The notes under the pieces are model-generated. The model searched no databases and was not told the origin of the DNA. It was given only the letters and a program-made list of their open reading frames with translations. Positions 1-64,000 of a stretch of 64,000 nucleotides of DNA are shown here, in pieces. The stretch is from the NCBI GenBank assembly GCA_964360585.1, contig CAYHXC010000005.1, positions 7,947 through 71,946 on the forward strand, written 5' to 3'. Positions within the stretch are counted from its first letter, which is position 1. Every line of letters starts with the position of its first letter. The translations under genes were made by a program, and so were the position numbers. The DNA comes from an uncultured Candidatus Saccharibacteria bacterium. GTDB lineage: Bacteria > Patescibacteriota > Minisyncoccia > UBA6257 > 2-01-FULL-56-20.

Positions 1-296
1 GGGTAGATATTGGAAGTCCTACCCACAACCAAAATCCAGTCCGCCCCAGCGGCCACGGCCTGTTCGATGAGCTCGTCGTTTGCATGGATCCCTTTGGCCA
101 GGATTGGCTTTTCGGTTAGTGCACGCGCCTTCCGGACCAAATCAAACGAACCACCCCAGCGTGGATCGGTGTGGATGGAGATGATGTCGCCAATTTTATT
201 CGCAATTTTAAATAATTCGTCCCACGTCTTTTCCGATTTAAATCCAAATGGGGACTGCGTTTTTACTTCGGCAATGATTTCTATGCCCCGATACAT
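1..296 (-). CDS. Indole-3-glycerol-phosphate synthase-like (TrpC-fold) protein, 5' part; continues beyond the window start
   Basis: Minus-strand translation from ATG at 296-294 reads MYRGIEIIAEVKTQSPFGFKS...ILAKGIHANDELIEQAVAAGADWILVV, matching the IGPS IAE(V/I)KxxSPSxG and GADxILLI motifs. The ORF runs off the window edge and is not in the supplied track. A TATAAT box lies 8 nt upstream of the ATG. Confidence 0.5.
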   Translation of the reverse strand, partial: MYRGIEIIAEVKTQSPFGFKSEKTWDELFKIANKIGDIISIHTDPRWGGSFDLVRKARALTEKPILAKGIHANDELIEQAVAAGADWILVVGRTSNIY

Positions 297-320
297 GTGT
301 AAATTATAGCAGGGAAGTGC

Positions 321-349
321 TTGAGAAGACGGTAAAACCAGTGTATATT
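321..349 (+). promoter_or_regulatory. Sigma70-like promoter for serS (TTGAGA-17-TATATT); the predicted TSS is next to the ATG, so the mRNA would be leaderless
   Basis: TTGAGA at 321-326, a 17-nt spacer, then TATATT at 344-349, about 7 nt upstream of the serS ATG at 357. No SD sequence is visible. Confidence 0.4.
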
Positions 350-356
350 GGTCTTT

Positions 357-1634
357 ATGATTGATGTGAAACTCCTTCGGGAAGAACCGAAAAAGGTAAA
401 AGACGGCATTGCCAAAAAAAATAAGGATCCGAAACTGGTGGATCGTTTTGGGGAGCTTGATGCCGAATGGCGAAAGTTGGTTAAGGAGGCAGACGAACTT
501 CGAGCAGAGCAGAAAAAAGTAGCCACAGTTCGAGACATTGAAGCGGGTAAGGAACTTAAGGGCAAGCTGAAAGAATTAGAAGAAAGAATCGCTACTGTAG
601 CAACGGAACGAGACACGGTTTGGCGACAGATTCCGAACCTGCCACTTCCCGATGTTATTGTTGGGAAAGATGAGTCAGAAAATCGGCCGATCCGAACTTG
701 GGGAGAGCCGACGAAGTTTGATTTTGAGCCGAAGGATCATCTTGATCTTGGAGAAGCTTTGGGGATGATTGATGTTAAAAAAGCGAGTGAGATTTCCGGG
801 TCGCGTTTCGCGTACTTGAAGGGAGATATCGCTATGCTGGAGTTTGCGCTTATCACCCACACCCTCCACACACTTCGGAATGAGGAAGTTTTGAAAGAGA
901 TTGCGGATAGGATTCGTCCGGGATATTCCACGAAGGCGTTTGTGCCGATCGTGCCACCACAGATGATCCGGCCGGAGATTTTTGCTCGGATGGGTCGGCT
1001 CGATCCGCCGGAAGATAAGTATTATATTCCATCCGATGATCTGTATCTTATCGGCAGTGCCGAACACACCTTGGGGCCGCTCCATATGGATGAGACACTT
1101 TCTGAAGATCAGTTGCCAATTCGCTATGTCGGATTTTCAACCAGTTTCCGGCGCGAGGCGGGTACGTACGGGAAGGATATGAAGGGCATTCTTCGTGTGC
1201 ACCAGTTTGATAAACTGGAAATGGAATCATTTACAACCAAAGAAGATTCCGGGGACGAACAAAACTTCCTTGTTGGCATTCAAGAGTATTTACTTCAGTC
1301 GCTTGGGTTGCCATACCAGGTGATGTCCATTTGCACTGGAGATATGGGCGGACCGGATGCGCGACAGATTGATATCGATGCCTGGATGCCCGGACAGGGG
1401 AAGTACCGTGAGACGCACACCTCTGATCTTATGACCGACTATCAGTCGCGCCGTTTGAGCATTAAAGTTCGTCGCGAGGACGGAACGGTCGAACTAGTTC
1501 ATATGAATGATGCTACCGCTTTTGCCGTCGGGCGGATTCTGATTGCGATCATGGAAAACTACCAGACAAGTGATGGCACGATTCGTATTCCCGAAGTTCT
1601 TGTAACCTACATGGGGAAAGCGGTGATCGGCTAG
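357..1634 (+). CDS. serS: Seryl-tRNA synthetase
   Basis: N-terminal coiled-coil MIDVKLLREEP, class II motifs, and C-terminal RILIAIMENYQTSDGTIRIPEVL. Start chosen at the second ATG (357) to match the canonical N-terminus. Confidence 0.9.
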   Translation: MIDVKLLREEPKKVKDGIAKKNKDPKLVDRFGELDAEWRKLVKEADELRAEQKKVATVRDIEAGKELKGKLKELEERIATVATERDTVWRQIPNLPLPDVIVGKDESENRPIRTWGEPTKFDFEPKDHLDLGEALGMIDVKKASEISGSRFAYLKGDIAMLEFALITHTLHTLRNEEVLKEIADRIRPGYSTKAFVPIVPPQMIRPEIFARMGRLDPPEDKYYIPSDDLYLIGSAEHTLGPLHMDETLSEDQLPIRYVGFSTSFRREAGTYGKDMKGILRVHQFDKLEMESFTTKEDSGDEQNFLVGIQEYLLQSLGLPYQVMSICTGDMGGPDARQIDIDAWMPGQGKYRETHTSDLMTDYQSRRLSIKVRREDGTVELVHMNDATAFAVGRILIAIMENYQTSDGTIRIPEVLVTYMGKAVIG

Positions 1635-1669
1635 TGGCAGTTTTTAGGAAGGAATTCTAAAATTATCGT

Positions 1670-2626
1670 ATGCTCGAGATTATTCAGCGTCTAAGAGAGA
1701 AGGCCGGATTAGGTTTCTATCTTCGTCCCCAGACCTACGAAGTTTCTTTGGAAGTGGTGTTGGCTAATATTTGCATGTTCAGTCGTGACTACGCCGTTCT
1801 CGTTCCGCTTCCTCGCGAGTCCCGGAATCAGCGGATCACGAAGGGCCCGGAGATTTTTCCGAAGACCGTTAGCATCCAGTATGATCGCGAGTTCAATAAT
1901 CCGTACGTGGTTTTTACCGGCAATAGTGTTTCCAAAGAAAGTTTTATTTTTCGGGTAAATTTTGAGGTGGCGGTTGATCGAAGTGAGGTGCGACGAAGGC
2001 AGACGTTTATCACCTCTGATTACGCTCGGCTTGACCGGGCGCTTTTTGATCAGTGGACGGCTTCAAGCGAACATATTGATATTCGCGACACACGAATTAT
2101 CAGTCTCGCGAATGAGGTGAAAAAAGGAGCCAGCGACGTCTATGGTGTCCTTGCGAATATCAATGAGTACATTATTAGTCATCTTCGTTATGGCGAGCCA
2201 ATCGCGGGACTCTATTCAGTTGACCAGACACTCACAAAAACCGTCGTGGATTGCGGCGGATTCGATGTTCTTTTTATTGCGCTCGCGCGGGCGTGCGGCA
2301 TTCCGGCGCGTCTTGTTTCCGGGTACTGGGCTGGCTACGGCACGAACACTATGCACGCCTGGGCTGAAGCGCTTCTACCCGATGGCGAGTGGTTGCCGGC
2401 TGATCCATCTGTGGAACAGTTGACTCGAGGGGGACGAACGTTGAAAGGCGGCCGATTGGGATTTATCGGCAGCAATCGTCTTATCTTTTCCTACGGTACG
2501 GATATTCCGATTGTGGTTGATGGAAAAACAATGACCTTGCCATTACTCCAGAATCCAGTGCTCGTTTTCCCCGAAACGCTGGAGGATTTTTCTTTGACGT
2601 ACACAGTAAAAACAAAGCGGTTATGA
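1670..2626 (+). CDS. Transglutaminase-like domain protein
   Basis: VVDCGGFDVLFIALARACGIPARLVSGYW...MHAWAEALLPDGEWLPADPS, a Cys-His-Asp transglutaminase-like core. Confidence 0.6.
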   Translation: MLEIIQRLREKAGLGFYLRPQTYEVSLEVVLANICMFSRDYAVLVPLPRESRNQRITKGPEIFPKTVSIQYDREFNNPYVVFTGNSVSKESFIFRVNFEVAVDRSEVRRRQTFITSDYARLDRALFDQWTASSEHIDIRDTRIISLANEVKKGASDVYGVLANINEYIISHLRYGEPIAGLYSVDQTLTKTVVDCGGFDVLFIALARACGIPARLVSGYWAGYGTNTMHAWAEALLPDGEWLPADPSVEQLTRGGRTLKGGRLGFIGSNRLIFSYGTDIPIVVDGKTMTLPLLQNPVLVFPETLEDFSLTYTVKTKRL

Positions 2627-3870
2627 GGCGAGCAATCTTCACCGGATTTTCTCCAAATCTTGAGTGGAGCGACGCTTTTTTGGCTTGGCGGATTTTTTTC
2701 CAGCCGTGGCGGTGGCGAAAGGGGAACGTGGCCAAAGCACTTGAGGCGCGCATTCGCCAGGATTTTACGATCAGGTATGCGGTGGCGTTCGAGTCGGGAC
2801 GAACCAGCCTGACAACACTGCTTCAGACTTCCGGATTAGCCGCGGGCGATGAAGTGGCGCTTCAGGCCTACACCTGTGTTGCTGTGCCGAACGCTGTCTT
2901 ATGGGCGGGACTGAAACCCATCTATATCGACTGTCTCCGAGACACGCTCACGATGTCGCCCCGGGATGTAGAGAAGAAAATTACGCCGCGGACAAAAGCC
3001 ATCATTATTCAGTACACCTTCGGTCAGGTTGGAGCGCTCGACGAAATTTTGAAAATTGCGCGCGAGAAAAATCTCATTGTGATCGAAGACTGCGCTCATG
3101 TGATCGGCGGGAAGCATCACGGACAGCTTTTAGGCACAGTGGGAGATGCCAGTTTTTTTAGTTTCGGCCGGGACAAGGTAATTTCCGGCGTTTTTGGCGG
3201 TATGGCGCTTACCAATAACGACGATTGGGGCAAACGTCTTCGGGCCGCCGAAGAAAAATATAATTTTCCGGATTATCTTTGGATCTGGCAACAGATCAAT
3301 CATCCCATTGTAACCATGAAAGCAAAACTGTTGTACCGGATTGGTTTGGGAAAGGTGATTTTTCGAGTGGCGCAAAAACTGCACTGGATTTCCAAAACTG
3401 TTGTACCAGCCGAACGAAATGGAAAGAAGCCGCCGTTCGTTTTCCGAAAAATGCCGAACGCGCTCGCCCGACTGACGCTTCATCAGTACGAAAAACTGGA
3501 ACGATTCAACACGCATCGCAAGAGTATTGGGAAGTGGTATCGGGAAAAACTCCGTGGCAATCAAACCTACGAACTATTACGCGAGGAAGAGGAAAGTATT
3601 CCGCTTCGTTTTTTCGTTCAGGTGGAAAATCCGAATGACCTCATTCGTTTCGCTAAAAAGGAAAGTATCTACCTCGGCGACTGGTATAATGAGGCGGTTG
3701 CTCCAACGGGCGTGCAGTATGAACGAATCGGATATCAAGAGGGAAGCTGTCCCGTGGCGGAAGAGTTGGCTAAACATTCCGTAAATCTTCCCGTCGATAT
3801 CCATAGCGGAGAAAAAGAAGCTAAGCGAGTTATAGACACCCTCCAAAAATATTCCGAAGAAAAAAAATGA
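2623..3870 (+). CDS. DegT/DnrJ/EryC1/StrS-family PLP-dependent aminotransferase
   Basis: AYTCVAVPNAVLWAGLKPIYIDC...AIIIQYTFGQVG...IVIEDCAHVIGG...FFSFGRDKVISG, typical of sugar aminotransferases. The start overlaps the upstream stop. Confidence 0.75.
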   Translation: MRRAIFTGFSPNLEWSDAFLAWRIFFQPWRWRKGNVAKALEARIRQDFTIRYAVAFESGRTSLTTLLQTSGLAAGDEVALQAYTCVAVPNAVLWAGLKPIYIDCLRDTLTMSPRDVEKKITPRTKAIIIQYTFGQVGALDEILKIAREKNLIVIEDCAHVIGGKHHGQLLGTVGDASFFSFGRDKVISGVFGGMALTNNDDWGKRLRAAEEKYNFPDYLWIWQQINHPIVTMKAKLLYRIGLGKVIFRVAQKLHWISKTVVPAERNGKKPPFVFRKMPNALARLTLHQYEKLERFNTHRKSIGKWYREKLRGNQTYELLREEEESIPLRFFVQVENPNDLIRFAKKESIYLGDWYNEAVAPTGVQYERIGYQEGSCPVAEELAKHSVNLPVDIHSGEKEAKRVIDTLQKYSEEKK

Positions 3871-4889
3871 CCATAGCAGAAATTCATTCGAAAACGGAAT
3901 GGGAGCATTTTTTAGCCGAGGCAAGCCCGCATTCTTTTTTACACTCATGGAACTGGGGTGAGGTTCAGGAAAAGTTAGGGACAAAAGTAATTCGCCTTGG
4001 GCTCTACGAAGATCAATCTCTCATCGCGGTCGCCCTCATCCTTCTTATAAAAGCGCGGCGAGGCTCATTTCTCTTTTGCCCTCATGGACCGGTGGTTGAA
4101 AACAAGGAAAACATAAAACCGGTTCTTACAACGCTTCTTCCCGAGCTCGAGAAGAGAGGCAAGGAGCTGGGGTGTGTCTTCATCCGCGTGAGTCCACTGT
4201 TCAAAAAAAATTCGGAGTACGAAGCCATTTTTCGAGAGTTAGGATTTCGGAACGCACCGGTTCATTTAATGCATCCAGAGTTGGCCTGGATTTTAAATAT
4301 TGATGAGAGCGAGGAAGCCATTCTCAAAAATATGCGGAAGACAACCCGGTATCTGGTGAGGCGAGGAGAGAAGGAAGGGGTCAAAATTCGGATTGGAGAA
4401 ACGAAAGAGGATCTCGAAAATTTCCTCAAAGTCTATCGCACGACTGTTGACCGCCAAAACTTTACTCCCTTTAAAGGTGATTTTTTTAAAACCGAGCTCG
4501 AGGTTTTTAAAAAAGATAATCAGGTGAAGCTATTTTTGGCCGAGTATGACGGAAAAGTAATTACCGCGGCCATGATCGTGTTTTATGGCCAGTCTGCTTT
4601 CTATCACCATGGAGCGTCGGATCAGACATACAGCCACATTCCCGGCGCCTATCTCCTCCAGTGGCAGGTTATTCGTGAAGCAAAGGCGCGAGGACTACAG
4701 TTCTATAATTTTTGGGGAATCGTTCCACCGGAAGAAAAGAAACACCCTTGGGCGGGCCTTTCGCTTTTTAAAACCGGTTTCGGGGGGTATAGCGAAGTCT
4801 ATCTCCACGCCCAAGACTATCTGCTTTCTCAAAAATACTGGCTTGTGTATTTCATTGAGACACTGCGGCGAAAGAAACGGAGACTCTAA
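3867..4889 (+). CDS. FemAB-family peptidoglycan peptide-bridge aminoacyltransferase
   Basis: HSKTEWEHFLAEASPHSFLHSWNWGEV...YHHGASDQTYSHIPGAYLLQWQVIREAKARGLQFYNFWGI; FemAB/MurM-like. The start overlaps the DegT stop, suggesting an operon. Confidence 0.75.
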   Translation: MTIAEIHSKTEWEHFLAEASPHSFLHSWNWGEVQEKLGTKVIRLGLYEDQSLIAVALILLIKARRGSFLFCPHGPVVENKENIKPVLTTLLPELEKRGKELGCVFIRVSPLFKKNSEYEAIFRELGFRNAPVHLMHPELAWILNIDESEEAILKNMRKTTRYLVRRGEKEGVKIRIGETKEDLENFLKVYRTTVDRQNFTPFKGDFFKTELEVFKKDNQVKLFLAEYDGKVITAAMIVFYGQSAFYHHGASDQTYSHIPGAYLLQWQVIREAKARGLQFYNFWGIVPPEEKKHPWAGLSLFKTGFGGYSEVYLHAQDYLLSQKYWLVYFIETLRRKKRRL

Positions 4890-5048
4890 TTTATGCTGTG
4901 GAGATTTTTTCTTTGGTTAATTGAGGGCAAGAAGGTAAGATGAAAGCATGTCAGGTAGTGAAAATTCGATATTTCTCGGGATTATTTTACCTGGATATAA
5001 AAAGGCGCCGGCTTTGTTTTTTAACCAATCGAATTTTTACTATCTAAC

Positions 5049-5879
5049 ATGAACCCGCCTCAACGGGAGAAACTGCCGCCGCGGGTGAGCGATCTCCACA
5101 CGCACGCTCGCCGTGAAAAACGGAAAACCTTACTTATTTTCGGATCTGTTTTTTTGATCATTCTTGGCGTTGTCGCCTGGTGGCTTTTCATTCAGTCGCG
5201 TGTTCTTCGGTTCGATACGTTTGCCGTCGAAGGCAACACGCGCCTGACCGACCAGGAAATCATCACCCTCCTTAAGGAAAAAGTTATTGCGCCGAAATTT
5301 TTCAGTCGCTTCTTGGGGCAGGATCATTTTTTCATCTGGCCGAGGGCGATCAGTTCGAAGCAGGTGCGAACCTTGGGAAATTTGAAAAATATCTCCTTTG
5401 ATCGTGACATTGTACAGCACCGTCTTACGATTACGGTCGAGGAGTATCAGTTTTTTGCCACCATCTGTCTTCGGAAAAATGATCCGCCGAAATGTTTTTG
5501 GTTCGACAAGGACGGCAATGTGTTCGAAGACGCCTTCTTTCCCGAGGGGATTTTAGTTTTCCGACTCGACGACTCTGTTCGAGAGAACCTGGCGCTTGGA
5601 GACGCTATCTACCCACCGGAAAAACAAGCCAACCTCCTGTCAGTTTTTACGATTATCAAAGAATTGGAGCTTGAAACGTCTGCTTGGACGATTCGCGCCA
5701 ACACACCCGATATTCTCGAAGTTCAGGTTCTGGATGGACCGCTTATCTACTTCAATCTGCAGTTTCCGAGCGCGTACACCGGACAGATAATCCGTTCTTT
5801 GATCGGCCAGAAAGGATTGCGGAACATTGAGTATATTGATTTTCGTATAGAGAACCGTGTCTACTACAAAGATGCATAA
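5049..5879 (+). CDS. ftsQ: FtsQ/DivIB-like cell division protein (TM helix plus POTRA domain)
   Basis: One N-terminal TM helix, then VLRFDTFAVEGNTRLTDQEI...ISFDRDIVQHRLTITVEE...FWFDKDGNVFE, a POTRA/FtsQ pattern. Confidence 0.55.
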   Translation: MNPPQREKLPPRVSDLHTHARREKRKTLLIFGSVFLIILGVVAWWLFIQSRVLRFDTFAVEGNTRLTDQEIITLLKEKVIAPKFFSRFLGQDHFFIWPRAISSKQVRTLGNLKNISFDRDIVQHRLTITVEEYQFFATICLRKNDPPKCFWFDKDGNVFEDAFFPEGILVFRLDDSVRENLALGDAIYPPEKQANLLSVFTIIKELELETSAWTIRANTPDILEVQVLDGPLIYFNLQFPSAYTGQIIRSLIGQKGLRNIEYIDFRIENRVYYKDA

Positions 5880-5902
5880 AAAAGAAAGTCTTTGTAGTTT
5901 TT

Positions 5903-6029
5903 GTCATTGCGCCTGTCCGTCGAAGCCTCGGCGTAGGTGGAAGCTTCAGTAGGAGCGTGGCAATCTTGAGTCGATAACTCTTAGATTGCTTCGTTTCATC
6001 GAGCTAAGCTCGATTTCACTCGCAATGAC
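5903..6029. repeat. Nested-palindrome MITE-like repeat, copy A (GTCATTGCG...GTGGCAATCT...AGATTGC...CGCAATGAC)
   Basis: Terminal inverted repeats GTCATTGCG/CGCAATGAC flank an internal inverted repeat GGCAATCT/AGATTGC. It sits between the convergent ends of the ftsQ-like gene and dnaE. Confidence 0.7.
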
Positions 6030-6049
6030 AGAATGACAATTTCTTACTC

Positions 6050-9000
6050 TCAACTAAGGCTTACGGCGTTCTCGCAAATCATCTTCGGTTCGCCGTTTCG
6101 CCAGGAGATTTTTCCTTTGAGATAGATGACATTGCTTTCCTGCCAGACCTGGCCTGTTTTGTTTAAGATGTCGTTAAAGACAACGACCTCGAGCGGTTTT
6201 ATGGAGAAGTCTTCGATGTGGGCAAAAAGCATTGGCTGGCCGTTTTTCGTCACAATCTTCTGGATGCGGGAAATAAGACCAAGGATCTTTATCGTCCGGC
6301 CGTCATTTTGGGGTTCCCGGGCCTGGTCGATCGGCGTGCTTTGCCACTCTTTCATTTTATTCGTGAAGCGATTCAAGGGATGATCGGAAAGGAAAAATCC
6401 CAAGAGTTCTTTTTCCCAAACCAGTTTTTCCTGGTCGTTCGTGGCCGCGTTTGGTTTTTTAAGCGTAAGCGTGGCTGTTGGCGGATGGTTGTTGCCAAAA
6501 AGGGAATTCACTGATTCGGTGGCGGCGCGTTTCATGGTTGAACTGAACTTCAGTATCTCATCCATGTTTTCGATAATTTCCTGACGGTCAATTTTCAAGG
6601 AGTCGAAGGTGCCGCACTTGGCCAAGCTTTCCAGGGATTTTTTATTGAGATCCTTGTGATGAATGCGGCGGACAAAATCGTTAAAGTCCTTGAATGATCC
6701 ACCGCGACTTCGCTCTTCGATAATATTCTCCACAATCGCCGCCCCGACATTTTTAATAGCCAGAAGACCGAACCGGATACCAAGACCAGCGCCTTCTTCT
6801 GGGGTGAAGGTTACAAAACTGCGATTGATGTCTGGCGGAAGAATCTGAATTTTCTGTTCCCGTCCTTCCTGGATCAAAAACGAAATACGTTCGATGTCAT
6901 TCATTTCCGCGTTCAAAAGACTAGCCATGAATTCCAGGGGATAGCGGGCCTTCAGATAGGCGGTTTGATATCCAATTAAAGCGTAGCAGGCGGCATGGCT
7001 TTTGTTGAAGCCGTACCGAGCAAACGGCGGAAAGAGTTCCCAGATGGCTTTAGCGGTTTTTTCTGGAATGCCGTTTTTCTCCATGCCCGAGATTAACTTT
7101 TCTTTTTGTTCATCGAGCAGGGATTTAATTTTTTTACCGATAGCTTTGCGGAGTGTGTCAGCTTCAGCCAGAGTAAAACCGGCCAAACTGCGGGCGATCT
7201 GCATCATCTGCTCCTGATACACACCGATGCCATAGGTCATGCCGAGAATCGGCTCAAGTTTGGGGTGAAGATACGTTATTTTTTCCTTACCTTCTTTGCG
7301 TTTGATAAACGATGGAATCAGTTCCATCGGTCCGGGACGGAATAAAGCCACGAGTGCGATCAGATCTTCGAGCATCGTCGGTTTCATTTCTTTCATGTAC
7401 CTTCGCATGCCGCTCGACTCAAACTGGAAGACGCCGGTTGTGTCGCCGGCTTGGAGGAGGGCGAAGGTGGCGGCATCATCAAGCGGCAGTTTTGACATGT
7501 TGATGTTTTCACCGCGTGTTTCGCGAACGAGGCGGATGGTGTCTTGAATGGTCGAGAGGTTACGAAGGCCGAGGAAGTCAATTTTCAAAAGTCCGAGATC
7601 CTCCACGGTACGCATTTCAAACTGGGTGATGATACTTGTCTTATCTTGCGGGGCAAACTGGAGCGGAACGTGATTTACAAGTGGATCTTTCGAAATCACC
7701 GTGCCGCAGGCGTGGACTGAAGCGTGACGCGCCACGCCTTCTAAGTGAAGCGCCACGTCAATCAATTTTTTTGCATCAGTGTTCGTGGTATAGAGCTGTT
7801 TTAGTTCCACAACGTCGTCCAAGGCGGTCTGAAGCTCAAGATGCGGCGTCGGTGGAATCAGTTTGGCAATCTGATCACAGAAATCGTAGGACAGTCCCAT
7901 GGCTCGGCCAGCGTCACGAATCGCGGCGCGCGCCGCCATCGTTCCAAAAGTAATAATTTGGGCCACACGGTCCTGGCCATATTTTTCTCGGGCGTAAGCG
8001 AGAACCTCGTCGCGGCGCGTATCGGCAAAATCGATATCGACGTCAGGCATCTGGATACGATCAGGGTTCAAGAAGCGTTCAAAGAGAAGATCGTAGGCGA
8101 GGGGATTGATGTCGGTGATGCGGAGAATGTATGAAAGCAAGCTACCAGCGGCCGATCCACGGCCTGGTCCAACAGAAATGCCGTGGTCTTTGGCCCAGTT
8201 GATCAAATCCTGGACGATTAAAAAGTAATCGGCGAAGCCAGTTTTTTCGATGACGCTCATCTCGTACTCAATTCGCTCCAAGACTTCCGGTGTTTGTTCT
8301 TCTTTGGTAAATCGTTCGCCGATCCGTTCGTTTACGAGATCGCGCAAGTACTCGTTTGCCGATTTGCCGTTTGGTTTTTCAAAGTGAGGAAGGAGAATGC
8401 CGCCCAATTCCAGTTCAAGATTGCACCGATTGGCAATGACTTGGGTGTTCACGACTGCTTCTGGTATAAAAGAAAATTTTTCCGCCATCTCTTCGGGCGA
8501 AGGCATAGAGAAGTCCTCGTCTTTCATGCTCAAACGGTCATCATCGCTCAAACGATTGCCGGTTTGAACCGCTAACAAGATGTCGTGATACTCGGCTTCG
8601 TCTTTATGTAAGTAATGGCTATCCTGGGTGGCGACAAGCGGTACGCCCGTTGTTTTTGAAAGTTCTAAAAGGAGTGGTTCGAGCTGTTCGGATTCCGGAA
8701 TATTCGGATGTTTCTGAATCTCGAGATAATAATTGTCCTTGCCCATAATCTCCTGATACTCAAGAGCGATTCGCTTAGCCTCATCTTTTTTTCCGGCGAG
8801 CAAGGATTGGGCGATCTCTCCTCCAAGACAAGCCGAAAGGGCGATCAGACCTTCGTGATGTTCGCGGAGAATTTCCTTATCAATGCGCGGTTTATAATAG
8901 TAGCCCTCGAGATGCGCGCGCGTGGAAAGCCGGATGAGATTTTTCCAGCCGACCATGTTGGTCGCGAGAAGAATGAGGTGATAGTACTTTTCGCCGGGAT

Positions 9001-9232
9001 CACGTGAGAGGCGAGTCTTTGGAGCAACGTACGTTTCAATGCCGATAATTGGTTTTACGCCCGCTTTCTTCGCTTTTTTATAAAACTCGATCGCCCCATA
9101 GAGGACACCGTGGTCAGTCAAAGCCACACTTTCCATCCTCTGGTCTTTGACGTGTTTTACGAGATTGTCGATTTTGGCGAGTCCGTCCAAGAGGGAGTAG
9201 TGGCTATGAACGTGGAGATGAGTGAACTTCAT
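6050..9232 (-). CDS. dnaE: DNA polymerase III alpha subunit
   Basis: N-terminal PHP domain MKFTHLHVHSHYSLLDG, polymerase core, and OB-fold; 1060 aa. Confidence 0.95.
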   Translation of the reverse strand: MKFTHLHVHSHYSLLDGLAKIDNLVKHVKDQRMESVALTDHGVLYGAIEFYKKAKKAGVKPIIGIETYVAPKTRLSRDPGEKYYHLILLATNMVGWKNLIRLSTRAHLEGYYYKPRIDKEILREHHEGLIALSACLGGEIAQSLLAGKKDEAKRIALEYQEIMGKDNYYLEIQKHPNIPESEQLEPLLLELSKTTGVPLVATQDSHYLHKDEAEYHDILLAVQTGNRLSDDDRLSMKDEDFSMPSPEEMAEKFSFIPEAVVNTQVIANRCNLELELGGILLPHFEKPNGKSANEYLRDLVNERIGERFTKEEQTPEVLERIEYEMSVIEKTGFADYFLIVQDLINWAKDHGISVGPGRGSAAGSLLSYILRITDINPLAYDLLFERFLNPDRIQMPDVDIDFADTRRDEVLAYAREKYGQDRVAQIITFGTMAARAAIRDAGRAMGLSYDFCDQIAKLIPPTPHLELQTALDDVVELKQLYTTNTDAKKLIDVALHLEGVARHASVHACGTVISKDPLVNHVPLQFAPQDKTSIITQFEMRTVEDLGLLKIDFLGLRNLSTIQDTIRLVRETRGENINMSKLPLDDAATFALLQAGDTTGVFQFESSGMRRYMKEMKPTMLEDLIALVALFRPGPMELIPSFIKRKEGKEKITYLHPKLEPILGMTYGIGVYQEQMMQIARSLAGFTLAEADTLRKAIGKKIKSLLDEQKEKLISGMEKNGIPEKTAKAIWELFPPFARYGFNKSHAACYALIGYQTAYLKARYPLEFMASLLNAEMNDIERISFLIQEGREQKIQILPPDINRSFVTFTPEEGAGLGIRFGLLAIKNVGAAIVENIIEERSRGGSFKDFNDFVRRIHHKDLNKKSLESLAKCGTFDSLKIDRQEIIENMDEILKFSSTMKRAATESVNSLFGNNHPPTATLTLKKPNAATNDQEKLVWEKELLGFFLSDHPLNRFTNKMKEWQSTPIDQAREPQNDGRTIKILGLISRIQKIVTKNGQPMLFAHIEDFSIKPLEVVVFNDILNKTGQVWQESNVIYLKGKISWRNGEPKMICENAVSLS

Positions 9233-9329
9233 AGGGTCTAGGGGTTAGTGTAGAGGGTGGCAAATAGCAAACACTCTTGACGTGATTGTAATGGAAAAAC
9301 TCTATTACTGAAAGCCTAGTTTTTTTGTC

Positions 9330-9400
9330 GGTCATTGCGCCTGCCCGGCCGTAGTTTTAACAAAGGAGGGAGGAGCGAATCGACGTGGCAATCTCTAGTC
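9330..9400. repeat. Nested-palindrome MITE-like repeat, copy B (truncated or half element)
   Basis: GTCATTGCGCCTGCCCG...GGAGGGAGG...CGACGTGGCAATCTCTAG. It shares the left TIR and the inner-arm module with copies A, C and E, but has no right TIR. Confidence 0.55.
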
Positions 9401-9441
9401 ATTCGGTATAAGTTGTGGTAATTTTTGGATGCATTTGCCCT

Positions 9442-9514
9442 CCTAACTTTCGAGTGTTGACGAGGAATGGAAGCCCAATTGGAGTATTAGTCATTTCTCG
9501 AAAGTTAGGAGGGT
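9442..9514. other. Long hairpin (17-bp stem, CCTCCTAACTTTCGAG/CTCGAAAGTTAGGAGG) upstream of the tRNA cluster
   Basis: Perfect inverted repeat with a ~38-nt loop, directly in front of the tRNA-like 5' half at 9518. Confidence 0.5.
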
Positions 9515-9517
9515 AAA

Positions 9518-9560
9518 GCCGCCCTAGCTCAGTGGTAGAGCAGCGCTTTTGCTCCGACGC
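9518..9560 (+). other. tRNA-like 5' half (acceptor strand GCCGCCC plus D-arm) with no anticodon arm
   Basis: GCCGCCC-TA-GCTCAGTGGTAGAGCA is near-identical to the 5' part of the downstream tRNA-Thr. Its acceptor strand is complementary to the 3' half at 9706-9748. Confidence 0.45.
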
Positions 9561-9608
9561 ACTATTTATGATTAAACTAAAGAAGTCGGAGTCCCGACAA
9601 TCAATTTT

Positions 9609-9680
9609 GCCGAAGTAGCTCAGTGGCAGAGCAACTGTTTTGTAAACAGTAGGTCGTGGGTTCAAATCCCACCTTCGGCT
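9609..9680 (+). tRNA. tRNA-Thr (anticodon UGU)
   Basis: Full cloverleaf: acceptor GCCGAAG/CTTCGGC, D-arm GCTC/GAGC, anticodon arm ACTGT-TTTGTAA-ACAGT, T-arm GTGGG-TTCAAAT-CCCAC. Confidence 0.85.
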
Positions 9681-9705
9681 CAAATATGGCAAAATTATTC
9701 GTCGG

Positions 9706-9748
9706 GATAAACAGTAGGTCGTCGGTTCAAATCCGACGGGCGGCTCCA
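9706..9748 (+). other. tRNA-like 3' half (anticodon 3' strand, variable loop, T-arm, acceptor GGGCGGC, encoded CCA)
   Basis: AAACAGT-AGGTC-GTCGG-TTCAAAT-CCGAC-GGGCGGC-T-CCA. Compensatory T-stem changes relative to tRNA-Thr(UGU) argue against a decaying pseudogene. The acceptor strand pairs with the 5' half at 9518. Confidence 0.45.
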
Positions 9749-9755
9749 TGATTAT

Positions 9756-10181
9756 GTGGAGTATACTTTAAGGATGATAGAGAAAAACTACATCGATAAA
9801 TTGGCTTGGATATACGTTAAGGACGGGAAGGTATTGAGTACTCGTTCGAAAGGAAAAGATACGTATTACATTCCTGGTGGCAAGCGGGAGGGAAATGAAA
9901 CAGATTTACAGGCATTGATGAGAGAAATACAGGAAGAGTTAAATATTGAGCTTATTCCTGAGACAGTGGAGCATTTTGAAACCTTTGAAGCACAAGCTCA
10001 TGGAAAGCCAGAGGGAACGGTGGTGAGAATGACGTGCTACACGAGTGGCTTCCGAAGAGAAATAAAGGCCAGTTCGGAAATTGAGGAAGTGGTATGGCTG
10101 GATTATTCGGGCAGAGAAAAAAGTTCTCCTGTAGATAAATTAATCTTTGATTACTTGAAGAACAAAAATCTTATCGGCTAG
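9756..10181 (+). CDS. NUDIX hydrolase
   Basis: NUDIX box GGKREGNETDLQALMREIQEELNI. Confidence 0.8.
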   Translation: MEYTLRMIEKNYIDKLAWIYVKDGKVLSTRSKGKDTYYIPGGKREGNETDLQALMREIQEELNIELIPETVEHFETFEAQAHGKPEGTVVRMTCYTSGFRREIKASSEIEEVVWLDYSGREKSSPVDKLIFDYLKNKNLIG

Positions 10182-10194
10182 TTTATCAATCCCT

Positions 10195-10497
10195 ATGAAA
10201 TCAAAAGGGTTTGGTGTTGGCGTGTTGGTGGGAGTAGCAGTGGTGATTCTGGGCTCAATATATCTATTTACCCCGTACTGTTTCTTGCGTCCGACTATTT
10301 TTCCGCCGGACGTACCAGCTTGTCAGGGATTCTTGAGTTACTTCGGCTATCCAATTTTAGCGATCATGATTCCATTGACGTGGCTTGGTATTTCGGAGAA
10401 TTTAGCTTTTGATTTGAGCATCATCGTTCTAATTCTGCTCGGCGGACTCATGGGGAAAATTCTACAGTGGTTCTATAAAATTGTGTCCAAAAAATAA
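10195..10497 (+). CDS. Hypothetical small membrane protein (about 3 TM helices)
   Basis: Hydrophobic 100-aa ORF with tight spacing to its neighbours. Confidence 0.45.
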   Translation: MKSKGFGVGVLVGVAVVILGSIYLFTPYCFLRPTIFPPDVPACQGFLSYFGYPILAIMIPLTWLGISENLAFDLSIIVLILLGGLMGKILQWFYKIVSKK

Positions 10498-10511
10498 GAG
10501 AGTATAATCTA

Positions 10512-10718
10512 GTGAGAATCGGAGGTGTTATGAGTAACTGGGACGGGGAAAACTGGAAAAAACCAGAAGGGCATAGAAAAGATTTAGCAAGTGTGGAGTA
10601 TAGGGGTTCTTTCGGCACAATTCCCTATGACCGCGCCACTAGGAATCCACTTTGCCCCAAGTGCGGAGGAGAAACGGATCAAGCAGGGGAGCACTGTCTT
10701 AGTTGTCTATTGGGATAG
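10512..10718 (+). CDS. Hypothetical zinc-ribbon protein
   Basis: CPKCGG...CLSC C-terminal CxxC...CxxC pair. Confidence 0.4.
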   Translation: MRIGGVMSNWDGENWKKPEGHRKDLASVEYRGSFGTIPYDRATRNPLCPKCGGETDQAGEHCLSCLLG

Positions 10719-10842
10719 ATTATAGAGCTCAACCGTTCTGGTTCGCCAGCACGGTTTTTTTTGACTATTCAATTTAATCCCAGTAAAGACATTGTTGTGG
10801 TACACTAACACTATATTAGTTACTTAGTATACTGTAATACAT

Positions 10843-11427
10843 ATGATCGAGAAGAAATATCTTGAAGAGAAGTATATTCGAAATAAGAAATCAACAAGAG
10901 AGATAGCGATCGAGCTCAAGTGTTCTGAGCACAAGGTGAATTACTGGCTTGGGAAGCATAATATTTTAAAGAGGAATATCAGTGAAGCAATTTATCTGTA
11001 CCATAATCCGAATGGCGACCCTTTTGTTTTTTACGAGCCGAAGAATCAAGAGGAGTCTTTTCTTTTTGGCCTCGGCCTAGGTCTTTACTGGGGTGAAGGA
11101 ACAAAAGCGGACAAAATGTCAGTCCGTCTCGGTAATACTGATCCAAACTTGATAAAAAAATTTATAGAATTTCTTGTAGTAATATTCGGAATTGATAGAT
11201 TAGATCTTCGTTTTGGTCTCCAGTTATTTTCGGATATGAATGTCGAAGAAGCTATGGACTTTTGGATGAAAAGCCTTAGAATTTCAAAAGCTCAGTTTTA
11301 TAAGGTGGTAGTTACGCCCTCTCACAAAATTGGAACGTATCGTAAAAAGACTCTGTATGGAGTTTTGACTGTTTATTACCACAATAAGAAACTGAGAGAT
11401 TTACTAATCAGTAAATTGCCGTTGTAG
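10843..11427 (+). CDS. LAGLIDADG-like homing endonuclease (single-motif type) with an N-terminal HTH
   Basis: FLFGLGLGLYWGEGTKADKMSVRLGNTDPNLIKKFIEFL resembles the LAGLIDADG motif and following helix. N-terminal STREIAIELKCSEHKVNYWL looks like an HTH. The stop codon TAG overlaps the first bases of the intron-containing tRNA. Confidence 0.45.
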   Translation: MIEKKYLEEKYIRNKKSTREIAIELKCSEHKVNYWLGKHNILKRNISEAIYLYHNPNGDPFVFYEPKNQEESFLFGLGLGLYWGEGTKADKMSVRLGNTDPNLIKKFIEFLVVIFGIDRLDLRFGLQLFSDMNVEEAMDFWMKSLRISKAQFYKVVVTPSHKIGTYRKKTLYGVLTVYYHNKKLRDLLISKLPL

Positions 11428-11700
11428 CTCAGCTGGTAGAGCAACTCCATGGTGGATCGCAAAATCCTGCCCATCAAAGGAGAAATCCTTTGATGAATCC
11501 CGAATAACGGTTAACGGCCAAACAGTGGCTAAGACCGTGGCCCAATTGAGGGCCCGAACGACTGACAAGGGCCCCGCCAACCTTCGATGATCTTGAATAT
11601 ATCGAGGGCGGGGAAGATACAGTCTAGCCTTCTAGGATGTTTTTAAAACTAGAAGTGTAAGCGAAGGAGTAGGTCGCCGGTTCAATTCCGGCCAACGGCT
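11418..11700 (+). tRNA. tRNA-Thr (anticodon GGU) interrupted by a ~210-nt group-I-like intron in the anticodon loop
   Basis: 5' exon GCCGTTG-TA-GCTCAGCTGGTAGAGC-A-ACTCC-AUGGU (11418-11453). 3' exon AA-GGAGT-AGGTC-GCCGG-TTCAATT-CCGGC-CAACGGC-T (11664-11700). Acceptor and anticodon stems are complementary across the insertion. The 5' exon ends in U and the insertion ends in G, as at group I splice sites. Confidence 0.65.
11454..11663 (+). other. Group-I-like intron in the tRNA-Thr(GGU) anticodon loop, after position 36
   Basis: Highly structured 210 nt with multiple hairpins, ending in G. No internal ORF; the putative homing endonuclease lies immediately upstream instead. Confidence 0.5.
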
Positions 11701-11807
11701 CAAGGAGTTTTAGATAGGAAGAATTACCGAGATTTTCGGGGATAGAATAGATTTATGGTTAAGCATCCTGAAGTTTGTCAACTTTTAAGTAGTTCTCATC
11801 GTCTTAG

Positions 11808-12587
11808 CTATCCACGAAGCCCCAAAAAATTATTTAATAAACTAGGAATTCCCAAAGCTAAAGTAGCAATAACAGTAGCCACCACGGTATACAGTAATTG
11901 TTTTTTTGCTTTGGTTAAATTTTCACTTTCTCCTCTAGCCCAAACGTATAAATAGGCAGAGTAAAGACCAGAACCAGCGATAATAGTCCATAAAAGAATC
12001 TGAAATTGAGTTACAATACCGGTCAGTAAGCCTACGATATCCTGAACCGAACAAATTGGCCCTTGGCATGGAGGTAAAGAAAGTGAGTTATTTGATCCTC
12101 CGGTTGGTGGAGTAGAATTATTGGGACTAGCGTTGGAAGGAGGCGGATTGAGTGGTGTGGGAGGATTAGGGGGGCTACTAGCGGGAGGTTGCGGAGGTGG
12201 ATTCGTATTTGCCGTAGGAGACTTCCACTGATTTTCTGGAGCATTTGGGTCAACCAGATAATAGTTATCTAGGGAATCGTAATGTGTACAACGAATTGCT
12301 TGGCGCTTATCAGCAAAACTTGGTAATCCATTAATGATATATTGACAGTCGGACAAGACTTTTGACTCACACACCGGATCGCTGCTCGGCATATTGTAGA
12401 CAGGACATATTGGTTTCCACTCACCGGTAGCGAGCAATCTTACCTGTATTCTCCAGGCTATGTCGTTGGATCCGGGTATGGCTTGGTTAGGGTTTCCCCA
12501 GAATGACTTGAGTATTGCGTGTGTCGTTATTGGAGTAGCCAGTAAAATAACGGCAATAAAGAACTTGTACGACCTAAGAGGAGCCAT
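11808..12587 (-). CDS. Secreted protein with a Pro-rich linker and a C-terminal two-TM pilin-like (TrbC/VirB2-like) region
   Basis: Signal peptide MAPLRSYKFFIAVILLATPITTHA, a Cys-containing domain, a P-rich PPPQPPASSPPNPPTPLNPPPS linker, and a C-terminal hydrophobic hairpin with a charged loop (ARGESENLTKAKK). Confidence 0.45.
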   Translation of the reverse strand: MAPLRSYKFFIAVILLATPITTHAILKSFWGNPNQAIPGSNDIAWRIQVRLLATGEWKPICPVYNMPSSDPVCESKVLSDCQYIINGLPSFADKRQAIRCTHYDSLDNYYLVDPNAPENQWKSPTANTNPPPQPPASSPPNPPTPLNPPPSNASPNNSTPPTGGSNNSLSLPPCQGPICSVQDIVGLLTGIVTQFQILLWTIIAGSGLYSAYLYVWARGESENLTKAKKQLLYTVVATVIATLALGIPSLLNNFLGLRG

Positions 12588-12731
12588 ATTAAGGAAAGAT
12601 ATTATAATCTAGGTGTTCGCCGCCTTACTATAGCAAATAAGTGACGGCTAACGGTAGGCAGGTTGTGGACAGCAGCTCCGAAATGGTAGAATGGGACGAA
12701 AGGTTTATACTGAAGAAAATTATATACCCAC

Positions 12732-13628
12732 ATGAATTTCGAATCAATGCCAGGGGCTAGTGAAGTTCCCTCAGAAGATCAAGAAAGTATCGAATTGGCT
12801 GAAAAAACTGAAAATTTTACGTTAAATCTTAAGGAAGTTGCTAAATTAAAAGTACTGAAGAAGTACGCTGAAGAAATGGGAGGTGATTCTTTTGACATAA
12901 ACACCCACGCTCTCATCAAAGATTTCGATAGCTATATGGCGAGAAGAATTCCAGAAATCGGGTTAGAGAAAGCAGGTGTAGAGATGCGCAATATGGTAGA
13001 TGAGGCATTCCAGAGGATTCCCGAAAACAAGCGTGCTGAGTTATTTGAAGCCATTAAGAGTGAAAGTAATGAGATAGATCAACCCGAAATTGAGACGAAG
13101 GAAGAGAGGGAACCCACAGAAGCAGATCAAGAAGAAAAGAAGGACGATGGAGTAAAGACCCGATTAGAGGCCAGGGATTCTCCATTAACTGTGCGTGATG
13201 CGGTCGAGATAATGAAAGACGCCCAATCTTTACGGAGTTTCTGGGAAGTAATGAAAAGATTTGCTACAGATCAGGGAATAGGTTTTGAAGTTGCTAGACG
13301 AGGAGTTAATAACAGTAAATGGCCAACTATTTTTGACGAATTTGATCGAGTTATCATTGAAGGAGATGAGCAGAAGATTTTCCTTGATGATCTAAAGAAG
13401 GCAAGGTCGGTCGAGGAGATAAAATCTGCTCTAGTTGATATTGCTCGCGTGCAGGATCTTCCTGAAGGCGAAGTACGTTTCAAAGTGGGAGAACATGGTG
13501 GAGGGGGTGGAGATCTTTCTGGGTATTTGGACTATATTGATCGTTGCGATAAAGATAAGACACGTCTGGTACAGAATCCTAAAGATCCGATCCGAGCAGC
13601 GGTTGCGCGAGTTTTGGAGTTTAGGTAA
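12732..13628 (+). CDS. Hypothetical acidic protein
   Basis: 298-aa Glu/Asp-rich ORF with no recognisable motifs. Confidence 0.4.
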   Translation: MNFESMPGASEVPSEDQESIELAEKTENFTLNLKEVAKLKVLKKYAEEMGGDSFDINTHALIKDFDSYMARRIPEIGLEKAGVEMRNMVDEAFQRIPENKRAELFEAIKSESNEIDQPEIETKEEREPTEADQEEKKDDGVKTRLEARDSPLTVRDAVEIMKDAQSLRSFWEVMKRFATDQGIGFEVARRGVNNSKWPTIFDEFDRVIIEGDEQKIFLDDLKKARSVEEIKSALVDIARVQDLPEGEVRFKVGEHGGGGGDLSGYLDYIDRCDKDKTRLVQNPKDPIRAAVARVLEFR

Positions 13629-13784
13629 GGTGAGTCAAAATCTTGAAACTTGCAGTTCCCTTCATATTCTAGTACTATGAGGCTCATTGATTTTGTGTCT
13701 AGATGTGGGCTTCCGCTTTCTCCGCCAGCCGGCGGATTCGGCGGGACACTCATGTTTTTAGATACATCATAGATTTATAAAAAC

Positions 13785-13964
13785 ATGGCGAAAGCAAAGC
13801 GTTCCGACAAATTAATTGGCCTCAAGTGTTCCGTCTGTCAGCGACGCAATTATTACACGCGTAAAAATAAGAAGGTGGTAGAGCGCAAGATTGAGTACAA
13901 GAAATTCTGTTCTTGGTGCCGTAAGAAAACCGTCCATAAAGAAGGAAAGATTACTGGTAAATAA
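13785..13964 (+). CDS. rpmG: 50S ribosomal protein L33
   Basis: MAKAKRSDKLIGLKCSVCQRRNYYTRKNKKVVERKIEYKKFCSWCRKKTVHKEGK: four Cys in a zinc ribbon, L33 pattern. At 59 aa it is too short for the supplied ORF track. Confidence 0.8.
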   Translation: MAKAKRSDKLIGLKCSVCQRRNYYTRKNKKVVERKIEYKKFCSWCRKKTVHKEGKITGK

Positions 13965-13997
13965 CCACCTTTCCCCGCCCCATCTTCGCAGTATGCG

Positions 13998-14036
13998 TAT
14001 TCTTCACTTATAAATGCATATGCATTTATAAGTGAA
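13998..14036. terminator. Perfect palindrome (CTTCACTTATAAATGCATA/TATGCATTTATAAGTGAAG); probably a bidirectional terminator between rpmG and the convergent gene
   Basis: About 18-bp perfect inverted repeat between convergent genes. Confidence 0.5.
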
Positions 14037-14040
14037 GAAG

Positions 14041-14610
14041 TTATAGATTAAAAAATCTACGAATTTCACGCTCTTTCGCAATTTCTCTTGTTCGGAAGTA
14101 TAGAATATGTTTATTTAGATCAATTTCGAAAACACTGGCGATAAATTCTATCTCGGCGATACACTCGTAGGGGTATATCCAAACACTCCGCTGGAGCGGA
14201 AATAGACCAAGTCGCTTTAATTTTTCTCGAAAAGCTTCGGCGGCTTTCTTCTTTGTGACGGGAATATCATATATAAGTACCCTCCAGAACTTGTCCCAAG
14301 TGTCCGGTTTTTTAACACGCATTGAATCAATGTTGTATTGGCGAATAAGGTTTTCGCCTTTGTGTGAGAGGAGAATGCGAACTGTTCCATTGTCAAGTTC
14401 TTTAAATTCAATCAATTTGCGTCGTTCAAGCTCTCGAAGTTTCCGGGCTCGCATTCGCGCCTTTGCCGGACTGTCCTTAAAATACGCGCGAACTATTGTG
14501 TGAAGGAAGTAGGGGGAGGTACTCGCCACGATCGTCATCAATCCCAAAGAGGCGATGCGTAGCAGAGTATCTCGAGTCAAGTTTTCAGTCTTCAAAAATC
14601 CCCGAGGCAT
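14041..14610 (-). CDS. PaaX-like regulator: N-terminal winged HTH plus a C-terminal Cas2-like (VapD/Cas2-fold) domain
   Basis: C-terminal WRVLIYDIPVTKKKAAEAFREKLKRLGLFPLQRSVWIYPYEC follows the Cas2 pattern (vl.YDv...k.r.kv.k.L...G.rvQ.SVfec). The N-terminal KLIEFKELDNGTVRILLSHKGENL looks like a wHTH. Confidence 0.5.
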   Translation of the reverse strand: MPRGFLKTENLTRDTLLRIASLGLMTIVASTSPYFLHTIVRAYFKDSPAKARMRARKLRELERRKLIEFKELDNGTVRILLSHKGENLIRQYNIDSMRVKKPDTWDKFWRVLIYDIPVTKKKAAEAFREKLKRLGLFPLQRSVWIYPYECIAEIEFIASVFEIDLNKHILYFRTREIAKEREIRRFFNL

Positions 14611-14747
14611 ATTTTTAACTTATAATAGCATATGCCAGTATAGTGTAAACAGTTTGATGTAGCGGGCTTGTTAGTTGAAATATTCATTCAAAAAAAATAC
14701 CATTAATACCATTGGAAATGCGTCTTAGGTGTTTAAGTATCCCAAAG

Positions 14748-14818
14748 GGGGGTATCGTTCAATGGTAGGACTTCGGTCTCCAAAACCGAAAACCTAGGTT
14801 CGATTCCTAGTGCCCCCG
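14748..14818 (+). tRNA. tRNA-Trp (anticodon CCA)
   Basis: Acceptor GGGGGTA/TGCCCCC, anticodon arm TCGGT-CTCCAAA-ACCGA, T-arm CTAGG-TTCGATT-CCTAG. Confidence 0.8.
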
Positions 14819-14821
14819 CCT

Positions 14822-15010
14822 TCGCCTCGCTGTAGCTCGGCTTCGGCGCGGTAAAACCCGCCATGACGAGCGAAAGCGGGATTCGGTACGCCGAAGCGTA
14901 CCTACGGCGTGATAAAACCCGCCGAAGGTTCGCGGAGGAGACCTTCGCCTTGCCAAAGCTCTAAAGAGCATAGGCGAGCTTCGTCAAAGCTTCGGCGCGG
15001 CAAAGCCCGT
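14822..15010. repeat. GC-rich structured repeat (family CTCGCCTCGCTGTAGCT...GCGAAGCGGG) directly 3' of tRNA-Trp
   Basis: Internal direct repeats GCTTCGGCGCGG(T/C)AAA(A/G)CCCG and stems GCTTCGGCG/CGCCGAAGC. Related copies occur at 25375-25500 and 63770-63850. Confidence 0.5.
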
Positions 15011-15016
15011 AAAAAG

Positions 15017-15253
15017 ATGAATTACGTTTATATTTTAGAGTGTGGCGATAATGGGTTTTATACTGGTTGTATGAATGATCCAGGTAAAAGGTTAGAGCGT
15101 CATAAAGGGGGCAAAGTCCCAGCAACCAGAGATCGGTTGCCCGTTAAGCTAACTTCTTACTTCGCTTTTGATAATAAATATACCGCTTTCAATTTCAAAA
15201 AATACCTTAAATCTGGTTCGGGCCAGACCTTTCTCAAAAAGCATCTCGTGTGA
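15017..15253 (+). CDS. GIY-YIG nuclease-family small protein (YhbQ-like)
   Basis: MNYVYILECGDNGFYTGCMNDPGKRLERHKGG. The track ORF starts at 14909, but the ATG at 15017 gives the canonical GIY-YIG N-terminus. Confidence 0.65.
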   Translation: MNYVYILECGDNGFYTGCMNDPGKRLERHKGGKVPATRDRLPVKLTSYFAFDNKYTAFNFKKYLKSGSGQTFLKKHLV

Positions 15254-15323
15254 GTTTCCTAACATCCACCACTTGTTCATAACTTTTCGTAAGCGTGCGT
15301 TTTATTTTGCTATACTTATAGTA

Positions 15324-15695
15324 ATGAACTCCGGACAGAAGCGAACGCTTGTGGTTTTGGGCGTAATTCTTATCGCGCTGGTTGTCATTTTTTTCTCGTA
15401 CGATTTCTCGAAACGATTTTTGCCAGGGAATCAGAAGGAAGAGGTTCGGGAGCCACTCACAGCAGAAGAAATCGACGGGATCCTCAGAGATCTTGCCCCA
15501 TCACGAAATGTTACGTCTGCATCTCAACCAATACCCACAAAAGAGGAGCAGAAAATTTTAGATTCTCTGGCTCCGCCGCCGGCCAAAGTATCCGCGGGAA
15601 CTACTCAGCGTGGATCGTATCAGTACGCGCCACCACCCGCACCACCTCCGGAAACACAAGCTCTGCTCGATAGTTTGTCACCGGCAGCTCGGTGA
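15324..15695 (+). CDS. Hypothetical membrane-anchored Pro-rich protein
   Basis: MNSGQKRTLVVLGVILIALVVIFF TM helix followed by a P-rich tail. Start chosen at the internal ATG of the track ORF. Confidence 0.4.
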   Translation: MNSGQKRTLVVLGVILIALVVIFFSYDFSKRFLPGNQKEEVREPLTAEEIDGILRDLAPSRNVTSASQPIPTKEEQKILDSLAPPPAKVSAGTTQRGSYQYAPPPAPPPETQALLDSLSPAAR

Positions 15696-15755
15696 GTGGG
15701 GATAACTTAATTACCAAACAGTCAATTATTCTATAGTATTAACGTAATACGGCAC

Positions 15756-18071
15756 ATGCACAAAAAATATCTCCTTGGACTTTTTGTCGTCGTTGGTCTT
15801 TTCTCAGTTTCGTATGGTGTTTTCGGACAAACGTTTTCTGATCCAGCTTGTCCTCCTCCAGGGTGTAATAGTTACGCCCCAATTAGCGTTGGTCCTACAC
15901 CGCAATTTAAGGCGGGCAATCTTACTATCTATAGCCCCACGGTCACCGGCACGATAGCGAGCGATATTCTCCATGTTCGAGGCGGAGCGTTGATCAATTC
16001 CAGTAATACTCCCAGTGGAAAAGCTTTACTCGTTCCATTCGGTCATATAGGACTTGGGACAGAATCACCTGATCCAGCTTACACTGTTGACATTCGTGGA
16101 AGTCTTGGCTTTGGAGGTAATGTAATACCAAAAATTGAGCTTGGCAAGCCAGACGCTGGTGGGCCAATCCACCGTACAGAAGGATTATTGGGAGTAGCTG
16201 GAAATATTGTTATGAATCCTGGCATCCTCGGGAAGCGTTTTGATATGAGATATTCAGGATTTCTCGGGGGCGGCGAAGGTGGTAGTTTGCAAACGTTTAA
16301 TGGGACTATTACCCAGGGAGATATCAGTATACTGCCCGACCTATCTTTTGGAAAAGCGCCTACTGGAGATGAGGGTAATATTTACATGAAGTCAGGAGCC
16401 AGGCAGGGTAGTGTTATTGTTGGTAATGATGGATTCCAGACCCTTCGCGTGTACGGAGATATTAATGCCACTGCGAAACCAAGCCCTGCTTGGGCGTATA
16501 TCTTAGATCCATACGACGCACCGAACCCGGTGAAAGATGAGAATGTGGCTATTAATCACAACACTCCACTTGCTTCTATTGCCTGGCCGGCGGCGTGGAA
16601 TGGTGCCAATCGGATGACCTGTGACGTTTCAGTGACGAGTACTAACTGTGGGAGTAGCATTCCTGGAACAGCGGGCGGACTGGGATATCGATACGATATC
16701 TATATTAAGGCTGAAGGAGCGGTTGGGACAAATTGTGGAGTTCCTCCTAGCGGCAATTCGAGCTGCACCTTTACTGCTTATGCCTATCGTTACTATCTTG
16801 CTCCCGCGGCAGGAGCACTGGAAGGAGGAAGCATTTTCGGATCAAATCTGTTTGCTGATCGCGGTAGCTTCACAGGAAGCGTGGAAGCAGAGAATCTAAC
16901 TGTTAGTAAGATAGTGCAAGTAGGGGATGCCCTTCGTGTCGGTGGCACCAATGGGATACTACTGAGAGATAATGGTGATGCACAACTTGGAAAAGACTTT
17001 AAAGTCACTTCCTCGACGATAGATATTGCTGGAAAAAATTTAATTGTAGATCGGGGAGATATCCATACTAAGAATCTCTTGGTTAGCAGTGATACGATAA
17101 TCCTAGGAACACTCATTCCAGTGCGAATGTGCTTGGGTGGCGTATGTCACACGTCTTGGCCCACGAGTACAACTCCTGGCCCGGGTCCTGGTCCAGGAGG
17201 CGGAGTTACCGGCACAGGCGCCGTGAATCGCATGGCGGTTTGGACGGGGACTTCAACTGTGGGCCCGTCTAATTTAAGGGAGGCAGGGACTGTTCTTTCA
17301 ACCGGTGGTGTATTTGGAGTGGGGACTAATAGTCCTGAAGTAACTCGAGCACTGACAATTCAGCCACCAGCGGGACAGTTTGGTTGGCTACAACTCAAAG
17401 ATAATACTGGGGCAAATAAGTGGCATATAACGGGATTTGCGAATGGGTTAAATATCTCAGAAACTGGGGTAGCCGATCGTTTCTTCATTGCGGCTGGTGG
17501 TAATATCGGTATCGGAAAAACCAATCCAAATGCAACGCTTGAGGTTAAGGGCGACGTTAAGATTACGAGTACGGGAGCAGATAATGTTGCGTTTCATTTT
17601 GAGCCGAATGCCGGGCGACTCACCGTTGGCAGTCCGACTCAATCCGGTAAAATTTATGTAACGAGAAATAGTATTCCAACCATTCAGATCGATGGTAATA
17701 GTGGCAAAGTAAATGCCGGTCAGTTCTGCGACATTAACGGCAATAACTGCATCACTCCCGGAGGAGCCGGAGGTGGTGGTTTGGGAAACTGGACCACTAT
17801 TGGAAATGGATGGGTCGTTAATAACGCTCCAACCGATGGATTTGTCCTCGTCAGATTCAAGCAAGTGTTTGGTGGCGGTGGTCAAAGCGTTCCTTGTTCC
17901 GCTTCCATTGAAAGCCCAGTTGGCACCGTGAGACAACAAACAGATCTTCCCACGAGTGGAGTCGTACTTACTGATTCTCTTATGGCGCCGATTAAGAAAG
18001 GGGATGGTTGGAAGATGGTGACAACTTGCGCGGGATCGAATGGGTATTACTGGATTCCGATGGGGAACTAA
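15756..18071 (+). CDS. Large secreted Gly/Thr-rich repeat protein (surface, adhesin or fibre-like)
   Basis: Signal peptide MHKKYLLGLFVVVGLFSVSYGVFGQ. The 771-aa protein is Gly-rich with a PGPGPGPGGGVTGTG tract and repetitive beta-rich segments. Confidence 0.55.
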   Translation: MHKKYLLGLFVVVGLFSVSYGVFGQTFSDPACPPPGCNSYAPISVGPTPQFKAGNLTIYSPTVTGTIASDILHVRGGALINSSNTPSGKALLVPFGHIGLGTESPDPAYTVDIRGSLGFGGNVIPKIELGKPDAGGPIHRTEGLLGVAGNIVMNPGILGKRFDMRYSGFLGGGEGGSLQTFNGTITQGDISILPDLSFGKAPTGDEGNIYMKSGARQGSVIVGNDGFQTLRVYGDINATAKPSPAWAYILDPYDAPNPVKDENVAINHNTPLASIAWPAAWNGANRMTCDVSVTSTNCGSSIPGTAGGLGYRYDIYIKAEGAVGTNCGVPPSGNSSCTFTAYAYRYYLAPAAGALEGGSIFGSNLFADRGSFTGSVEAENLTVSKIVQVGDALRVGGTNGILLRDNGDAQLGKDFKVTSSTIDIAGKNLIVDRGDIHTKNLLVSSDTIILGTLIPVRMCLGGVCHTSWPTSTTPGPGPGPGGGVTGTGAVNRMAVWTGTSTVGPSNLREAGTVLSTGGVFGVGTNSPEVTRALTIQPPAGQFGWLQLKDNTGANKWHITGFANGLNISETGVADRFFIAAGGNIGIGKTNPNATLEVKGDVKITSTGADNVAFHFEPNAGRLTVGSPTQSGKIYVTRNSIPTIQIDGNSGKVNAGQFCDINGNNCITPGGAGGGGLGNWTTIGNGWVVNNAPTDGFVLVRFKQVFGGGGQSVPCSASIESPVGTVRQQTDLPTSGVVLTDSLMAPIKKGDGWKMVTTCAGSNGYYWIPMGN

Positions 18072-18103
18072 TCCTTAAATATATATAAGAAATAATTGAC
18101 AAA

Positions 18104-18130
18104 TACCGCCTCGGGCGGTATTGTCTTTTC
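18104..18130 (+). terminator. Rho-independent terminator (ATACCGCC-TCG-GGCGGTAT plus a U-run)
   Basis: GC hairpin followed by TGTCTTTTC, downstream of the large secreted protein gene. Confidence 0.6.
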
Positions 18131-18373
18131 ATCTCCTAAGACCACAGGTTGGCGAAAGCCCTAAGTCGGACTCTGTCCGATCCTGTCGAGGACCATACAT
18201 TAGGGTTTAGGGTATGGGGTATAGTGGGTAGTAACTATCCACTAATCACTATCCACTAATCACTAATTACTGTCCGACCTTGGGAATAAAGGTCGTTTTT
18301 ATTTTGTTCCCAAAACAAAATAAACCCTGCGAAGCTTTGAAGTCGAAGCGAAGTAGGGTAATCAATAATCTAG

Positions 18374-18886
18374 ATGAAAACAAAAGCAAAGAAAGTTGAG
18401 GAGCTGGCGAAGGCCAAGACCTACTTGAAAGATAGTAAGGCCTTGTTGTTCACGAATTTGACCGGCATGCCGGCGGAAAGTTTGCGAAAACTGCGTCGCG
18501 CTATGAGCGAACAAGGAGTTAACTTTTTCGTTCTGAAGAAGCGACTCTTAGGGATTGCCTTGAAAGATAAAGGAATCGACGTCAATCCGAAAGAAAAATT
18601 TTCCGCTTCAGTCGGCACGGCTTTTTCTCCACTCTCGATCCAGGAGGTGAGTGCGATTGCGCACAAGTTCTTGGCGAGCGCCGGCAGTAAGAAAAGCGAA
18701 GAGATGCTCGGTGGTTTCGATCTTGAAACCAGTGAGTACATCTCCGGCGAGGACGTGCAGATGTTGGGTAAATTACCGTCACGCGAGGTCCTTATTGGCC
18801 AGGTGATGGGCGGTATGATCGCTCCGCTTCGTGCTTTCTTGTATATCTTGAGCGAGAAGTCGAAGCAGGCAGCCCCCACACCATAA
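18374..18886 (+). CDS. rplJ: 50S ribosomal protein L10
   Basis: MKTKAKKVEELAKAKTYLKDSKALLFTNLTGMPAESLRKLRRAMSEQGVNFFVLKKRLL. Confidence 0.9.
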   Translation: MKTKAKKVEELAKAKTYLKDSKALLFTNLTGMPAESLRKLRRAMSEQGVNFFVLKKRLLGIALKDKGIDVNPKEKFSASVGTAFSPLSIQEVSAIAHKFLASAGSKKSEEMLGGFDLETSEYISGEDVQMLGKLPSREVLIGQVMGGMIAPLRAFLYILSEKSKQAAPTP

Positions 18887-18895
18887 CGAGTTTTT

Positions 18896-19153
18896 ATGTT
18901 CTACATGTATATCTTGAAAAGTTTGAAAGATGATAAGTTATACATCGGATACACCGGAAACTTAAAAAGAAGGTTTAGCGAACATAATGGTGGGCTGGTG
19001 CAATCAACGAGGACTAGAAAACCGTTCAAGTTGATTTACTACGAAGCGTATAACAATGCTCAGGAGGCAAAAAGAAGAGAAGGGAATCTGAAGTTAAGAG
19101 CAAAAGCATTACGACAACTCCTCATTAGAATAGAGAAATCGGTTAATTCCTAA
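18896..19153 (+). CDS. GIY-YIG nuclease-family small protein inserted between rplJ and rplL
   Basis: MFYMYILKSLKDDKLYIGYTGNLKRRFSEHNGG, a canonical GIY-YIG domain. Confidence 0.7.
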   Translation: MFYMYILKSLKDDKLYIGYTGNLKRRFSEHNGGLVQSTRTRKPFKLIYYEAYNNAQEAKRREGNLKLRAKALRQLLIRIEKSVNS

Positions 19154-19198
19154 ACTCGTTTGGTGTGGGGGAGGTCGAAACTAATAAACTAAAACAAC

Positions 19199-19564
19199 AT
19201 GTCTAAATTAGAAACATTAATTACAGAGATCGAAGGTCTTTCTGTTAAAGAACTGGCCGAGATCGTGAAGTTGATGGAAGAGAAGTTTGGTATTACCGCC
19301 GGCGTGCCGATGGCGGCTGGTGGTGGAGGTGGTGCCGCTCCTGCTGAAGAAAAGACCACCTTTAACCTTGTTCTGAAGGCTGCTGGCGACCAGAAAGTTG
19401 GCGTCATCAAGGTAGTCAAAGAACTGACAGGTTTGGGCTTGAAAGAAGCCAAAGACCTCGTAGATGGCGCTCCGAAGCCGATTAAAGAAGGCTTGAAGAA
19501 GGAGGAGGCCGAAGAGATGAAAAAGCAGCTCGAAGCGGTTGGCGCAACCGTAGAGTTAGCCTAG
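19199..19564 (+). CDS. rplL: 50S ribosomal protein L7/L12
   Basis: N-terminal dimerisation helix, an A/G-rich hinge ([13 protein letters not shown]), and a C-terminal [29 protein letters not shown]. Confidence 0.9.
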
Positions 19565-19611
19565 TCAAACTCCCAGACTCGAAAGCAATTTCAAGGTTGG
19601 AATTCAACAAA

Positions 19612-19650
19612 AACCACTGCGGATTGAACCCAGTGGTTTTTTGTTTTATA
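19612..19650 (+). terminator. Rho-independent terminator after rplL
   Basis: AAAAACCACTGCGGATTGAACCCAGTGGTTTTTTGTTTT. Confidence 0.65.
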
Positions 19651-19676
19651 TTTAGGCGTTATCGTTAAAGACGTTA

Positions 19677-19748
19677 GGGCGGTTAGCTCAGGGGTAGAGC
19701 ACTGCATTCACATTGCAGGGGCCACAGGTTCGAAACCTGTACCGCCCA
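19677..19748 (+). tRNA. tRNA-Val (anticodon CAC)
   Basis: Acceptor GGGCGGT/ACCGCCC, anticodon arm CTGCA-TTCACAT-TGCAG, T-arm ACAGG-TTCGAAA-CCTGT. Confidence 0.75.
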
Positions 19749-20111
19749 CAAAAGATAGTCCATATTCGCCTCGATTCGATCGAGTCGAGGCAGGTCGGAG
19801 AGGCCATAGGTCCGATCCCTATATACCCACTAAAATTTTTAGTGGGGAATTATGAAATTTCCCATATCTGCACGAACTGTGCATATCTCGGAAAGAGGCC
19901 TCGAAAAACCCTTTAAAATAGAGGGTTTTCATTTATTCACGGAAAAATCACGGGTTTTGACATATATATAAAGTGGTTTAAAATTACATAGAAGTGGTGA
20001 ATTGTGGATAACTATGGGGATAAAGCCCCCTTTCTGTGCAGAACTTTCCAAATTCATGAGGTTTTGAGTTATTAGTTATTAGTTATTAGTTATTAGTTAG
20101 AAGTCACTTTT

Positions 20112-20543
20112 ATGCTCCTAGGCGAATACCGACACAACTTAGACGTCAAAGGTCGAGTAGCCATACCGGCTAAGTTTCGCGAGAAACTTGCAACCGGGGC
20201 TATTGTCACCCGTGGTTTAGATAATTGTTTGTTTTTGTTCGCCGAGGCCGAGTGGAAAGCGTTGGCCGAAAAACTCGTTGCCTTGCCGTTAGCTCAGGCC
20301 AACTCCCGCGCTTTCGTTCGACTTATGCTCTCGGGAGCGATGGATGTGGAGTTCGATAATCAGGGACGCCTGCTCATTCCGGACTACTTGCGAAAGTACG
20401 CTGGCTTGGGCAAGGAGGTGGTGGTAGCCGGTCTCTACAATCGTATTGAACTGTGGGACGCGGCGACCTGGGAGCGCTATAAGCAAAAGACTGAAGGCGC
20501 TTCTGAGGAGATTGCGGAAAAATTAGGGGAGCTTGGAATATAG
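20112..20543 (+). CDS. mraZ: Transcriptional regulator MraZ
   Basis: MLLGEYRHNLDVKGRVAIPAKFREKL, a tandem SpoVT/AbrB-like MraZ fold. Confidence 0.85.
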   Translation: MLLGEYRHNLDVKGRVAIPAKFREKLATGAIVTRGLDNCLFLFAEAEWKALAEKLVALPLAQANSRAFVRLMLSGAMDVEFDNQGRLLIPDYLRKYAGLGKEVVVAGLYNRIELWDAATWERYKQKTEGASEEIAEKLGELGI

Positions 20544-20644
20544 AAATGCAAAAATTAAAAATCAAAATGAAAAGTTACTGTTGTTCCAGCGTGCTGGAAC
20601 TTCCTCAATTTTTAACTTTGATATTTGCATTTTGAACTATTCCC

Positions 20645-21529
20645 ATGCATACCCCCGTTCTTTTACAGGAAGTCCTCAAATATCTTGATCCCGAGCCCGG
20701 CGATTTTGTAATTGATGGCACTGCCGATGGCGGTGGTCACGCCGAGGCGATTCTCGCAAAAATCGGATCTCGCGGCACACTCTTAGCACTTGATTGGGAC
20801 AAAAGCATTCTCGATGAATGCAAAAAACGATTACACCGTCCCAAGAATGTTGTTTTCGTAAACGCCAATTACCGCGATATTCCCGAGATACTCACAAAAA
20901 AGAAATTAGGAAAAGCTGACGGGTTGCTTCTCGATCTTGGCTTTTCCTCTCTGCAGATCGAAGGGTTGGGACGAGGATTTAGTTTTAAGAAAGAACTTGG
21001 GAGTGAACCGCTACTCATGACCTATAGCGGCGAGACGGAACCAGTTTGGAAGATCTTGAAGAGTATCAAAGAAGACGATCTCGCTCGAATCATTCGTGAG
21101 CTGGGCGGTGAACGCTTGGCGGGAAGGATCGCTCGCGTCATCAAAGAACGGACACGGAAGAGAACGATTGAGACGAGTGGCGAGTTGGCCGATCTCATTC
21201 GCGGTGTGCTACCGAAGTTTTATGAACGAGGTCGGATCGATCCGGCAACAAGAACCTTCCAGGCTTTGCGGATATACGCCAATAAAGAACTCGAGAATGT
21301 TGAAGCGATTGTGGCCAGTTTGCCGGAAGTAATGGAAGAAGGCGGACGAGTGGTAATTCTCACCTTCCATTCTTTAGAGGACAGAATCGTGAAACATGCT
21401 TTCCGGAAGTTAGAGAAGGATGGACCGTTTAAAATTTTAACAAAAAAACCGATAGAACCCAGTCGAGAAGAAATTATAAATAATACACGTAGCCGATCGG
21501 CGAAACTTCGAGCAATCGAACGAACGTAG
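20645..21529 (+). CDS. rsmH: 16S rRNA (cytosine1402-N4)-methyltransferase RsmH/MraW
   Basis: MHTPVLLQEVLKYLDPEPGDFVIDGTADGGGHAEAIL...DLGFSS. Confidence 0.9.
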   Translation: MHTPVLLQEVLKYLDPEPGDFVIDGTADGGGHAEAILAKIGSRGTLLALDWDKSILDECKKRLHRPKNVVFVNANYRDIPEILTKKKLGKADGLLLDLGFSSLQIEGLGRGFSFKKELGSEPLLMTYSGETEPVWKILKSIKEDDLARIIRELGGERLAGRIARVIKERTRKRTIETSGELADLIRGVLPKFYERGRIDPATRTFQALRIYANKELENVEAIVASLPEVMEEGGRVVILTFHSLEDRIVKHAFRKLEKDGPFKILTKKPIEPSREEIINNTRSRSAKLRAIERT

Positions 21530-21697
21530 AACTTATCTTAAAAATTGCTTCCGAGTCAGATGAAGAAGATTTCGAGCGTAAGGCATCTTCTCCTGACGAA
21601 GGAATAGCAGAGCTATTTCAAGGAAGGAAAGATGAGTTGCAACCGAAAGCTGAATGAGATGACCGGAATGAATTTTTAAGATAAGTTCCAAAAGACA

Positions 21698-22012
21698 ATG
21701 ACCTATATCCAATCCAACACCACCAACTTTGCCTACCGTTTCGCCGTGATTTTTTTGATATCCACTATTGTATTAGTCGCTGTTTACCTTATTATGATAT
21801 ACAGTCACACAGTTAGTCTCGCGAATGAAATTAAGAAAACAAAATTGGCGCTTAAAACGACGATGACAGAAAGCGCCGAAGCGCAGAGCGAGATTTTTAA
21901 GAGTGCCACTGATACATTTTTGCGGTCAAAGGCCAGCGAACTTGGCCTGGTAGAGGAAAAAAATCCAACTTACTTCGAGCTTCAGAAGCAATGGCTGTTC
22001 GCTTCTCAATAA
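21698..22012 (+). CDS. ftsL: FtsL-like cell division protein (single TM)
   Basis: Small bitopic coiled-coil protein lying between rsmH and ftsI, overlapping the ftsI start. Confidence 0.5.
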   Translation: MTYIQSNTTNFAYRFAVIFLISTIVLVAVYLIMIYSHTVSLANEIKKTKLALKTTMTESAEAQSEIFKSATDTFLRSKASELGLVEEKNPTYFELQKQWLFASQ

Positions 22013-23637
22013 TTCTGGTTTTTATTTTTGGCGCGTATGCGCTTCTTGTTTTTAATCTCTATAACTTACAGATAGTCGGGGGCAAAGGGTATATTGCCCG
22101 CGCTGACTCTCAAGCGGCTGGCCTTGATTGGCAAGTTGGCCGGAGGGGTAGCATTTTTTTTACTGATCGGAATGGAAATTTGATGCAGATGGCCGCCATA
22201 AAGGATGTGCCGTTTGTTTTCGCTGTTCCGAAGGATATGGATGACGTGGCCGAGACGGTCCATCAGTTGGTTGCGGTCACTGGTCAGGATCCGAACGAGA
22301 TCATTACTTCTTTAAAAGGCAAAAAACAAGTGGCTTTAGAGAAAAAAGCCTCGGCCGATCTTGTCGAAAAAATCGATGATCTGAAACTCAAAGGAATTTA
22401 TACGAGTGTGAAGCCGACCCGATCGTATCCCTTGAGCTCACTCGCCGCCCATCTTTTAGGTTTTGTCAGTCCCGATAGCGAAGGGGTGGGGGAGAGCGGC
22501 CGGTACGGTGTTGAAAAATTTTACGACAATGAGCTGAAGGGCAGTTCCTCGACGACGAAGAGTGGCGGCTGGAATCAGGGCGAGGACCTCTATCTCACCA
22601 TTGAGCCGAATGTTCAGAAAGAAGCGGAACGAATTTTGAACGATATCGTTAATCGGTTTCAAGCTGTCAGCGGCTTGGCGATTGTTCAAGAACCAAAGAC
22701 CGGAAAGATTTTAGCCTTAGCCGGCGAGCCGACCTTTGATCCCAACAAATATCAGGAAAGCGATTTGAGTACATTTTTGAATCCGGCGACGCAAAAAATC
22801 TATGAGCCCGGTTCGATCTTTAAAGTTTTGACGATGGCGGCTGGTATCGATGCCGGTAAAATTACACCGCAAACAACGTATGTTGATAAAGGAAAGTTAA
22901 CCTTAAATGGCCGGACGGTCAGCAACTGGGACTATAAGACGCACGGCGCCTACGGCAAGATCACTATGACGGACGTGATTGAGAACTCGATTAACACCGG
23001 CGCAATTTTTGCCGAAAAAACGACCGGTCACAAAGTTTTCACGGACTACATGAAAAAATTCGGTTTGGATGAAGAAACGGGCGTGGAGTTGCCCGGCGAG
23101 CTTTCCGGAAATTTAAAGCGATTAAATAGCAAGGAGCCGGATGTCGCTTTTGCCACCGCCTCGTACGGTCAGGGTGTGGCGGTAACGCCTGTCGGACTTT
23201 TGAGCGCCGTTGGAGTATTAGCGAACAAAGGCCTCCTCATGCGGCCGTATGTGAACGCCGAAAGCACTGCAACTGTCGTGCGTCGCGTTGTTTCCGAAAA
23301 AACGGCCAAGCAGGTGACGGATATGATGGTCTCGGCTGTAAAGTTGAACAAAGTGGCGCACATTCCGGGCTACTCTATTGCCGGAAAAACTGGTACGGCC
23401 TTTATCCCTGACTTTAATCATGGTGGTTACACGACCGAAGTCTTCAATACGTACATCGGTTATGGTCCAACCAGCGATCCCAAATTCATCATTCTTTTCC
23501 GTTTAGAAAAACCGGTTGGCGCGCCGCTCGCGGGAACGAGCGTGGTGCCGGCTTTCCGGGAGATGGCGCAATTTATGATTAACTACTATGATATCCCTCC
23601 GGATCATCCGGAAGAAACGAAGAAAGCCACACTGTAA
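21991..23637 (+). CDS. ftsI: Penicillin-binding protein / peptidoglycan D,D-transpeptidase FtsI
   Basis: N-terminal TM, then the transpeptidase motifs SIFK (SxxK), SIN (SxN) and KTGTA. Confidence 0.85.
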   Translation: MAVRFSIILVFIFGAYALLVFNLYNLQIVGGKGYIARADSQAAGLDWQVGRRGSIFFTDRNGNLMQMAAIKDVPFVFAVPKDMDDVAETVHQLVAVTGQDPNEIITSLKGKKQVALEKKASADLVEKIDDLKLKGIYTSVKPTRSYPLSSLAAHLLGFVSPDSEGVGESGRYGVEKFYDNELKGSSSTTKSGGWNQGEDLYLTIEPNVQKEAERILNDIVNRFQAVSGLAIVQEPKTGKILALAGEPTFDPNKYQESDLSTFLNPATQKIYEPGSIFKVLTMAAGIDAGKITPQTTYVDKGKLTLNGRTVSNWDYKTHGAYGKITMTDVIENSINTGAIFAEKTTGHKVFTDYMKKFGLDEETGVELPGELSGNLKRLNSKEPDVAFATASYGQGVAVTPVGLLSAVGVLANKGLLMRPYVNAESTATVVRRVVSEKTAKQVTDMMVSAVKLNKVAHIPGYSIAGKTGTAFIPDFNHGGYTTEVFNTYIGYGPTSDPKFIILFRLEKPVGAPLAGTSVVPAFREMAQFMINYYDIPPDHPEETKKATL

Positions 23638-23769
23638 TCCCTCACCCAATGAGAAAAATAGCTTGACCATGAATTTTCCACATAAACACACAGCCTTCTT
23701 TCATAAAAAGTCGTTTTTAATAAGAGACAAAGTCGTTGCAAGACGGCTGTTTCTCATTGGGTGAGGGAT
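23637..23769 (+). repeat. SD/AUG-sequestering inverted-repeat element, copy 1 (arms ATCCCTCACCCAATGAGAAA / TTTCTCATTGGGTGAGGGAT)
   Basis: 20-bp perfectly complementary arms separated by a ~93-nt loop. The 5' arm overlaps the ftsI stop. The 3' arm ends in GGTGAGGG-ATG, which opens only a 5-codon ORF (MNPRT). Confidence 0.7.
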
Positions 23770-23771
23770 GA

Positions 23772-23900
23772 ATCCCCGCACCTAACGAGAAAAGTGAGAT
23801 GAAATATCAATAATTATACATACAACAATGACAATAAAAGAGGCGAAGATTACATCGAGATTTTGCCGCTTTGCGGCGATTTCTCATTAGGTGAGGGGAT
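23772..23900 (+). repeat. SD/AUG-sequestering inverted-repeat element, copy 2 (the 3' arm supplies the SD and ATG of murF)
   Basis: Arms ATCCCCGCACCTAACGAGAAA / TTTCTCATTAGGTGAGGGGAT. The ATG at 23899 is the murF start. Confidence 0.7.
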
Positions 23901-25128
23901 GAAACCACAAGCCAAATACCTCCTTGAACGTATCCTTAAATACCTGGCCAAAGCGACACTGTGGCGGTATCGACCAGCCATTGTTGGCATTACCGGCAGT
24001 GTTGGCAAGACCTCGACCAAAGAAGCGATCGGAGCCGTCTTAAAGAGCGAGCGAAAAGTGCGCGTGGCTTCCAAGAATTTCAATAACGAGATCGGCCTGC
24101 CACTCACGATTCTGAGTTCGGAAACCGCCATAACCGGTGCGGGATTTTGGGTACGAGTTATTCTCCGGGCAATCTGGAATATTATTCGGAAAACGGACTA
24201 TCCCGAAATTTTGGTTTTGGAGTTTGGGATCGATCGTCCTGGCGATATGCGCTATCTCCTCGAGATCGCCCGACCGAATGTTGGGGTAGTCACGGCGATT
24301 GGTGAGATTCCGGTTCACGTCGAGTACTTCTCCGGGCCGGAAGAAGTGGCTCGAGAAAAGGCTCGTTTGATTGAACAATTGCCGGCCGGCGGATTTGCCA
24401 TCCTGAATTACGATAGCCACATCGTCATGGGTTTGAAAGATCGAACGCGCGCGCATCGGATGAGCTACGGCTTCCATCGTGATGCCGAAGTACGAATCTC
24501 GAATTTCGCCACCAGAATTGAAGAGGGTAATCCGGTGGGAACGAGTTTCAAGCTTGAGTATGCCGGAAATTTTGTTCCGGTTCGTCTCGATCATGTTTTT
24601 GGCCGGGCACAAGCGTACGCCGCCGCCGCGGGTGCTTCCGTCGGATTGATTTTCGGTTTGAACTTGGTTACTATCTCCGAAGCTTTGAAGGATTACCGAC
24701 CACCAGAACATCGTTTTCAGTTGTTGCGCGGCTTGAAAGATACGATCGTAATTGATGATGCCTATAACGCCAGCCCACTTTCGGTTCATGCCGCACTCGA
24801 CACCTTGAAAGATTTGGAGGGTAAGCGAAAAATTGCGATTTTGGGTGACATGCGCGAGATCGGATCATTCGCCGCCGAAGCCCACCAGGACATTGGTCGA
24901 GTGGCGGGGGAGATTGCCGATATTTTAGTCGGCATCGGTCCGAACGCGCGGCATATCGCCGACGGTGCAATCGAAACCGGACTTTCGAAAAAGAATATCC
25001 GTCTTTTCGAAACTGCCGACCAAGCAATTCTCTCGATCCAGGAGCTGATCAAAAAAGGAGATATTATTCTCGTCAAAGCGTCGCACAGTATTGGTTTGGA
25101 AAAAGTAGTAGAAAGTATCAAAGCATAG
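23899..25128 (+). CDS. murF: UDP-N-acetylmuramoyl-tripeptide--D-alanyl-D-alanine ligase
   Basis: Mur ligase P-loop IVGITGSVGKTSTKEAIGAVL with middle and C-terminal Mur ligase domains. Start set at the ATG embedded in the repeat's 3' arm (MKPQAKYL). Confidence 0.85.
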   Translation: MKPQAKYLLERILKYLAKATLWRYRPAIVGITGSVGKTSTKEAIGAVLKSERKVRVASKNFNNEIGLPLTILSSETAITGAGFWVRVILRAIWNIIRKTDYPEILVLEFGIDRPGDMRYLLEIARPNVGVVTAIGEIPVHVEYFSGPEEVAREKARLIEQLPAGGFAILNYDSHIVMGLKDRTRAHRMSYGFHRDAEVRISNFATRIEEGNPVGTSFKLEYAGNFVPVRLDHVFGRAQAYAAAAGASVGLIFGLNLVTISEALKDYRPPEHRFQLLRGLKDTIVIDDAYNASPLSVHAALDTLKDLEGKRKIAILGDMREIGSFAAEAHQDIGRVAGEIADILVGIGPNARHIADGAIETGLSKKNIRLFETADQAILSIQELIKKGDIILVKASHSIGLEKVVESIKA

Positions 25129-25224
25129 GAAATGGCGCCACCCGCCGTAGGCGGGTAAATCGTCCCCGCCCTCCTTCGGAGGGTAACGGCTTCCGCCGGA
25201 GGCGGACGAGAGGACAGCGAATAT

Positions 25225-25296
25225 GGCCTCATCGTCTAACGGCTAGGACAGTGCCCTCTCACGGCACAAATCGGGGTTCGATTCCCCGTGGGGCTA
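25225..25296 (+). tRNA. tRNA-Glu (anticodon CUC)
   Basis: TCGTCTAACGGCTAGGAC D-arm typical of tRNA-Glu, anticodon arm GTGCC-CTCTCAC-GGCAC, T-arm CGGGG-TTCGATT-CCCCG. The acceptor has G-U wobble pairs, so the exact ends are uncertain. Confidence 0.65.
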
Positions 25297-25345
25297 CTAA
25301 AACAAAAAATCGCACTCATCGCAGTGTGGTTTTTTGTTTTAGTAG
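25297..25345. terminator. Long A/T-rich hairpin (CTAAAACAAAAAA...TTTTTTGTTTTAG) after tRNA-Glu; probable terminator
   Basis: Inverted repeat directly 3' of the tRNA. Confidence 0.5.
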
Positions 25346-25374
25346 TTCGGAGAAGAATTGAACGAGCGGAAGGG

Positions 25375-25500
25375 GCTCGCCTCGCTTGAGCTTTGGCGAA
25401 GCGGGTCGGGGAACCACGATTGGTTCCCCGTGTAGGAAATTATTCAAAACCGTGGGTTTTGAAAAGCGAGTGAAGCGAGCGCGTGAGCTTCCCCTTGGGC
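25375..25500. repeat. GC-rich structured repeat (family CTCGCCTCGCT..AGCT..GGCGAAGCGGGTCGG), copy after tRNA-Glu
   Basis: GGGGCTCGCCTCGCTTGAGCTTTGGCGAAGCGGGTCGGGG matches 63785-63830 and 14822-14880. Internal hairpins GGGGAACCACGATTGGTTCCCC and AAAACCGTGGGTTTT. Confidence 0.5.
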
Positions 25501-25788
25501 TTTTTACTATCCGTATCATTTGTTATTATTACTCAAATGAGCTTAGGTATCTTAGTAATAAGCGTTGTTAGTTTTATAGCAAGTGTCATAGCCATATTTG
25601 TATCCATAATGGCCTGGCATAAAAATCGTGCTATATATGACATAGAATCCTTTCCATTAAGAAGCGACAGCATCGGCGGTCTAAGAGCAAAGTTGAATTC
25701 GGGGAAATATACAATACTGGCAGTTCACGATGAAACTCTCAATCCTTCGATTTCCACGAAGGTGCTATTAGGGAAGGTTAAAGAATAA
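25483..25788 (+). CDS. Hypothetical small membrane protein
   Basis: Two predicted TM helices. The true start is probably an internal Met (MSLGILVIS). Confidence 0.35.
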   Translation: MSFPLGFLLSVSFVIITQMSLGILVISVVSFIASVIAIFVSIMAWHKNRAIYDIESFPLRSDSIGGLRAKLNSGKYTILAVHDETLNPSISTKVLLGKVKE

Positions 25789-25805
25789 GATAGTACAATA
25801 CCTAT

Positions 25806-26528
25806 ATGCAAAAACTGATTATCGGGAACTGGAAGATGAATCCAGGCTCACTCGTTGAGGTAAAAAAATTGGTACAGTCTTTAGACAAGGTTAAAGTAGG
25901 AAAGAATGTTTCTGTGGCCATTTGTCCGCCATTTGTGTACCTGCCGCTTTTGAAAACCAAGTTTACACTTGGCGCGCAGGATGCGTTTGGAGAAGAGAAA
26001 GGAGCTTACACCGGAGAGATTTCACCCTCGATGCTTAAAAATCTGGGCGTCGAGTACGTTATCCTTGGTCACTCTGAACGACGGATTCACATTGGAGAAA
26101 CTGACGAACTGATTGCTAAAAAAATTAAAGGAGCTATGGTAGCCGGTTTGAAAGTGATTCTTTGCGTCGGAGAGCCGCTTGCTATGAGAAAGAAAGGAAT
26201 GGCGGCAAGTAAAAAGTATGTGGAAGGCCAGCTTAAGAAAGATTTAAGTCTCTTAAAGCCGAAGGATCGATCTAAAGTTATTGTTGCCTATGAACCTATC
26301 TGGGCGATAAGTACCATGCCTGGGGCAAAGCCGGACAGTCCAGAAGGCGCGGCGGAGATGATCGTTTCTATAAAGAAAATAACCAAAGGAAAAGTTATCT
26401 ACGGTGGATCGGTGAATGGTGCAAATGCTCGAGGATTCTTGGAAAGGAAAGAAATCGACGGAGCCTTACCCGGCGGCGCCAGTCTGAAGCCCGAAGAATT
26501 CAGGAAGATCATTGAAGCCGCCTCTTGA
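25806..26528 (+). CDS. tpiA: Triosephosphate isomerase
   Basis: IIGNWKMN...ILGHSERR...VAYEPIWAIST..GGSV, TIM signatures. Confidence 0.9.
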   Translation: MQKLIIGNWKMNPGSLVEVKKLVQSLDKVKVGKNVSVAICPPFVYLPLLKTKFTLGAQDAFGEEKGAYTGEISPSMLKNLGVEYVILGHSERRIHIGETDELIAKKIKGAMVAGLKVILCVGEPLAMRKKGMAASKKYVEGQLKKDLSLLKPKDRSKVIVAYEPIWAISTMPGAKPDSPEGAAEMIVSIKKITKGKVIYGGSVNGANARGFLERKEIDGALPGGASLKPEEFRKIIEAAS

Positions 26529-26658
26529 TCCCCACACCTAATCAGGAAAGAAAGAAGTATCAGAGACGGACTTTAATTCGAGTCTATATATTAGAAAAGG
26601 GAAGTTTTGAAAGGATGGGGCTGTTTTAGAGAGAAAATTCCTGGTTAGGTGTGGGGAT
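26528..26658 (+). repeat. SD/AUG-sequestering inverted-repeat element, copy 3 (degenerate: the 3' arm ends GGGGATTG, with no ATG)
   Basis: Arms ATCCCCACACCTAATCAGGAAA / TTCCTGGTTAGGTGTGGGGAT. The 5' arm overlaps the tpiA stop codon, and no CDS follows. Confidence 0.65.
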
Positions 26659-26686
26659 TGACTTTTCAATAGTTATCCTGTATAGT
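26658..26686 (+). promoter_or_regulatory. Near-consensus sigma70 promoter (TTGACT-17-TATAGT)
   Basis: TTGACT, a 17-nt spacer, then TATAGT, immediately after repeat copy 3. It is followed about 55 nt later by the hairpin-plus-U-run GCCCCGCCCCAAAGCGGGGTTCGTTTGTT. Confidence 0.5.
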
Positions 26687-27155
26687 CCTAAGCGAATGAG
26701 TGCAGTCCGCAAGGATTACACGATTTGTTCAAACTAGCCCCGCCCCAAAGCGGGGTTCGTTTGTTATTATCGCAGATAATAATCCTGAGCTTGTCGAAGG
26801 GTTTTCATACTGCTATTATCAAAACTACTAGACTGAAGGGCCGTTTAGGGGGTTACAAGGAGAGCACTTATACAAAGGAGTCACATATGGGATCACAAGG
26901 AGAGCACTCATTCTTTAACAAATTCGAGGTCACCACTTGTGATCCCATATGTGATTCTACATACTTGTAGCCCCCAGAGAGCTTGTCCGGAAACCTTTGC
27001 TCGTCGCGAGATCCCGAAATGATCAGCGAGACAAGGAAAAATGAGGCAGGAATAGTCGGAACTATTTCAAGGAGTTTTGACGAAGTCGCAGCCAGCATTA
27101 CGGGATTGCAGTAAGACAAGAGATTTTTGGACATGCTCTAGACTCTAGAAAACTT

Positions 27156-28082
27156 ATGATTCAAGAAAACGTTCCATTTTCTACTCTAGGCAGTTATCGC
27201 CTCGGAGGAAATGTGAGTCATTTGGCCACTCCTCGGACCGAAGAGGAGCTTCTGGCTACGATTCAGCTTCTAAACGACCGTAAATGGCCGGTTTTTATTA
27301 TAGGAAGCGGTACAAATCTCCTGGTTGGCGATGAAGGGTTTTCAGGCCTTATGATCCGGCCGGATTTTTCCTTCATTGAACAGAACGGGAATGAGATCCG
27401 AGTAGGCGCGGGAGTTTTGATGGCGGATCTTTTGGCATATGCGCTTCGAGAAAATTTAGGCGGAATGGAGTGGGCTGGGGGATTGCCGGGGACAGTGGGT
27501 GGCGCAGTGCGCGGCAACGCCGGATGTTTTGGGAGCGAGACAAAAGATTTTATTTTGGGTGTTGAAAGCATTAATCTCCAAACCGGAAAGAAGATAGTTC
27601 GCGAGAAAAAAGACGGTGAGTTCGAGTATCGCTCCAGTATTTTCAAAACAAAATTAGACGGAAAAGAAATTATCACCGCGGCGACGCTTACACTCTTTCC
27701 GCAGGAAAGGAAAATTTCCGAGGCGGTGGCGAATGAGCATATCCAGTACCGCAAAGACCGCCAACCACTCGAATATCCGAACATTGGAAGCATTTTCAAA
27801 AATGTTGATGCACGAAATTTTACCGAAGAGAAACTGAAACCATTTTCTGCGGTGATAAAAAAAGATCCATTTCTGGTTATCCCGACAGCGTATTTAATTT
27901 CCGAAACAGGTTTGAAAGGCACTCGTTCCGGCGGCGCAGAGATCTCGGGAAAGCATCCGAACTTTATTATCAATACCGGGCAAGCGACAGCTAAAGACGT
28001 GAAAACGCTCATATCCCTAGCCCAAGAGAAGGTGAAGGAGAAATTCTCTATACAGATCGAGCCTGAAGTCATCGAAATTTGA
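27156..28082 (+). CDS. murB: UDP-N-acetylenolpyruvoylglucosamine reductase
   Basis: FAD-binding domain GGNVSHLATPRTEEELLATIQLLNDRKWPVFIIGSGTNLLV plus the C-terminal MurB domain. Confidence 0.85.
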   Translation: MIQENVPFSTLGSYRLGGNVSHLATPRTEEELLATIQLLNDRKWPVFIIGSGTNLLVGDEGFSGLMIRPDFSFIEQNGNEIRVGAGVLMADLLAYALRENLGGMEWAGGLPGTVGGAVRGNAGCFGSETKDFILGVESINLQTGKKIVREKKDGEFEYRSSIFKTKLDGKEIITAATLTLFPQERKISEAVANEHIQYRKDRQPLEYPNIGSIFKNVDARNFTEEKLKPFSAVIKKDPFLVIPTAYLISETGLKGTRSGGAEISGKHPNFIINTGQATAKDVKTLISLAQEKVKEKFSIQIEPEVIEI

Positions 28083-28095
28083 GGGGCTACGTTCG

Positions 28096-28140
28096 TTCCT
28101 AATACTTCTAACTCACGATCGTGAGTTAGAAGTATTAGGG
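28096..28140. terminator. Perfect ~20-bp palindrome after murB (CCTAATACTTCTAACTCACGA/TCGTGAGTTAGAAGTATTAGG)
   Basis: Inverted repeat immediately 3' of the murB stop. Confidence 0.55.
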
Positions 28141-28716
28141 AGTCCAGTTTGGTAGGTAAAACTTTTTGATCTAATCCTTCCGCCAAAGAAATATTTGTTT
28201 AAATAAGCTCTCGAAGTTTCACGCACATCCCCCTGGTCAGTGAACAATATTATTTTTTGAAAAGCTTTGTATGCGCTCTTCTTAAAAGTGAGGATATTAC
28301 TTCGAAGAAGCTATCGGAAGTGTTGCGAGCTTGGATTTTCGCGAAGTAAAAATAGTTGAGAAGTCCGACGTGAAAGTCGGACTCCGACCTCGCAAAAAGC
28401 GAGCGTCGGAGTTATCCACAGATTTTCTCCCAAAATGGAAAACCAATCTGCTATACTTAGTTTGTAATCGAGAAGCAACAAAATTTTCATAAGAAATTTT
28501 GAGAAAGGTCGAGTGGTCTATATAAAACGTTTTATATAAAACAAATGGCAAAGAAAAAAGCTACGAAGAAGAAAGCAGGAGGAAAGAAAAAGAAGCGAGC
28601 ATAGTTTCTCCTAACCCCCGCGCAAGCGGGGGTTTTGCTTTTCACGGCGTTTATTTTTTTGCGTGACTCTCGAAAAAGTGATATAATAGCATCAGGAAAA
28701 ATCCTGTACAAAAACC

Positions 28717-29055
28717 ATGAAAATCAGTATTTTAGGGAGTCATTTAGACGTTACACCAAGTCTTAAGATCTATGTCGAGGACAAGCTTGGGGGTTTGGCT
28801 AAGCTCGTAAAGCACTTTGATGAAGAGGGGGTGGCCGAGCTGAAGGTAGAGCTGGCTCGATCTACTGCCCACCATAAGAAAGGCTTGGTTTTTCGGGTTG
28901 ATGCCAATCTTCGCCTGCCGCATAAGATGCTTCGGGCGGATAACGAAAATACCGATATCCGGGCGGCCATCGACCTGGTCGAGGATAAGTTGAAGAGTGA
29001 AATCGCAAAATATAAAACGCAGCATGAAGTGAAGCGCGGCGATCGTGAGAAATAA
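28717..29055 (+). CDS. hpf: Ribosome hibernation promoting factor (RaiA/YfiA family)
   Basis: MKISILGSHLDVTPSLKIYVEDKLGGLAKLVKHFDEEGVAELKVELARST...FRVDANLRLPHKMLRADNENTDIRAAIDLVEDKL. Confidence 0.85.
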   Translation: MKISILGSHLDVTPSLKIYVEDKLGGLAKLVKHFDEEGVAELKVELARSTAHHKKGLVFRVDANLRLPHKMLRADNENTDIRAAIDLVEDKLKSEIAKYKTQHEVKRGDREK

Positions 29056-29058
29056 TAA

Positions 29059-31665
29059 ATGTTAGATTTTTTAAAAAATCTTTTCCCCGATCGTTCCCTC
29101 GATAACCTAAAAGAAGAAGTTGTAGCCATAAATGAACTGGAAGCCGAGATATCCCAGTTGAGCGACGAGGAGTTAAAAGAAAAAAGTAAGGAACTGAAAG
29201 AACAACTCGCGGATGAGAAAAATATTTCTTCTTCCCGACGGGTGGCTTTTGCGGTGGCGCGTGAAGTGGCTAAGCGCACGCTCGGTCAGCGACCATTCGA
29301 TGTCCAGTTGTTGGGTGGTTTGATTTTGGATCGTGGCGGTGTGGCGGAGATGTCAACGGGAGAAGGAAAGACGTTGACTGCGGTGGCGCCAGTTTATTTC
29401 AATGCTCTTTTTGGACGAGGCGCTCACGTGGTTACGGTGAACGACTATCTGGCTCGGCGTGACGTGGCCTGGATGGGTCAGGTGTATCAGGCGCTTGGTC
29501 TTTCGGTTTCCTGTATTGTGCCGGGCGTGGCCTATATGTACGATCCGGCGTTTCGAGTTTCCGAAGACGCCCAAGCGCTTATAGACAAAGAACGGGACAC
29601 GACTGGGAGTTTTTTGGTCCAGCAGGAGTTTTTGCGGCCGATCTCCCGTCGGGAGGCGTATCTGGCAGATATTACTTACGGCACTAATCATGAGTTTGGC
29701 TTTGATTACTTAAGAGACAATCTGATCCAGAACGTGGCCGATCAGGTTCAGCGACCGCACCACTATGCCGTCATCGACGAGGTGGACAGTATATTAATAG
29801 ACGAAGCTCGAACGCCCTTGATTATTGCCGCGCCGGACGCGCAGTCGAGTGAGTACTATAAAACTTTTGCCCGCGTGGTCAGTCGTCTCACGAGAGACGA
29901 AGATTATACCGTGGATGAGAAACTGAAAGTGGTGCGGATTTTAGATAGCGGTATTGAGAAGGTAGAAAAAGCGCTCAATATCCAAAATATCTACACCCCG
30001 GAGAACCTTCGCCTCGTGCATTATTTAGAGGAAAGCTTGAAGGCCCACGCCCTTTTCCGTCTCGACAAAGATTACGTTAATAAAAATGGCGAGATCGTGA
30101 TCGTTGATGAATTCACCGGCCGTTTGCTCCACGGGCGGCGATATAATGGCGGACTGCATCAGGCGATCGAGGCTAAAGAAGGCGTACATATAAAGGAAGA
30201 GTCGCGAACCTACGCCAAGATTTCGATTCAGAACTACTTCCGTTTATACAAGAAGATTGCCGGTATGACCGGTACGGCCCAGACTTCGGCCGAAGAGTTT
30301 CATAAGGTCTACAATCTCGAAGTGACGAGTATTCCGACCAACCGGCCGACGGCACGCGAGGATATGTCGGATGCGATCTATAAAAATTCGGAGGTAAAGT
30401 GGGGAGCGATTGTCCAAAAAGTGGAAGAGTTGTATCAAAAAGGCCAGCCGGTTTTGTTGGGCACGACTTCGATCGAGAAAAACGAGATGCTTTCGCGACA
30501 ACTGACACGGGCGGGAATTCCCCATGAACTTTTAAATGCTAAAAATAATGAGCGCGAGGGTTCGATTATTGCGCAAGCTGGCAAGTTTAAGGCGGTTACC
30601 GTTGCGACTAATATGGCTGGTCGCGGGGTGGACGTCATTTTAGGCGGCAATCCGCCGGATCCCGAGTTAGCAAAAAAGGTGAAGGATTTAGGCGGTTTAT
30701 TTGTGATCGGCACCGAGCGGCATGAAGCACGGCGTATTGATAACCAGCTTCGCGGACGATCCGGCCGTCAGGGCGACCCCGGCGCCTCACAGTTCTTCCT
30801 ATCTTTAGACGATGACCTGATGCGCATCTTCGGCGGCGAGCGGGTAAAAAGTTTAATGGAGCGGTTCCGTCTGCCGGATGATTTGCCAATTGATATGCCG
30901 GTTATTTCGCGCGTTGTCGGCGAAGCCCAAGCCAAAGTGGAAGGAGCGAACTTCGATATGCGAAAACATTTGCTTGAGTACGATGATGTTCTGAATAAAC
31001 AGCGCATCGCGGTTTATAAGCGCCGCAATGAAATTCTAACGAGCTTCGAGAAAAAAGTTTTGGCCGAAAAAGTTCGTGAGGCAATTCTTGGTCATCTCGA
31101 AAAAATAAATCAGCAAGTTGAGATTTCAGAAAACCCCATCGAAACCTGGGAGGAGATAAAGAAAACTATTCTTACTGCGAAGATTGTCCCGAACGATTTT
31201 TCTTGGGGCGAGTTAGGAGAGATTGAAAATGTAAGAGAAGAAATCGCGAGGCAGTCCGAGGAGATCGCCGGCCAGCCGCAGACGATCAACCGTCTTTTGG
31301 GGATTTTAGACATGCTCTGGCTGAACCATTTGGAAAATAATGAGGCCTTGAGTGAATCAATTGGCTTGCGGGCGTATGGTCAGCATGATCCGTTGGTTGA
31401 ATATCGGCGAGAAAGTCATCGATTATTTACCGAGTTTTGGGATATGTTCAACGCCTGGGTGTTTGAAAACATCTTCCGGCTGGCAGAAGCAACTAACGAC
31501 CAACAACTTATAACTAATAACCAAAACGTACCCGTTACAAGTCATCAGTCTTCAGTTGTCAGTTCGCCTACTGGCGAGAAAGTGGGTCGGAATGATCCGT
31601 GTCCATGCGGAGCGACAAATACCGATGGAAGTCCAAAGAAGTATAAGCACTGCCATGGAAAATAA
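29059..31665 (+). CDS. secA: Preprotein translocase ATPase SecA
   Basis: DEAD-like motor motifs (MSTGEGKT, IDEVDSILIDEARTPLII), the helical scaffold, and the C-terminal zinc finger CPCGATNTDGSPKKYKHCHG. Confidence 0.95.
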   Translation: MLDFLKNLFPDRSLDNLKEEVVAINELEAEISQLSDEELKEKSKELKEQLADEKNISSSRRVAFAVAREVAKRTLGQRPFDVQLLGGLILDRGGVAEMSTGEGKTLTAVAPVYFNALFGRGAHVVTVNDYLARRDVAWMGQVYQALGLSVSCIVPGVAYMYDPAFRVSEDAQALIDKERDTTGSFLVQQEFLRPISRREAYLADITYGTNHEFGFDYLRDNLIQNVADQVQRPHHYAVIDEVDSILIDEARTPLIIAAPDAQSSEYYKTFARVVSRLTRDEDYTVDEKLKVVRILDSGIEKVEKALNIQNIYTPENLRLVHYLEESLKAHALFRLDKDYVNKNGEIVIVDEFTGRLLHGRRYNGGLHQAIEAKEGVHIKEESRTYAKISIQNYFRLYKKIAGMTGTAQTSAEEFHKVYNLEVTSIPTNRPTAREDMSDAIYKNSEVKWGAIVQKVEELYQKGQPVLLGTTSIEKNEMLSRQLTRAGIPHELLNAKNNEREGSIIAQAGKFKAVTVATNMAGRGVDVILGGNPPDPELAKKVKDLGGLFVIGTERHEARRIDNQLRGRSGRQGDPGASQFFLSLDDDLMRIFGGERVKSLMERFRLPDDLPIDMPVISRVVGEAQAKVEGANFDMRKHLLEYDDVLNKQRIAVYKRRNEILTSFEKKVLAEKVREAILGHLEKINQQVEISENPIETWEEIKKTILTAKIVPNDFSWGELGEIENVREEIARQSEEIAGQPQTINRLLGILDMLWLNHLENNEALSESIGLRAYGQHDPLVEYRRESHRLFTEFWDMFNAWVFENIFRLAEATNDQQLITNNQNVPVTSHQSSVVSSPTGEKVGRNDPCPCGATNTDGSPKKYKHCHGK

Positions 31666-31686
31666 TTACAGACAAAGAGTTGAATC

Positions 31687-31989
31687 ATGAAATATAACAA
31701 GCTCGTTCGGGATAAGATTCCGGAAATTATTAGAGAAAAGGGAGGAACGCCCGTCAGTCATGTGGCGAGCGAGGCAGAGTATTGGGAGAAACTCAAGGAA
31801 AAATTGAACGAAGAAGTGAAAGAGTGGCAGGAAGTAGAGTCTCTCGAGGAGATGGCTGATGTTTTTGAGGTGATTACCGCAATTCTCGAGGTGAAGCATT
31901 GGACGATCGAAGCCGTGGTTAAGGTTCAGCAAAGAAAACGGGGTGAGCGCGGCGCATTCAAAGAGAAAATTATTCTAGATGAGGCATAG
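31687..31989 (+). CDS. MazG-like (all-alpha NTP pyrophosphohydrolase, HisE-like) small protein
   Basis: [16 protein letters not shown]...[17 protein letters not shown], the MazG/PRA-PH pattern. Confidence 0.6.
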
Positions 31990-31991
31990 TT

Positions 31992-32258
31992 ATGGTAACT
32001 ATTAAGAAAAAAACGTGGCCGGAGTATTTCGAGGAGGTTTTATCTGGGAAAAAGAAATTCGATCTTCGGCTAAACGATTTTAAACTCAAAGAAGGGGACA
32101 CACTTCTGCTTCAGGAATGGGATCCAAGAACGAAAGAATATACTGGACGAGAGATAGGGAAAAAGGTAATCAATATCCACACCTTTGGGTTAAACGATTT
32201 TGGCCAAGAGAAAGAGATAAAAGAAAAAGGATTTCTCATTATCTCGCTCGAGGATTAA
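31992..32258 (+). CDS. DUF3850 / ASCH-like domain protein
   Basis: TWPEYFEEVLSGKKKFDLRLNDFKLKEGDTLLLQEWDPRTKEYTGREI matches the DUF3850 consensus. Confidence 0.6.
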   Translation: MVTIKKKTWPEYFEEVLSGKKKFDLRLNDFKLKEGDTLLLQEWDPRTKEYTGREIGKKVINIHTFGLNDFGQEKEIKEKGFLIISLED

Positions 32259-32267
32259 AATAGAGAG

Positions 32268-34190
32268 ATGACGAAACAGGCATTTTTGAAACACGGTTCG
32301 GTATCGGCAAAGTCTTTAGCGAAGGAGGCTGACTTGGTGTTGAAGAAGGCCAAGTCAGCAGTCGCTGTTCTTCTTGCTCCGAAAAAGCAACGAACTTCAG
32401 AAAATACGCTCCAACCTCTAAACACCGTTCATCAGGTCCTTTTTGAGATACGGAATAAGGCCTCGCTTTTCGCCCAAGTACATCCTGATCCGAAAGTGCG
32501 AGAGATCGCGGAGAAATCCATCGAGCGGGTATCTCAATTCTTGACCAATCTTTATTTACAAAGAGACGTTTTCGAGGCGCTTTCCTCGGTTTCTCCAAAA
32601 AATCTTGATGCTGATGCCAAGCGGTTTTTGAAGAAGGAGCTGTTCGACTTTCGATTGAGCGGTGTTGATAAACCGCCAGCGGTTCGGAAGAAGATCGCCG
32701 CACTTACAAAGCAGATGGTGGCGCTTGGCCAAACGTTCGACCGCAACATTAAAGACGGTACCCGTTTTATTAAAATTCGACCGGAAGAGCTCGAAGGATT
32801 GCCGGAGGACTTTAGGCAGAGTCATCATCCTGACAAGCAAGGTCTGGTCACAATCTCCACGCAGTATCCGGACTCGGTGCCATTCATGCAGTACGCTAAA
32901 AGTGAAAATGCACGGCGAGCATTGCTGATGGAAAATTCAAATCGTGCCTGGCCAAAAAATGACGCTGTCTTCCTAAAACTTCTCGCTGTTCGGAAAAAAA
33001 TCGCTAACCTTCTCGGTTATAAGGACTGGGCGGCGTACGTGACGGTGGACAAGATGGCGCGGTCGCCCCAGCGAGTGGATACTTTTCTTCGCGAGATTGA
33101 TCGGGTGACGAAAGAACGGGCTAAAAAAGACTTCGCTTTACTTCTCACGATAAAACAGAAAGATCAGCCAGGGGCGAAATCAATTATGGCCTGGGAAGGA
33201 AGTTACTATGACAACCTGGCAATGAAAGCGGTGGTCGGGTTAGATACGCAAGAGGTGAGGAAGTATTTTACGTTTCAGCCGACGAAGCAGGGGATTTTAA
33301 AAGCAGCAGAACGTTTGTTCGGTCTCTCGTTCCAGCCGCAAAATGTAAAAACGTGGCATAAGGATGTCGAGGTGTATGATGTCTATCAGAATAAAAAACT
33401 GATCGGTCGGTTCTATCTTGATCTTCATCCCCGCGAGAACAAGTACAATCACGCCGCCTGCTTTGAGATACAGCAGGGGATTACGAATACGCAGCTACCG
33501 GAAGCGGCTTTGATCTGTAATTTTTCACGAGGACTTTTAGATCATAGCGAGGTGGTCACGTTTCTCCATGAGTTCGGCCACCTGATGCATTTTATTCTGG
33601 CCGGCAAACAAAAGTGGATTCGGTTTAGTGGATTTGCGACGGAGTGGGATTTTGTCGAGGCGCCATCGCAGATGCTCGAGTCCTGGGCGTTTGATTATGA
33701 AACCTTGAAAACCTTCGCGCGACACACGGAAACGGGCGAAGTAATTCCTGAAGAACTCGTCGAGAAATTAAAAAAGTCAGACAACTTCGGAAAAGGAATC
33801 TGGCAACGGCGACAACTTTTTTTAACTACGCTTTCTTTGGAGTATCATCGCCGCACCATAAAAACGAATAACGATCTTTTGAAAGTAGTGAAGGAATTGC
33901 AAAAGAAATACAGTGCTTTTGCCTACGTTCCCGGAACACACTCATATGCCAGCTTCGGCCATTTAAATGGTTATTCGGCGATCTACTATACCTATCTCTG
34001 GTCACGAGCCATTGCCGAGGATATTCTGGGACCGTTCGAAAAGAAGGGAATGTATAATCGCGAGGTTGCTCGCCGCTATCGCGAACTGATTCTGGCTCGC
34101 GGCGGATCAGAAGACGCTGAAGATCTGCTCAAAGATTTTTTAGGTCGGAAGTGGAATCTCGCGCGATTCCGAAGGTGGCTCGAAAAATAA
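32268..34190 (+). CDS. M3-family zinc metallo-oligopeptidase (oligopeptidase A / thimet-like)
   Basis: HEFGHLMHF zinc motif (HExxH) with the downstream E, and overall M3 architecture. Confidence 0.8.
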   Translation: MTKQAFLKHGSVSAKSLAKEADLVLKKAKSAVAVLLAPKKQRTSENTLQPLNTVHQVLFEIRNKASLFAQVHPDPKVREIAEKSIERVSQFLTNLYLQRDVFEALSSVSPKNLDADAKRFLKKELFDFRLSGVDKPPAVRKKIAALTKQMVALGQTFDRNIKDGTRFIKIRPEELEGLPEDFRQSHHPDKQGLVTISTQYPDSVPFMQYAKSENARRALLMENSNRAWPKNDAVFLKLLAVRKKIANLLGYKDWAAYVTVDKMARSPQRVDTFLREIDRVTKERAKKDFALLLTIKQKDQPGAKSIMAWEGSYYDNLAMKAVVGLDTQEVRKYFTFQPTKQGILKAAERLFGLSFQPQNVKTWHKDVEVYDVYQNKKLIGRFYLDLHPRENKYNHAACFEIQQGITNTQLPEAALICNFSRGLLDHSEVVTFLHEFGHLMHFILAGKQKWIRFSGFATEWDFVEAPSQMLESWAFDYETLKTFARHTETGEVIPEELVEKLKKSDNFGKGIWQRRQLFLTTLSLEYHRRTIKTNNDLLKVVKELQKKYSAFAYVPGTHSYASFGHLNGYSAIYYTYLWSRAIAEDILGPFEKKGMYNREVARRYRELILARGGSEDAEDLLKDFLGRKWNLARFRRWLEK

Positions 34191-34211
34191 AAAGTCCCGG
34201 ATTAAGGGGAC

Positions 34212-35033
34212 TTAGTTGAAAACGAAAAGGATGCGCGCTTCGATTGGCGCGAGCTCCCGAAGGTAAGCTGTCCAGGCACGGAAGAGCGCCAGCGACACAT
34301 GATCCTTTTTCACCTCCTGCCACGAGGCTGTCCCCAAGGTCTCCGCTTCTTCGAGCCATCGGGATACGTCGAGGCAGGATCTCCACAAGAAGGGAGGATC
34401 CATGATCGGGTGATAGCTATCGGGGGCGATCAATCTTTTGAATGCTGGTTCGGCAAGCACGATAGTGTCGTTGTGACGAGCTATCTTCCACGAATCTGCT
34501 CGGTTCCGATCTTCGTAGGAGAAAGGATTGCTGACATCAACATACTCGCGGTTCGGATCCGCTTGCTCCAACTCCTCCATCCGCTCATGTCTACTTTTGG
34601 CCATCAGAAAGGTTGGCGCAAAGTCGGCCTGAGTGAAGGTCTTATCGTCGAGAATGACAAATAGTCGAGACAGGATAGCGTCCATGACGCAGATGCCAGC
34701 TCGACTCCGACCATTGAAACAAAGGTGACTGAAGCGGGAGGCAGTCAGTTTTTCCAAATGAGTCACGTGTCCAAGGTCGATGACCTCGTAAGCTTGCCAG
34801 ATCCTTACCAGTTCTTCGGCTTTAGGTTCTCTGTCACCACCTTCAGCTGGTGGGTCTGGATATCGTTGCGGTCGCATCTCGGGAAAGAGAATGAGAAGTC
34901 TTGCTTCGAAGTCCATCGATAACCTCCATGAGTTGGTCTTTGCTACGGTCTTTATAGCAAGAAGTAGAGCCATTCTCAAGCTCGTGCCCTTTTCTGATTT
35001 TTCGGGTACTATTTTTGTACTATGGAAAATCAA
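34212..35033 (-). CDS. Putative protein tyrosine / dual-specificity phosphatase-like protein (CX5R motif)
   Basis: HLCFNGRSRAGI matches the PTP HCxxGxxR(S/T)(A)G signature. GC content is visibly higher than in flanking genes. The true start may be the internal Met (MDFEARLL). Confidence 0.4.
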   Translation of the reverse strand: MIFHSTKIVPEKSEKGTSLRMALLLAIKTVAKTNSWRLSMDFEARLLILFPEMRPQRYPDPPAEGGDREPKAEELVRIWQAYEVIDLGHVTHLEKLTASRFSHLCFNGRSRAGICVMDAILSRLFVILDDKTFTQADFAPTFLMAKSRHERMEELEQADPNREYVDVSNPFSYEDRNRADSWKIARHNDTIVLAEPAFKRLIAPDSYHPIMDPPFLWRSCLDVSRWLEEAETLGTASWQEVKKDHVSLALFRAWTAYLRELAPIEARILFVFN

Positions 35034-35447
35034 ATAACTTTGCAGGTAGGGGTGAAGGCTCTGCTTAAAAACAAAGAGGGCCAGTATCTGCTTCTACGGC
35101 GATCACTCGAGAAGTATCCGGGTATTCAAGGACGTTGGGACATTGTTGGTGGACGGATTGATCCGGGGAGCGAGTTGATTGAAAACTTGAAAAGAGAGAT
35201 TAAGGAGGAAACCGGCTTAAACCTTGTGGGTGCTCCTACGTTGGTTGGTGCCCAAGATATTTTGAGGCCGGGCAAGCATGTGGTTCGGTTGACCTATATT
35301 GGCGAAGTGGAGGGCGAGATTGTCTTAGACGAGAGTGAGAACGATCAGTACAAGTGGTATGTGTGGGAGGAGATTCTGAAAATCGATGATCTCGATATGT
35401 ATTTTAAGGAACTTTTATCGGATCTAGTAAAGGTGATTCAGAAATAA
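35022..35447 (+). CDS. NUDIX hydrolase
   Basis: NUDIX box GGRIDPGSELIENLKREIKEETGL. Confidence 0.8.
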   Translation: MENQITLQVGVKALLKNKEGQYLLLRRSLEKYPGIQGRWDIVGGRIDPGSELIENLKREIKEETGLNLVGAPTLVGAQDILRPGKHVVRLTYIGEVEGEIVLDESENDQYKWYVWEEILKIDDLDMYFKELLSDLVKVIQK

Positions 35448-35487
35448 CATTCTAACATTCTGCAGAATGTTAGAATGTTTGTGAAAT

Positions 35488-36189
35488 ATGATATTTCTCA
35501 AATTTACTAAGTTTCCACAGGTGAGGTATGGATTTTCAAGTCAGCAGGATGGTTCGATGCATCGACATTTGGAGAAGACGAATCGTGAACGATATTTTTC
35601 AGATATCGGAATTCGACCGGAGCAAGTGATAACTGCAGACCTAGTTCACGGCAATCACGTCACATTTGTTTCAGGGGAAGATAGTGGAAAGATGATTGCG
35701 GCGACCGATGGGCTAATCACAAACGAGAAGAATCTTTTTCTTTCCATTACTACGGCGGACTGTTATCCAGTTTATTTCTACGACCCGGTGCAAAAATGTA
35801 TCGGCATTGCTCATGCTGGTTGGCGAGGGACGCTCGGAAATATTATTCAGGAAACAGTTGAAGCTTTGATCGGGAATTTTAAAACGAAACCTTCAGACTT
35901 ACGCGTCGGTATCGGTCCAGCCATCAGAAAGTGTCACTTTGAAATCAGTCGCGGGGATAAAGGTAAATATGAAAACTATCCAGAATGTATCTCTGAAAAA
36001 CAAGGGAAAGTGTTTGTGGATTTGGCTGGCATCATTAAGTTTCAGTTACTCAGGGATGGAGTAATAGAGGAGCATATCGAAGATTGTGGTCTTTGCACCT
36101 ATTGCGAGACGGGAAATTGTTTCTCGTATCGTCGAGATCAGCCGAAGGAGATCCAGCCTATGATCGGGTATATTGGTTTAATGCGATGA
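35488..36189 (+). CDS. pgeF: Peptidoglycan editing factor PgeF (YfiH/DUF152, laccase-domain protein)
   Basis: TADCYPVYF...IAHAGWRG...CTYCETGNCFSYRRD signatures. Confidence 0.8.
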   Translation: MIFLKFTKFPQVRYGFSSQQDGSMHRHLEKTNRERYFSDIGIRPEQVITADLVHGNHVTFVSGEDSGKMIAATDGLITNEKNLFLSITTADCYPVYFYDPVQKCIGIAHAGWRGTLGNIIQETVEALIGNFKTKPSDLRVGIGPAIRKCHFEISRGDKGKYENYPECISEKQGKVFVDLAGIIKFQLLRDGVIEEHIEDCGLCTYCETGNCFSYRRDQPKEIQPMIGYIGLMR

Positions 36190-36334
36190 ATTGACTTCGT
36201 TGGAGAGAGTATGTAAAAAGGAGTCAGGACATTGATTTCAAACTACTACTTGTTGCGGGCGTTCGCGCTCAAAGCAGGGCTTCTTTTGCTCGCAGAAGAA
36301 GTGAACCGTAGCTTGGGCTACAAAAGGAAACAAC

Positions 36335-37465
36335 ATGAGCCGTCAAGATGAAGCAGATCTTCTGAAGATTGGATTCGGCGCCGGGGGAAATGATTTCCTT
36401 GCCGTGCATTGGTTCCGATCTGCCACTCACGAGGAGCGAATTCACGCCGTTCAAGTGGCACTGGAAGAAGCGGGGCAGAAGAATGAAGACAAGGTTGGGA
36501 TTGAACTCTTCGCTTTGTTGGAGAATATGGTGGATCTTCAGGAAGAGTTGGCGGAAGCTGCCAAGCCGACAGGGCGTCACTACGGCGAAGCTGCTGAGAG
36601 AGCCAAGCAAATCATTCGTTCGTACGTCGCAGATCTCTACTGGAAGTTGCCTAACCTTCGATTCTCGGGTTATTCCAGCAGGCAGGATCCTGCAGCGACG
36701 ATGGTCGAGACCAAAATGGCACTCCTAAAGAGGATCATTGGCGCATGGCTTCCTCAAGGGACGAAGGAAAGTCGTGAAGCATTCGGATTCATAATCGCAG
36801 TTTGCTATCCTCTTCCCACAAACCAGTTTCGACCTAGCGGAGAGAGTGTGGCCGAAACGAAGGCTCGCGGCCGAATGGTCTTTCCCGAGGAGCGGGAAAA
36901 AATATTTGCGCTCATCCGCGACCACATCTCTTTCTGGAAAGCAGACCAGCTGGACCCGTGGATTTTGGAGCCACGCCTTCCAGCTGATATCCAGAAAATA
37001 CTGATCATCACTCGGGCTCGGAATGGCGGAATGGAGCTGGTGCGGCGGGAATTGGAGCAGGCACGCATTCTACAGCCACTCGATTCATCTGGACGCTCGC
37101 CAGCGGTATTCGCATTTCTGGAGAGATTTTTTCCGGAATTAAGGAACTTCGACGCTCGGCTGGCCCAGCTTCGGGAGCAGATGCGACCGGCAAAACATTG
37201 GTCATCGGACAAGGACCGAGAAATCGGAGGTTCAGAAATGGTCCTGGGAGAGATCACAGTGGAAATCTCCAGCTTGCAATCTGCCCTCATTCGGGTGACC
37301 CTCGAGAAGGACTGTTCTCGAGAGTTGGGAATGGATATTGCCGGTCGAGTCCGCCGTCATGTTCGGGCCTGGGTGGAAAAGAATTCCGGCATCGACATTT
37401 CCCTCGAAGTGAATGGAGGAAAGGGGAATCTGTGTATTGCAGAAACCCAGCGCATTCGAAAGTAG
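36335..37465 (+). CDS. Hypothetical protein in a GC-rich island
   Basis: 376-aa ORF with no recognised motifs and conspicuously higher GC than its neighbours. Confidence 0.4.
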   Translation: MSRQDEADLLKIGFGAGGNDFLAVHWFRSATHEERIHAVQVALEEAGQKNEDKVGIELFALLENMVDLQEELAEAAKPTGRHYGEAAERAKQIIRSYVADLYWKLPNLRFSGYSSRQDPAATMVETKMALLKRIIGAWLPQGTKESREAFGFIIAVCYPLPTNQFRPSGESVAETKARGRMVFPEEREKIFALIRDHISFWKADQLDPWILEPRLPADIQKILIITRARNGGMELVRRELEQARILQPLDSSGRSPAVFAFLERFFPELRNFDARLAQLREQMRPAKHWSSDKDREIGGSEMVLGEITVEISSLQSALIRVTLEKDCSRELGMDIAGRVRRHVRAWVEKNSGIDISLEVNGGKGNLCIAETQRIRK

Positions 37466-37527
37466 CGTACCCGCAGGCCACATAACTGGCCTGTTTTTTA
37501 TTTGGGCAAAAGATTACTATTGGAGTT

Positions 37528-38016
37528 ATGGAAAATCAGCACCTTCACGAAGTCGTCATTACAGCTATGATTGTTCAAGGGGGCAAGTACCTGATTACAA
37601 AGCGATCGGCCTCGAAGAAGCGTTTTCCCAATATGTGGACAGTTCCGGGAGGAAAGTTAGAGTCTAAGGACTATCTCGAACTGCCCAAAGATACCAAAGA
37701 CTATTGGTACAACGTTCTAGAACGAACTCTACGGCGGGAAGTAAAAGAAGAGGTTGGTATCGACATCGAAAATATTGAGTACGTAACCAGCCTTGCTACT
37801 GTGCACGCTGATGGCAGTCCGTCGTTGGTCATCTCGTGCATGGCTGATTATAAAGGCGGGGAAATTACGCTTGATCCGGCAGAATGCGATGAGTATGCCT
37901 GGGTGAGCTTAGAAGAAGCTAAATCAAAAGATCTCATTGATGGTATTTATGATGAGTTGGCAATGGTAGAGAATAAACGCCTGGGTAAAAAATCGGAATG
38001 GCAACGATCTGAATAG
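37528..38016 (+). CDS. NUDIX hydrolase
   Basis: PGGKLESKDY...TLRREVKEEVGIDIE NUDIX box. Confidence 0.8.
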   Translation: MENQHLHEVVITAMIVQGGKYLITKRSASKKRFPNMWTVPGGKLESKDYLELPKDTKDYWYNVLERTLRREVKEEVGIDIENIEYVTSLATVHADGSPSLVISCMADYKGGEITLDPAECDEYAWVSLEEAKSKDLIDGIYDELAMVENKRLGKKSEWQRSE

Positions 38017-38075
38017 AGCTGGCACACTTGGAAAAAAGAAGGGGAGGCCGTAAGATTGTATCGCACTAATATGCG

Positions 38076-38209
38076 TCCCCGCACCTAATGGGAAGTGGGG
38101 TGGTAAAAATAGAGTTAGTTAACTGATCATTATGATTATGCAAAAAGTCGGCAACCTTAGAGCGGAACTCCGTTTCTTAGAAACGGTTCTTCCCATTAGG
38201 TGAGGGGAT
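38076..38209 (+). repeat. SD/AUG-sequestering inverted-repeat element, copy 4 (the 3' arm supplies the SD and ATG of the yvcK-like gene)
   Basis: Arms TCCCCGCACCTAATGGGAAG / CTTCCCATTAGGTGAGGGGA-TG. The ATG at 38208 is the CDS start. A small hairpin CCGTTTCTTAGAAACGG with a U-run lies just 5' of the 3' arm. Confidence 0.7.
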
Positions 38210-39164
38210 GAAGATAAAAAACATCGTCACCATTGGCGGCGGGACAGGTACGTTTACGGTTCTCTCAGGGCTGAAGACTTTTCCTTTGAATCTTTCGGCT
38301 ATTGTTTCTATGTCTGACGATGGAGGATCGACCGGAATGTTACGGGACCAGTACGGTGTTCTGCCTCCTGGCGATATTCGCCGCGCTCTCGTAGCCCTGT
38401 CCGAATCCAGTGAAACACTCCGTGATCTTTTCAACTATCGTTTTGAAGAGGGTGGTTTGCATGGGTACAACTTCGGCAATCTTTTCTTGGCCGCGCTTGA
38501 AAAAGTAACCGGCGACTTCACCTCGGCCATCCGCGAGGCTTCAAATCTTCTGAGTATTAATGGTGAGGTGGTGCCCGTCACATTGGATGATGTTCGCTTG
38601 TATGCCAAGTTGATCGATGGAAAGATATTGCGTGGCGAAACGCGGATCGATATTCCCCGTACTGCCAATCGGCCGAAAATCGAAACGGTTTGGCTTGAAC
38701 CGACGGCGCGTATAAATCCCAGCGTCCGTCGGGTGCTCCATGTGGCTGACTTGATTATTATTGGCCCTGGAGATTTGTATACCAGTATCATTCCGAACCT
38801 CTTGGTCAAAGGTATGCCCGAAGTAATTCGCGACTCTAAGGCCAAAAAAGTGTATATCGGGAATATTATGACCAAGCAGGGCGAAACAGACGACTTCAAA
38901 GCTGAAGATTTTGTAACGGAAGTAGAAAAGTATCTTGGACAAGGTATCTTAGATTACGCTTTGTTTAATAAGAAAAGACCAAAGCCATCGACGCTCGCCC
39001 GATATCGTAAAAAGGGGGCGCATTTTATTGATGCTGGAACCATAAACCTGAAGAGTAAAAAGCCGAAGTATCTGAAAGCTGATCTTCTCGATCCGGGTCC
39101 ATTTATCCGTCACTCGCCCAAAAAGTTAGCGGAAGCGATTCTCGCGCTTTTCTCTCAGAAATAA
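38208..39164 (+). CDS. YvcK/UPF0052-family (CofD-like) protein
   Basis: IVTIGGGTGTFTVLSGLK...SMSDDGGSTGMLRDQYGVLPPGDIRRALVAL. Confidence 0.8.
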   Translation: MKIKNIVTIGGGTGTFTVLSGLKTFPLNLSAIVSMSDDGGSTGMLRDQYGVLPPGDIRRALVALSESSETLRDLFNYRFEEGGLHGYNFGNLFLAALEKVTGDFTSAIREASNLLSINGEVVPVTLDDVRLYAKLIDGKILRGETRIDIPRTANRPKIETVWLEPTARINPSVRRVLHVADLIIIGPGDLYTSIIPNLLVKGMPEVIRDSKAKKVYIGNIMTKQGETDDFKAEDFVTEVEKYLGQGILDYALFNKKRPKPSTLARYRKKGAHFIDAGTINLKSKKPKYLKADLLDPGPFIRHSPKKLAEAILALFSQK

Positions 39165-39172
39165 GAAAAGAG

Positions 39173-39880
39173 TTGCGGAAAGAGCTCGACTGCGGCTATA
39201 ATAGCGAGATGAATAAAAATTCACTACTTGTAATCGCGGCCATCCTACTCTTAATTATTGGCGTATGGTACATCTTTTTTATGGAACCGCCCGGGAATCT
39301 CGAAAATGACACACAGCAGGAACTATCCGAACCCTATTCATTAGAAAATCAGACAAGTTCAAATACTGTAAAGACATCACAAAATAATACAACTCAATCA
39401 ATAACCATGCACACAATCGCACTCGATACTAATTACGGAAAGATCGTTTTCGAAACCTATGACGAAGATGCGCCGAAGACGGTTAATAACTTTATTACGC
39501 TCGCTAATAAAGGTTTCTATAATAACGTTGTTTTCCACAGGATTATTAAAGGATTTATGATTCAGGGCGGTGATCCGACAGGCACCGGTACAGGCGGCCC
39601 AGGATATGCATTTGCCGATGAGCTGAATCCGGCTACCCCTTCCTATAAAGCGGGCTACAAAAGAGGAGTAGTGGCCATGGCGAACGCCGGGCCAAATACC
39701 AATGGCAGTCAGTTCTTTATCATGCATCAGGACTATCCGTTACCGAATAGCTATTCCATTTTTGGGAAGGTTGTAGAGGGGCAGGAAGTGGTAGACAAAA
39801 TTGCGACTACCCCAAGAGATCGAAGCGATAGGCCATTAACGCCGGTAACTATCACTTCGGTAACTGTCTCGGACAAATAG
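39173..39880 (+). CDS. ppiB: Peptidyl-prolyl cis-trans isomerase, cyclophilin type, with an N-terminal membrane anchor
   Basis: FHRIIKGFMIQGGDPTGTGTGGPGY...NGSQFFI. The start may be the internal Met (MNKNSLLVIAAILL). Confidence 0.85.
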   Translation: MRKELDCGYNSEMNKNSLLVIAAILLLIIGVWYIFFMEPPGNLENDTQQELSEPYSLENQTSSNTVKTSQNNTTQSITMHTIALDTNYGKIVFETYDEDAPKTVNNFITLANKGFYNNVVFHRIIKGFMIQGGDPTGTGTGGPGYAFADELNPATPSYKAGYKRGVVAMANAGPNTNGSQFFIMHQDYPLPNSYSIFGKVVEGQEVVDKIATTPRDRSDRPLTPVTITSVTVSDK

Positions 39881-39886
39881 GAATGA

Positions 39887-40020
39887 ATCCCCACACCTAA
39901 CCGGAAATGAGGAATGAAAAAGTAATTAACCAATGAATCATATATCTTTTATAAAAGAGGCGAAAATTATCCTAGGATTTAGTCGCTTTAGAGCGACTGT
40001 TTCCGGTTAGGTGTGGGGAT
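39887..40020 (+). repeat. SD/AUG-sequestering inverted-repeat element, copy 5 (the 3' arm supplies the SD and ATG of the ABC ATPase gene)
   Basis: Arms ATCCCCACACCTAACCGGAAA / TTTCCGGTTAGGTGTGGGGAT-G. It begins 7 nt after the ppiB stop and contains a promoter-like TTAACC-17-TATAAA in the loop. Confidence 0.7.
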
Positions 40021-40936
40021 GAAAGCACTCTCCGTTTCAAATCTCGAAAAAATATACGCCAATGGCGTTCAAGCCCTCAAGGGGGTTAGTCTCAATATTG
40101 AGGAGGGTGATTTTTTCGCGCTTCTTGGTCCGAATGGCGCTGGGAAAACGACGATTATTGGGATCACCTGTGGTCTCGTAAATAAAACCGGCGGCACCGT
40201 CCGGGTTTTTGGTCGCGACATTGATCAGTCGCTCGACGAGGCAAAGTCATTTATCGGTCTCGTGCCGCAAGAGATGAACTTCAATATTTTCGAACGCGTG
40301 GAGGATATTGTGGTGGATCAAGCCGGATTTTACGGTATTCCACAGTCGGTGGCTAGGAAAGATGCCGAGAAGTATCTGAAACAGCTTGGTCTTTGGGAGA
40401 AGCGAAACGATAAGTCCATGACACTCTCGGGCGGTATGAAACGGCGCCTCCTAATCGCCCGAGCCCTGATTCACCATCCCAAACTTTTAATCCTCGACGA
40501 ACCGACGGCCGGCGTGGATATCGAACTGCGTCGCGGTATGTGGGATTTTCTCCGCGAACTAACGAATGAAAAGGGGATTACGATTATTTTAACCACGCAT
40601 TACTTAGAAGAAGCAGAACAGCTCTGTAAAAACGTGGCCATTATTAATAAGGGTGAGATCGTGGAGCAGGGAAGTATGCAGAAAGTTCTCTCCGGTTTAA
40701 ATAAAGAAACGTTTATTCTCTATCTTAAAAATCCGATGACCGATCATGTACTTTCCGCCATTCACAAATTCCATCCGAAACGTGTGGACGACGCCACACT
40801 CGAAGCCAGTGTTTCGAATGGCGACACGGTGACTGAACTGATCGAGACGCTTAAAAATAATCAGATTCAGGTTGGCAGTATGCGGAACAAGTCGAACCGC
40901 CTTGAAGAAGTATTTGTGAGCCTTATTTCAAAATAA
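40019..40936 (+). CDS. ABC transporter ATP-binding protein (ABC-2 exporter type)
   Basis: Walker A GPNGAGKTT, signature LSGGMKRRL, Walker B LILDEPT. Start set at the ATG inside the repeat arm; the track used an upstream GTG. Confidence 0.85.
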   Translation: MKALSVSNLEKIYANGVQALKGVSLNIEEGDFFALLGPNGAGKTTIIGITCGLVNKTGGTVRVFGRDIDQSLDEAKSFIGLVPQEMNFNIFERVEDIVVDQAGFYGIPQSVARKDAEKYLKQLGLWEKRNDKSMTLSGGMKRRLLIARALIHHPKLLILDEPTAGVDIELRRGMWDFLRELTNEKGITIILTTHYLEEAEQLCKNVAIINKGEIVEQGSMQKVLSGLNKETFILYLKNPMTDHVLSAIHKFHPKRVDDATLEASVSNGDTVTELIETLKNNQIQVGSMRNKSNRLEEVFVSLISK

Positions 40937-41709
40937 TGAGTAACAAACGCATATTCATTGCCTTTATGACCATCGTCCGGCGCGAAGTCGGCCGTTTCTT
41001 CCGTATCTGGACGCAGACGATGTTGCCTTCAGTTGTTACGTCTGTTCTCTACTTCTTGATCTTCGGCGCTTTTATCGGCTCGCAGGTCCGGCCGATTAGT
41101 GGCGTTTCCTATATGGAGTTTATCGTGCCTGGATTAGTCATGATGGCAGTTATCACGAACTCTTTCCAAAATGTGGTTGGCTCATTTTTCACCTCCAAAT
41201 TTATGAAAAGTATTGAGGAAATCTTAGTCTCACCAATGCCCTCGTGGGTAATCATTGCTGGTTATACGACTGGCGGTGTTTTGCGTGGGGTGGTGGTCGG
41301 CGCTTTAGTACTCATCGTCTCACTTTTTTTTACCAGTATTTCTATTACTCACCTTGGTCTCGTTATCCTCTTCATGGTTTTAACGGCATTTCTTTTTTCC
41401 TTCGCTGGACTCTTTAACGCGCTTTTTGCCAAGAACTTTGATCAGATCTCGATCATTCCGGTTTTCGTTTTAACACCGCTAACGTACCTCGGGGGAGTGT
41501 TCTACTCCGTGAAAGCCTTGCCGGCATTTTGGCAAAATCTTTCCTATCTTAATCCGATTCTCTACATGGTAAATGGTTTCCGTTACGGTTTCTCTGGAAT
41601 TTCCGATGTAAATATTACTTCCGGCCTCCTTATCCTTGTCGGCCTTAATGCTATTCTGGCCTTTGTCGACTGGCGTCTTATCGAAAAAGGTGTGGGGCTG
41701 AAGAATTAA
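40936..41709 (+). CDS. ABC-2 family transporter permease
   Basis: Six predicted TM helices; the start overlaps the ATPase stop. Confidence 0.75.
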   Translation: MSNKRIFIAFMTIVRREVGRFFRIWTQTMLPSVVTSVLYFLIFGAFIGSQVRPISGVSYMEFIVPGLVMMAVITNSFQNVVGSFFTSKFMKSIEEILVSPMPSWVIIAGYTTGGVLRGVVVGALVLIVSLFFTSISITHLGLVILFMVLTAFLFSFAGLFNALFAKNFDQISIIPVFVLTPLTYLGGVFYSVKALPAFWQNLSYLNPILYMVNGFRYGFSGISDVNITSGLLILVGLNAILAFVDWRLIEKGVGLKN

Positions 41710-41739
41710 AATAAAAGAAAAAGCCGCCTTTGAGAGCGG

Positions 41740-42036
41740 CTAGCGGAGCAAACTTGAAGCAAAGAGAGGAGGTTCAGGTGGGAACTCGTCAAGACCTTTC
41801 AGGGTCCACCCTCCCAGTTCCCAAGCTTCTTGAATGTCAGTGAATGAGACTTCGTCACAGTAGATCTCGGTCGGTTGATCGTCGATATGGTGACGAAGAT
41901 ACGTAATCACCACATCGGCAGATCCGATAAAAACGAGATCGTCCATTTTAGGATTTGCATCCGTAACCCACTCGCGTTCTATGTGCCAGGACTGGTCTCC
42001 GTGTTCGTGGAAGACAAGTAGTTTGAACCGAGCCAT
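41740..42036 (-). CDS. Hypothetical protein
   Basis: 98-aa ORF with no recognised motifs. Confidence 0.35.
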   Translation of the reverse strand: MARFKLLVFHEHGDQSWHIEREWVTDANPKMDDLVFIGSADVVITYLRHHIDDQPTEIYCDEVSFTDIQEAWELGGWTLKGLDEFPPEPPLFASSLLR

Positions 42037-42240
42037 CCAACCTCCTGCGATTAACTATATAGATACTATAATTTCAGCCTATAAATACCAAGCCCTTGCT
42101 TTTTTTAGAGGGATATGGTATAGTGCCTGTGTAAGTGTTTCTCCAGGCGTTTCTTTCCTGTCGTGCTTCATTATGTAAGCTGATGGAATAGGTAGCCGTA
42201 ATAAAGAGAAGAGGTCGGCTTACATAACGACGAACGTACA

Positions 42241-42531
42241 ATGGCAAAAAGATTATACGTTGGCGGATTACCGTATTCTACATCAGATGCGGAGCTCAAA
42301 GACGCGTTTATGCGCGCCGGAAACGTCGAGTCGGCTACAGTCATCATGGATAAGATGACCGGCCGCTCGAAGGGCTTCGGATTTGTGGAGATGTCAAACG
42401 ACGACGATGCAGACAAGGCTATTACCATGTGGAATGGCCAGGAGCTCGGCGGACGACGGTTGACCGTGAACGAAGCTCGTCCGATGGAGGCTCGCGCCCC
42501 GCGGACTGGCGGCTACGGAATGCGGAACTAG
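42241..42531 (+). CDS. RRM-type RNA-binding protein
   Basis: RNP-2 LYVGGL and RNP-1 KGFGFVEM, with a C-terminal RG-rich tail. Confidence 0.85.
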   Translation: MAKRLYVGGLPYSTSDAELKDAFMRAGNVESATVIMDKMTGRSKGFGFVEMSNDDDADKAITMWNGQELGGRRLTVNEARPMEARAPRTGGYGMRN

Positions 42532-42552
42532 TTTTCGCTCTGTGGTTTTAAA

Positions 42553-42585
42553 GGAAAACCCCGATTTATTTCGGGGTTTTTCTAT
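42553..42585 (+). terminator. Rho-independent terminator (AAAACCCCGA-TTTATT-TCGGGGTTTTTCTAT)
   Basis: GC hairpin plus a U-run after the RRM gene. Confidence 0.65.
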
Positions 42586-42618
42586 TATCCGTGTATTGCT
42601 TAGGAGTAATTACTTATT

Positions 42619-42734
42619 GTCATTGCGAGGAGCGTAGCGACCGCGGCAATCTCCTGCCTCTTTTTTCATCTTGAGATTGCCACGCCCTGCGGGCTCCCTC
42701 CTACGCTAAAGCTGCGGACGGGCAGGCGCATGAC
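42619..42734. repeat. Nested-palindrome MITE-like repeat, copy C
   Basis: GTCATTGCGAGGAGCGTAGCGACCGCGGCAATCTC...GAGATTGCCACGCC...GGGCAGGCGCATGAC. Outer TIRs plus an inner inverted repeat. It ends 6 nt before the ATG of the next CDS. Confidence 0.7.
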
Positions 42735-42740
42735 AATTCT

Positions 42741-43160
42741 ATGAGTTATCATAAAAAGATGTTTAAGCGCTACAGTCTTATTTTTGTCGTGGCCTTTGTT
42801 TTGAATCTCATCTGGGAAAATCTCCACTCGTTTTTATATCTGAACTATCAAGGCGGACCGATTACCGAACTGATTCTCCTCCGCGCTACACTTTTCGATG
42901 CAGTTTTTATCACACTCCTTTTCTTACTGACCGATTCTCTAAAACTGAAAAATAGAGGATTGTATATACAGATTGGCTTAAGTTTTCTCGTTACTGTTTT
43001 AATTGAGGTTTTTGCGCTCGCGACGACTCGTTGGGTCTATGGTTTATACATGCCAATTATTCCATTTCTCGAAGTTGGTTTTACGCCGATTCTTCAACTG
43101 CCCCTTCTGACTTGGCTTACGGGGCGGCTAGTCTTGACTTCCTCTCAAAGAAAGATATAA
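42741..43160 (+). CDS. Hypothetical integral membrane protein
   Basis: About 4 TM helices. Confidence 0.45.
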   Translation: MSYHKKMFKRYSLIFVVAFVLNLIWENLHSFLYLNYQGGPITELILLRATLFDAVFITLLFLLTDSLKLKNRGLYIQIGLSFLVTVLIEVFALATTRWVYGLYMPIIPFLEVGFTPILQLPLLTWLTGRLVLTSSQRKI

Positions 43161-43324
43161 AGAGTACGTTCAGGCCAAACGCTTGGGCGGAGTATTGGTA
43201 AGACTCCTTAAAGAACTTCCTGACTACACCGCAAAAGGTGCGGCAGTGGGGGGTTGTTTAAGCAGTATTTTCGCTTGACCCCTTACCAAAACAACAGCTC
43301 TTCGACAAGAGAAGAGGAGGAGTA

Positions 43325-43672
43325 ATGACTAAACTTTTAGAGCGAGTTCTTTTTGTGGTGCCGTTCTTGATGATTGCGATATCTGTTTGGAGTGGCAGGG
43401 GGTTTGAGGAGACTATTAAGACTGAGCTCTTTCTTTCCGGAATAAGTTTGTTTTTTGTTCTCTTCCTTTCCTCTTTAGGAACTACGCCTACCGCCCGCTC
43501 ACGGGGCGGACTATTCCCAGATTCCGGTCTTTTGGACAAGACACCCTGGCAAGTGGTGGGGATGATTTTGTTTACGATGCGATGGTTTATTGCCGCTCAA
43601 GGGGTTTTGGTTGTGGGACTTGTTATTTACTGGTGTCTAGCTGAGCCTCAATCATTCGAAATACGTCACTAA
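43325..43672 (+). CDS. Hypothetical integral membrane protein
   Basis: About 3 TM helices. Confidence 0.4.
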   Translation: MTKLLERVLFVVPFLMIAISVWSGRGFEETIKTELFLSGISLFFVLFLSSLGTTPTARSRGGLFPDSGLLDKTPWQVVGMILFTMRWFIAAQGVLVVGLVIYWCLAEPQSFEIRH

Positions 43673-43808
43673 TTTCTTTATCCTTCCGATTATTCGGGAG
43701 GTTTTTATTTTCGCTTGCGTAAGTAGGACATTTCTGATATAGTTTTTTCGCTGAAAACATCTGCGAACGCAGCTGTTTTTATTCTAAGAGGGATACTCAA
43801 TTGAACGA

Positions 43809-43940
43809 ATCCCCACACCTATTGGGAAATCTAGGAAAAAATCAACGAGTTAATTATTTATTTATCTATGCAAAAGTCGTCAATTTATAACTTAGGGTAT
43901 GGCCGTCCGCAAACGGCTGTTTCCCAATAGGTGTGGGGAT
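43809..43940 (+). repeat. SD/AUG-sequestering inverted-repeat element, copy 6 (the 3' arm supplies the SD and ATG of typA)
   Basis: Arms ATCCCCACACCTATTGGGAAA / TTTCCCAATAGGTGTGGGGAT-G. A small hairpin CCGTCCGCAAACGG with a U-run lies just before the 3' arm. Confidence 0.7.
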
Positions 43941-45753
43941 GAACATCAGAAATGTAGCAATCATCGCGCACGTTGACCACGGGAAGACCACGCTCGTGGA
44001 TGCTTTATTGCGGCAGTCTTTGACCAAGATGCGGAAGGAGGTGTCCGATAAGGATCTGATTATGGATTCGAACGAACTTGAAAAGGAGCGCGGTATTACT
44101 ATTTTTTCTAAAAACGCTTCGGTTAACTGGAAGGGGACGAAGATTAATATTATCGATACGCCGGGCCACGCGGATTTTGGCGGCGAGGTGGAGCGGGTTT
44201 TGAAAATGGCGGACGGTTGTCTACTTCTAATCGATGCCAAAGAAGGTCCAATGCCGCAAACACGGTTTGTCTTGCGTCGGGCGTTGGCCATGAAGCACAA
44301 GATTATTGTTGTTGTTAACAAGATCGACAAACCAGATGCGCGCATTCCGTATGTGCTTGATAAAACGATTGATTTATTTTTGGAATTGGGCGGCGAGCAT
44401 GTGGATATTGATTTTCCAGTTGTCTACGCCTCGGCCAAGAATGGCTTAGCAGGACTGGAGCCGGATCTCTCGAAGATGACCGACATTTTGCCGATCTTTG
44501 AAGCGGTGATGAAAGAAATTCCTGAGCCAAAAGATGATCCGACCAAGCCACTCCAAATGCTCGTCACGACCATTTCCGGCGATGACTTCAAGGGCAGAAT
44601 TGCGACGGGTCGAATATTCAACGGTGTGATTAAGTCCGGCGGCGAGGTGATGCACATTAATCGCGAAGGGGTGATGAAAAAGCACCGCTTGGTGTCCTTG
44701 ATGACCTTTGAGGGTTTGGAGCGGATTGACGTCAAGGAGGCCCAGGCGGGCGATATTGTGGGCATTTCGGGTATTCCGGAGATTACGATCGGGGAAACCA
44801 TTGCCGACATAAACTCGCCGGTCGCTTTGCCCCTTTTGGATATTGAGGAGCCGACAGTCAAAATGACCTTCAGTATTAATGATTCGCCATTTGCGGGAAA
44901 AGAAGGACAGTTTACAACCTCGCGTCAGATTCGCGAACGTTTGAACCGCGAATTGGAATCCGACATGGCTTTGCGCGTTGATGAAACGCCGGATGCAAAG
45001 TGGATTATATCCGGCCGCGGCGAACTACACTTAGCGATTTTTATCGAGCGATTACGTCGCGAAGGGTATGAGTTTTTGGTTTCGCGACCGCAGGTAATCG
45101 TGAAAGAAGTGAACGGCAAAGATCACGTGCCGTTTGAGCGTGTGTTTCTTGAAGTTCCCGAAGCTTACTATGGTGCGGTCATCCAGAAGCTCGGCAGTCG
45201 CCATGGCGACATGAAAGATATGCGCACCGAAAATGGCACCGCTTTTCTAGAGTTTTCAATTCCAACGCGCGGACTCTTCGGCTATCGCAACGAATTTTTA
45301 ACCGACACTCGTGGTTTGGGAATTATGAATACCATGTTTGATGAGTATAAAATCGATCCGCAAACCTGGAAGGATACGCCTCGTGGTTCTTTAGTGGTTC
45401 ACGAGACTGGTATTTCACGACTCTACGGTCTGATCAACGTTCAGGACAGGGGAATTTTATTTATCGGTCCGGGCATCGAAGTCTATAAGGGTCAGGTAGT
45501 GGGACAGAATGCGCGCGAACAGGATATCCGTATCAACATTTGTAAGGAAAAAGAACTCTCGAACATGCGTTCCAAGAATGATGGCGCGACCGAACACTTC
45601 GATACTCCCAAAGAAATGAACCTAGAGGATTCCTTGGAATATATCAGCGATGACGAACTGGTTGAAGTAACGCCAAAAAGCGTTCGCATCCGCAAAATGA
45701 TTTTGGACGAGTCTGAAGAAAAGCGTTTGAAATCGCTGGGATTGAAGAAATAA
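43939..45753 (+). CDS. typA: Translational GTPase BipA/TypA
   Basis: MNIRNVAIIAHVDHGKTTLVDALL G1 motif, DTPGHADF, NKIDK. Start at the ATG in the repeat arm; the track used an upstream GTG. Confidence 0.9.
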   Translation: MNIRNVAIIAHVDHGKTTLVDALLRQSLTKMRKEVSDKDLIMDSNELEKERGITIFSKNASVNWKGTKINIIDTPGHADFGGEVERVLKMADGCLLLIDAKEGPMPQTRFVLRRALAMKHKIIVVVNKIDKPDARIPYVLDKTIDLFLELGGEHVDIDFPVVYASAKNGLAGLEPDLSKMTDILPIFEAVMKEIPEPKDDPTKPLQMLVTTISGDDFKGRIATGRIFNGVIKSGGEVMHINREGVMKKHRLVSLMTFEGLERIDVKEAQAGDIVGISGIPEITIGETIADINSPVALPLLDIEEPTVKMTFSINDSPFAGKEGQFTTSRQIRERLNRELESDMALRVDETPDAKWIISGRGELHLAIFIERLRREGYEFLVSRPQVIVKEVNGKDHVPFERVFLEVPEAYYGAVIQKLGSRHGDMKDMRTENGTAFLEFSIPTRGLFGYRNEFLTDTRGLGIMNTMFDEYKIDPQTWKDTPRGSLVVHETGISRLYGLINVQDRGILFIGPGIEVYKGQVVGQNAREQDIRINICKEKELSNMRSKNDGATEHFDTPKEMNLEDSLEYISDDELVEVTPKSVRIRKMILDESEEKRLKSLGLKK

Positions 45754-45792
45754 AAATCTCAGAGTTATCTGAGATTGGCGCGTCCGTCGAAG

Positions 45793-46113
45793 TTATCTAA
45801 GGGATTCGACCGTTCCTTCTCGGGAGTCGGTGAAGTAAGTGGCTACGAAAAGACGACCTGTCATTTCCTCGCTTACTCCCTGGCGTGCAACCACACCCTG
45901 GATGACCCACTCCCTGGCTTCACCAGCGTCCGGCGTTATTTTCTTTCGGGTTACACTGGTGATTCTGACAAAGATGCGAGTAACCTGTGGGTGACCTGCC
46001 AGAGTGAAGCTCACTGCATGTCCTTCGTAGAGTGAGCCAAGAAGCAGACCCCATTTCCCTGGTCCTTGAACTATTTTGACGATTGATGCCATACGGCACC
46101 CCTTTCTGCCCAT
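45793..46113 (-). CDS. Hypothetical protein (GC-rich)
   Basis: 106-aa ORF with no recognised motif; weak support. Confidence 0.3.
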   Translation of the reverse strand: MGRKGCRMASIVKIVQGPGKWGLLLGSLYEGHAVSFTLAGHPQVTRIFVRITSVTRKKITPDAGEAREWVIQGVVARQGVSEEMTGRLFVATYFTDSREGTVESLR

Positions 46114-46185
46114 ACGGGCAATGTTAGCTACCCACAGACTACCTCATTCACCTACTTTTTCAATAGTCAAAGTAAAGATCCGCGT

Positions 46186-46278
46186 GTTATTGCGAGAAAC
46201 GTAGTGACGTGGCAATCTTTTAAAACACTTTAGATTGCCGCGCTTCGTCGAGATTAACTCGACTTCGCTCGCAATGAC
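46186..46278. repeat. Nested-palindrome MITE-like repeat, copy D
   Basis: GTTATTGCGAGAAACGTAGTGACGTGGCAATCTT...TTAGATTGCCGCGCTTCGTCGAG...CGCTCGCAATGAC. Confidence 0.65.
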
Positions 46279-46675
46279 AAATACCAGCTTACCTAAAGTC
46301 ACCATTCAATGGATTCGGTATACTCACCACAAGCAAGCTCATGGCAAGTCATGACGAACTTAGGTAAGGGCCCGCAGAGTGATTTTGATCACCTCCTTTC
46401 GCGGGCGGTTGAGGTCAGGATTCAGTCGGAAGGAAGCTGCCAGTCATGATTGGGGTCAGGTACGAAGGCCAATGCAAGCATGCCTTGACCGTCCTGGCTC
46501 ATGCCAGTCTGCCGGACTAGCCAGCCTCCGTGAATTTTCAGCCTTGACGTCACGTCTACTCCGATTCGGAGCACTTCTTCCCATTCCATATATCAATTCC
46601 TCCTATTTTTTATTATAGCATATAGTTCTAATATGTCAAGTTGTAACACATATATATTGAGTTATCCTAAATCAC

Positions 46676-48064
46676 ATGCCCCGCAAGAAAAATATAACTC
46701 AAGCGACGCTGTGGGGAACGGATAGTGGAAAGGGTATAGGGGATAGTGAAAAGAAGACACGCAAGAGGAAGCGTGAAAGTGATAAGTCTCTATCCACTAA
46801 ACCCTATCCACTAACCCCTGCCCAAATCTTCACCGTCGGCGGCTATCTTTTTCATCTTGGGAAATTGGTCGGTGCAGAAGAAGTTATTGTGCAAGGCGAG
46901 ATCTCGGGATTTAAGAATCATCAGGTCGGTGGATTTTTTTCGCTCAAGGATACTGATGGCGATGGACTTTTGAAGTGCTATATGCCGCCGCGATTTTTAA
47001 GTCAGGTTGGTTTTCCCCTCGAGGACGGACTTTTAGTTCAGGTGAGAGGTGTGGCCAGTATCTATAAACCGCGCGGGGAATTGAGCTTTACGGTCCAGAG
47101 TATTTCTTTGGTTGGCGACGGTTCAATTCGACAAGCTTACGAGGCTCTGAAGAAAAAATTAGAAGACGAGGGACTTTTTTTACGCAAACGAGAACTGCCC
47201 GAGTTTATTGAGCGGATTGGATTTATTACGGCGAAGAGCGGTGAGGTGATTCACGATTTTCAGAGAAATTTGAAATCCCTGGGTTTTGCGGTCGACTTGC
47301 TGGATGTTCGTGTACAAGGAAGTGATGCGCCGCCGCAGATTGTTCAAGCGATCGAAACTTTGAACAAATTAAAATCCGTCGAGGTCATTATCATTGCGCG
47401 TGGTGGAGGAAGTTTAGAAGACTTACAAGCCTTCAACGATGAGCGGGTGGCGCGGGCGATTTTCAAATCAGAGATTCCGATTTTGGCCTCAATTGGTCAC
47501 GATCGTGATGTGCCGATTGCGAGTCTAGTTTCTGATCTCTATGTTTCAACACCATCAATAGCCGCCATTACCATGAATCGCTCTTGGGAGCGATTGGAGT
47601 CGCAGTTGCCGCTTCTTGTGTCTGATTTGGTATATGGTTTTGAAAATGTTCTAGATATAAAGAAAAGCGCCACGAGAACTGAACTCAATAAACTTCTTTT
47701 CGGTATGGAACGACTTCTGCGGATTCCTCGTGAGTTTCGATCGCGACTGAAACTCGAACTATTTAAGCTCGGTCGAGAAAAAGACGAATTAAAACTGAGG
47801 ACTCGCCGAGGTCTCACGACTGTAGTACAATCGTTTGAGATTCGGATACGCGAGATTATGGCGATACTCAAGTCATGTTCCAGCTATTTTCAAGGAGTGA
47901 GTCCTGAACGAAATCTCCATCTGGGATACAGCATCGTGCTCGGCTCCGATGGCCGAGTAGTCAAAAAGACCGACGACCTGACGATCGGAGAAAAAGTTTC
48001 TACACTTCTTGCGGACGGATCATTTATTTCAAAAGTGGAACAAAAACAAAAGAAAACCTCATGA
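46676..48064 (+). CDS. xseA: Exodeoxyribonuclease VII large subunit
   Basis: OB-fold N-terminus (IFTVGGYL...VQGEISGF) and catalytic region (IIIARGGGSLEDLQAFNDERVARAIF). It carries an unusual Lys-rich N-terminal extension. Confidence 0.85.
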   Translation: MPRKKNITQATLWGTDSGKGIGDSEKKTRKRKRESDKSLSTKPYPLTPAQIFTVGGYLFHLGKLVGAEEVIVQGEISGFKNHQVGGFFSLKDTDGDGLLKCYMPPRFLSQVGFPLEDGLLVQVRGVASIYKPRGELSFTVQSISLVGDGSIRQAYEALKKKLEDEGLFLRKRELPEFIERIGFITAKSGEVIHDFQRNLKSLGFAVDLLDVRVQGSDAPPQIVQAIETLNKLKSVEVIIIARGGGSLEDLQAFNDERVARAIFKSEIPILASIGHDRDVPIASLVSDLYVSTPSIAAITMNRSWERLESQLPLLVSDLVYGFENVLDIKKSATRTELNKLLFGMERLLRIPREFRSRLKLELFKLGREKDELKLRTRRGLTTVVQSFEIRIREIMAILKSCSSYFQGVSPERNLHLGYSIVLGSDGRVVKKTDDLTIGEKVSTLLADGSFISKVEQKQKKTS

Positions 48065-48326
48065 CCAGAGCTCATCTCAAAAATAGCTCCGCCGCGTTTC
48101 CCTCTATTTTGTCTGTCCACCACGACGCGACGAGGAGACATATGCCAGAGCATAGGCTTCGAGGAGTAACAAAGGTGGCGGACAAAATAGAGAGAACCGA
48201 GGGGATAGGAATTATTGCCGCGGAGACGGTGTTGCTACGTCCTCACTGTACCGCTAGTACACTTTCGGACTGGCGCCTTGTCTCCCTCGCCAATAATTCT
48301 CTATCGCGGCAGGATATATTTTTAAG
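48061..48326 (+). repeat. Structured repeat (candidate ncRNA), copy A, inserted between xseA and xseB
   Basis: Starts at ATGACCAGAGCTCATCTCAAAAATAGCTCCG, overlapping the xseA stop, and ends ...TCTCTATCGCGGCAGGATATA. It is homologous to 63660-64000 with compensatory base changes in a long-range stem (48103-48121 with 48174-48193). Confidence 0.6.
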
Positions 48327-48560
48327 ATGAACTCTAGCAAAGATAAAAAAATAAACATCAACGAATCGCTTTCCAAGCTGGAGCAGATTACGCGCTGGTT
48401 CGACACCCAGAAGGAAGTGGATGTGGAAGTGGGTATGGCCAAGGTGAAAGAAGGCGCGGAGCTGGTGAGGGATTTGGAAAAACGCCTCGCGGAAATCGAT
48501 AACGAGTTCCGAGAACTGAAGAAAAATCTGGGCATCGAGAACGTAGAAGATGAAGCATGA
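48327..48560 (+). CDS. xseB: Exodeoxyribonuclease VII small subunit
   Basis: LSKLEQITRWFDTQKEVDVEVGMAKVKEGAELVRDLEKRLAEIDNEFRELKK. Confidence 0.8.
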   Translation: MNSSKDKKININESLSKLEQITRWFDTQKEVDVEVGMAKVKEGAELVRDLEKRLAEIDNEFRELKKNLGIENVEDEA

Positions 48561-49216
48561 TCGAAAGTCTGGTCGAGAAAATCAGTTTTCTCGTGGCGGC
48601 CTACGGTCCTTGGGGCGTTTTTGCCGTTGCGCTTCTCGAAGAGATGATTGCTCCGATTCCTTCGACTCTTACCACGGTGGGAGCGGGTTTTATTCTCCTC
48701 ACCTCGTATGTTGATCTCGGATCGGTGATCGTGCCCGCTCTTCTTTTTGTGGCTGTGCCGACGGCCCTCGGTATGACAATTGGCGGGCTTCTGCCCTACG
48801 GTATCGGTTACTACGGAGGGAATATGATTATCCATCGTTGGGGTAAATGGTTTGGCATCACCGAGCAGTCAGTGGAGAAGATGAAGCGATATTTTAATCG
48901 AGGGCACGCGGACGAAGTTGTTCTGGCCGCTCTCCGAGCCGTTCCGATTTTTCCCAACTCACTTACCTCGGGCGTTTGCGGTTTGGTGCATTATCCGCTA
49001 CGGCCGTTTCTTCTCTATAGTTTTCTTGGAGGAACTGTTCGCGCGCTCGTTCTTGGCCTCATCGGCTGGTCAATGGGAGAGGCCTATGTCGAATATGGCG
49101 GACTATTAAATGCCTTTGAAAACATCTTCCTCCTTATTGCCATTCTTTTGATCGCGGCCATTCTCGTCTATCTTTTCCGAAAAAAACGCACACGCCATGG
49201 AGAAATCATATCGTGA
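48557..49216 (+). CDS. DedA/TVP38-family membrane protein
   Basis: Multi-TM protein with a DedA-like GxxxM/L...PxxP region. Confidence 0.6.
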   Translation: MIESLVEKISFLVAAYGPWGVFAVALLEEMIAPIPSTLTTVGAGFILLTSYVDLGSVIVPALLFVAVPTALGMTIGGLLPYGIGYYGGNMIIHRWGKWFGITEQSVEKMKRYFNRGHADEVVLAALRAVPIFPNSLTSGVCGLVHYPLRPFLLYSFLGGTVRALVLGLIGWSMGEAYVEYGGLLNAFENIFLLIAILLIAAILVYLFRKKRTRHGEIIS

Positions 49217-49763
49217 AGCGGTTCGCCGCATCACACAGGGAGAAGTTGGCATCATTCCGACCGATACGCTCTATGGCGTAGTGTGTGATGCCCGAAATGC
49301 AAAAGCGGTTCAAAAAATATACACGATCCGCAAGCGTGATCCCCAAAAGCCGTGCATCATCCTTATCGGGGAAGCGAGCCAGATAAAACAGTTCGGTATC
49401 AATGTAGACGGAAAAACCACAACCATTCTTAAAAAAGTCTGGCCCGGGAAGGTCAGTGTTGTTTTGCCCTGCCCACTCAAGAAATTTCAGTATCTTCATC
49501 GGGGCACGAACAGTTTGGCCTTTCGTCTGCCGAAAAATAAAAAGCTAGCGGAGTTTTTGAAAAAAACTGGGCCGCTCGTTGCTCCCAGCGCCAACCTCGA
49601 AGGCACGCCGCCGGCCACAACGATTTCGGAGGCAAGACAATACTTTGGCTCTCATGTTGATTTTTATATAACCGCCGGCCGAAAACAGTCTCTCGCCTCA
49701 ACAGTCGTTGCGATTCAAGATGGAAAAATACGAATCATACGCGAAGGCGCCAAAAAGTTGTAA
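49197..49763 (+). CDS. tsaC: L-threonylcarbamoyladenylate synthase (YrdC/Sua5 domain)
   Basis: VGIIPTDTLYGVVCDARNAKAVQKIYTIKRRDPQKPCIIL. Confidence 0.85.
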   Translation: MEKSYREAVRRITQGEVGIIPTDTLYGVVCDARNAKAVQKIYTIRKRDPQKPCIILIGEASQIKQFGINVDGKTTTILKKVWPGKVSVVLPCPLKKFQYLHRGTNSLAFRLPKNKKLAEFLKKTGPLVAPSANLEGTPPATTISEARQYFGSHVDFYITAGRKQSLASTVVAIQDGKIRIIREGAKKL

Positions 49764-49837
49764 ACATCGTTTCTTTCTTAAACGAGCTATACTAAAAGTA
49801 GTGGGATTTTAAAAAAACCAGCGAAGGAGGTGCGGTA

Positions 49838-50233
49838 ATGGCAGGACGTGGCCTTAGCGATGTGCGGCTGTTCAGTTTGTATATCGTTTCGGGACTCCTC
49901 ATGACGTATTTCCTCACGCCCAACGTTCACAGCGTCATGATTCCGCCCGCTGAGACTCCTCGTTTGAGTCCAACGATCAGCGTGCTTTCGGCGATTTCGA
50001 AACGCGAGGAGCTGTCCCATCGGGAGCACGGAAAGTACTTGGGATGCGACAGGAACTGCGAGGTTATTTTTGAGCTCAAGATCCCGGCGGGCATTCGAGC
50101 GGCAGTGCGCAGTCCTTTCCCATTCTGCTCATACGCCCTTACTGTCGAAGACGAAATTGGGCGTGAAGTTGTGCGGGCACATTCGGATCGTTGTCCATTT
50201 CCGTCACCCTTCATTTTAAACTCGGAGCAGTAA
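49838..50233 (+). CDS. Hypothetical protein
   Basis: 131-aa ORF with an N-terminal hydrophobic segment. Confidence 0.35.
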   Translation: MAGRGLSDVRLFSLYIVSGLLMTYFLTPNVHSVMIPPAETPRLSPTISVLSAISKREELSHREHGKYLGCDRNCEVIFELKIPAGIRAAVRSPFPFCSYALTVEDEIGREVVRAHSDRCPFPSPFILNSEQ

Positions 50234-50310
50234 TGCGCCGAGTTTTTTCATCACTGTAGTTTTCCACAGTTTTATTTGACCCACCAACCTTTCGATGATT
50301 TAATAAGATC

Positions 50311-51279
50311 ATGCGTAAACTATTATTAACAGGAGCGTTATTTTCTATGATTGTGGCGCCCGCCCTTGGGGAAGAGGTAAAAATGACGGAAGGTACCAGG
50401 ATTCCAGCACCAGCGGCTGTTCGTGAGATGAAGGGTGAGATAAAAGAAGCTCGCCAAGGGATGCACGAAGAGGTGAAGAACGTTCAAGAAGAACGACATG
50501 AAAATGTTCAAGAGGTTCGAAGTGAGGGCAGGAAGAATGTCCGAGAAATGGTGAAGGATGCCAAGACTAGTTCCTCAACAAAGCCAGCTGATCTCATGCG
50601 GAGAATTCAGGGCGAAGTCCGGGAGCGTCGTGAAGATATTAAAGAAATTCGGGGAGAGGCTCGCAAAGAAATTGAAGTGGCTCGAACCAAGTTTCTCGAT
50701 GAGATTAAAGAGAAACGGGAGTTCCTCAAGACCACTTTAGAAAAAAATCGTGAAGCTTTGGCAAAAAGGTTAGAAACTTTTAAAGATGAGCGAAAGAAGA
50801 AAGTAGCGGAGAATGTGGGTGAGAATCTCGACAAAGCCAACGAAGCAGCGACGAATAATCTCAGTAAAGCACTAGATCAGTTGGCGGAAGTTTTGGGAAG
50901 AATTTCTTCTCGAGCTGATAAGGCTGGTAGTCGCGGACTCGACATTGTTTCGGTGAAGGTGGAAATCGGAAATGCCAGTAGCGCCATAACAACAGCCCGG
51001 AATGCTGTAATTGCCCAGGCGGCCAAGACCTATCCGATTGCCATTTCTGCCGAGGCAAAATTGAAGAGCGATCTCTCTGATGTCCGAAAAAAGTTACACG
51101 ACGATATGGAGAAAGTTCGGGAATTGGTAAAGACAGCCCGGGAAGCGGTGCATAAAGCGGCCACCACCCTGGCTCAGATTCCTCGAGTCGATGAAGCCGG
51201 TACGCCGACATCAACAGCCACCTCGACCGCGAACACCACGACAACGGCCTCGTCAACTGCCACCACAACCAGCCAGTAA
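50311..51279 (+). CDS. Secreted coiled-coil repeat protein with a Thr/Ser-rich C-terminus
   Basis: Signal peptide MRKLLLTGALFSMIVAPALG, then repetitive E/K/R-rich heptads and a TSTATSTANTTTTASSTATTTSQ tail. Confidence 0.5.
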   Translation: MRKLLLTGALFSMIVAPALGEEVKMTEGTRIPAPAAVREMKGEIKEARQGMHEEVKNVQEERHENVQEVRSEGRKNVREMVKDAKTSSSTKPADLMRRIQGEVRERREDIKEIRGEARKEIEVARTKFLDEIKEKREFLKTTLEKNREALAKRLETFKDERKKKVAENVGENLDKANEAATNNLSKALDQLAEVLGRISSRADKAGSRGLDIVSVKVEIGNASSAITTARNAVIAQAAKTYPIAISAEAKLKSDLSDVRKKLHDDMEKVRELVKTAREAVHKAATTLAQIPRVDEAGTPTSTATSTANTTTTASSTATTTSQ

Positions 51280-51300
51280 TAGAAAAATTACTTTACAAAC

Positions 51301-51546
51301 ATGAACAGCAACAAAGGAACCCTCATAACTATCATCGTCATCATCGCTGTAATTCTCTTGGGAATCGTTTTGTGGTGGTCGCAGATGAGCAATCTTCCGG
51401 GACCGCTCGACACCGGAACACCGGTCAGCGAAGTTCCGCCAGCCGATGATACAACCGCGAGAATCCAGGCAGATCTGAATCAGGTTGATGTCGGCGATAC
51501 GAATCAAGAGATGCAGGATATTGATGCCGACATCAATACTCTCTAG
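51301..51546 (+). CDS. Hypothetical small membrane-anchored acidic protein
   Basis: One N-terminal TM helix followed by a D/E-rich tail. Confidence 0.4.
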   Translation: MNSNKGTLITIIVIIAVILLGIVLWWSQMSNLPGPLDTGTPVSEVPPADDTTARIQADLNQVDVGDTNQEMQDIDADINTL

Positions 51547-51628
51547 CCGCCACACATCTCGCGATAGCGAACGAGTATAACGGAGGCCAGGCGCCAGTTC
51601 TGAGTTTTTTTCTTTTCTTAAAAATCCA

Positions 51629-53035
51629 ATGGCCTCCATTCACAAAAAAGTAAAAATTGTAGCCACGATTGGTCCAGCGAGCGACAGCGAAGAAAAAATT
51701 GAACGTTTGGTCCGCGCTGGTGTAAATGTCTTTCGCCTGAACTTTGCTCATCGGGAGTGGGACTACTTCGCTTTAATTATTCGCCGGATTCGCGCTGTCG
51801 AAAAACGCGTTGGCTACCCAGTGGCCATTCTCGGAGATGTGCCGGGACCGAAAATTCGAATTGGTTTTGTCGACGAGGGTGTCGAGCTGCGAACGGGAAA
51901 TCGTCTTCGCATTGTTGGCCAGTCGGTCATCGGCTCAAAGGAAATTATCTCGGTTAATTTTCCGAGTATTTTGAAACACATCAAAAAGGGAACGGAGATA
52001 TATCTTGGCGATGGCGTTACTAAACTGGTTGCTGAACGGATCGATGAGGAGGGGGTGATTGCGGTGGTAACCGGCGGGGGAGCGCTCCGTTCGCGCATGG
52101 GCTTTTCAGCGCAGGGAATGGCCCTCGATGCTTTTTCCTTAAACACCCGAGACCGATCGTTTATCCGGAAGGCGGCCCATGCAAAACTTGATTTTCTGGG
52201 CGTTTCTTTTGTGCAAACACCCCAGGATATCGCCCGGGTCAAGAAGCTTCTGCCTAAAAAAGACGGACCGCTCGTTATCGCGAAAATCGAAACCGCTAAA
52301 GCGGTCGAGCATATCAACTCAATTCTCGACTTTGCGGACGGCCTCATGATCGCGCGCGGCGATCTTGGTTTTTCTATTCCGCTTTCCGAATTGCCGTTTG
52401 TGCAGAAAGAACTTATTCGGTTGTGCTTGAAGCGCGCCAAGCCGGTCATTACCGCGACCCAGATGCTGGAATCAATGATTCACAATCATTTTCCAACGCG
52501 GGCCGAAGTGAGCGATGTGGCCAATGCTATTTTAGATGGTACCGACGCGGTAATGCTTTCGGCCGAAACCGCTCTCGGAGACTTTCCGGAGGAAACCGTG
52601 CGCATTATGGCCCACATCATTCGCGGGAGCGCGCCGCGGGTGAAGTCGCCGATTTTCGAGGAGGAAAAAGGCGCAACTCATGCCGCGACTGCCTCGGCTG
52701 TTCGCGTGGCGAATCAGATTGGCGCGCGTCTCATCATCGCTTTTACCGAAGGTGGCGCGACCGCGCGGCAGATCGCCCGCCATCGCAGCTCGCAGTCAAT
52801 TATTGCGCTTTCTCCTCGTGAAACAACACTGCATAAGCTGGCGTTAAGCTGGGGAGTGTACGGATTCAAAACGAAAACAACAAGTAATATTGATCATCTC
52901 CTCCTGCAGGCTCGTACCGTAGCTCGCACCAACAAAATTACACCGCTCAAAAAAGGGGAAAGTTTTGTGATTGCGGCAGGAGTGCCGTTCGGAAAAAGCG
53001 GCAGTACGAATTTGATCTTAATCGAAAAAGTGTAG
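51629..53035 (+). CDS. pyk: Pyruvate kinase
   Basis: KIVATIGPASDSEEKIERLVRAGVNVFRLNFAH...MIARGDLG. Confidence 0.9.
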   Translation: MASIHKKVKIVATIGPASDSEEKIERLVRAGVNVFRLNFAHREWDYFALIIRRIRAVEKRVGYPVAILGDVPGPKIRIGFVDEGVELRTGNRLRIVGQSVIGSKEIISVNFPSILKHIKKGTEIYLGDGVTKLVAERIDEEGVIAVVTGGGALRSRMGFSAQGMALDAFSLNTRDRSFIRKAAHAKLDFLGVSFVQTPQDIARVKKLLPKKDGPLVIAKIETAKAVEHINSILDFADGLMIARGDLGFSIPLSELPFVQKELIRLCLKRAKPVITATQMLESMIHNHFPTRAEVSDVANAILDGTDAVMLSAETALGDFPEETVRIMAHIIRGSAPRVKSPIFEEEKGATHAATASAVRVANQIGARLIIAFTEGGATARQIARHRSSQSIIALSPRETTLHKLALSWGVYGFKTKTTSNIDHLLLQARTVARTNKITPLKKGESFVIAAGVPFGKSGSTNLILIEKV

Positions 53036-53037
53036 GC

Positions 53038-54210
53038 GTGTTTAAAATCCTCAAAGAATCATCAACCTCACGTGCCCGTTGCGGCGTGATTGAAACCCCT
53101 CATGGCCTTATAGAAACTCCGGCCTATACAATTGTGGGGACGCACGCCGAAGTACGGTGTTTAACGCCAGAAGATCTTATTGCCACGAAGACTCAGCTCA
53201 TCATTGCGAATACCTATCATCTCTGGCGAGAGCTAGGAGACGAGGGATTAGCCAGCTATCCCGGCCTTCATGAGGCTATGGACTGGTCTGGGCCGATTAT
53301 GACCGATTCAGGCGGGTTCCAGGTCTTCAGTCTGGGGGCGGCTCGAGAGAAAAAAATGGGCAAGGTAAAAAAAGGAGAGGATGGTGGCAGTTGGGAAGGA
53401 GAAAATGTAGTTCGAGTAACCGACTCCGGCGTTTATTTTATGGAGGACGGCGAGGAACAGTATCTCGATGCCGAGCTTTCGATGCGGATCCAGGAACAGC
53501 TCGGCGCGGACATTATTGTCGCTTTTGATGAGCCGACCTCGCCACTCCATGATTATGAGTACACCAAGCAGTCTTTGGTTCGGACGCACCGCTGGGCGGA
53601 ACGTTCGCTCGAAGCGAAAACTTCGAACCAATTGATCTACGGTGTCGTTCAGGGCGGTTCGTTTCCGGATTTGCGACAAGAGAGCGCGGAATTTATTGGG
53701 AACTTGGCTTTTGACGGTTTTGCGATTGGTGGAGCATTTGGCGATTCCTTTGGCAGTAAAAAAACGGAGATGATTACGGAACTTGAAGCCTCGATTCCAT
53801 TTTTACCGAAAGATCGCCCGCGGCATCTTCTGGGGATTGGTCGCGTTGAGGATTTGTTTCTAGGGGTAGAGGCGGGGATCGATACCTTTGATTGTGTGAT
53901 TCCGACCCGCGAAGCTCGCCACGGTTCAATCTGGACGAGAGAAGGCCGGTTTGATCTCAAGCGTTCAGTTTTTGAGGAGGATACGAGTCCGCTCGATCCT
54001 TCCTGTTCGTGCCCAGTGTGTCTCGACGAAACAATCAATCGCAAGACCTTACGCCAGTTATTTAAAGATAAAAATCCAGAAGCCGGTCGTTTAGCCACCA
54101 TCCACAACGTTTCTTTTTTCAATCAACTTATGGAAGATATCCGCGAAGGAATCAAGAATGACAATTTAGGAGAAGTTAAAAAAGAATATCTGCGAGGAGA
54201 AGAAAAATAA
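53038..54210 (+). CDS. tgt: Queuine tRNA-ribosyltransferase
   Basis: TDSGGFQVFSL with the zinc site CSCPVC...H; GTG start. Confidence 0.85.
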   Translation: MFKILKESSTSRARCGVIETPHGLIETPAYTIVGTHAEVRCLTPEDLIATKTQLIIANTYHLWRELGDEGLASYPGLHEAMDWSGPIMTDSGGFQVFSLGAAREKKMGKVKKGEDGGSWEGENVVRVTDSGVYFMEDGEEQYLDAELSMRIQEQLGADIIVAFDEPTSPLHDYEYTKQSLVRTHRWAERSLEAKTSNQLIYGVVQGGSFPDLRQESAEFIGNLAFDGFAIGGAFGDSFGSKKTEMITELEASIPFLPKDRPRHLLGIGRVEDLFLGVEAGIDTFDCVIPTREARHGSIWTREGRFDLKRSVFEEDTSPLDPSCSCPVCLDETINRKTLRQLFKDKNPEAGRLATIHNVSFFNQLMEDIREGIKNDNLGEVKKEYLRGEEK

Positions 54211-54245
54211 AAAGCCCGAGAAAATTTTCCCAGGCCTAAAGATAA

Positions 54246-54449
54246 TTATCGAAAATCACGCGGAGCAGGGAAGCGGAACGTCTCATTGTCCGCCTGGCAC
54301 TTTTCGAAGTCCGCTTTGAGATTTTGGAGCGCAATTCGAAGCAGTAAATTTCGTGTTGCTACCCCCATATTTCTCTGAAGTTCCTCAACGTGAGGGATGG
54401 AATCCAGAGCGAGATCCAACTGAATGCGTATTTTTCCCGCCTTAGTCAT
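54246..54449 (-). CDS. Putative ribbon-helix-helix (CopG/Arc-like) DNA-binding protein
   Basis: KIRIQLDLALDSIPHVEELQRNMGVATRNLLLRIALQNL, an RHH-like pattern. Confidence 0.4.
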   Translation of the reverse strand: MTKAGKIRIQLDLALDSIPHVEELQRNMGVATRNLLLRIALQNLKADFEKCQADNETFRFPAPRDFR

Positions 54450-54550
54450 GATTTCTCCTTAAGAAGTGACTGTGTTGCTTCCTAGTTCATACCACCTCTT
54501 ATAGTGAGAGTAAATAGTAGAAAATAGGGGAAATAAAAAGCCCGACGAGG

Positions 54551-54937
54551 TTACTCGGCGAGCTGGGCAAACTGGAGGCGGGTTCGGAGGTTACGATCGG
54601 GCAGGCACAGCACTTTGCTGATTCCGTCGTCACCGCCCCTTCTGAACACGAAGTACTGGGCGCAGTTCCGCAAGACGGTGATCCAAACTCTGACGCCCGC
54701 CGGAATTACCAGCAGAGGCAGAGCCTCGGAACATTTTGGGATCTGCGGTGGGTTCCGGAGTAGCTTGTGGGTTTCGGGATCAACGCACCCCACGAACCGG
54801 TTCGCAGTCGTTCCGTGCCACGTCTCGATGTCGTATACCCGTTGGGCAACCTGTTTGATTTGGGATTGTTGGTGGTAGCCGTTGGTTGCTACCGCTGTAA
54901 TCACCAGTATGCAGAAAACGAACAACGTCTTCTTCAT
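54551..54937 (-). CDS. Hypothetical secreted Cys-containing protein (GC-rich)
   Basis: Signal peptide MKKTLFVFCILVITAVATNG. Start set at the internal Met of the track ORF. Confidence 0.45.
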   Translation of the reverse strand: MKKTLFVFCILVITAVATNGYHQQSQIKQVAQRVYDIETWHGTTANRFVGCVDPETHKLLRNPPQIPKCSEALPLLVIPAGVRVWITVLRNCAQYFVFRRGGDDGISKVLCLPDRNLRTRLQFAQLAE

Positions 54938-55093
54938 GAATCCCTCCCAATGGCTTTCAGCTATTACTATATAAATCAAAATAATTGATTACGTCAAATC
55001 TCCGAAGAGTCCCTTACCTTCTAAAAATAAAAAAGCCCAAAGATCGTTGTCGATCCCAGGGCTGGTGGGGCATCTCTATTCATGAGAGCGGTG

Positions 55094-55555
55094 TTAGCAG
55101 TGCGGATCTGTGCAGCGTCGGATTTTCGGGTTTACGACATCGCTCGTATATTGGAACTTAGCGCCTGTACCTAACGGATGCCAAACAGTTATTCGGAACG
55201 AGCGGCTGTCGCCAAGAACGATCACTTGAATCCTAAGTCCTTCAGGAAAAGGTACATTGGGAAACGTTTTCGCGCACGTTCCGGCACGCTCCTCATCAGG
55301 AAGGTCTCTCAGTGTTTCGGGATCTTCACAGGGATAGTAGTGATCCAGGTCGCTCAGAGTCTCTTTCTCTTCAACAATGATCTTCTCGAGGTAGATTCTG
55401 GCCTGGGAGTCGAACGTACGCTGGCGATGGCGATATGTTATGAATCCAGTAATGGCAACAAGAATGATGAGGATGAGGCTGATTACAATCACCATCTCGA
55501 TCAAAGGGAAACCCTGCTTCTTATCCGATGTCTCCACTGACTTCTCCTTTAGCAC
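55094..55555 (-). CDS. Type IV pilin-like protein (prepilin-type N-terminal cleavage/methylation domain)
   Basis: KKQGFPLIEMVIVISLILIILVAITGF is the class III signal G/FxLIE motif. Confidence 0.7.
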   Translation of the reverse strand: MLKEKSVETSDKKQGFPLIEMVIVISLILIILVAITGFITYRHRQRTFDSQARIYLEKIIVEEKETLSDLDHYYPCEDPETLRDLPDEERAGTCAKTFPNVPFPEGLRIQVIVLGDSRSFRITVWHPLGTGAKFQYTSDVVNPKIRRCTDPHC

Positions 55556-55633
55556 ATCCCTTCTTCCGAAGAAGAGGAAGTGGTTGAATTACTACTAGGG
55601 AAATGATGATATATTTACTATAGACAGTCAAGT

Positions 55634-56449
55634 ATGCAGAAGACAGATACATTCAAAAAAATAGTTTGGGATTACTATAAAAAACACGGGCGGAAGATGC
55701 CGTGGCGAGAAACAAGCGACCCCTATATGATTTTTGTTTCCGAGGTGATGTTGCAACAGACCCAGGTTGATCGCGTGAAACCGAAGTACGAAGCATTTAT
55801 ATTTTTTTTTCCCAATTTCAGGAAGTTGGCAGGGGCGCCGCTTCCAAAACTCTATGGTGCTTGGCAAGGCTTAGGATACAATCGTCGCGCGCTTGGCCTG
55901 AAGAAAAGTGCTCAAAAGGTCACGGCGGAATACGGAGGGAAACTTCCTCAAACGCTCGAGGAGTTAGAGGCACTGCCTGGCATTGGTCCGGCGACAGCCG
56001 CTTCGATTACCGCCTTTGCTTTTAATCAGCCCGTCGTTTTTATTGAAACAAATATTCGTCGGGTTTTTCTCCACCATTTTTTTGCCGACAAGAAAAATGT
56101 CGATGATGCAAAGATCAGAAAGCTTGTAGAAATAACGCTGGACAAGAAAAATCCACGCGAGTGGTACTGGGCTTTGATGGACTATGGGAGCTATCTGGCC
56201 AAAACTTTGCCGAAGAATCCAAATCAGCGAAGCCGTCACTATGCAAAACAGAGCGCATTTAAAGGGTCAAAACGCGAAGCTCGTGGCGCCATTATTCGAT
56301 TTTTACTTAAGGAAAAAACTGGCACCAGTACGAACATCATCAAAAATTTGAAGTTAGACACGGACATAGTTCGAGCCGCTCTTCATGACTTAGAAAAGGA
56401 AAATGTTGTCGAAAAAGTGCGAGGCCTCTACAAACTCAAGGAAATATAG
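55634..56449 (+). CDS. HhH-GPD superfamily DNA glycosylase (MutY/Nth-like)
   Basis: Helix-hairpin-helix LPGIGPATAA plus the catalytic Asp region. The Fe-S cluster cysteines are absent. Confidence 0.65.
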   Translation: MQKTDTFKKIVWDYYKKHGRKMPWRETSDPYMIFVSEVMLQQTQVDRVKPKYEAFIFFFPNFRKLAGAPLPKLYGAWQGLGYNRRALGLKKSAQKVTAEYGGKLPQTLEELEALPGIGPATAASITAFAFNQPVVFIETNIRRVFLHHFFADKKNVDDAKIRKLVEITLDKKNPREWYWALMDYGSYLAKTLPKNPNQRSRHYAKQSAFKGSKREARGAIIRFLLKEKTGTSTNIIKNLKLDTDIVRAALHDLEKENVVEKVRGLYKLKEI

Positions 56450-56475
56450 TAGAAAGAGATATAAAAGAGATATAC

Positions 56476-57246
56476 ATGAAAGAGACTTCCTGGGAGCGAT
56501 CGGCCGAATGGTACGATGAGCATCTGAAAAAAGATGACACCTATCAGCGGAAGGTAATCCTGCCCCAATTACTCCGGGCGATGGACATTAAAAAAGGCGA
56601 AATGATTCTCGACCTGGCTTGTGGCTCGGGATTTTTCTCGATGGAGTTTATGAAAGCCGGCGCACATCTCGTGGGCGTCGATGCCTCGAAAACGCTTATT
56701 GCTCTTGCCAAAAAAGCCGTTCCCCAAGGGCAGTTCTATGTTGGCTCTTCGGACAAGTTATCACTTATTCCGAATCAGTCGATTGATAAAGTTGTCGTTG
56801 TTCTAGCACTGCAGAACATCGAGAATGTCGCGTCAACGCTTAAGGAATGTGCCCGTGTTTTAAAACCAAGCGGACAAACGTACATCGTTTTAAACCATCC
56901 GGCCTTCCGGAATCCGCAGGAAAGCGACTGGGGTTGGGATGAGTCTAAGAAGGTACAGTATCGTCGAATTGATCGATACTTAAGCGAGTCGAAGGTGAAA
57001 ATTCAGATGCATCCAGGCGACGCTCCGAGTGAGTATACAATCTCTTTCCATCGACCACTCCAATTTTATTTTAAAGCCTTACGGACAAGTGGTTTTCTCA
57101 CACGTTCAGTCGAGGAGTGGGAGTCACATAAAAAGAGCCAGACCGGACCGCGCTCCATGGCAGAAAATCGGGCTCGAAAAGAAATTCCAGTTTTTCTTTT
57201 TCTAGAGGCCGTGAAACATCCACTGTCGATTTACTTTTTGAAGTAA
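56476..57246 (+). CDS. Class I SAM-dependent methyltransferase
   Basis: Motif I ILDLACGSGFFS with an acidic loop VGVDAS. Confidence 0.75.
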   Translation: MKETSWERSAEWYDEHLKKDDTYQRKVILPQLLRAMDIKKGEMILDLACGSGFFSMEFMKAGAHLVGVDASKTLIALAKKAVPQGQFYVGSSDKLSLIPNQSIDKVVVVLALQNIENVASTLKECARVLKPSGQTYIVLNHPAFRNPQESDWGWDESKKVQYRRIDRYLSESKVKIQMHPGDAPSEYTISFHRPLQFYFKALRTSGFLTRSVEEWESHKKSQTGPRSMAENRARKEIPVFLFLEAVKHPLSIYFLK

Positions 57247-58253
57247 TTAATACCAATAGCTTTATGGACTCGGTCTAAAGTTTCCCGAGCAACCTTACGG
57301 GCATTGGCCGTCCCGGCTTCTAAAATATCCATAACTTCCGATTTTCGTTTAGCATAACTTGCGCGGCGTTCGCGAATCGGATCGAAAAGGTCGTTCAAGA
57401 TTCCAACTAAGCGTTCTTTGATAACCACATCGCCAACACCACCTTTCTTATACTGTTTTTTCAGAGCTTCCAAGCCTTTTTTATCTGTATCAAAAATATC
57501 TAAGTACATAAAAACGACATTGCCTTCGAGATGGCCGGGGTCGCTTACGTGAATCCGGGTTGGATCGGTGTACATTTTCATTACTTTCTTTTTCACTGTG
57601 GCGGCGTCATCAGAAAGATTGATCGCGTTACCCAAAGACTTAGACATTTTTTCTTTGCCATCAACACCAGGAAGACGTGGCATTGAGGAAAGTTGTGCTT
57701 TAGGAACGACCAGGGTGTTTCCGTAAAGCGCATTAAACTTTTTCACGATATCGCGGGTGAGTTCGATAACTGGTAGTTGGTCTTCGCCAACCGGCACAAG
57801 ATCGGCGCCGAACGCAGTAATGTCCGCGGCCTGGCTCACCGGATAAACCAAGAATCCCATAGGCAGTTCTTTAGTAAAACCGCGCTGGCGGATCTCGTTT
57901 TTGATCGTCGGATTCTGCTGGAGTTGAGCGAGGGTGGTGAGGTTCAGCAAGTAAAGTGCCAGTTCGGCAATTTCTGGAATCTGGGACTGGAGAAAAAATG
58001 TGGTCTTCTTTGGATCAATACCGACCGCCAAGTAATCGAGCATCACTTCAAACACATTGGCGCTCACTTTTTCCGGTGTCTTGAAATTATCAGTCAGAGC
58101 CTGCATGTCGGCGATCATGACGAACTGTTCGTAGTCGTTTTGTAAGTTGACGCGATTCTGAAGCGAACCCACAAAATGGCCGAGATGGAGCGGTCCAGTC
58201 GGGCGATCGCCAGTTAAGATACGTTTCTTTTGCATATGGAACAATCCTAGCAC
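57231..58253 (-). CDS. trpS: Tryptophanyl-tRNA synthetase
   Basis: HIGH-like TGDRPTGPLHLGHFVG and KMSKS (KMSKSLGN). Confidence 0.9.
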   Translation of the reverse strand: MLGLFHMQKKRILTGDRPTGPLHLGHFVGSLQNRVNLQNDYEQFVMIADMQALTDNFKTPEKVSANVFEVMLDYLAVGIDPKKTTFFLQSQIPEIAELALYLLNLTTLAQLQQNPTIKNEIRQRGFTKELPMGFLVYPVSQAADITAFGADLVPVGEDQLPVIELTRDIVKKFNALYGNTLVVPKAQLSSMPRLPGVDGKEKMSKSLGNAINLSDDAATVKKKVMKMYTDPTRIHVSDPGHLEGNVVFMYLDIFDTDKKGLEALKKQYKKGGVGDVVIKERLVGILNDLFDPIRERRASYAKRKSEVMDILEAGTANARKVARETLDRVHKAIGINYFKK

Positions 58254-58811
58254 GATGAAGAAGCGGTCTCAACCAGATAGTATAAGTTCGATAATTTTCA
58301 TTTACGGATTGTGATACCTTGAAGATTGTTTTTGATTTTTGCCTGCATCGAACTTTCACTACCTGGTCAAGAAACTGATTTTGAATGAATCTCTACGGGC
58401 TTCCGCCCGCAGTTTTATGCGGGTAATAAAAAACTTCACACGAAGTGAAGTTGATCTAGGGAGAGATAAATCTGCGGATGACCACGAGTTCCCCATGCGC
58501 TTCCTTAAGAAGCTTGACTGATGTTAATTCGCCGGCAGGATTGCTGAGGAGAAAGTGTTGGATCGTTTCGATGCATTCCCATTCAGCCCGGTCGGATAGA
58601 GTGGCATCGAGACGAGCAGCAGAGACTATCCAATCGGTGCTATTTTTCTTTCCAACGAGGATTACGAGATATGACATCCTCTCTCCTTAGAGATACTAAG
58701 GGAGAGAGTAATCGGAAATGACCTTTGGGGCAAGATGAAATGCCAGAAGACAATCACTTGCCAGGCTTAACTTTTTGGGTACTATACAACTAGCTATTCT
58801 ATCAAGAGAAG

Positions 58812-59120
58812 GTGGGAAGGTGGTTTGTGGCACACCGTAATCGTTATAGTGAGTACACGCCAATCAGAATCGAGAGCATTCCAGAACGCCTTAGAATTTT
58901 TCTTGTTCGTCACGGAATGGATCTTTCCAAGATCCGAACCATCAGAGATCTCATGACACTGGATAACGGGCGGGTTGGTGTGCGCCGATGGCCGAACCAG
59001 GGTCGGGTTTTGAGAATCAACTGTCAGTACCTCAAGTTGGTAAGAAAGCCGACGAAGAAGTTGACTACACTGATTCAAAACAGTCTTCGGGTACGACAGC
59101 CCAAAAAGAAGATTACTTAG
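58812..59120 (+). CDS. Hypothetical basic protein
   Basis: 102-aa ORF; weak support. Confidence 0.3.
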   Translation: MGRWFVAHRNRYSEYTPIRIESIPERLRIFLVRHGMDLSKIRTIRDLMTLDNGRVGVRRWPNQGRVLRINCQYLKLVRKPTKKLTTLIQNSLRVRQPKKKIT

Positions 59121-59241
59121 GAGGACAAAGTCCTCCTTTTTTATTGCAACGCTGGACGGACGTTTTAAGATAAATTAGAATCTCGGATACATGCGCGGGT
59201 GGCCCTTCGGCGGCGCGCTCAGGACAACAGTTTATAGATAT

Positions 59242-59325
59242 GCGCGGGTGGCGAAACTGGCAGACGCACTACCTTGAGGTGGTAGCGCCCGCAAGGGCTT
59301 GCAGGTTCAACTCCTGTCCCGCGCA
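59242..59325 (+). tRNA. tRNA-Leu (anticodon GAG), long variable arm
   Basis: GTGGCGAAACTGGCAGACGC D-arm, anticodon arm CTACC-TTGAGGT-GGTAG, a long variable arm, T-arm and acceptor GCGCGGG/CCCGCGC. Confidence 0.8.
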
Positions 59326-59822
59326 CACATGAAAATTGTCACACCTTCTGGTGTAGCAATTTTTATATGCGGGACAGGAGTTGAACGAGAAGGTGGGGTC
59401 GGGAGGAGGTGTCGTCCTCCCGTTTCGGAATTTCTCAAAACCGACCGCGTGCCGCCTTAGCTTCAGCAGTGGCGCAGGGTTTTGAGAACGCAGACCGAAG
59501 GTCGAGTAGTGAAATTTCCTCTCCCGCGCACACTTGAAATAATTTCTAGAAAACGGTAATTTAAAGTTTAACGCACTCAACGGGGAGGTAGTTGTGGCTA
59601 GAAAGCGCAGGGCTCCGAAAAACCTGGCGAAGATTGCGGCCAAGGCACGGCATCATCTCGAGCAACGAGGCAGAGAACCGAATATCGGCTGGCGGCCCCC
59701 GCCCAAGCCCATCACAAAGCGAAGCGCTTCCGAAACTAGTTACTAGCTCTTTTCTCTGAATCCCTTTTCCGCCGTCTCCGGATGCGCGGATTTTTATTTC
59801 TCCTAATTTTAATTCTTGGGAC

Positions 59823-60038
59823 TTGCGGTTGGCTGTGTGTGGGGTAATAATTGGAAGAGTATGTTCCCTTGCTCCTATGGAGGAATCAATGAAAAAGTGG
59901 ATCTTCGACCATGCCTTGCTTCTCATGATCGTTTTCGCAGTCGTTCTTTTCGGGGGCATACTGATCACCCTGGATCACGTGAATCGCGACCGGGATCCCG
60001 AACAGATTATCAAGAGTTCCAACCGCCATCCACTATGA
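59823..60038 (+). CDS. Hypothetical small membrane protein
   Basis: One TM helix (LLLMIVFAVVLFGGILI). Confidence 0.3.
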   Translation: MRLAVCGVIIGRVCSLAPMEESMKKWIFDHALLLMIVFAVVLFGGILITLDHVNRDRDPEQIIKSSNRHPL

Positions 60039-60085
60039 GATGTGCGGTTTTTTAATCGAAAGATTCCCAAAAAGAAATGAAGCTC

Positions 60086-60112
60086 CACGGGCTGAAGCCC
60101 GTGGTTTCTTAG
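60086..60112 (+). terminator. Rho-independent terminator (CCACGGGCTGAAGCCCGTGG plus a U-run)
   Basis: GC hairpin followed by TTTCTT. Confidence 0.55.
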
Positions 60113-60129
60113 AGCTCAAGCTTCGCTTG

Positions 60130-60222
60130 TCCGCATGTCATTGCGCCTGCCCGCCTCTGGAGGGAGCAAGGCGAAGTAATCTAGATTGCCACGTCGCTAC
60201 GCTCCTCGCAATGACATGCGGA
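60130..60222. repeat. Nested-palindrome MITE-like repeat, copy E (extended TIR TCCGCATGTCATTGCG / CGCAATGACATGCGGA)
   Basis: Left TIR plus GGAGGGAG box, as in copy B. The right half GATTGCCACGTCGCTACGCTCCTCGCAATGAC is the reverse complement of copy C's left half. Confidence 0.7.
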
Positions 60223-60299
60223 TCTACTTCATTCCCGGGCTGAAAGCCTGGGGTTTTGCGGTGGAGAATAAAAAATCTCCGTCGGTTTCCCGATGGAGA

Positions 60300-60887
60300 T
60301 TATGACCTTTCCTCCTCAATCAGTTCCCGCATCTTTCTGCGAAAGCGGGCAATGATGGATCCCACGCTTCCGACCGGCTCGCCGAGGAACTCGGCAATGT
60401 CCTTATACGGGGTAGTGAGTTTACAGGTTTTTGTCAGGCTGTCGAGCGTCAGGCGCTGTTTCCCTCGTTTCTCGATATTTCTCTCGCAAAGCGCGATCTG
60501 ATCTTGCAGTGTTTGTGCGAAGCAAGAACTCAGGGAAACGCGTGACAAGTCTTCCGTAAGCCGGACGATCCTGCGTTGATAGTCCGCGATGTGCTGATCC
60601 ACGACCGCAACAGCATGCTCGAGTTCGCGCAGTTTTGACTTGCGCGCGGCTACGGCCTCCGCGAGCTCACAAAGACCATCCGCAATTTTCTGCGGATCCC
60701 GCTTTGTATACTTTCGGAGAAAGACCAACTCCTCGGGACTTAACGGTAGAGCATCGGGATGGAGGAGTTTCATGACGACCCGGGCCGAGCCGGGAAAAAT
60801 CAATTCTCCAACCTTCCGTAAGTCAAAAACTTCCTTTGTCTTGGCCTCAAGCGGATGTATTCTCTCGCCCTCAATCACCTTCCTCAT
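60300..60887 (-). CDS. Sigma-70 region-4-like HTH protein (possible sigma factor or regulator)
   Basis: C-terminal LTTPYKDIAEFLGEPVGSVGSIIARFRRKMRE resembles a region 4 HTH. Start set at the internal Met (MRKVIEGERIH). Confidence 0.45.
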   Translation of the reverse strand: MRKVIEGERIHPLEAKTKEVFDLRKVGELIFPGSARVVMKLLHPDALPLSPEELVFLRKYTKRDPQKIADGLCELAEAVAARKSKLRELEHAVAVVDQHIADYQRRIVRLTEDLSRVSLSSCFAQTLQDQIALCERNIEKRGKQRLTLDSLTKTCKLTTPYKDIAEFLGEPVGSVGSIIARFRRKMRELIEEERS

Positions 60888-60980
60888 GGGATTCCCTCCA
60901 GTGAATTTACTGTTAGAGAGACTAGCAGTTCCCCAGGATCCTTTCAAGATTCCGAATTTTTGAGTATAAAGATAGATGTT

Positions 60981-61526
60981 ATGACTCAACGCGATACAAA
61001 AACAAAAATAGGCAAAAGAAAAACAGTGTTCACCGGCGCTTTATACACAGTGAGTCAGGCGCGCATAGTTTTACTGAGCGGACGGACGGGGATATTAGAA
61101 ACAATTTCACGTCACCCGACTGTTGATATTGTGGCCATACATGACGATGACAAAATCCTTCTCAACTGCGAGTATCGGCCAAAATATAAAAAGCGAGTCT
61201 GGCGGTTGCCGGGCGGGACGGTGGAGAAAGGGGAGACCTGGCGGGCGGCGGCAGAAAGAGAACTTCAAGAAGAAACTGGATTTAAAGCAAAAAGACTGAC
61301 TCTTTTTCATACCGTACACATGGGACAGACGATCGACTGGCCGCGTCGCGCCTATCTTGGCGAAGGACTTATTCCTTCAAAACTGCCGAATGACGACGAA
61401 GAGGATATTCGGATTGAGTTCTTAACACTCAAAGAGGCGATGCGGCTTATTGAACGAGGGGAAATTCGTCATGACTTTACGGAGTACCTGATCTGGAAGT
61501 TATTTCTTAAAAAGAAGCTGAAATAG
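60981..61526 (+). CDS. NUDIX hydrolase (ADP-ribose pyrophosphatase-like)
   Basis: LPGGTVEKGETWRAAAERELQEETG NUDIX box. Start at the internal ATG 60981, which avoids overlap with the divergent gene. Confidence 0.75.
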   Translation: MTQRDTKTKIGKRKTVFTGALYTVSQARIVLLSGRTGILETISRHPTVDIVAIHDDDKILLNCEYRPKYKKRVWRLPGGTVEKGETWRAAAERELQEETGFKAKRLTLFHTVHMGQTIDWPRRAYLGEGLIPSKLPNDDEEDIRIEFLTLKEAMRLIERGEIRHDFTEYLIWKLFLKKKLK

Positions 61527-61987
61527 GTTGTTTCTTAGCGAAATAGAAGGGTAGAGGGGGCTTATTTTAGGACACATTTTAGGGCCCTTGACAAATTAGG
61601 CGGTTTCGACTAACGTATGCCTGTAAGTAGCTATTTGAGCCGCAACAGATTGACGTGCTATCTCGCAGGAGATGGCCCCAGCAGCCCCATAAAATTAGGC
61701 AGTACCGGGGCAGAAAGGTGTATCATGCACGCCCGTCACGGTCCGACGGACCAGTTTTCCAATGTCATTTTTTGCGACAACACCGGCCAGGACGCGATCA
61801 GCTGCCGCGGCGGCGCCGACCAATACAACACGTAGGTCGCCGGCATCCGTGACGCAGGACTCAGTGCTACGTCACAGCTGTTTTACTCTGAAAAATAAAG
61901 CTGCGACGTAAATCAAAAAAAGGTTGGGGGGCTTCGGCCCCCCATACCGACCCACACAAACCCATATACACTTTTGTATATGGGTCA

Positions 61988-62665
61988 TTGCTTTTTAAGG
62001 GGATTTTAAATTTGTATTTTTCTCATGCTACGATAAGTATCGTGCAGTATATTATCGGTATTGACGAAGTGGGGCGGGGTCCTTTGGCCGGGCCGGTTGT
62101 GGTCGCGGCAGTAGTTTTACCGCGTGGCTTTCGCTTGCCGAAGGAGATGGGTGCGCTCAAAGACTCGAAACAGCTTTCGAAACAACGTCGCGAAGTTTGG
62201 TGTGAGTATTTTATTACCTGTCCCGAGGTTTCGTTCAGTGTTTCGCGGGTGTATCCGAATCGGATTGATCGCTTGAATATCTCCGGTGCAGCCAATCAGG
62301 CGGCGCTCAGGGCTTATCAAAAACTATTGAGTCGAGAACATATTCATTCATCGCATCGCGTTATTTTAGATGGTGGGCTCTATCTTGGTACCAAGAAAAA
62401 AAGTTTCGAGTACGGCGCGAAAACAATCATTAAGGGTGACGAGAAACACCCGCCAATTATGATTGCTTCGATTATCGCGAAAGTGGTTCGGGATAGATAC
62501 ATGACCAAACTAGCCAAAAAATATCCAGAATATGGCTTTGAAGAGCACAAAGGGTATGGCACACGCGAGCACCGAAAAGTCCTGAAAAAATACGGCCCAA
62601 CTGAAGCCCATCGGTTGACCTTTTTGAGTAAATATCCTACTATTTGGCTTATTAAGGAATCATAA
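61988..62665 (+). CDS. rnhB: Ribonuclease HII
   Basis: IIGIDEVGRGPLAGPVVVAAVVL. The true start is probably the in-frame GTG near 62043. Confidence 0.8.
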   Translation: MLFKGILNLYFSHATISIVQYIIGIDEVGRGPLAGPVVVAAVVLPRGFRLPKEMGALKDSKQLSKQRREVWCEYFITCPEVSFSVSRVYPNRIDRLNISGAANQAALRAYQKLLSREHIHSSHRVILDGGLYLGTKKKSFEYGAKTIIKGDEKHPPIMIASIIAKVVRDRYMTKLAKKYPEYGFEEHKGYGTREHRKVLKKYGPTEAHRLTFLSKYPTIWLIKES

Positions 62666-62667
62666 CT

Positions 62668-62823
62668 ATGGGTGGCGTACCAATAAAACATCATACCAAA
62701 GGCAAAGTAGGCCGACGGCGTTCGCATATGGCCCTGAAGAAGCAGCGGATCCTCCAGTGCGCAAACTGCGGCGGTCCGAAGCTGGCTCATCGTGTTTGTC
62801 CGCAGTGCGGAAATGATCGCTAG
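62668..62823 (+). CDS. rpmF: 50S ribosomal protein L32
   Basis: MGGVPIKHHTKGKVGRRRSHMALKKQRILQCANCGGPKLAHRVCPQCG. At 51 aa it is below the track cutoff. Confidence 0.8.
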   Translation: MGGVPIKHHTKGKVGRRRSHMALKKQRILQCANCGGPKLAHRVCPQCGNDR

Positions 62824-62857
62824 GAGCATGGTGGATGGAGCGAAGGGTTGAAAAATT

Positions 62858-63214
62858 ATGTTTCGCTTTGAATCTCTTGATATTTGGAAGCTAGCGACTC
62901 AGTACGCAAAAAGTTGCTACACTATTGCGGGCACTTTTCCTAATCACGAAAAATTCTCATTAGCTGATCAGCTACGCCGGGCGGCTATTTCAATTTCAAA
63001 TAACATAGCCGAGGGATCGGTAGACTCACCAGCAGTTTTTAAGAAGTATCTATCGATTGCCATCGGTTCAACTCTGGAAACGGTCAATATCTTGAATTTT
63101 AGCTGTGAAATAGGTTACATTTCATTAGAGGAGAAACAAGAAATGTATCGGAAAGCGGAAGAGTTAATACCTAAAATAAGAGCTTTTTCACGGATGTTAC
63201 ACGCTAAGCCCTAA
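62858..63214 (+). CDS. Four-helix-bundle protein (23S rRNA intervening-sequence protein family)
   Basis: [18 protein letters not shown]...[20 protein letters not shown]...[11 protein letters not shown] matches that family's consensus. Confidence 0.7.
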
Positions 63215-63237
63215 GCACCCTGCTCCTTGCTACTACT

Positions 63238-63663
63238 ATGGCCACTCGACACCTTCTCCGCGCAGTTATTCTCCAGACGCTCTATGAGTGGGATTTTTAC
63301 CAGGGGAAGAAGGATATTACCGACATTCTTGATCGCAACATGAAGGAGTTCGCGCCAGATGTGGACGAACCCGAGTTTGCCTGGAAGATTTTGCACGGCG
63401 TGGCCGGACATTTGCGCGAGATCGATACGAAGATCGAAGAGGTGGCGCCGGAGTGGCCGCTCGCGCGCATTGCCCTGATTGACCGGAATATTTTGCGTCT
63501 CGGGCTCTATGAGCTCATGTATGCCAATCCGGAAGAGGTGCCGCCCAAGGTGGCTATTAATGAAGCTATTGAACTCGCGAAAAACTATGGCGGACCGAAC
63601 GCCGGACGATTCATAAACGGCGTCCTCGGAACCGTTTTCAAGAAAACGCAGGAAACGACATGA
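63238..63663 (+). CDS. nusB: Transcription antitermination factor NusB
   Basis: [17 protein letters not shown]...[17 protein letters not shown]...[14 protein letters not shown]. Confidence 0.85.
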
Positions 63664-64000
63664 CCGGAACTCATCTCAAAAATAGCTCCGTCGCGTTCTC
63701 CTCTGATTTGCCCGTTCATCACGGCACGACCTGCCGGCAGGCAGGCAGGCGAGGAGGCATAGGCCAAAGTCTAGGCTCCGACCTGCGCTTCGCCGAAGGC
63801 TCTCGCCTCGCTGTAGCTATGGCGAAGCGGGTCGGCAAGGCGAGGAAGTAACACAGATGACGGGCGAATCAGAAAGAACCGAAAGGATAGGAAGTATAGC
63901 TACGGATACAGTGTTGCTGCGTTCTCAACGTACCTTTGGGTACACCTTCGAACTAGTGCCTCCTCTCCATAGCTATACTTCTCTATCGCGACAGGATATA
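63660..64000 (+). repeat. Structured repeat (candidate ncRNA), copy B, 3' of nusB; it carries a nested copy of the GC-rich family-3 repeat and runs to the window edge
   Basis: Starts at ATGACCGGAACTCATCTCAAAAATAGCTCCG, overlapping the nusB stop, and ends at TCTCTATCGCGACAGGATATA at the window edge. Stem 63702-63720 pairs with 63856-63873, with compensatory changes relative to copy A. Confidence 0.6.

Follow-up and report, generated by a model that had tools for sequence, protein, structure and literature searches.

The repeat unit and its copies

The window, 64,000 nucleotides from the genome of a groundwater member of the Patescibacteria (Parcubacteria), includes dnaE and the rplJ and rplL genes and harbors five intergenic elements (A to E) that an earlier note had described as copies of a family of nested palindromes, and all five were found where it had placed them. 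Judged by their sequences, these elements consist of short stem-loop repeats joined head to head in pairs, the repeat belonging to a very large, pan-bacterial family of (C/T)GTC-tagged REPs. They split into nine half-units which follow the formula TGTC-ATTGC-GAG...CG-NR-GCAAT-CT, the tag and basal stem having been fixed by the search patterns, such that their conservation is partly built in. The basic unit, a stem-loop of 32 to 63 nt, begins with an unpaired 5′ tag, TGTC, followed by a basal stem of 5 bp (ATTGC/GCAAT) and by a small internal loop, which is conserved and places GA opposite G-N-R. The apical hairpin above this loop is free in sequence, frequently taking the form G[GAGC]NNN[GCGA]C, in which tandem G.A pairs occur, and the 3′ end is a CT(N) tail. 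Three apical variants were distinguished, namely, the short type 1, the branched type 2, in which an extra hairpin (CCTGYCCG...GGAGG) follows GCG, and type 3, with a longer apex between symmetric YGAAR loops. A dimer of approximately 80 to 130 nt is composed of two units of differing type with their tags outward, representing a REPIN-like HH heterodimer, and the type orders in the window are 2+3 (A), 1+2 (C), 1+3 (D), and 2+1 (E).

Element A, located between a convergent open reading frame (ORF; 5049 to 5879) and dnaE, is a dimer whose tags point outward and whose units are separated by a 16-nt spacer. Its plus-strand unit A-L (5903 to 5966) is a branched type 2 unit, in which TGTC-ATTGCG is followed by the inserted hairpin CCTGTCCG...GTAGG and AGCGTG-GCAAT-CT, and its minus-strand unit A-R (5983 to 6029) is of type 3 (ATTGC-GAG-TGAAA-[TCGAGC TTA GCTCGA]-TGAAA-CGAA-GCAAT). 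Element B (9331 to 9394, plus strand) is a singlet upstream of dnaE, adjoining a tRNA-associated variable region, and combines the type 2 insertion with a subsequent type 1-like apex (GAGGAGCGAATCGACGTG). Element C is located between the terminator of an RRM protein gene and the next gene, and comprises the type 1 unit C-L (42619 to 42652, plus strand; GTCATTGCGAGGAGCGTAGCGACCGCGGCAATCT; 49.1 bits in the covariance model) and, beyond a 21-nt spacer, the type 2 unit C-R (42674 to 42734, minus strand), which has the apex CCC-GCA-GGG and a 1-nt deletion producing CATGCG. Position 42734 does literally precede an ATG by 6 nt, as had been noted, but the alignment with a close relative suggests the ATG at 42759 as the true start codon.

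Element D is intercistronic, separating two small minus-strand ORFs that form a two-gene unit with a perfect promoter, and joins the type 1 unit D-L (46186 to 46218, plus strand; tag TGTT, with a AGATCCGCGT extension from 46176; 45.2 bits) across a 13-nt spacer to the type 3 unit D-R (46232 to 46278, minus strand), which has symmetric CGAAG/CGAAG loops. In element E, the short type 2 unit E-L (60137 to 60182, or from 60130 with the extension TCCGCAT; plus strand; GTCATTGCG from 60137) directly abuts the type 1 unit E-R (60183 to 60215, or to 60222 with the extension ATGCGGA; minus strand; 57.5 bits), with no spacer and with the junction TCTAGA; the extended TCCGCATGTCATTGCG arms previously reported for this copy are present. 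Two GC-rich, terminator-like hairpins (60085 to 60104 and 60234 to 60253) flank element E. A same-strain contig, L001, carries a sixth copy, F (16955 to 17015), approximately 0.7 to 0.75 kb upstream of the first position of the window; its units likewise abut at TCTAGA, and over 205 nt its flanks share 79% identity with those of E. Scanning the window with the covariance model, with filters off, yielded no further copies. Contigs L002 to L004 end near elements B and A, and the elements thus break assemblies.

Two relations between copies drawn in the earlier note were recovered, i.e., a 24-nt match in which the right half of E is the exact reverse complement of the left half of C, and an inner module of B inverted relative to that of E (81% complementary). 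The module inversion or “flip-flop” at a CTAG core which had been proposed on this basis is not needed, as tag-outward heterodimers of three unit variants, occurring in either order, yield the same arrangement.

Folding, compensatory variation, and orthologous sites

The 9-mer GTCATTGCG occurs exactly seven times, with approximately 0.5 occurrences expected on both strands of 64 kb, and GTGGCAATCT five times, with approximately 0.12 expected; when up to one mismatch was permitted, GTGGCAATCT was found 11 times, compared to 3.1 ± 1.6 in shuffled sequences, none of 100 shuffles reaching 11. Folded as single-stranded DNA, the whole dimers were predicted to be far more stable than shuffled sequences (z = −4.2, −2.8, −4.7, and −5.4 for A, C, D, and E, respectively), while single type 1 or type 2 units were not (z of approximately 0), although the energy model gives no credit to tandem G.A pairs, and the unit fold rests on covariation. 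The apical stem exhibits compensatory variation across the family: among 102 units, 43 cells were changed on both sides, against 4.1 ± 1.8 after shuffling (a value reached in none of 500 shuffles), and among 111 distinct model-aligned units the corresponding figures were 56 and 5.6. In type 3, the symmetric loops change from CGAAG/CGAAG in D-R to TGAAA/TGAAA in A-R.

The comparison of empty and filled orthologous sites suggested in the earlier note revealed that elements A and C are missing from the corresponding positions of the closest relatives. At the first site, where the window has 170 nt containing A, the convergent gene of L126 overlaps the stop of dnaE, and in L205, whose flanks are 91% identical, the terminator is followed by 16 nt and then by the ATG, element C being absent; as this comparison spans genomes which are 9 to 25% diverged, it does not reveal exact boundaries or distinguish insertion from deletion. 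Element D sits in a segment that is missing from L205. No unit was detected in approximately 46 kb of orthologous DNA of L125, L126, and L205, and among 80 dnaE loci of related Parcubacteria (1.28 Mb) clear units were present in only two, with one doubtful match in L166. Assemblies of the same population agree with the window, L001 over 16,271 nt at 99.99% identity and L332 and L333 in their gene coordinates.

Distribution and association with GIY-YIG genes

As judged by sequence matches, the unit is very widely distributed across many unrelated genomes. The covariance model returned 277 matches in 0.93 Mb; the unit is widespread among genomes of cyanobacteria and Dehalococcoidales and among metagenome contigs, type 2 units being present in soil, groundwater, and marine metagenomes, and it occurs in at least 120 viral contigs, although the IMG/VR contigs possibly include misclassified bacterial DNA. 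This distribution, together with the empty sites in relatives, bears out the earlier view of a dispersed, non-coding, intergenic palindromic family rather than a local duplication. A DNA-uptake site, also suggested earlier, fits poorly with five copies per 64 kb and with their constant occurrence as structured dimers.

In other genomes, GTC-tagged hairpin units accompany a small GIY-YIG nuclease gene (approximately 95 codons). Across 39 such loci, selected by protein alone, a unit was present within 200 nt of the gene in 36 and on both sides in 29. A score of 14 or more was reached by flanking inverted repeats in 27 of 36 loci and in none of 33 displaced control windows, and the two 200-nt bins adjoining the ORF contained 54 and 43 units, compared to 1 to 9 in more distant bins. 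Between non-orthologous copies, homology covers only the segment bounded by the two outer tags, to within 2 nt. Such associations were observed in Neisseria gonorrhoeae (dRS3), in Azospirillum lipoferum 4B (between sufB and sufC), and on Sinorhizobium meliloti pSymB. The ATTGC family itself brackets the gene in a Dehalococcoidales metagenome-assembled genome (L379) and in two metagenome loci (L263 and L314), and is abundant beside the GIY-YIG genes of the cyanobacterium Calothrix 336/3. The unit subtype is the same on both sides of a given gene and varies between loci, which is expected whether the nuclease drives the repeats or homes into them and thus does not discriminate between these models.

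Within approximately 71 kb of DNA of the organism studied here, no GIY-YIG gene bracketed by units was observed, nor was any located inside a window dimer, and neither of the two GIY-YIG genes of the window (15017 to 15253 and 18896 to 19153) is flanked by ATTGC units. A parallel is nonetheless provided by a GIY-YIG cassette that separates rplJ from rplL and whose inverted arms match perfectly over 11 bp; its insertion site is empty in L125. No GIY-YIG gene was found in the 120 listed viral contigs which had been selected by unit (1.1 Mb).

Origin and kinship of the elements

The window family is best classed among the (C/T)GTC-tagged REP/REPIN-like elements, and the repeat is probably a non-autonomous mobile one. 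We propose that the dimers would spread through a hairpin- or cruciform-dependent DNA process and would then persist in transcribed spacers, perhaps also acting as RNA hairpins. The likeliest partner enzyme would be the small stand-alone GIY-YIG nuclease, whose gene in other genomes occupies exactly the dimer spacer or lies between two dimers; the ORF-less dimers of the window may be derivatives of dimers bearing this gene, or homing targets of the nuclease. We consider this combined reading likely. The small GIY-YIG nuclease may be a candidate for the enzyme behind the repeats, although the association is explained equally well by a nuclease gene that merely homes into pre-existing dimers, and catalysis of transposition is not known for GIY-YIG nucleases.

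It is possible, though we would not expect it, that the dimers are or were moved by another agent, such as a Y1/HUH RAYT-like transposase acting in trans, and that the GIY-YIG genes are independent, selfish homing endonuclease genes which prefer the centers of palindromic dimers as safe landing sites, with the units serving as homology arms. GIY-YIG genes free of units (L133, L156, L190, L147, L148, and GIY#1 of the window) and the lack of a GIY-YIG gene in the majority of unit-bearing loci favor this view, as does the window cassette, whose arms belong to a different palindromic family, suggesting a general preference for palindromes rather than for one cognate repeat. RAYT-like genes do occur in related Parcubacteria (L143, 4712 to 5473; L152, 2791 to 3492), but they have no flanking units and no convincing unit in their loci, and CGTC REPs, according to PMC3733652, have no transposase associated with them, even where the species encodes tyrosine transposases. 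Recruitment of a common motif as a functional RNA or DNA structure under site-wise selection (an mRNA 3′-end stabilizer, processing site, insulator separating convergent or neighboring genes, or protein-binding hairpin), without mobility, appears unlikely. The positions are indeed typical of REPs (between convergent genes for A, after a terminator for C, intercistronic for D, and between terminator-like hairpins for E), the internal loop is conserved, the apical stem with its tandem G.A pairs covaries, several phage-like contigs carry single units all on one strand, some directly upstream of a ribosome-binding site and ATG, and an RNA-element role for many REPs is argued in PMC3733652. Against this, orientation relative to genes in phage-like contigs is mixed (antisense in L020, L056, and L013; sense in L076), the nearest relatives keep compact spacers without the elements, which are consequently dispensable there, and the presence of the unit across numerous phyla and, sharply bounded, in viral contigs is more typical of mobile sequence. 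No Rfam family match was obtained. No T-tract follows the hairpins of the window elements, nor was there any canonical terminator match, which also speaks against the terminator role suggested previously.

The MITE-like character initially attributed to the elements would imply a DDE-type insertion sequence that has lost its interior, keeps terminal inverted repeats, and is moved in trans by its parent, and this agrees with their size (80 to 130 nt), their inverted ends, their location between genes, and their presence in particular lineages. We nevertheless regard it as very improbable: target-site duplications are absent from all six copies (A to F), no transposase gene adjoins the units in the window or the loci examined, halves of differing type combine freely, and the supposed terminal and inner repeats are the two conserved ends, 5′ and 3′, of a single unit set in opposed orientations, which also end single units and tandem same-strand arrays. 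Less credible still is a substrate for inversion or site-specific recombination with crossover at CTAG. The TCTAGA junctions of E and F and the occurrence of both unit orders (1+2 in C and 2+1 in E) recall such a system, but the core is missing from A, C, and D, whose spacers are mutually unrelated, both orders are expected if heterodimers insert or assemble either way round, no recombinase gene lies beside the elements, and no orientation variants were found across three assemblies of the same population (L001 to L004, L332, and L333).

For the REP-like dimers favored here, several known systems offer comparison. Free-standing GIY-YIG homing endonuclease genes, such as the Seg genes of phage T4, are small, lie between conserved genes, and are present or absent among relatives; GIY#2 of the window, between rplJ and rplL, and the A. 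lipoferum gene resemble them in location. The proteins encoded here differ in comprising a catalytic domain of approximately 80 to 95 amino acids and a short basic tail without a separate DNA-binding domain, and their genes in being bracketed by palindromic repeats which also have many ORF-less copies. Bacterial MITEs (Correia/NEMIS, Nezha, and RUP) are similarly small, non-coding, dispersed, and inverted at their ends, are often near genes or terminators, and break assemblies, but they are flanked by target-site duplications and have a parental DDE element whose ends match theirs, neither of which was observed for the window family. The small dispersed repeats (SDR) of cyanobacteria are reportedly very short and hairpin forming, inserted without duplications and sometimes nested in one another, and may be comparable to the window family. 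With the REPIN-RAYT system (Bertels and Rainey 2011, PMC3116915) and the BIMEs of E. coli, the family shares a unit of spread in which two inverted REPs form one longer hairpin; as in REPIN-RAYT, singlets resemble decayed dimers, target-site duplications are lacking, and the proposed driver is a single-copy enzyme gene bracketed by repeats. REPINs, however, carry a GTAG tag and are accompanied by a Y1 (HUH) tyrosine transposase, whereas the tag here is (C/T)GTC, the window and the unit-bearing loci yielded no RAYT motif, and the bracketed gene encodes a GIY-YIG nuclease of unrelated fold and chemistry.

The closest described kind is that of the CGTC/TGTC-tagged REPs (Di Nocera, De Gregorio, and Rocco 2013, PMC3733652), which include dRS3 of Neisseria and RPE-4 and RPE-6 of Rickettsia. 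These share with the window family an unpaired 5′ tag (TGTC being a common variant of CGTC), a stem which begins with complementary A-T and T-A pairs, a short (3-nt) unpaired 3′ tail, a predominance of tag-outward “HH dimers,” often heterodimers, variable spacers with sometimes complementary ends, an intergenic location between convergent or same-direction genes, and a patchy occurrence among relatives. Their stem is described as regular (8 to 9 bp, with a 4- to 5-nt loop), whereas that of the window family is irregular and in some units branched, with a 5-bp basal part, a conserved internal loop, and a tandem-G.A apical helix, and two of its variants carry an extra hairpin or longer apex (32 to 63 nt); the tail is CT(N) rather than CCA, and the host phylum, Patescibacteria, is outside the five phyla given there. 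An ATTGC-type consensus may be among the four families of that paper. No dedicated transposase is known for the CGTC REPs, and the partnership that we infer between the repeats and the small GIY-YIG nuclease would represent a new lead on repeats whose described kin have no known transposase.

Occurrence and modular anatomy of the repeat

The five intergenic copies reported in the earlier note were all recovered, at positions 5903-6029 (A), 9330-9400 (B), 42619-42734 (C), 46186-46278 (D), and 60130-60222 (E). The window contains exactly seven occurrences of the 9-mer GTCATTGCG, against approximately 0.5 expected (by arithmetic, both strands, 64 kb), and exactly five of the 10-mer GTGGCAATCT, against approximately 0.12; with up to one mismatch permitted, the latter was found 11 times, compared with 3.1 ± 1.6 times in shuffled sequences, none of which reached 11. 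Repeat detection also retrieved the 24-nt perfect reverse-complement match between the left half of C and the right half of E, together with the relation of B to E that had previously been described and a relation of B to C, and revealed a 43-nt match (88%) between the left half of D and the right half of E, which includes the AGATCCGC(A/G)T extension. A contig of the same strain, L001, carries a sixth copy, F, at positions 16955 to 17015, which lies some 0.7 to 0.75 kb to the left of the window. No new copy was detected in the 5.4 kb added beyond the window.

Scanning for the left end and then the right end of the repeat on one strand resolved A to E into nine half-units, which share the layout (T)GTC-ATTGC-G...(G)GCAAT-CT and take three forms. 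Type 1 (C-L, D-L, and E-R) measures 32 to 33 nt, GTCATTGCGAGGAGCGTAGCGACGTGGCAATCT. Type 2 (A-L, B, C-R, and E-L) consists of the type-1 frame with CCTG(C/T)CCG...GGAGG, 18 to 42 nt in length, inserted after GCG, the type-1-like apex remaining recognizable past the insert in B and C-R, while in type 3 (A-R and D-R) the apex is replaced by YGAAR, a 6- to 7-bp hairpin, and YGAAR. The tag reads TGTC in seven of the nine units, GGTC in B, and TGTT in D-L. All units possess the 5-bp basal stem ATTGC/GCAAT (with GTAAT in E-L), followed by a GA//GNR internal loop, above which stands either an apical helix of five pairs, two of which are usually G.A, with a 3-nt loop or a much larger apex. The 3′ tail is CT(N) in the window and CCA, CCG, CCC, or CTC in family members elsewhere.

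Element B is a single unit, and all two-unit elements join two different types with their tags outward: A combines types 2 and 3 (16-nt spacer), C types 1 and 2 (21 nt), D types 1 and 3 (13 nt), E types 2 and 1 (0 nt), and F type 1 and a short unit of 27 nt (0 nt), the spacers bearing no mutual relation. Such "HH" heterodimers, with tags outside, represent four of the five elements of the window as well as F, and their anatomy explains two features which had been proposed from first inspection. The "outer" and "inner" inverted repeats are not separate but correspond to the conserved ends of a single unit viewed in opposite orientations, and a "module inversion" is unneeded, since heterodimers occurring in either order account for the pattern. 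E and F are paralogous composites, differing by an 18-nt type-2 hairpin present in one half, with 79% identity over 205 nt, flanks included (window positions 60072-60275 and L001 positions 16895-17080). This composite is bounded by the GC-rich hairpins CCACGGGCTGAAGCCCGTGG (60085-60104) and CCCGGGCTGAAAGCCTGGGG (60234-60253, then TTTT), which are terminator-like and may constitute another small repeat family.

When folded as single-stranded DNA, the whole dimers of the window are far more stable than shuffled sequences (z = -2.8 to -5.4); single type-1 and type-2 units give z values of approximately 0, and type 3 is only moderately stable (z of approximately -2). The fold of the individual unit therefore rests on covariation and not on predicted energy.

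Distribution of the unit and its relation to known repeats

The pattern TCATTGCGAG-N15-GCAATC matches at least 120 IMG/VR contigs, several of which carry multiple copies. Among the matches listed, N15 is nonrandom, most being G[GAGC]NNN[GCGA]C, with GCCC-GCA-GGGC, CCCC-GAA-GGGG, GCAC-GAA-GTGC, and GTCG-TTT-CGAC among the other forms. Across 102 distinct units from the matches listed, 43 cells of the apical helix are changed on both sides, compared with 4.1 ± 1.8 in column shuffles; none of 500 shuffles reached 43, and slid controls for the pairing were all far lower. Model-based realignment of the units gave 56 both-side changes versus 5.6. Two apical positions are occupied by G.A or A.G in the common form (72 of 102 units) and by Watson-Crick pairs in the rest. 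Conservation also extends to positions outside the search pattern, the G preceding TCATTGCG being invariant in 102 family members and the position following GCAATC being C or T with a single exception.

A covariance model of the unit, R1, yielded 277 matches in 0.93 Mb of IMG/VR contigs (among the matches listed), some forming tag-outward dimers and others same-strand tandem arrays in the intergenic DNA of phage-like contigs, in which unit orientation relative to genes is mixed. The arrays have a period of 37 to 45 nt, occupy many intergenic spacers (L020 at 2670-2856, 11850-11965, and 12666-12781, and likewise L056, L076, and L013), and lie on one strand per contig, sense relative to genes in L076 and antisense in the other three contigs. 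Over all fetched loci, 80 adjacent unit pairs were oriented "+-" versus 26 "-+" and 54 tandem, and dimer partners with ATTCC/GGAAT basal stems were identified by inspection. The type-2 form is likewise widespread, with occurrences in metagenomes of soil, groundwater, and marine origin: a 17-mer scan, in which approximately half of the matches were genuine and half were chance matches in coding DNA, found a GNAATC end within 90 nt after 57 of 132 matches. Its inserted hairpin has the conserved form CCTGYCCGCC-loop-GGNGG(R)AGG. These data show that one unit is common to very distant bacteria and viral contigs.

As regards the nature of the repeat, a MITE, a flip-flop recombination site, and a terminator had each been entertained. 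The flanks of A to F share no common direct repeat, and the fixed-length target site duplication expected of a MITE is missing in all six, leaving that reading unsupported, as is the flip-flop reading. The terminator reading was rejected because no T-tract directly follows the hairpins: the T-run of a canonical intrinsic terminator is absent after A, C, and E, and a scan of positions 42000 to 47000 found the true terminators near C and D, which are separate hairpins with T-tracts, and left the elements unreported except for a weak call inside D-L. At the gathering threshold, Rfam 15 returned only tRNAs from the window and nothing from five unit-rich loci, and permissive thresholds applied to A, C, and D produced chance-level matches only. 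A K-turn, considered for the tandem G.A pairs, was dropped following inspection of the alignment, as a conserved G-C pair and three to four extra 3′-strand nucleotides do not fit the K-turn layout. Integron attC sites, the ends of which conform to GTTRRRY/RYYYAAC, were similarly dropped on inspection, since the unit ends do not match this consensus. A literature search with sequence strings returned nothing relevant, the single match being a PCR primer.

REPs are among the most abundant noncoding repeats in bacteria and, to our knowledge, a driver (RAYT) is known for the GTAG-tagged class only. The present family differs from REPIN-RAYT systems in its tag, which is TGTC, with GTAG at neither end. 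The window and all loci were searched for the RAYT motif NHxHLL...YIxxNP, which was detected neither in the window nor in 120 unit-bearing viral loci (among the matches listed), and a Pfam scan revealed no transposase among the neighboring genes within approximately 71 kb of this genome. RAYT-like genes (COG1943-type, NHYHL...YIHTNP) are located near dnaE in two related Parcubacteria MAGs (L143, 4712-5473, and L152, 2791-3492), with no ATTGC units around them and no convincing unit in their loci.

The closest known kind is provided by the survey of Di Nocera et al. (2013; PMC3733652), which splits REPs into GTAG-tagged and CGTC-tagged superfamilies. According to that survey, the CGTC class, found in five phyla and including Neisseria dRS3 and Rickettsia RPE-4/-6, bears a terminal tag that is often TGTC (CCTC is also given as a variant), a regular stem of 8 to 9 bp opening with complementary AT residues, a loop of 4 to 5 nt, and an unpaired 3-nt 3′ tail near CCA. 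The survey also describes an arrangement mainly as HH dimers, heterodimers included, with spacers of 1 to 100 bp whose ends are sometimes complementary, and no associated transposase, the class apparently being without a dedicated one. The window family has in common with this class its tag, a stem opening with AT, the prevalence of HH dimers, and the absence of a transposase nearby but departs from the description in having no regular 8- to 9-bp stem with a 4- to 5-nt loop; its tail is CT(N) in the window, with CCA among the endings of family members elsewhere. It is therefore classified as a variant of the CGTC kind, set apart from its four families as the survey's text describes them. A REP survey of 2025 (PMC12306157) and an HUH endonuclease survey of 2018 (PMC6006769) contribute nothing further on the CGTC class or on Patescibacteria, and no transposase was found to have been assigned to this class after the 2013 survey in the open-access literature searched. 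The repeats constitute a real, nonchance family whose general kind (TGTC-tagged REP) is known and whose modular form is unusual, in a phylum for which, going by the 2013 survey, such repeats had no earlier description.

Presence and absence in related genomes

The DnaE relatives are Patescibacteria/Parcubacteria MAGs, the closest being OZ246418.1 (L125; 84% amino acid identity) and H41-bin141_1 (L126; 86%); a further relative, L205, is 91% identical in both TypA and the flanking DNA. As the earlier note had advised, empty and filled orthologous sites were compared, and relatives without the element were found at A (L126) and C (L205). At site A, the dnaE stop codon of L126 overlaps the convergent neighbor, as opposed to the 170 nt which separate the two in the window and within which the 127-nt element resides. 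At site C, 16 nt separate the RRM-gene terminator of L205 from the start codon, while the window has 34 nt, the 117-nt element, and 24 nt between this terminator and the homologous ATG at 42759. The TypA-xseA spacer at site D measures 922 nt in the window versus 175 nt in L205, a segment of approximately 750 nt (window positions 45755-46675) being missing from the latter. Element D lies between the two small ORFs of this segment, which encode 106 aa (45793-46113, minus strand) and 55 aa (46422-46589, minus strand) without Pfam matches; the segment further carries, on the minus strand, a sigma-70-like promoter (46639-46612; perfect 12/12 with a TG extension) and a terminator-like hairpin (45776-45755).

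Approximately 46 kb of orthologous DNA from L125, L126, and L205 contains no unit, and among the dnaE surroundings of 80 related species (1.28 Mb) clear family members were evident only in L146 and L193, with one doubtful match in L166. These comparisons, made between genomes 9 to 25% diverged, do not define the insertion boundaries exactly. Exact-protein matches place the window in 0.1-µm-filtered groundwater metagenomes of Hainich well H51, and the other assemblies of this population are colinear with the window (L001 being 99.99% identical, and L332 and L333 having matching gene coordinates), and no strain-level polymorphism of the elements was seen among them. At the level of sequence, the elements are shown to be lineage specific in their presence, and an irregular, modular member of the CGTC class appears to have recently colonized this lineage of tiny-genome Patescibacteria.

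Other variable and repeated DNA is present in the window. Region 9230-13780 adjoins tRNA-Thr (9609-9681) and harbors tRNA-half copies (9518-9551, 9708-9746, and 11663-11701) as well as an inverted repeat of 28 nt (9434-9517). From dnaE to approximately 13780, L125 has no counterpart to most of the DNA, which includes a NUDIX gene and several small ORFs; it retains only a 39-nt piece resembling a tRNA 3′ half and a 37-nt piece, both 100% identical; the region looks like islets integrated at a tRNA gene. Short tandem or low-complexity intergenic repeats, with ATCCACTAATCACT units and (AGTTATT)n, are found at 18209-18278, 20063-20098, 31491-31526, and 46778-46819, and an 81-nt direct repeat (80% identical) occupies gene junctions at 48051-48131 (end of xseA) and 63650-63730 (end of a nusB-like gene).

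GIY-YIG nuclease genes bracketed by hairpin units

A search for ORFs filling the space between two oppositely oriented units returned thirteen candidates, two of which (L263 and L314) encode GIY-YIG proteins of approximately 95 aa whose genes exactly occupy the spacers of ATTGC-type HH dimers. A local HMM identified further GIY-YIG ORFs in metagenome loci with units, and all six (five independent) are no more than 50 nt from a unit. So that the repeat played no part in the choice, an independent set of 40 IMG/VR loci with 1-kb flanks was fetched by protein homology alone, of which 39 were analyzed. A GTC-tagged hairpin unit was present within 200 nt of the ORF in 36 of the 39 loci and on both sides in 29; the two main layouts, unit-ORF-unit with outward tags and HH dimer-ORF-HH dimer, account for 14 and 10 loci, respectively. 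The inverted match between the upstream and downstream 200 nt had a median best score of 23 and reached at least 14 in 27 of 36 loci, compared with 0 of 33 windows displaced by 600 to 800 nt and 6 of 36 mismatched upstream/downstream pairs. Unit counts were 54 and 43 in the 200-nt bins adjoining the ORF versus 1 to 9 in farther bins. The stems vary between loci (ATTCCCGC, ATCCCCGC, ATGGCCGGGC, ATGCTCGCC, ATTGC, and others) and are alike on both sides of one gene, and nonorthologous loci share 65 to 76% homology over approximately 380 bp, the limits of which fall within 2 nt of the outer tags.

The protein family comprises at least 7,982 clusters at an E value of ≤1e-10, matches Pfam PF01541, and has been named only "GIY-YIG nuclease family protein," "putative endonuclease," and "excinuclease ABC subunit C," the last of which is a misnomer for a small GIY-YIG nuclease. 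The window's own unit family brackets the gene in a Dehalococcoidales MAG (L379; GTCATTGCGAGGAGCGCTTGTGACGAAGCAATCT, 18 nt, ATG...TGA, G, AGATTGCTTCGCTTCGCTCGCAATGAC), and Calothrix sp. 336/3 is one of three further genomes with ATTGC units or dimers beside the gene. The N. gonorrhoeae copy (CP119142.1) is situated among dRS3-type units; on plasmid AZO_p3 of A. lipoferum 4B, WP_014249537.1 is encoded in the interval from sufB to sufC, flanked on both sides by an HH dimer; and on pSymB of S. meliloti, the gene is located within an HH dimer. Genera of the plasmid collection with the protein are Rhizobium, Sphingobium, Sinorhizobium, Neisseria, and Azospirillum, and the genera carrying it overlap those given as CGTC positive in PMC3733652. 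No paper linking this protein family to REPs has so far been found in the open-access literature searched. Across bacteria, a small GIY-YIG nuclease gene is shown to be physically coupled to the unit family, and the boundaries are sharp; this association is a statistical and architectural result obtained mostly from outside the window.

Within the window, no GIY-YIG gene is bracketed by ATTGC units, such genes being found elsewhere (L263, L314, and L379). Two small GIY-YIG proteins are encoded, GIY#1 (15017-15253; 78 aa) and GIY#2 (18896-19153; 85 aa; PF01541), neither of which is flanked by ATTGC units; an arrangement of a small GIY-YIG ORF between inverted units does exist in the window for a non-ATTGC repeat family. 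The GIY#2 cassette (18867-19171) has been cleanly inserted into the rplJ-rplL spacer; its inverted arms (CCCCCACACCA / TGGTGTGGGGG) match perfectly over 11 bp, and it lengthens rplJ by four codons. The L125 junction reads ...GGCA TAA AAGAT AGGTCGAAA...ATG(rplL), with a spacer of 30-odd nt and neither arms nor gene, and that of the window ...GGCA [ GCCCCCACACCA TAA CGAGTTTTT ATG...TAA ACTCGTT TGGTGTGGGGG ] AGGTCGAAA..., with the inserted DNA in brackets. The arms resemble a second palindromic family of approximately 140 nt, present as five ORF-less copies (ATCCCCACACCTAAC...GTTAGGTGTGGGGAT) at 23766-23908, 26528-26659, 38069-38217, 39881-40028, and 43803-43948, so that a GIY-YIG gene with inverted arms and similar arms without an ORF coexist in this genome.

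The second family has arms of 21 to 27 nt, ATCCCC(A/G)CACCTAAC... and ...GTTAGGTG(T/A)GGGGAT, which are up to 100% complementary and enclose a spacer of approximately 92 nt, itself containing a small hairpin. The 3′ arm of four of the five copies extends into the downstream start codon (GGGGATGAA; TypA, ABC ATPase, CofD-like, and others) and thereby supplies a Shine-Dalgarno-like GGTG(T/A)GGGG, of which the 5′ arm is the complement; the family has the appearance of a repeated leader or promoter cassette that sequesters the SD sequence. At 14821-15253, three tandem repeats of approximately 42 nt (TTCGCCTCGCTGTAGCTCGGCTTCGGCGCGGTAAAACCCGCC-like) directly follow tRNA-Trp and are succeeded by GIY#1, with relatives after tRNA-Glu (25366-25409) and at 63792-63835.

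It is proposed that the nuclease would recognize the folded unit or dimer, as a hairpin or cruciform, and make a break. Repair or copying of this break may then spread the dimers, with the gene-bearing copy being the autonomous form, or the gene itself may spread by homing into preexisting dimers; the five elements of the window would be nonautonomous copies or empty targets, respectively. We consider it possible, with somewhat less than even confidence, that (C/T)GTC REPs, including the window family, Neisseria dRS3-type units, and their rhizobial relatives, are the nonautonomous partners or homing substrates of a new kind of bacterial selfish element, composed of a tiny GIY-YIG nuclease gene and two inverted hairpin units over approximately 380 bp, whose nuclease recognizes the hairpin or cruciform and initiates copying. 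Terminators adjoin elements C and E, convergent genes flank A, and D occupies an intercistronic position; because they sit in transcribed spacers, the elements may also act as RNA hairpins, by analogy with what has been proposed for REPs generally.

When traced outward, the unit proves to be tightly linked in physical terms, with precise boundaries, to a small nuclease gene of very wide occurrence. If the selfish-element reading is true, the "orphan" REP superfamily would gain its missing enzyme, as GTAG REPs have theirs in RAYT, with a different chemistry. Should the link prove functional, the repeats would be flagged as one source of broken assemblies and spurious ORFs in metagenome-assembled genomes (an example of the latter being "...CHCA...SNLDCHVATLLAMT" in the window 40040-60243 frame), thousands of orphan nuclease genes would be explained, and the origin and spread of the CGTC repeat class would become directly testable.

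Follow-up and report, generated by a model that had tools for sequence, protein, structure and literature searches.

The 64,000-nucleotide stretch of DNA analyzed here (hereafter the window) carries a complete tRNA-Thr(UGU) gene that lies between two pieces of a second tRNA-Thr(UGU) gene, which raises the question of whether the outer pieces are still joined into a tRNA or are what remains of a gene that was interrupted. All parts of the nested locus lie on the forward strand. The outer 5′ part occupies 9518 to 9551 (tRNA positions 1 to 35) and reads GCCGCCC TA GCTC AGTGGTA GAGC A GCGCT TTTG, and the outer 3′ part occupies 9708 to 9748 (positions 36 to 73 plus an encoded CCA) and reads T AA ACAGT AGGTC GTCGG TTCAAAT CCGAC GGGCGGC T CCA. 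The acceptor strands of the two parts pair with each other (GCCGCCC at 9518 to 9524 with GGGCGGC at 9738 to 9744), the T stem differs from that of the inner gene by one compensated pair (GTCGG/CCGAC versus GTGGG/CCCAC), and the CCA (9746 to 9748) is the only one encoded among the tRNAs of the window. An earlier note on this DNA had described both tRNA parts, their complementary acceptors, the T-stem change, the CCA and a 17-bp hairpin upstream, all of which are present; it had ended the 5′ part at 9544 with the anticodon strand and loop missing, but the similarity extends to 9551 (position 35), and the AAACAGT that it placed at 9706 starts at 9709, with the 3′ similarity beginning at T9708, anticodon position 36. 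The outer halves consequently meet exactly inside the anticodon, UG^U (^ marks a junction here and below), with the insertion point between bases G35 and U36. Their resemblance to the inner gene, also proposed earlier, is borne out by a repeat search, which recovered direct repeats of 79% identity (9518 to 9551 with 9609 to 9642) and 87% identity (9708 to 9746 with 9643 to 9681). The features are far beyond chance: the D-arm motif was observed 3 times versus 0.02 expected and the T-loop motif 5 times versus 0.29 expected.

The segment that separates the halves is a 156-nt insert without an open reading frame (9552 to 9707, with ends G9551^C9552 and A9707^T9708) that consists of a hairpin, a leader, the complete inner tRNA, and a trailer. 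Its first unit is a hairpin with a 7-bp stem (CTCCGAC...GTCGGAG; 9552 to 9591). The second begins with a left inverted-repeat arm (9592 to 9611) made of the leader TCCCGACAATCAATTTT and GCC, the first three nucleotides of the inner tRNA, continues with the inner tRNA-Thr(UGU) itself (9609 to 9680; acceptor GCCGAAG/CTTCGGC, without an encoded CCA), and closes with a right arm (9688 to 9707) formed by the final 20 nt of the trailer, GGCAAAATTATTCGTCGGGA, which is the inverted repeat of the leader plus those three tRNA bases and ends where the insert ends. A 20-bp inverted repeat (9592 to 9611 with 9688 to 9707) thus wraps the inner tRNA; neither this repeat nor the hairpin at 9552 to 9591 figured in the earlier note. 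If the insert were circularized, its junction would read ...CGTCGGGA^CTCCGACG..., and the uninterrupted, empty-site outer gene would read GCCGCCC...ACTGTTTTGTAAACAGT...GGGCGGC; neither a circular junction nor a polymorphism between empty and filled sites was seen directly. ARAGORN and Rfam call the inner tRNA-Thr(UGU) as the sole tRNA at the locus (9609 to 9680/81, 77.5 bits), and its acceptor strands match each other while differing from the outer strands. The inner gene is presumed to be a working one, and we infer that it is the only functional tRNA of the nest. Among the other Rfam matches, a tmRNA-like reading was rejected, as the match is a T-arm fragment with no G3:U70 pair and no further tmRNA similarity, and microRNA-like matches (E ≤ 10) are noise that merely reflects the hairpins.

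Comparison with related genomes identifies which of the two genes is the resident. The neighboring open reading frame encodes a 1,060-amino-acid DnaE whose best matches are in Patescibacteria (Paceibacteria/Liptonbacteria-like), and an identical DnaE protein is present on contigs from Hainich groundwater; the window comes from a genome of this phylum (Patescibacteria, CPR) in that groundwater. The four closest relatives (DnaE 83 to 86% identical) have a tRNA-Thr(UGU) without the insert at the same site upstream of dnaE; the gene is complete in three of them, and the contig of the fourth (L009) stops inside it. A relative with an 86% identical DnaE has the same gene standing uninterrupted in the same place, and in L010 the intact gene reads GCCGCCC TA GCTC AGTTGGTA GAGC A ACTGT TTTGTAA ACAGT AGGTC GTCGG TTCGAAT CCGAC GGGCGGC, with the acceptor stem, T stem and 3′ anticodon strand of the outer gene. 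Outer positions 1 to 26 equal this orthologue save for one D-loop base, the outer 3′ part differs from it by 1 nt, and the joined outer halves are identical to it at 68 of 72 positions but to the inner gene at only 60 of 72, while the inner gene is identical at 69 of 72 positions to tRNA-Thr genes of other Patescibacteria. The resident gene is thus the one represented by the outer halves, and its interruption postdates the split from these relatives; the inner gene is a different allele rather than a fresh local copy. Where it had been envisaged that related genomes might show the flanks to be unrelated sequence, they hold an intact orthologue of the outer gene, and of the explanations first offered for the locus, insertion of a tRNA-Thr-bearing segment into a tRNA gene is the one that this uninterrupted orthologue upstream of dnaE, together with similarly built inserts elsewhere (see below), supports. 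The encoded CCA and the compensated T stem, once read as signs of function, do not demonstrate that the gene works today, as both are inherited from the resident gene: a CCA also follows the orthologues of L005 and L007, and the outer T stem is found in L010 as well. Downstream of the tRNA, the window has a NUDIX gene that is absent in L005.

Two explanations that dispense with an insertion bear on the same data. One is an assembly artifact in which two strain variants of the tRNA-Thr gene were fused into a chimera; coverage is low (∼5×), and a number of contigs from this organism break off some 60 nt before the locus (window 9456/9457), but the whole locus is found without any difference on a second contig, L001, and dozens of independent assemblies show the architecture again, with complementary arms particular to each, so we regard this explanation as exceedingly improbable. 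The other is a local rearrangement without any mobile element, in which partial tandem duplication or template switching at the palindromic anticodon arm placed extra halves around a working gene that later diverged by compensatory change. The anticodon arm of tRNA-Thr(UGU), ACTGTTT-TGT-AAACAGT, is indeed a near-palindrome, and the inner gene and the outer 3′ part share the 15-nt tract TAAACAGTAGGTCGT without a mismatch. We nevertheless consider a local origin unlikely, since the insert is absent in the close relatives, the outer halves are far closer to the L010 orthologue than to the inner gene, and fossil halves old enough for the working gene to have gathered four compensated stem changes should themselves have mutated, whereas they differ from L010 by only 1 to 2 nt.

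A further question is whether the outer halves could be reunited at the RNA level, as the suggestion of a trans- or cis-split tRNA in the earlier note would require. The evidence from the window does not support this suggestion. Positions 27 to 31 of the outer 5′ part are GCGCT, versus ACTGT in the intact L010 orthologue, so that only 3 of the 5 pairs of the anticodon stem, GCGCU/ACAGU, can form once the halves are joined. ARAGORN recognizes no normal tRNA after exactly the 156 nt are excised in silico, and when every possible segment around the inner tRNA was cut in silico and a junction-spanning tRNA-Thr(UGU) was sought, only aberrant solutions with long extra arms were returned for the window. 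Strands of the form xCGCT occur in related genomes (L005 and the outer genes of L062 and L122), and it is possible that the GCGCT of the window came from a donor allele by co-conversion.

Nor do the junctions resemble those of known introns. Group I introns follow a 5′ exon whose last base, U, pairs with G in P1, and they themselves terminate in G, but here the 5′ exon ends in G9551 and the insert in A9707; a cmscan search of 9200 to 9900 with Rfam Intron_gpI gave no match to the group I core at E ≤ 10. The bulge-helix-bulge (BHB) motif of archaeal introns has two bulges of 3 nt with 4 bp between them and is expected at each exon-intron junction; none is present in the minimum free energy fold, where the only possible placement of the junctions is face to face, in a symmetric internal loop that, according to the fold and to inspection of the sequence, lies between the anticodon stem and a CCGACG/CGTCGG helix. 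No EndA or RtcB-type ligase was found among the nine neighboring open reading frames scanned. It can still be imagined that palindromic units of this kind are removed from a precursor by an unrecognized bacterial endonuclease and ligase, while RNase P and RNase Z free the inner tRNA, so that a nested gene yields both an outer and an inner tRNA-Thr. The folding of the locus is compatible with this: the 231-nt stretch folds at −83.7 kcal/mol (z = −5.8), with the outer acceptor, D and T arms formed around the insert, and the insert ends can pair next to the anticodon stem. We judge such RNA-level introns improbable, however, given the window's poor anticodon stem and lack of a normal tRNA call, the missing BHB geometry and group I match, and the fact that self-splicing introns are the only ones known to interrupt bacterial tRNA genes (review, PMC4390854).

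The locus proved to be one of many. All sequences in this analysis come from metagenome assemblies. A search of one genome per GTDB species with conserved anticodon/T-arm sequence returned at least 120 Patescibacteria loci, and nests were counted by eye, an automated count of outer remnants being too noisy. Among the matches listed, 22 of 120 loci have an intact tRNA-Thr(UGU) with complementary leader and trailer inside the remains of another, and 3 further loci have a disrupted tRNA-Thr(UGU) copy directly adjoining; in the matches listed, nesting therefore affects about one in five of the 120 Patescibacteria species sampled. Inserts sit in the anticodon loop, D stem or D loop. The family to which the window belongs occupies the anticodon loop and follows the pattern TTTTG^YYCC..hairpin..TCCCGA..AATTTT[tRNA]..GGCAAAATT..TCGGGA^TAAACAG; a second anticodon-loop family has ..CAG-CCCCG(N8-10)[tRNA]..CGGGG^TAAATAGGTC, a D-stem family has GGTAGA^CCTGCCCGCC..[tRNA]..GGCAGGCGGG^GCAACG, and a D-loop family is seen in L091. 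Termini are family specific, YYCCGAY...RTCGGGA in the window type (type 2) and CCCCG...CGGGG or CCTGCCCGCC...GGCAGGCGGG in the others. A metagenome scan for the window-type 3′ junction added 21 more stretches, most of them bona fide members. In total, 11 distinct window-type inserts of 156 to 166 nt can be aligned end to end, with 156 nt in L097 and L138, as in the window, and 160 to 166 nt in eight other assemblies, and the same layout with junctions TTTTG^YYCC...GGGA^TAAAC is found in at least 10 assemblies besides the window.

This uniformity bears on two of the alternatives. The hairpin, leader and trailer are homologous across unrelated genomes and have identical junctions, which further argues against local rearrangement. 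It also speaks against the possibility that the insert is the eroded remnant of a larger element (phage, plasmid or island) that carried a tRNA-Thr gene, integrated in the anticodon loop and later shrank by deletion to 156 bp. Anticodon loops are frequent targets of integrases. Phages that disrupt a tRNA gene and replace it are documented (PMC10865867), and, as the NUDIX gene illustrates, gene content downstream of the tRNA varies among relatives; yet compact 156- to 166-bp units with matching ends are present in at least 11 independent assemblies, and independent erosion would not be expected to converge on such similar sizes and ends. With no integrase nearby and the junction motifs absent from a viral collection save for chance matches, we find erosion of a larger element very unlikely.

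The structure of the inserts is preserved even as their sequence changes. The unit-1 hairpin is kept with compensatory changes, from CTCCGAC/GTCGGAG in the window to CCCCGAC/GTCGGGG in L097, and takes the form CTCCGAT.../...ATCGAGAG in the L132-L151 group. Across all families, the leader/trailer duplex is much more stable in cognate than in noncognate pairs (means of −24.2 versus −13.8 kcal/mol; n = 28, p = 4e-11), although this test is weak within the type-2 subfamily alone, where the ends are conserved; the difference shows that complementarity is maintained while the sequence changes. Helices kept by compensatory change are also a point in favor of RNA-level introns. Within one insert subfamily the flanks are more alike than the cargo tRNAs, which calls for either cargo swapping or strong constraint on the flanks.

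Some nests have several layers. L141 has about four layers, and L034, L103, L119, L122 and L060 have two or three, with serial 3′ remnants that each have ...GGG(A/G)^TAAA just before them. Like-in-like nests also exist for Thr(GGU), Trp and Tyr, and probably for Glu. The same-anticodon rule is kept in the nests inspected, save in L131, in which the 3′ remnant is of the Thr(UGU) type but the gene before it is Thr(CGU).

The state of the outer genes in these nests provides a broader view of whether they could be spliced. Precise removal of the insert restored a normal ARAGORN tRNA-Thr(UGU) in only one (L097) of 24 loci machine-tested, with a shortened 70-nt call in L028; the scan produced many spurious calls and left D-arm inserts unresolved, so that L062 and L091 were judged by eye. 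By this inspection, the outer genes of L062, L091, L140, L141 (layer 2) and L151 look intact. Most first-layer outer genes are defective: in the second anticodon-loop type three bases of the 3′ anticodon strand are missing in all members, and in other cases the gene stops in the D loop, the T arm is gone, the acceptor strands are mismatched, or the D or T loop holds additional hairpin units without a tRNA. Decay is more advanced in outer layers than in inner ones, and each interrupted Thr(UGU) copy seen has an intact copy alongside.

For RNA-level introns, the outer genes that become intact upon in silico removal, together with insertion at several tRNA positions, as in archaeal introns, are points in favor; against them stand the loss, in most outer copies, of segments that splicing could not restore, decay that grows outward, and the fact that interrupted copies were never seen without an intact one. 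If such introns were nevertheless real, tRNA genes of Patescibacteria would be of an archaeal style, spliced by proteins and with multiple introns, and a single nested precursor would give rise to two or more mature tRNAs. Taken together, the defective outer genes, the intact companion copies, and the lack of group I or BHB features favor an insertion at the DNA level that kills the resident gene. We therefore think it likely that the outer halves of the window are a young relic and no part of a spliced tRNA, and of the recombination scar once entertained for this locus, this much holds: the outer halves are a relic.

Two observations sit less easily with a DNA insert. In L055 the acceptor and T arm are common to the inner and outer genes, a pattern that looks like local duplication and would suit a local rearrangement, and several first-layer outer genes elsewhere (L097, L140, L062, L091, L151 and L141) would be sound tRNAs if the insert were taken out of the RNA, so that these might be spliced.

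The region just upstream of the outer gene holds what may be a related structure. Directly 5′ of the outer gene is a tRNA-less palindromic unit (9434 to 9517; TTTG^CCCTCCTAACTTTCGAG-loop-CTCGAAAGTTAGGAGGG^TAAA), whose 28-nt arms (9434 to 9461 and 9490 to 9517) form a hairpin with 17 perfect base pairs. Its ends read TTTG^CCCTCC...GGAGGG^TAAA, with TTTG...TAAA flanks that match those of the anticodon-loop inserts, and it seems to belong to the same general class, without a tRNA inside. The unit lies within about 200 nt (9320 to 9517) that are absent from the relatives, which at this site share a promoter-like box, CTTGTAAAAA-N16-TA[CG]GATAAA, that is missing in the window; a promoter scan found no sigma-70-like promoter in 9200 to 9800.

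The explanation that best fits these results is, in our view, probably that a palindromic DNA insert without an open reading frame destroys a resident tRNA gene and supplies its replacement, leaving the outer halves as a relic. A 156-bp palindromic segment would have entered the resident tRNA-Thr(UGU) between G35 and U36 and destroyed it, and the cell would have survived because the insert brought a replacement with the same anticodon. The replacement would then become the working gene and, in turn, the next target, and repeated cycles of insertion would build the multilayer nests. We infer that the inserts spread at the DNA level.

How they might move is suggested by their ends. Target-site duplications are absent, and in L097 and L140 the inserts likewise lie precisely between G35 and U36, which fits hairpin-dependent insertion of the IS200/IS605 kind and not that of classical miniature inverted-repeat transposable elements (MITEs). 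By one route, the inserts would be transposed by an enzyme acting in trans on the hairpin ends; the insert targets lie in stem-loops of the tRNA gene, and this, together with precise insertion, hairpin ends with family-specific termini, and the near-palindromic anticodon arm, suggests recognition of a hairpin or cruciform by such an enzyme. By a second route, homing-like recombination or transformation would use the conserved tRNA exons as homology arms, and after DNA uptake this would co-convert exon sequence adjoining the insert, which could explain both the constant junction-proximal sequences of each family and the chimeric GCGCT strand. The tRNA exon sequences that flank the inserts are nearly invariant across the phylum. 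The leader/trailer helix would serve either a step of mobility or maturation of the inner tRNA. Within about 5 kb, Pfam scans of the nine neighboring open reading frames gave no match to a transposase, integrase or homing nuclease; the matches were NUDIX, a PaaX_M domain, and a subthreshold T4SS-pilin match; no phage genes were found near the locus. A search of viral contigs with two junction motifs returned nothing or two chance matches without tRNAs.

Several known systems share features with these inserts. Rickettsia palindromic elements, REP/BIME sequences and the IS200/IS605-derived PATEs are hairpin-forming, multicopy repeats without open reading frames and with family-specific termini, and IS200/IS605-type elements insert next to a short specific sequence without a target-site duplication. 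Like palindromic and MITE-like repeats, the inserts described here have many copies with conserved termini in different genomes. Their ends are inverted repeats, with no target-site duplication. We know of no palindromic or MITE-like repeat that carries a tRNA as cargo or targets the matching tRNA gene. Bacterial group I introns sit in the anticodon loops of tRNA-Leu(UAA), tRNA-fMet, tRNA-Ile and tRNA-Arg, and the insert of the window likewise occupies the anticodon loop of a bacterial tRNA gene, but it has 156 nt, most of it a tRNA, and its joined exons give no sound tRNA. The window also has a separate 210-nt intron-like insert in tRNA-Thr(GGU). Duplications at att sites resemble the locus in having partial tRNA copies beside an intact tRNA gene; there, however, just the 3′ part of the tRNA is duplicated, kilobases of element DNA separate the copies, and the intact gene is a resident/element hybrid, in contrast to the 5′ and 3′ parts that surround a self-consistent foreign gene within 231 bp here.

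The closest functional parallel is the tRNA-dependent lysogeny of actinobacteriophages, in which the phage disrupts an essential tRNA gene and supplies the same isotype (Guerrero-Bustamante & Hatfull 2024, PMC10865867). In both cases foreign DNA lies in an essential host tRNA gene that is not rebuilt, and the inner gene of the window has the same anticodon as the disrupted outer gene. The lysogenic element, however, is an entire temperate phage that has its own tyrosine integrase and an attP/attB core, whereas the insert of the window is a 156-bp segment without an open reading frame, bounded by a hairpin and an inverted repeat and placed inside the anticodon, and inserts of its kind reside in Patescibacteria chromosomes and nest recursively. 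A structural parallel is offered by archaea, for which mobile tRNA introns and disruption of tRNA genes driven by mobile elements are described (Fujishima 2010, as cited in PMC10714607), and population heterogeneity occurs at the tRNA-Thr(GGU) locus of Caldiarchaeum (Sugahara 2012, PMC3293823). Archaeal introns are likewise short, structured, transposable-like inserts in the anticodon loop and at noncanonical positions, but BHB motifs mark them, and their removal by EndA and a ligase leaves a working tRNA; inserts of the window kind have no BHB, a bacterial host, outer genes that decay, and a whole tRNA gene inside. The inserts are thus akin to known disrupt-and-replace elements and to palindromic nonautonomous elements. 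In the literature covered, which is incomplete, we came across no account of one tRNA gene nested in another, whether in CPR or in other bacteria, and this class of tRNA-in-tRNA inserts in Patescibacteria had apparently not been described before, although priority is unproven.

The findings also have consequences for annotation. tRNA finders catch the inner gene only, a spurious 116-aa open reading frame is called over the locus, and the leftover halves could be misread as split tRNAs or att sites. The locus is one member of a widespread class in Patescibacteria, with inserts of about 120 to 170 bp stacked layer upon layer. If confirmed, these inserts would represent a minimal "addictive" selfish element with a tRNA as its sole cargo and a new way for lineages to exchange tRNA alleles, and they would offer a living bacterial example for the debate on the origins of split and intron-containing tRNA genes.

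The tRNA-Thr(GGU) gene of the window, at 11418-11700, is interrupted 3' of its GGT anticodon by a 210-nt insert (11454-11663), and its exon sequence matches the gene on the compared contig L007, which lacks an intron, without a single difference. Neither ARAGORN nor Rfam made a call on the interrupted gene, and the insert matched no Rfam family at an E value of ≤1. Homologous inserts also interrupt tRNA-Thr(GGU) in the compared loci L005, L015, L032, L044, L059, L103, and L104, with the shared pattern ..GCCC-hairpin-..AATCCCGAATAACGGTTAAAGGCC... These inserts constitute a conserved intron family, which is probably a divergent group I intron.

Nests resembling that of tRNA-Thr(UGU), in which a complete tRNA gene lies within the remains of a like gene, were also found for Trp within Trp, Thr(GGU) within Thr(GGU), and Tyr within Tyr, and probably for Glu within Glu. 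The loci of these other nests, probable Glu case included, are L131 2584-2656, L055 5853-5927, and L064 5820-5893, together with L063 857-930, L128 6108-6182, L117 3417-3501, and L144 2808-2883 on the minus strand. The inner and outer genes of the L055 nest have their acceptor and T arm in common. Short palindromic units devoid of tRNA are frequent in the outer genes of these nests, where they occupy the D loop, D stem, T loop, or anticodon; the unit types are CCCCG...CGGGG and CCTGCCTGCC|GGCAGGCAGG.

The nested tRNA-Thr(UGU) locus itself is covered entirely by a 116-amino-acid ORF on the minus strand (9399-9749), an annotated gene on the public contig L001; a Pfam search with this ORF returned no match, and it is almost certainly spurious. 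In L005, the relative with 86% identity, a LAGLIDADG-like motif (..LGLGLYWGEGTKAD..) is encoded 3' of the intact tRNA-Thr(UGU), at about 2100-2400 on the minus strand as displayed, and judged by this motif a homing endonuclease could be encoded near the tRNA locus; the matching region of the window holds a NUDIX gene instead. The tRNA-Thr locus or the sequence just upstream is also where contigs break in several assemblies of the window organism and its relatives: L003 and L004 end at window position 9456/9457, and L006, L008, and L009 end inside or adjoining the tRNA-Thr gene, consistent with repeats or strain variation there.

Inverted repeats accompany two further tRNA genes. At 59369-59386, 46 nt downstream of the 3' end of tRNA-Leu(GAG) (GTTCAACTCCTGTCCCGC), an 18-nt segment repeats that end perfectly in inverted orientation; pairing of the two (59305-59386) would produce a long hairpin containing the T arm and the acceptor strand. 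Immediately 3' of tRNA-Trp (14748-14820) lie overlapping imperfect inverted repeats (14828-15009) with 34-nt arms of 71% complementarity, beginning with CGCTGTAGCTCGGC, which is similar to a tRNA 5' end.

The window has five intergenic elements, each about 130 nt long (23637-23769, 26528-26658, 38075-38209, 39887-40020, and 43809-43940), with 20- to 21-nt arms, ATCCCCACACCTAAT.GGAAA and TTTCC.ATTAGGTGTGGGGAT, spaced about 90 nt apart. Their sequence varies from copy to copy despite arm pairing within each copy (85 to 100% complementarity; 100% in three copies and 95% in one), and no Rfam family matched them. In three of the five, AGGTG.GGGGATGAA closes the right arm, and this stretch contains both a Shine-Dalgarno-like box and the ATG of the ORF that follows (38208, 40019, and 43939). 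These elements are possibly long hairpins of the 5' UTR in which the ribosome-binding site is sequestered.

What the first reader, a model, noticed from the sequence alone, without database searches (positions are those of the whole stretch)
10843..11700. tRNA-Thr(GGU) split by a ~210-nt group-I-like intron, with a free-standing LAGLIDADG-like endonuclease gene whose stop codon overlaps the tRNA 5' end
Seen directly: acceptor halves GCCGTTG (11418-11424) and CAACGGC (11693-11699), and anticodon stem halves ACTCC (11444-11448) and GGAGT (11666-11670), are perfectly complementary but 210 nt apart. The reconstructed loop AUGGU|AA gives anticodon GGU, and the insertion follows U36 and ends in G, as at group I splice junctions. 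The intervening 11454-11663 is a stack of hairpins with no ORF. The 194-aa ORF immediately upstream (10843-11427) has an LAGLIDADG-like motif (GLGLGLYWGEGT) and an N-terminal HTH, and its TAG stop overlaps the first bases of the tRNA. A homing endonuclease outside the intron but adjacent to it matches the collaborative-homing arrangement described for some phage introns, and would be unusual in a chromosomal tRNA.
Basis: partly seen in the sequence, partly recalled or inferred. Interest (0 to 1): 0.7.

Follow-up and report, generated by a model that had tools for sequence, protein, structure and literature searches.

The report
Intron-split tRNA-Thr plus nuclease-like gene
A threonine tRNA gene of a Patescibacteria bacterium is split by an already described self-splicing intron, and the gene pressed against its front end belongs to a large, apparently undescribed family of homing-endonuclease-like genes that always sit beside particular tRNA genes.

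Summary
Positions 11418-11700 are a tRNA-Thr(GGU) gene split after U36 by a 210-nt intron without an ORF (11454-11663). The 194-codon ORF (10843-11427) ends in a TAG that is U8-A9-G10 of the tRNA.

The intron is a group I intron. 91 homologues show a U·G pair at the 5' splice site, a terminal G, and strongly covarying P1-P9 helices, and the tRNA anticodon stem covaries across the intron. It is already known: the 'divergent' tRNA-Thr 36/37 introns of Patescibacteria (Nakagawa 2026), which Rfam RF00028 misses, as it did here.

- All 19 loci found through the ORF have tRNA-Thr(GGU) directly downstream, and 10 of them lack the intron.
- Of 74 loci found through the intron, 23 carry an intact ORF and 4 carry decayed remnants.
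- Paralogues abut tRNA-Tyr and tRNA-Thr(UGU). Relatives lie in tRNA arrays of huge-phage contigs.

The ORF is therefore tied to the tRNA gene, not to the intron. Best reading: a free-standing, SegB-like homing-endonuclease gene. Strict collaborative homing is unproven.

The parts
10805..10833 (+). Candidate sigma-70-like promoter (CTAACA-17-TATACT) just upstream of the ORF
   Evidence: Consensus scan, 9/12 matches, not above shuffled expectation. Weak and inferred only.
10843..11427 (+). 194-aa gene for an HTH + LAGLIDADG-like protein, read as a free-standing homing-endonuclease-like gene. It is 100% identical to NCBI 'hypothetical protein AAB691_03900, Patescibacteria group bacterium'.
   Evidence: ORF list. 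More than 2027 homologue clusters at 55-68% identity. AF2 model with pLDDT 89. It is the lowest-GC stretch of the 64-kb window: 36.6% against 47.1%, 0.24th percentile.
10852..11004 (+). N-terminal helix-turn-helix domain (about residues 4-54)
11068..11106 (+). LAGLIDADG-like motif GLGLGLYWGEGTK (residues 76-88) with the putative catalytic Glu85
   Evidence: hhalign to I-DmoI motif 2 (GLYVAEGDK), E = 0.034 rising to 0.0012 with a more diverse profile. Glu85 is kept in 40/44 diverse members and is invariant across the Thr and Tyr subfamilies.
11035..11424 (+). C-terminal LAGLIDADG-like domain (residues 65-194)
11418..11427 (+). Overlap of the ORF 3' end (codons P-L-stop) with tRNA nucleotides 1-10. 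The TAG stop is U8-A9-G10.
   Evidence: Sequence. The same arrangement occurs in many homologous loci.
11418..11453 (+). tRNA-Thr(GGU) 5' exon (nt 1-36: acceptor, D arm, 5' anticodon stem, A32-U33-G34-G35-U36)
   Evidence: The anticodon stem covaries across the intron (helix 3).
11454..11663 (+). Group I (IA-like) intron of 210 nt with no ORF, inserted at position 36/37
   Evidence: Alignment of 91 homologues. RNAalifold and pair counts: 97.2% of cells paired, covariation score 0.503 against at most 0.093 when slid, 0/500 shuffles. Described family (PMC13011429).
11451..11471 (+). P1: exon G-G-U (11451-11453) plus the first intron bases, paired with the internal guide CUGCC (11467-11471). U11453·G11469 is the wobble pair at the 5' splice site.
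   Evidence: U·G in 90/91 sequences. The intron-internal extension of P1 covaries.
11472..11495 (+). P2 hairpin with a GAAA tetraloop (L2)
   Evidence: All 9 pairs covary. Across the family, a GAAA L2 goes with an 11-nt-receptor-like motif (CUAAG...UAUG) in P8: 31/57 against 3/34, p = 1.2e-5, not corrected for phylogeny.
11499..11501 (+). P3 5' strand (CCC). It pairs with GGG 11569-11571 and forms a pseudoknot with P7.
   Evidence: Complementary in 91/91 sequences and nearly invariant, so covariation says nothing about it (helix 6).
11507..11538 (+). P4-P5 domain. P4 is 11507-11512 / 11533-11538 and P5 is 11517-11520 / 11526-11529. It contains the P-like (AAUAACGGUUAA) and Q-like (AAGACCGU) elements.
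   Evidence: P4 is invariant and P5 covaries at 4/4 pairs.
11539..11554 (+). P6 hairpin
   Evidence: 5/5 pairs covary.
11556..11571 (+). R-like element GAACGACUGACAAGGG, containing the P7 5' strand (11560-11564) and the P3 3' strand (11569-11571)
   Evidence: This is the 16-mer used for the metagenome scan. Its partners, CAGUC 11620-11624 and CCC 11499-11501, were not part of the query. CAGUC is invariant; CCC is complementary in all 91 sequences, with its last base a U in 4.
11572..11613 (+). P8 stem-loop
   Evidence: 4/4 scored pairs covary. The single-sequence fold extends the stem.
11614..11624 (+). S-like element AAGAUACAGUC (J8/7 plus the P7 3' strand)
   Evidence: Nearly invariant in 91 sequences. 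It resembles the AAGAUAUAGUC consensus of group I cores (from memory).
11629..11655 (+). P9 hairpin
   Evidence: 6/6 pairs covary.
11663..11663 (+). Terminal guanosine of the intron (omega-G)
   Evidence: G in 95/96 parsed homologues; the one exception was a parsing failure.
11664..11700 (+). tRNA-Thr(GGU) 3' exon (A37-A38, 3' anticodon stem, variable loop, T arm, acceptor 3' strand, discriminator U). No CCA is encoded.

Best explanation
Two separate genetic elements occupy one tRNA gene.

(1) The intron. Positions 11418-11700 are the functional tRNA-Thr(GGU) gene of a Patescibacteria genome. It is interrupted between nt 36 and 37 by a 210-nt group I (IA-like) intron that carries no ORF. In the precursor, exon G-G-U pairs with the intron's internal guide (U11453·G11469). 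An external guanosine cleaves after U36. The terminal G11663 then directs exon ligation and restores the loop AUGGUAA. This is inferred from the structure. Splicing has been shown experimentally only for other Patescibacteria tRNA introns.

(2) The ORF. The 194-aa ORF is a free-standing homing-endonuclease-like gene. It has an N-terminal HTH and one divergent LAGLIDADG-like domain with a conserved Glu, which would presumably act as a homodimer. It belongs to a large family whose subfamilies each sit directly 5' of one particular tRNA gene: Thr-GGU, Tyr-GUA or Thr-UGU.

I propose that the protein recognises DNA of its tRNA gene in genomes that lack the ORF and cuts it. Repair from an ORF-bearing copy then installs the ORF at the tRNA's 5' edge. 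This is 'intronless homing', as with phage T4 SegB. Because the intron site lies only 36 bp away, the same repair tract can carry the intron along. That would be trans-homing by co-conversion, as with T4 mobE and I-TevIII. It does not require the enzyme's target to be the intron insertion site.

The ORF is probably co-transcribed with the tRNA. RNase P cleavage at G11418 would then remove its last codons and the stop codon, which could keep expression low. This last point is speculation.
For: Intron:
- U·G at the 5' splice site in 90/91 sequences and a terminal G in 95/96.
- P1 extension, P2, P5, P6, P8 and P9 all covary. P3, P4 and P7 are complementary and (nearly) invariant. Overall 97.2% of cells are paired, with score 0.503 against at most 0.093 for slid controls and 0/500 shuffles.
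- The tRNA anticodon stem covaries across the intron.
- L2 GAAA co-varies with a P8 receptor-like motif.
- The single-sequence fold has z = -5.5.
- The same family is described as 'divergent group I introns' of tRNA-Thr(GGU) 36/37, missed by RF00028 (PMC13011429).

ORF is a real gene:
- More than 2027 homologue clusters and AF2 pLDDT of 89-91.

LAGLIDADG-like:
- hhalign aligns GLYWGEGTK with I-DmoI GLYVAEGDK at E = 0.0012.
- 5/44 relatives weakly hit PF14528.
- Glu85 is conserved in 40/44 members.

Mobile or selfish behaviour:
- 19/19 loci found through the ORF have tRNA-Thr(GGU) directly downstream, in at least 6 unrelated neighbourhoods.
- The ORF is present or absent among intron-bearing loci: 23 intact, 4 truncated remnants, 1 inverted, and 46 without it (4 of these have a paralogue next to another tRNA gene), out of 74.
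- It is the lowest-GC spot of the window.

Family-level link to tRNA genes:
- Paralogues abut tRNA-Thr(UGU) and tRNA-Tyr.
- 4/4 Tyr-subfamily members found through the protein are followed by tRNA-Tyr: within 9 nt, or overlapping it, for the three tRNAs that ARAGORN calls; the fourth (L158) I identified by eye.
- 6/6 relatives in IMG/VR contigs lie inside tRNA arrays, and several overlap a tRNA end.
Against: - No nuclease activity, target site or splicing could be tested.
- The window protein has no Pfam, NCBIfam or PDB sequence hit. Foldseek found nothing.
- The family is unusually well conserved (55-68% identity across CPR classes). Strong selection for a cellular role would also explain this.
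- The recognition site would remain in ORF-bearing genomes unless it spans the insertion junction. How self-cleavage is avoided is unknown.
- I could not find closely related genome pairs that differ only by the ORF, so precise insertion boundaries and horizontal transfer are not shown.
- The apparent enrichment of the intron next to the ORF (9/19 against 3/95 in the literature, p = 2.4e-6) uses unmatched samples. One of three ORF-less control loci also has the intron.
Confidence: 0.55

Rival explanations
1. Strict collaborative homing. The endonuclease's target is the intron insertion site in the anticodon loop of intron-less tRNA-Thr(GGU) genes. The intron protects the host copy, and intron and ORF spread as one unit.
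For: - The ORF-less intron and the endonuclease-like gene lie 36 bp apart.
- About half of the loci found through the ORF carry the intron, and about a third of intron-bearing loci carry the ORF.
- The anticodon arm is a natural inverted repeat (ACTCC-ATGGTAA-GGAGT) centred on the insertion site. That would suit a homodimeric single-motif LAGLIDADG enzyme (inference).
- Intron-bearing alleles almost always have C-C at positions 30-31 (88/91). Only 3 of 10 ORF-bearing intron-less alleles do. This would fit resistant target variants.
- The mechanism is known in phages (PMC3984707).
Against: - The ORF sits next to uninterrupted tRNA-Thr(GGU) in 10/19 loci.
- In L012, L007 and L150 the intron-less anticodon arm has the same core (UCCAUGGUAAGGA) as intron-bearing alleles, yet the ORF is intact.
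- 46/74 intron-bearing loci have no copy or remnant of the ORF next to the tRNA.
- Paralogues flank tRNA genes without introns.
- No matched base rate is available, so the association is untested.
Confidence: 0.15
2. A domesticated LAGLIDADG/HTH protein with a cellular role and no nuclease activity. It could be a WhiA-like DNA-binding regulator of the tRNA transcription unit, or a maturase or chaperone for the pre-tRNA. In that case the position next to the tRNA reflects co-regulation, not mobility.
For: - WhiA is among the best structural matches and also combines LAGLIDADG and HTH domains.
- Sequence conservation across CPR classes is very high and most copies are full length.
- The fixed orientation and abutment to the tRNA 5' end suggest co-transcription.
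- LAGLIDADG maturases are known (established knowledge).
Against: - Distribution is patchy and truncated or frameshifted remnants exist.
- The GC content is anomalously low.
- The ORF occurs in many unrelated neighbourhoods and in tRNA arrays of contigs that IMG/VR classes as viral.
- The catalytic-position Glu is retained, whereas WhiA and most maturases have lost it (the comparison is from memory).
- Presence next to intron-less tRNAs argues against a pure maturase.
Confidence: 0.25
3. Nothing functional: a tRNA pseudogene disrupted by a non-splicing insertion, next to a spurious or decaying ORF.
For: Default tRNA finders and Rfam do not call the gene, and RF00028 does not match.
Against: - Both tRNA halves are conserved and their anticodon stem covaries across the insert in 91 genomes.
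- The insert has a covarying group I architecture.
- The ORF has thousands of homologues and a confident fold.
- No second tRNA-Thr(GGU) lies in the window.
Confidence: 0.02

Closest known systems
'Divergent' group I introns at position 36/37 of tRNA-Thr(GGU) in Patescibacteria (Nakagawa et al. 2026, PMC13011429, Table 1 and Fig. 6c; found by tFind, Williams 2020, bioRxiv 10.1101/2020.01.27.920355; said there to have been noted by Castelle et al. 2018)
   Same: Same host tRNA, same insertion site, same phylum and similar length. It is likewise missed by RF00028, and ARAGORN likewise miscalls it as Arg(GCG) 34/35. The paper places these introns within subgroup IA.
   Different: Nothing essential differs: the window's intron is a further member. 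What is new here is a 91-sequence covariation test, a possible L2-P8 tertiary contact, evidence that the family is common in metagenomes (120+ hits, scan truncated), and relatives with the same core inside protein-coding genes.
Phage T4 SegB, a free-standing GIY-YIG homing endonuclease inside the T4 tRNA gene cluster (PMC2330249)
   Same: A free-standing endonuclease gene embedded among tRNA genes. SegB's recognition site includes a conserved tRNA sequence (the T-psi-C stem-loop), and it drives inheritance of itself and the surrounding tRNA genes. This is the behaviour I propose here.
   Different: The catalytic fold differs (GIY-YIG against LAGLIDADG-like + HTH), and SegB is in a phage rather than a bacterial chromosome. 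The family here is locked to the 5' edge of one specific tRNA gene per subfamily and often overlaps it. No activity has been shown here.
Collaborative / trans homing: F-CphI with the psbA intron of cyanophage S-PM2, and T4 mobE mobilising the nrdB intron (PMC3984707, PMC6083498, PMC2790892)
   Same: An ORF-less or defunct group I intron lies next to a free-standing endonuclease gene. The intron can be mobilised in trans by the neighbour's DNA break.
   Different: Those are phage protein-coding genes with Endo VII-type or HNH enzymes. Here the host gene is a chromosomal tRNA gene, and the ORF is at least as often found without the intron. Any partnership is therefore facultative, and the target site is unknown.
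LAGLIDADG endonucleases I-DmoI, I-Tsp061I and the TliVMA intein endonuclease, and the LAGLIDADG-derived regulator WhiA
   Same: These are the best structural matches of the C-terminal domain. The motif helix ends in G-E-G-x-K as in I-DmoI motif 2. WhiA shares the LAGLIDADG + HTH combination.
   Different: There is only one LAGLIDADG-like domain and the HTH is N-terminal (WhiA's is C-terminal, with two degenerate LAGLIDADG domains). There is no significant sequence-profile match, and there is an extra helix between strands. The known Patescibacteria LAGLIDADG genes sit inside rRNA introns (PMC11270868, as cited in PMC13011429), not beside tRNA genes.

Membership tests
Group I intron | 5' splice site after a U that forms a U·G wobble pair in P1 with the internal guide sequence | tested here: met
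   U11453·G11469. U·G in 90/91 homologues, with exon G-G paired to C-C in 91/91.
Group I intron | The intron ends in a guanosine (omega-G) | tested here: met
   G11663. G in 95/96 parsed homologues.
Group I intron | Conserved core: P3-P8 and P4-P6 domains with a P3/P7 pseudoknot and P, Q, R, S-like elements | tested here: met
   P2, P5, P6, P8 and P9 covary at every pair. P3, P4 and P7 are complementary in 91/91 but (nearly) invariant, so covariation says nothing about them. Whole structure: 97.2% paired, score 0.503 against at most 0.093 when slid. The four sequence elements were recognised by eye (consensus from memory).
Group I intron | Match to the curated covariance model Rfam RF00028 | tested here: not met
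   No hit even at E <= 10 on 11350-11760, and none at gathering threshold in 10 related loci. PMC13011429 reports the same failure for this intron family, so I treat it as a limit of the model.
Group I intron | Guanosine-dependent self-splicing | not testable with these tools
LAGLIDADG homing endonuclease | LAGLIDADG motif helix ending in a catalytic Asp/Glu | tested here: met
   G-L-G-L-Y-W-G-E85-G aligns with I-DmoI G-L-Y-V-A-E-G (motif 2) by hhalign, E = 0.034 then 0.0012. That this I-DmoI Glu is the catalytic residue E117 is from memory. Glu is present in 40/44 diverse members and invariant in A5.
LAGLIDADG homing endonuclease | alpha-beta-beta-alpha-beta-beta-alpha core fold | tested here: inconclusive
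LAGLIDADG homing endonuclease | Significant match to a curated LAGLIDADG profile (PF00961, PF03161, PF14528, ...) | tested here: not met
   None for the window protein at E <= 10. Only weak PF14528 hits (best E = 0.0088) in 5/44 relatives. The profile search against PDB sequences was negative.
LAGLIDADG homing endonuclease | Site-specific DNA cleavage and super-Mendelian inheritance | not testable with these tools
   Only indirect signs: presence/absence differences, decayed copies, low GC and many genomic contexts.
Collaborative homing pair (free-standing endonuclease + ORF-less intron) | [quoted passage not shown] | tested here: met
   The arrangement is present in the window, in 23/74 loci found through the intron and in 9/19 loci found through the ORF. 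It is met only if the ORF is an endonuclease.
Collaborative homing pair (free-standing endonuclease + ORF-less intron) | The endonuclease target coincides with the intron insertion site, so that the intron confers immunity | not testable with these tools
   Indirect evidence leans against it. ORF-bearing intron-less alleles L012, L007 and L150 carry the same anticodon-arm core as intron-bearing alleles.
Collaborative homing pair (free-standing endonuclease + ORF-less intron) | Statistical association of ORF and intron beyond shared ancestry | tested here: inconclusive
   9/19 against the literature's 3/95 gives p = 2.4e-6. The samples are not matched, and 1 of 3 ORF-less control loci also has the intron.
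SegB-like free-standing endonucleases of tRNA gene clusters | Gene located among or adjacent to tRNA genes, with presence/absence differences between related genomes | tested here: met
   19/19 loci for the Thr subfamily, 4/4 for the Tyr subfamily and 6/6 for IMG/VR relatives. Polymorphism and remnants are seen.
SegB-like free-standing endonucleases of tRNA gene clusters | GIY-YIG catalytic domain | tested here: not met
   No GIY-YIG hit in Pfam, and the fold matches are to LAGLIDADG proteins. It may work like SegB but it is not a member of that family.

The most novel reading that the evidence does not exclude
The ORF represents a large, undescribed family of tRNA-gene-specific free-standing homing endonucleases, built from an HTH plus a single divergent LAGLIDADG-like domain. 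Subfamilies are each dedicated to the 5' edge of one tRNA gene (Thr-GGU, more than 2000 clusters; Tyr-GUA, more than 500; Thr-UGU), and relatives lie in the tRNA arrays of huge phages. By gene conversion they would spread themselves, the adjoining tRNA gene and, in trans, the ORF-less group I introns inside it. That would be the missing mobility route for the endonuclease-less tRNA introns that are so common in Patescibacteria.
Probability: 0.35. Interest if true: 0.8.

Novelty: new variant of a known kind. Interest (0 to 1): 0.6.

Why it matters
1. Annotation. Default tRNA finders and Rfam miss this gene, so the genome would be scored as lacking tRNA-Thr(GGU).

2. Intron biology. The recent survey of Patescibacteria tRNA introns looked for endonuclease genes only inside introns, found almost none, and concluded that horizontal spread is limited (PMC13011429). 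An endonuclease-like gene parked just outside the tRNA, in about a third of intron-bearing loci, offers a testable alternative route (trans-homing).

3. Protein function. A family of several thousand 'hypothetical proteins' gets a concrete hypothesis that can be tested at the bench. If they are active, these would be compact natural nucleases aimed at highly conserved tRNA genes.

4. A possible regulatory oddity. ORFs that borrow their stop codon from within a tRNA gene (U8-A9-G10, the D loop, or even the anticodon) link translation of the ORF to tRNA 5' processing.

Tried and rejected
- Rfam at the gathering threshold and at E <= 10: no group I hit. I did not take this as refutation, because the literature reports the same blind spot.
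- Pfam, NCBIfam and phmmer/hmmsearch against PDB sequences for the ORF: nothing but noise, for example nanobody CDR matches to 'YWGxGT'.
- Foldseek against PDB: no match with E <= 0.001. The afdb50 library was unavailable.
- tblastn against GenBank phages: no match.
It was repeated with A2.
- Search for close genome pairs that differ only in the ORF or the intron, to define insertion boundaries: the flanks are too diverged.
- Test for horizontal transfer by comparing intron identity with flank identity: introns up to 92% identical sit in unalignable flanks, but functional constraint explains this equally well, so it is inconclusive.
- A first strict regular expression for the 11-nt receptor gave no association. 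A looser, still motif-based definition did, so this result depends on the definition.
- Enrichment of the intron beside the ORF against the published 3/95 base rate: computed, then downgraded because the samples are unmatched.
- ARAGORN's reading as tRNA-Arg(GCG) with the intron at 34/35: rejected. The 5' exon would end in G, and intron-less orthologues are tRNA-Thr(GGU).
- The 58-aa antisense ORF 11404-11580 inside the intron: treated as spurious.
Full report
**Source and observation.** The window comes from a Patescibacteria (CPR) metagenome-assembled genome. The ORF product is 100% identical to NCBI 'hypothetical protein AAB691_03900, Patescibacteria group bacterium'.

Every coordinate in the finding checks out:
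- GCCGTTG 11418-11424 pairs with CAACGGC 11693-11699.
- ACTCC 11444-11448 pairs with GGAGT 11666-11670.
- The loop is AUGGU|AA, with 210 nt (11454-11663) inserted after U36 and ending in G.
- The 194-codon ORF 10843-11427 ends in a TAG that is U8-A9-G10 of the tRNA.

Default ARAGORN and Rfam do not call the gene. ARAGORN with introns allowed finds a split tRNA at 11418-11701 with a 210-nt intron, but shifts the boundary by two bases and names it Arg(GCG). The U36/G boundaries give a canonical tRNA-Thr(GGU). That product is 73/74 identical to the uninterrupted tRNA-Thr(GGU) of a related genome, L012.

**The intron is a group I intron.** Rfam RF00028 gives no hit, even at E <= 10.

I scanned metagenome contigs with a 16-mer from the putative R element (GAACGACTGACAAGGG). 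96 of the regions carrying the 16-mer, counting seven genome loci fetched earlier, contain an interrupted tRNA. All 96 are tRNA-Thr(GGU) split after U36, with introns of 169-269 nt, and the intron ends in G in 95 of them.

On an alignment of 91 of these, RNAalifold recovers the tRNA cloverleaf around the intron and the helices P1, P2, P4, P5, P6, P7, P8 and P9. I added P3 (CCC 11499-11501 with GGG 11569-11571) as a pseudoknot with P7 and counted pairs:
- 97.2% of cells form standard pairs.
- The covariation score is 0.503, against at most 0.093 for partners slid by 1-3 columns. None of 500 shuffles reaches it.
- Every pair of P2, P5, P6, P8 and P9, and the intron-internal part of P1, shows compensatory changes.
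- P3, P4 and P7 are complementary in all sequences but (nearly) invariant, so covariation says nothing about them. Part of that invariance follows from the 16-mer used for the search, but their partner strands were not in the query.
- The 5' splice site U pairs with G in 90/91 sequences.
- The tRNA anticodon stem covaries across the intron at all five pairs. The two halves are therefore selected as one tRNA, which means the intron must be removed.

Three further observations agree with a folded ribozyme. A GAAA tetraloop in L2 goes with a CUAAG...UAUG receptor-like motif in P8 (31/57 against 3/34, p = 1.2e-5, uncorrected for phylogeny and dependent on the motif definition). The window's intron alone folds into the same helices with z = -5.5. 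Introns with nearly the same core sit in protein-coding genes of other metagenome contigs.

**The intron is already known.** Nakagawa et al. 2026 (PMC13011429) list tRNA-Thr(GGU) 36/37 introns in 3 of 95 complete Patescibacteria genomes. They call them 'divergent group I introns' and report that RF00028 does not detect them, whereas the tFind model of Williams 2020 does. They also report that ARAGORN returns Arg(GCG) 34/35, which is exactly what I saw. Their phylogeny places these introns within subgroup IA. [quoted passage not shown]

**The ORF is a real gene with an HTH and a LAGLIDADG-like domain.** It has more than 2027 homologue clusters at E <= 1e-3. All are about 194-210 aa, 55-68% identical, and come from many CPR lineages. 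Sequence searches against Pfam, NCBIfam and PDB find nothing for the window protein.

Profile-to-sequence comparison aligns GLGLYWGEGTK...RLGNTD with I-DmoI motif 2, GLYVAEGDKT...RIWNKN. The E-value improves from 0.034 to 0.0012 with a more diverse family profile. 5 of 44 diverse relatives hit Pfam LAGLIDADG_3 weakly. Glu85, aligned with the Glu of I-DmoI motif 2 (its catalytic role as E117 is from memory), is kept in 40/44 diverse members and is invariant in a joint alignment of two subfamilies.

The N-terminal ~50 residues are an HTH. I conclude that the protein is an HTH plus one divergent LAGLIDADG-like domain, with probability about 0.8. Formal family membership is not established.

**The ORF goes with the tRNA gene, not with the intron.**
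- All 14 GTDB loci found through the protein have tRNA-Thr(GGU) directly downstream. Seven have the intron and seven do not; one of the latter (L014) holds only a 26-aa remnant of the ORF.
- Six further proteins looked up by identity give the same adjacency in quite different neighbourhoods: ABC/FtsX...SLH, NifU/PMT_2...TPR, S6/S18...NifU, HD...RF, EF-Ts...L33 and MtN3...L33. Four of the six are intron-less.
- Counting distinct lineages, 19/19 intact ORFs abut tRNA-Thr(GGU): 9 with the intron and 10 without.
- Conversely, 74 metagenome loci found through the intron have at least 620 nt of upstream sequence. Of these, 23 have a near-full-length ORF within about 150 nt on the same strand. 4 have truncated remnants that always keep the tRNA-proximal C-terminus (L019, L024, L114, and L110 with an internal deletion). 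1 has an inverted copy. 4 have only a paralogue farther upstream. 42 have nothing.
- The ORF is found both in the Thr(UGU)-Tyr-Thr(GGU)-rpmG-Trp context and in the Met-Met-Asp-Thr(GGU)-Thr(CGU) context.
- In roughly a third of loci the ORF ends inside the tRNA. The stop is at U8-A9-G10, or at the TAG of the D loop in L135. In the rest it ends 20-90 nt upstream.
- In the window, the ORF is the most AT-rich 585-nt stretch of all 64 kb: 36.6% GC against 47.1%, at the 0.24th percentile.

**This is a property of the whole family.** Paralogues with 28-31% identity, the same HTH and the same LYWGEG[AT]K motif abut other tRNA genes:
- L037 and L093 stop 0-1 nt before tRNA-Thr(UGU).
- L098 and L128 sit a few nucleotides before tRNA-Tyr. 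In L128 that tRNA-Tyr has its own intron.
- L047 reads 36 nt into tRNA-Tyr and stops at U35-A36-A37.

The Tyr subfamily has at least 502 clusters. Four members chosen only by protein and contig length are all followed by tRNA-Tyr. For the three tRNAs that ARAGORN calls, the ORF ends within 9 nt of the tRNA or overlaps it. The fourth (L158) is not called by ARAGORN, and I identified it by eye. trmD lies upstream in three of the four loci.

A scan of IMG/VR found six relatives (27-35% identity over the LAGLIDADG-like domain, each with an N-terminal HTH) on contigs of 100-497 kb. All lie inside tRNA arrays. Several have 3' ends that abut or overlap a tRNA gene on the opposite strand, which gives C-termini such as ...AGFEPASLE from the antisense T arm. 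I did not verify that these contigs are viral. I found no paper describing this family or its position.

**Interpretation.** The following signs fit a selfish, site-specific element better than a housekeeping gene:
- strict adjacency to one tRNA gene across unrelated neighbourhoods;
- presence/absence differences between loci;
- truncated and frameshifted remnants;
- anomalously low GC;
- a conserved catalytic-position Glu;
- relatives in tRNA arrays of contigs that IMG/VR classes as viral.

The closest functional analogue is T4 SegB. It is a free-standing (GIY-YIG) endonuclease in the T4 tRNA cluster that recognises a conserved tRNA motif and drives inheritance of itself and its tRNA neighbours (PMC2330249). 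Because the intron site is 36 bp from the ORF, any conversion tract that installs the ORF would probably carry the intron as well. This is what happens when T4 mobE mobilises the nrdB intron in trans (PMC2790892).

Strict collaborative homing, where the target is the intron insertion site (PMC3984707), is not excluded. The anticodon arm is a neat inverted repeat around the site, and intron-less ORF-bearing alleles mostly have different anticodon stems. Against it, the ORF is at least as often found beside uninterrupted tRNAs. Three of those (L012, L007, L150) have the same anticodon-arm core as intron-bearing alleles.

The apparent enrichment of the intron beside the ORF (9/19 against the published 3/95, p = 2.4e-6) is unreliable. 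The samples are not matched, and one of three ORF-less control loci (L160) also has the intron.

A domesticated, WhiA-like role remains a serious rival, given the high conservation and the fixed orientation.

**Shown and inferred.**
- Shown here: the sequence features; the covarying group I architecture; the tRNA identity; the reality and domain make-up of the ORF at fold level; and its genomic associations.
- Inferred: splicing; nuclease activity; dimerisation; homing to the tRNA 5' flank; co-conversion of the intron; and co-transcription with loss of the stop codon on RNase P cleavage.

**Verdict.** The intron half of the finding is correct but already known. I rate the whole as a new variant of a known kind, with interest 0.6.

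Noticed in passing
L008:1132-1426 (and L128:766-1036): The tRNA-Tyr(GUA) genes upstream of the tRNA-Thr(GGU) are themselves split, after ...ACUGU (position 35/36). The intron (212 nt in L008) is from a different group I family, with R element GUAGAGACUAGA and S element AAGAUAUAGUCC. In L128 this split tRNA-Tyr is preceded by a paralogue of the ORF. ARAGORN miscalls L128's gene as Ser(UGA).
   Followed up: partly
L021:6185-6560 and 6650-7030; L119, L134, L076, L087 around the 16-mer: Group I introns with almost the same core as the tRNA-Thr intron (…CCCGAAUAUCGGUUAAA…GACCGAAGCG…CGAACGACUGACAAGGG…GAUAUACAGUCUG…) sit inside what look like protein-coding genes. L021 has two of them 468 nt apart. 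RF00028 misses these too.
   Followed up: partly
P0130, P0135, P0141 and about 50 others: The ~50-aa N-terminal HTH module of the ORF also occurs as 6-14 tandem copies in proteins of 350-820 aa. These score as HTH_23 and many other HTH families. Their function and genomic context are unknown.
   Followed up: partly
L151-L156 (IMG/VR contigs of 100-497 kb): Relatives of the ORF lie in tRNA gene arrays of contigs classed as viral. In L152, L153 and L155 the ORF's 3' end overlaps the 3' part of a tRNA gene on the opposite strand. In L154 the ORF is followed by a tRNA-like sequence with loop CUUUCAAG (a possible UCA-anticodon suppressor) that ARAGORN does not call. Viral origin was not verified.
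   Followed up: partly
L158:1434-1520: A tRNA-Tyr(GUA)-like gene with an unusual D arm directly follows a Tyr-subfamily ORF. ARAGORN does not call it.
   Followed up: no
window 9609-11418: In most relatives, tRNA-Tyr lies between tRNA-Thr(UGU) and tRNA-Thr(GGU). In this window three other ORFs lie between them ahead of the endonuclease-like gene (NUDIX 9756-10181; a 100-aa membrane protein 10195-10497; a 68-aa Cys-rich protein 10512-10718). No tRNA-Tyr is found anywhere in the 64 kb, even with introns allowed.
   Followed up: partly
window 11808-12587 (- strand): A 259-aa protein with a signal-like N-terminus, a proline-rich middle and a weak C-terminal match to T4SS_pilin (PF18895, E = 5.5e-4) lies just downstream of the tRNA, on the opposite strand.
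   Followed up: no
A3 columns 31-32 / 320-321 (tRNA positions 30-31 / 39-40): Intron-bearing tRNA-Thr(GGU) alleles almost always have C30-C31 / G39-G40 (88/91), whereas only 3 of 10 ORF-bearing intron-less alleles do. Three explanations are possible: a P10 or exon-context requirement of the intron, co-conversion of exon sequence during homing, or target-site resistance. The data do not decide between them.
   Followed up: partly
L019, L024, L110, L114, L126, L045 upstream of the tRNA: All decayed copies of the ORF keep the tRNA-proximal C-terminal part and have lost the N-terminal part. L110 keeps residues 1-35 fused out of frame to residues 169-192. This might mean that the ORF's 3' end carries signals the tRNA needs, such as a promoter or processing context. 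Not tested.
   Followed up: partly
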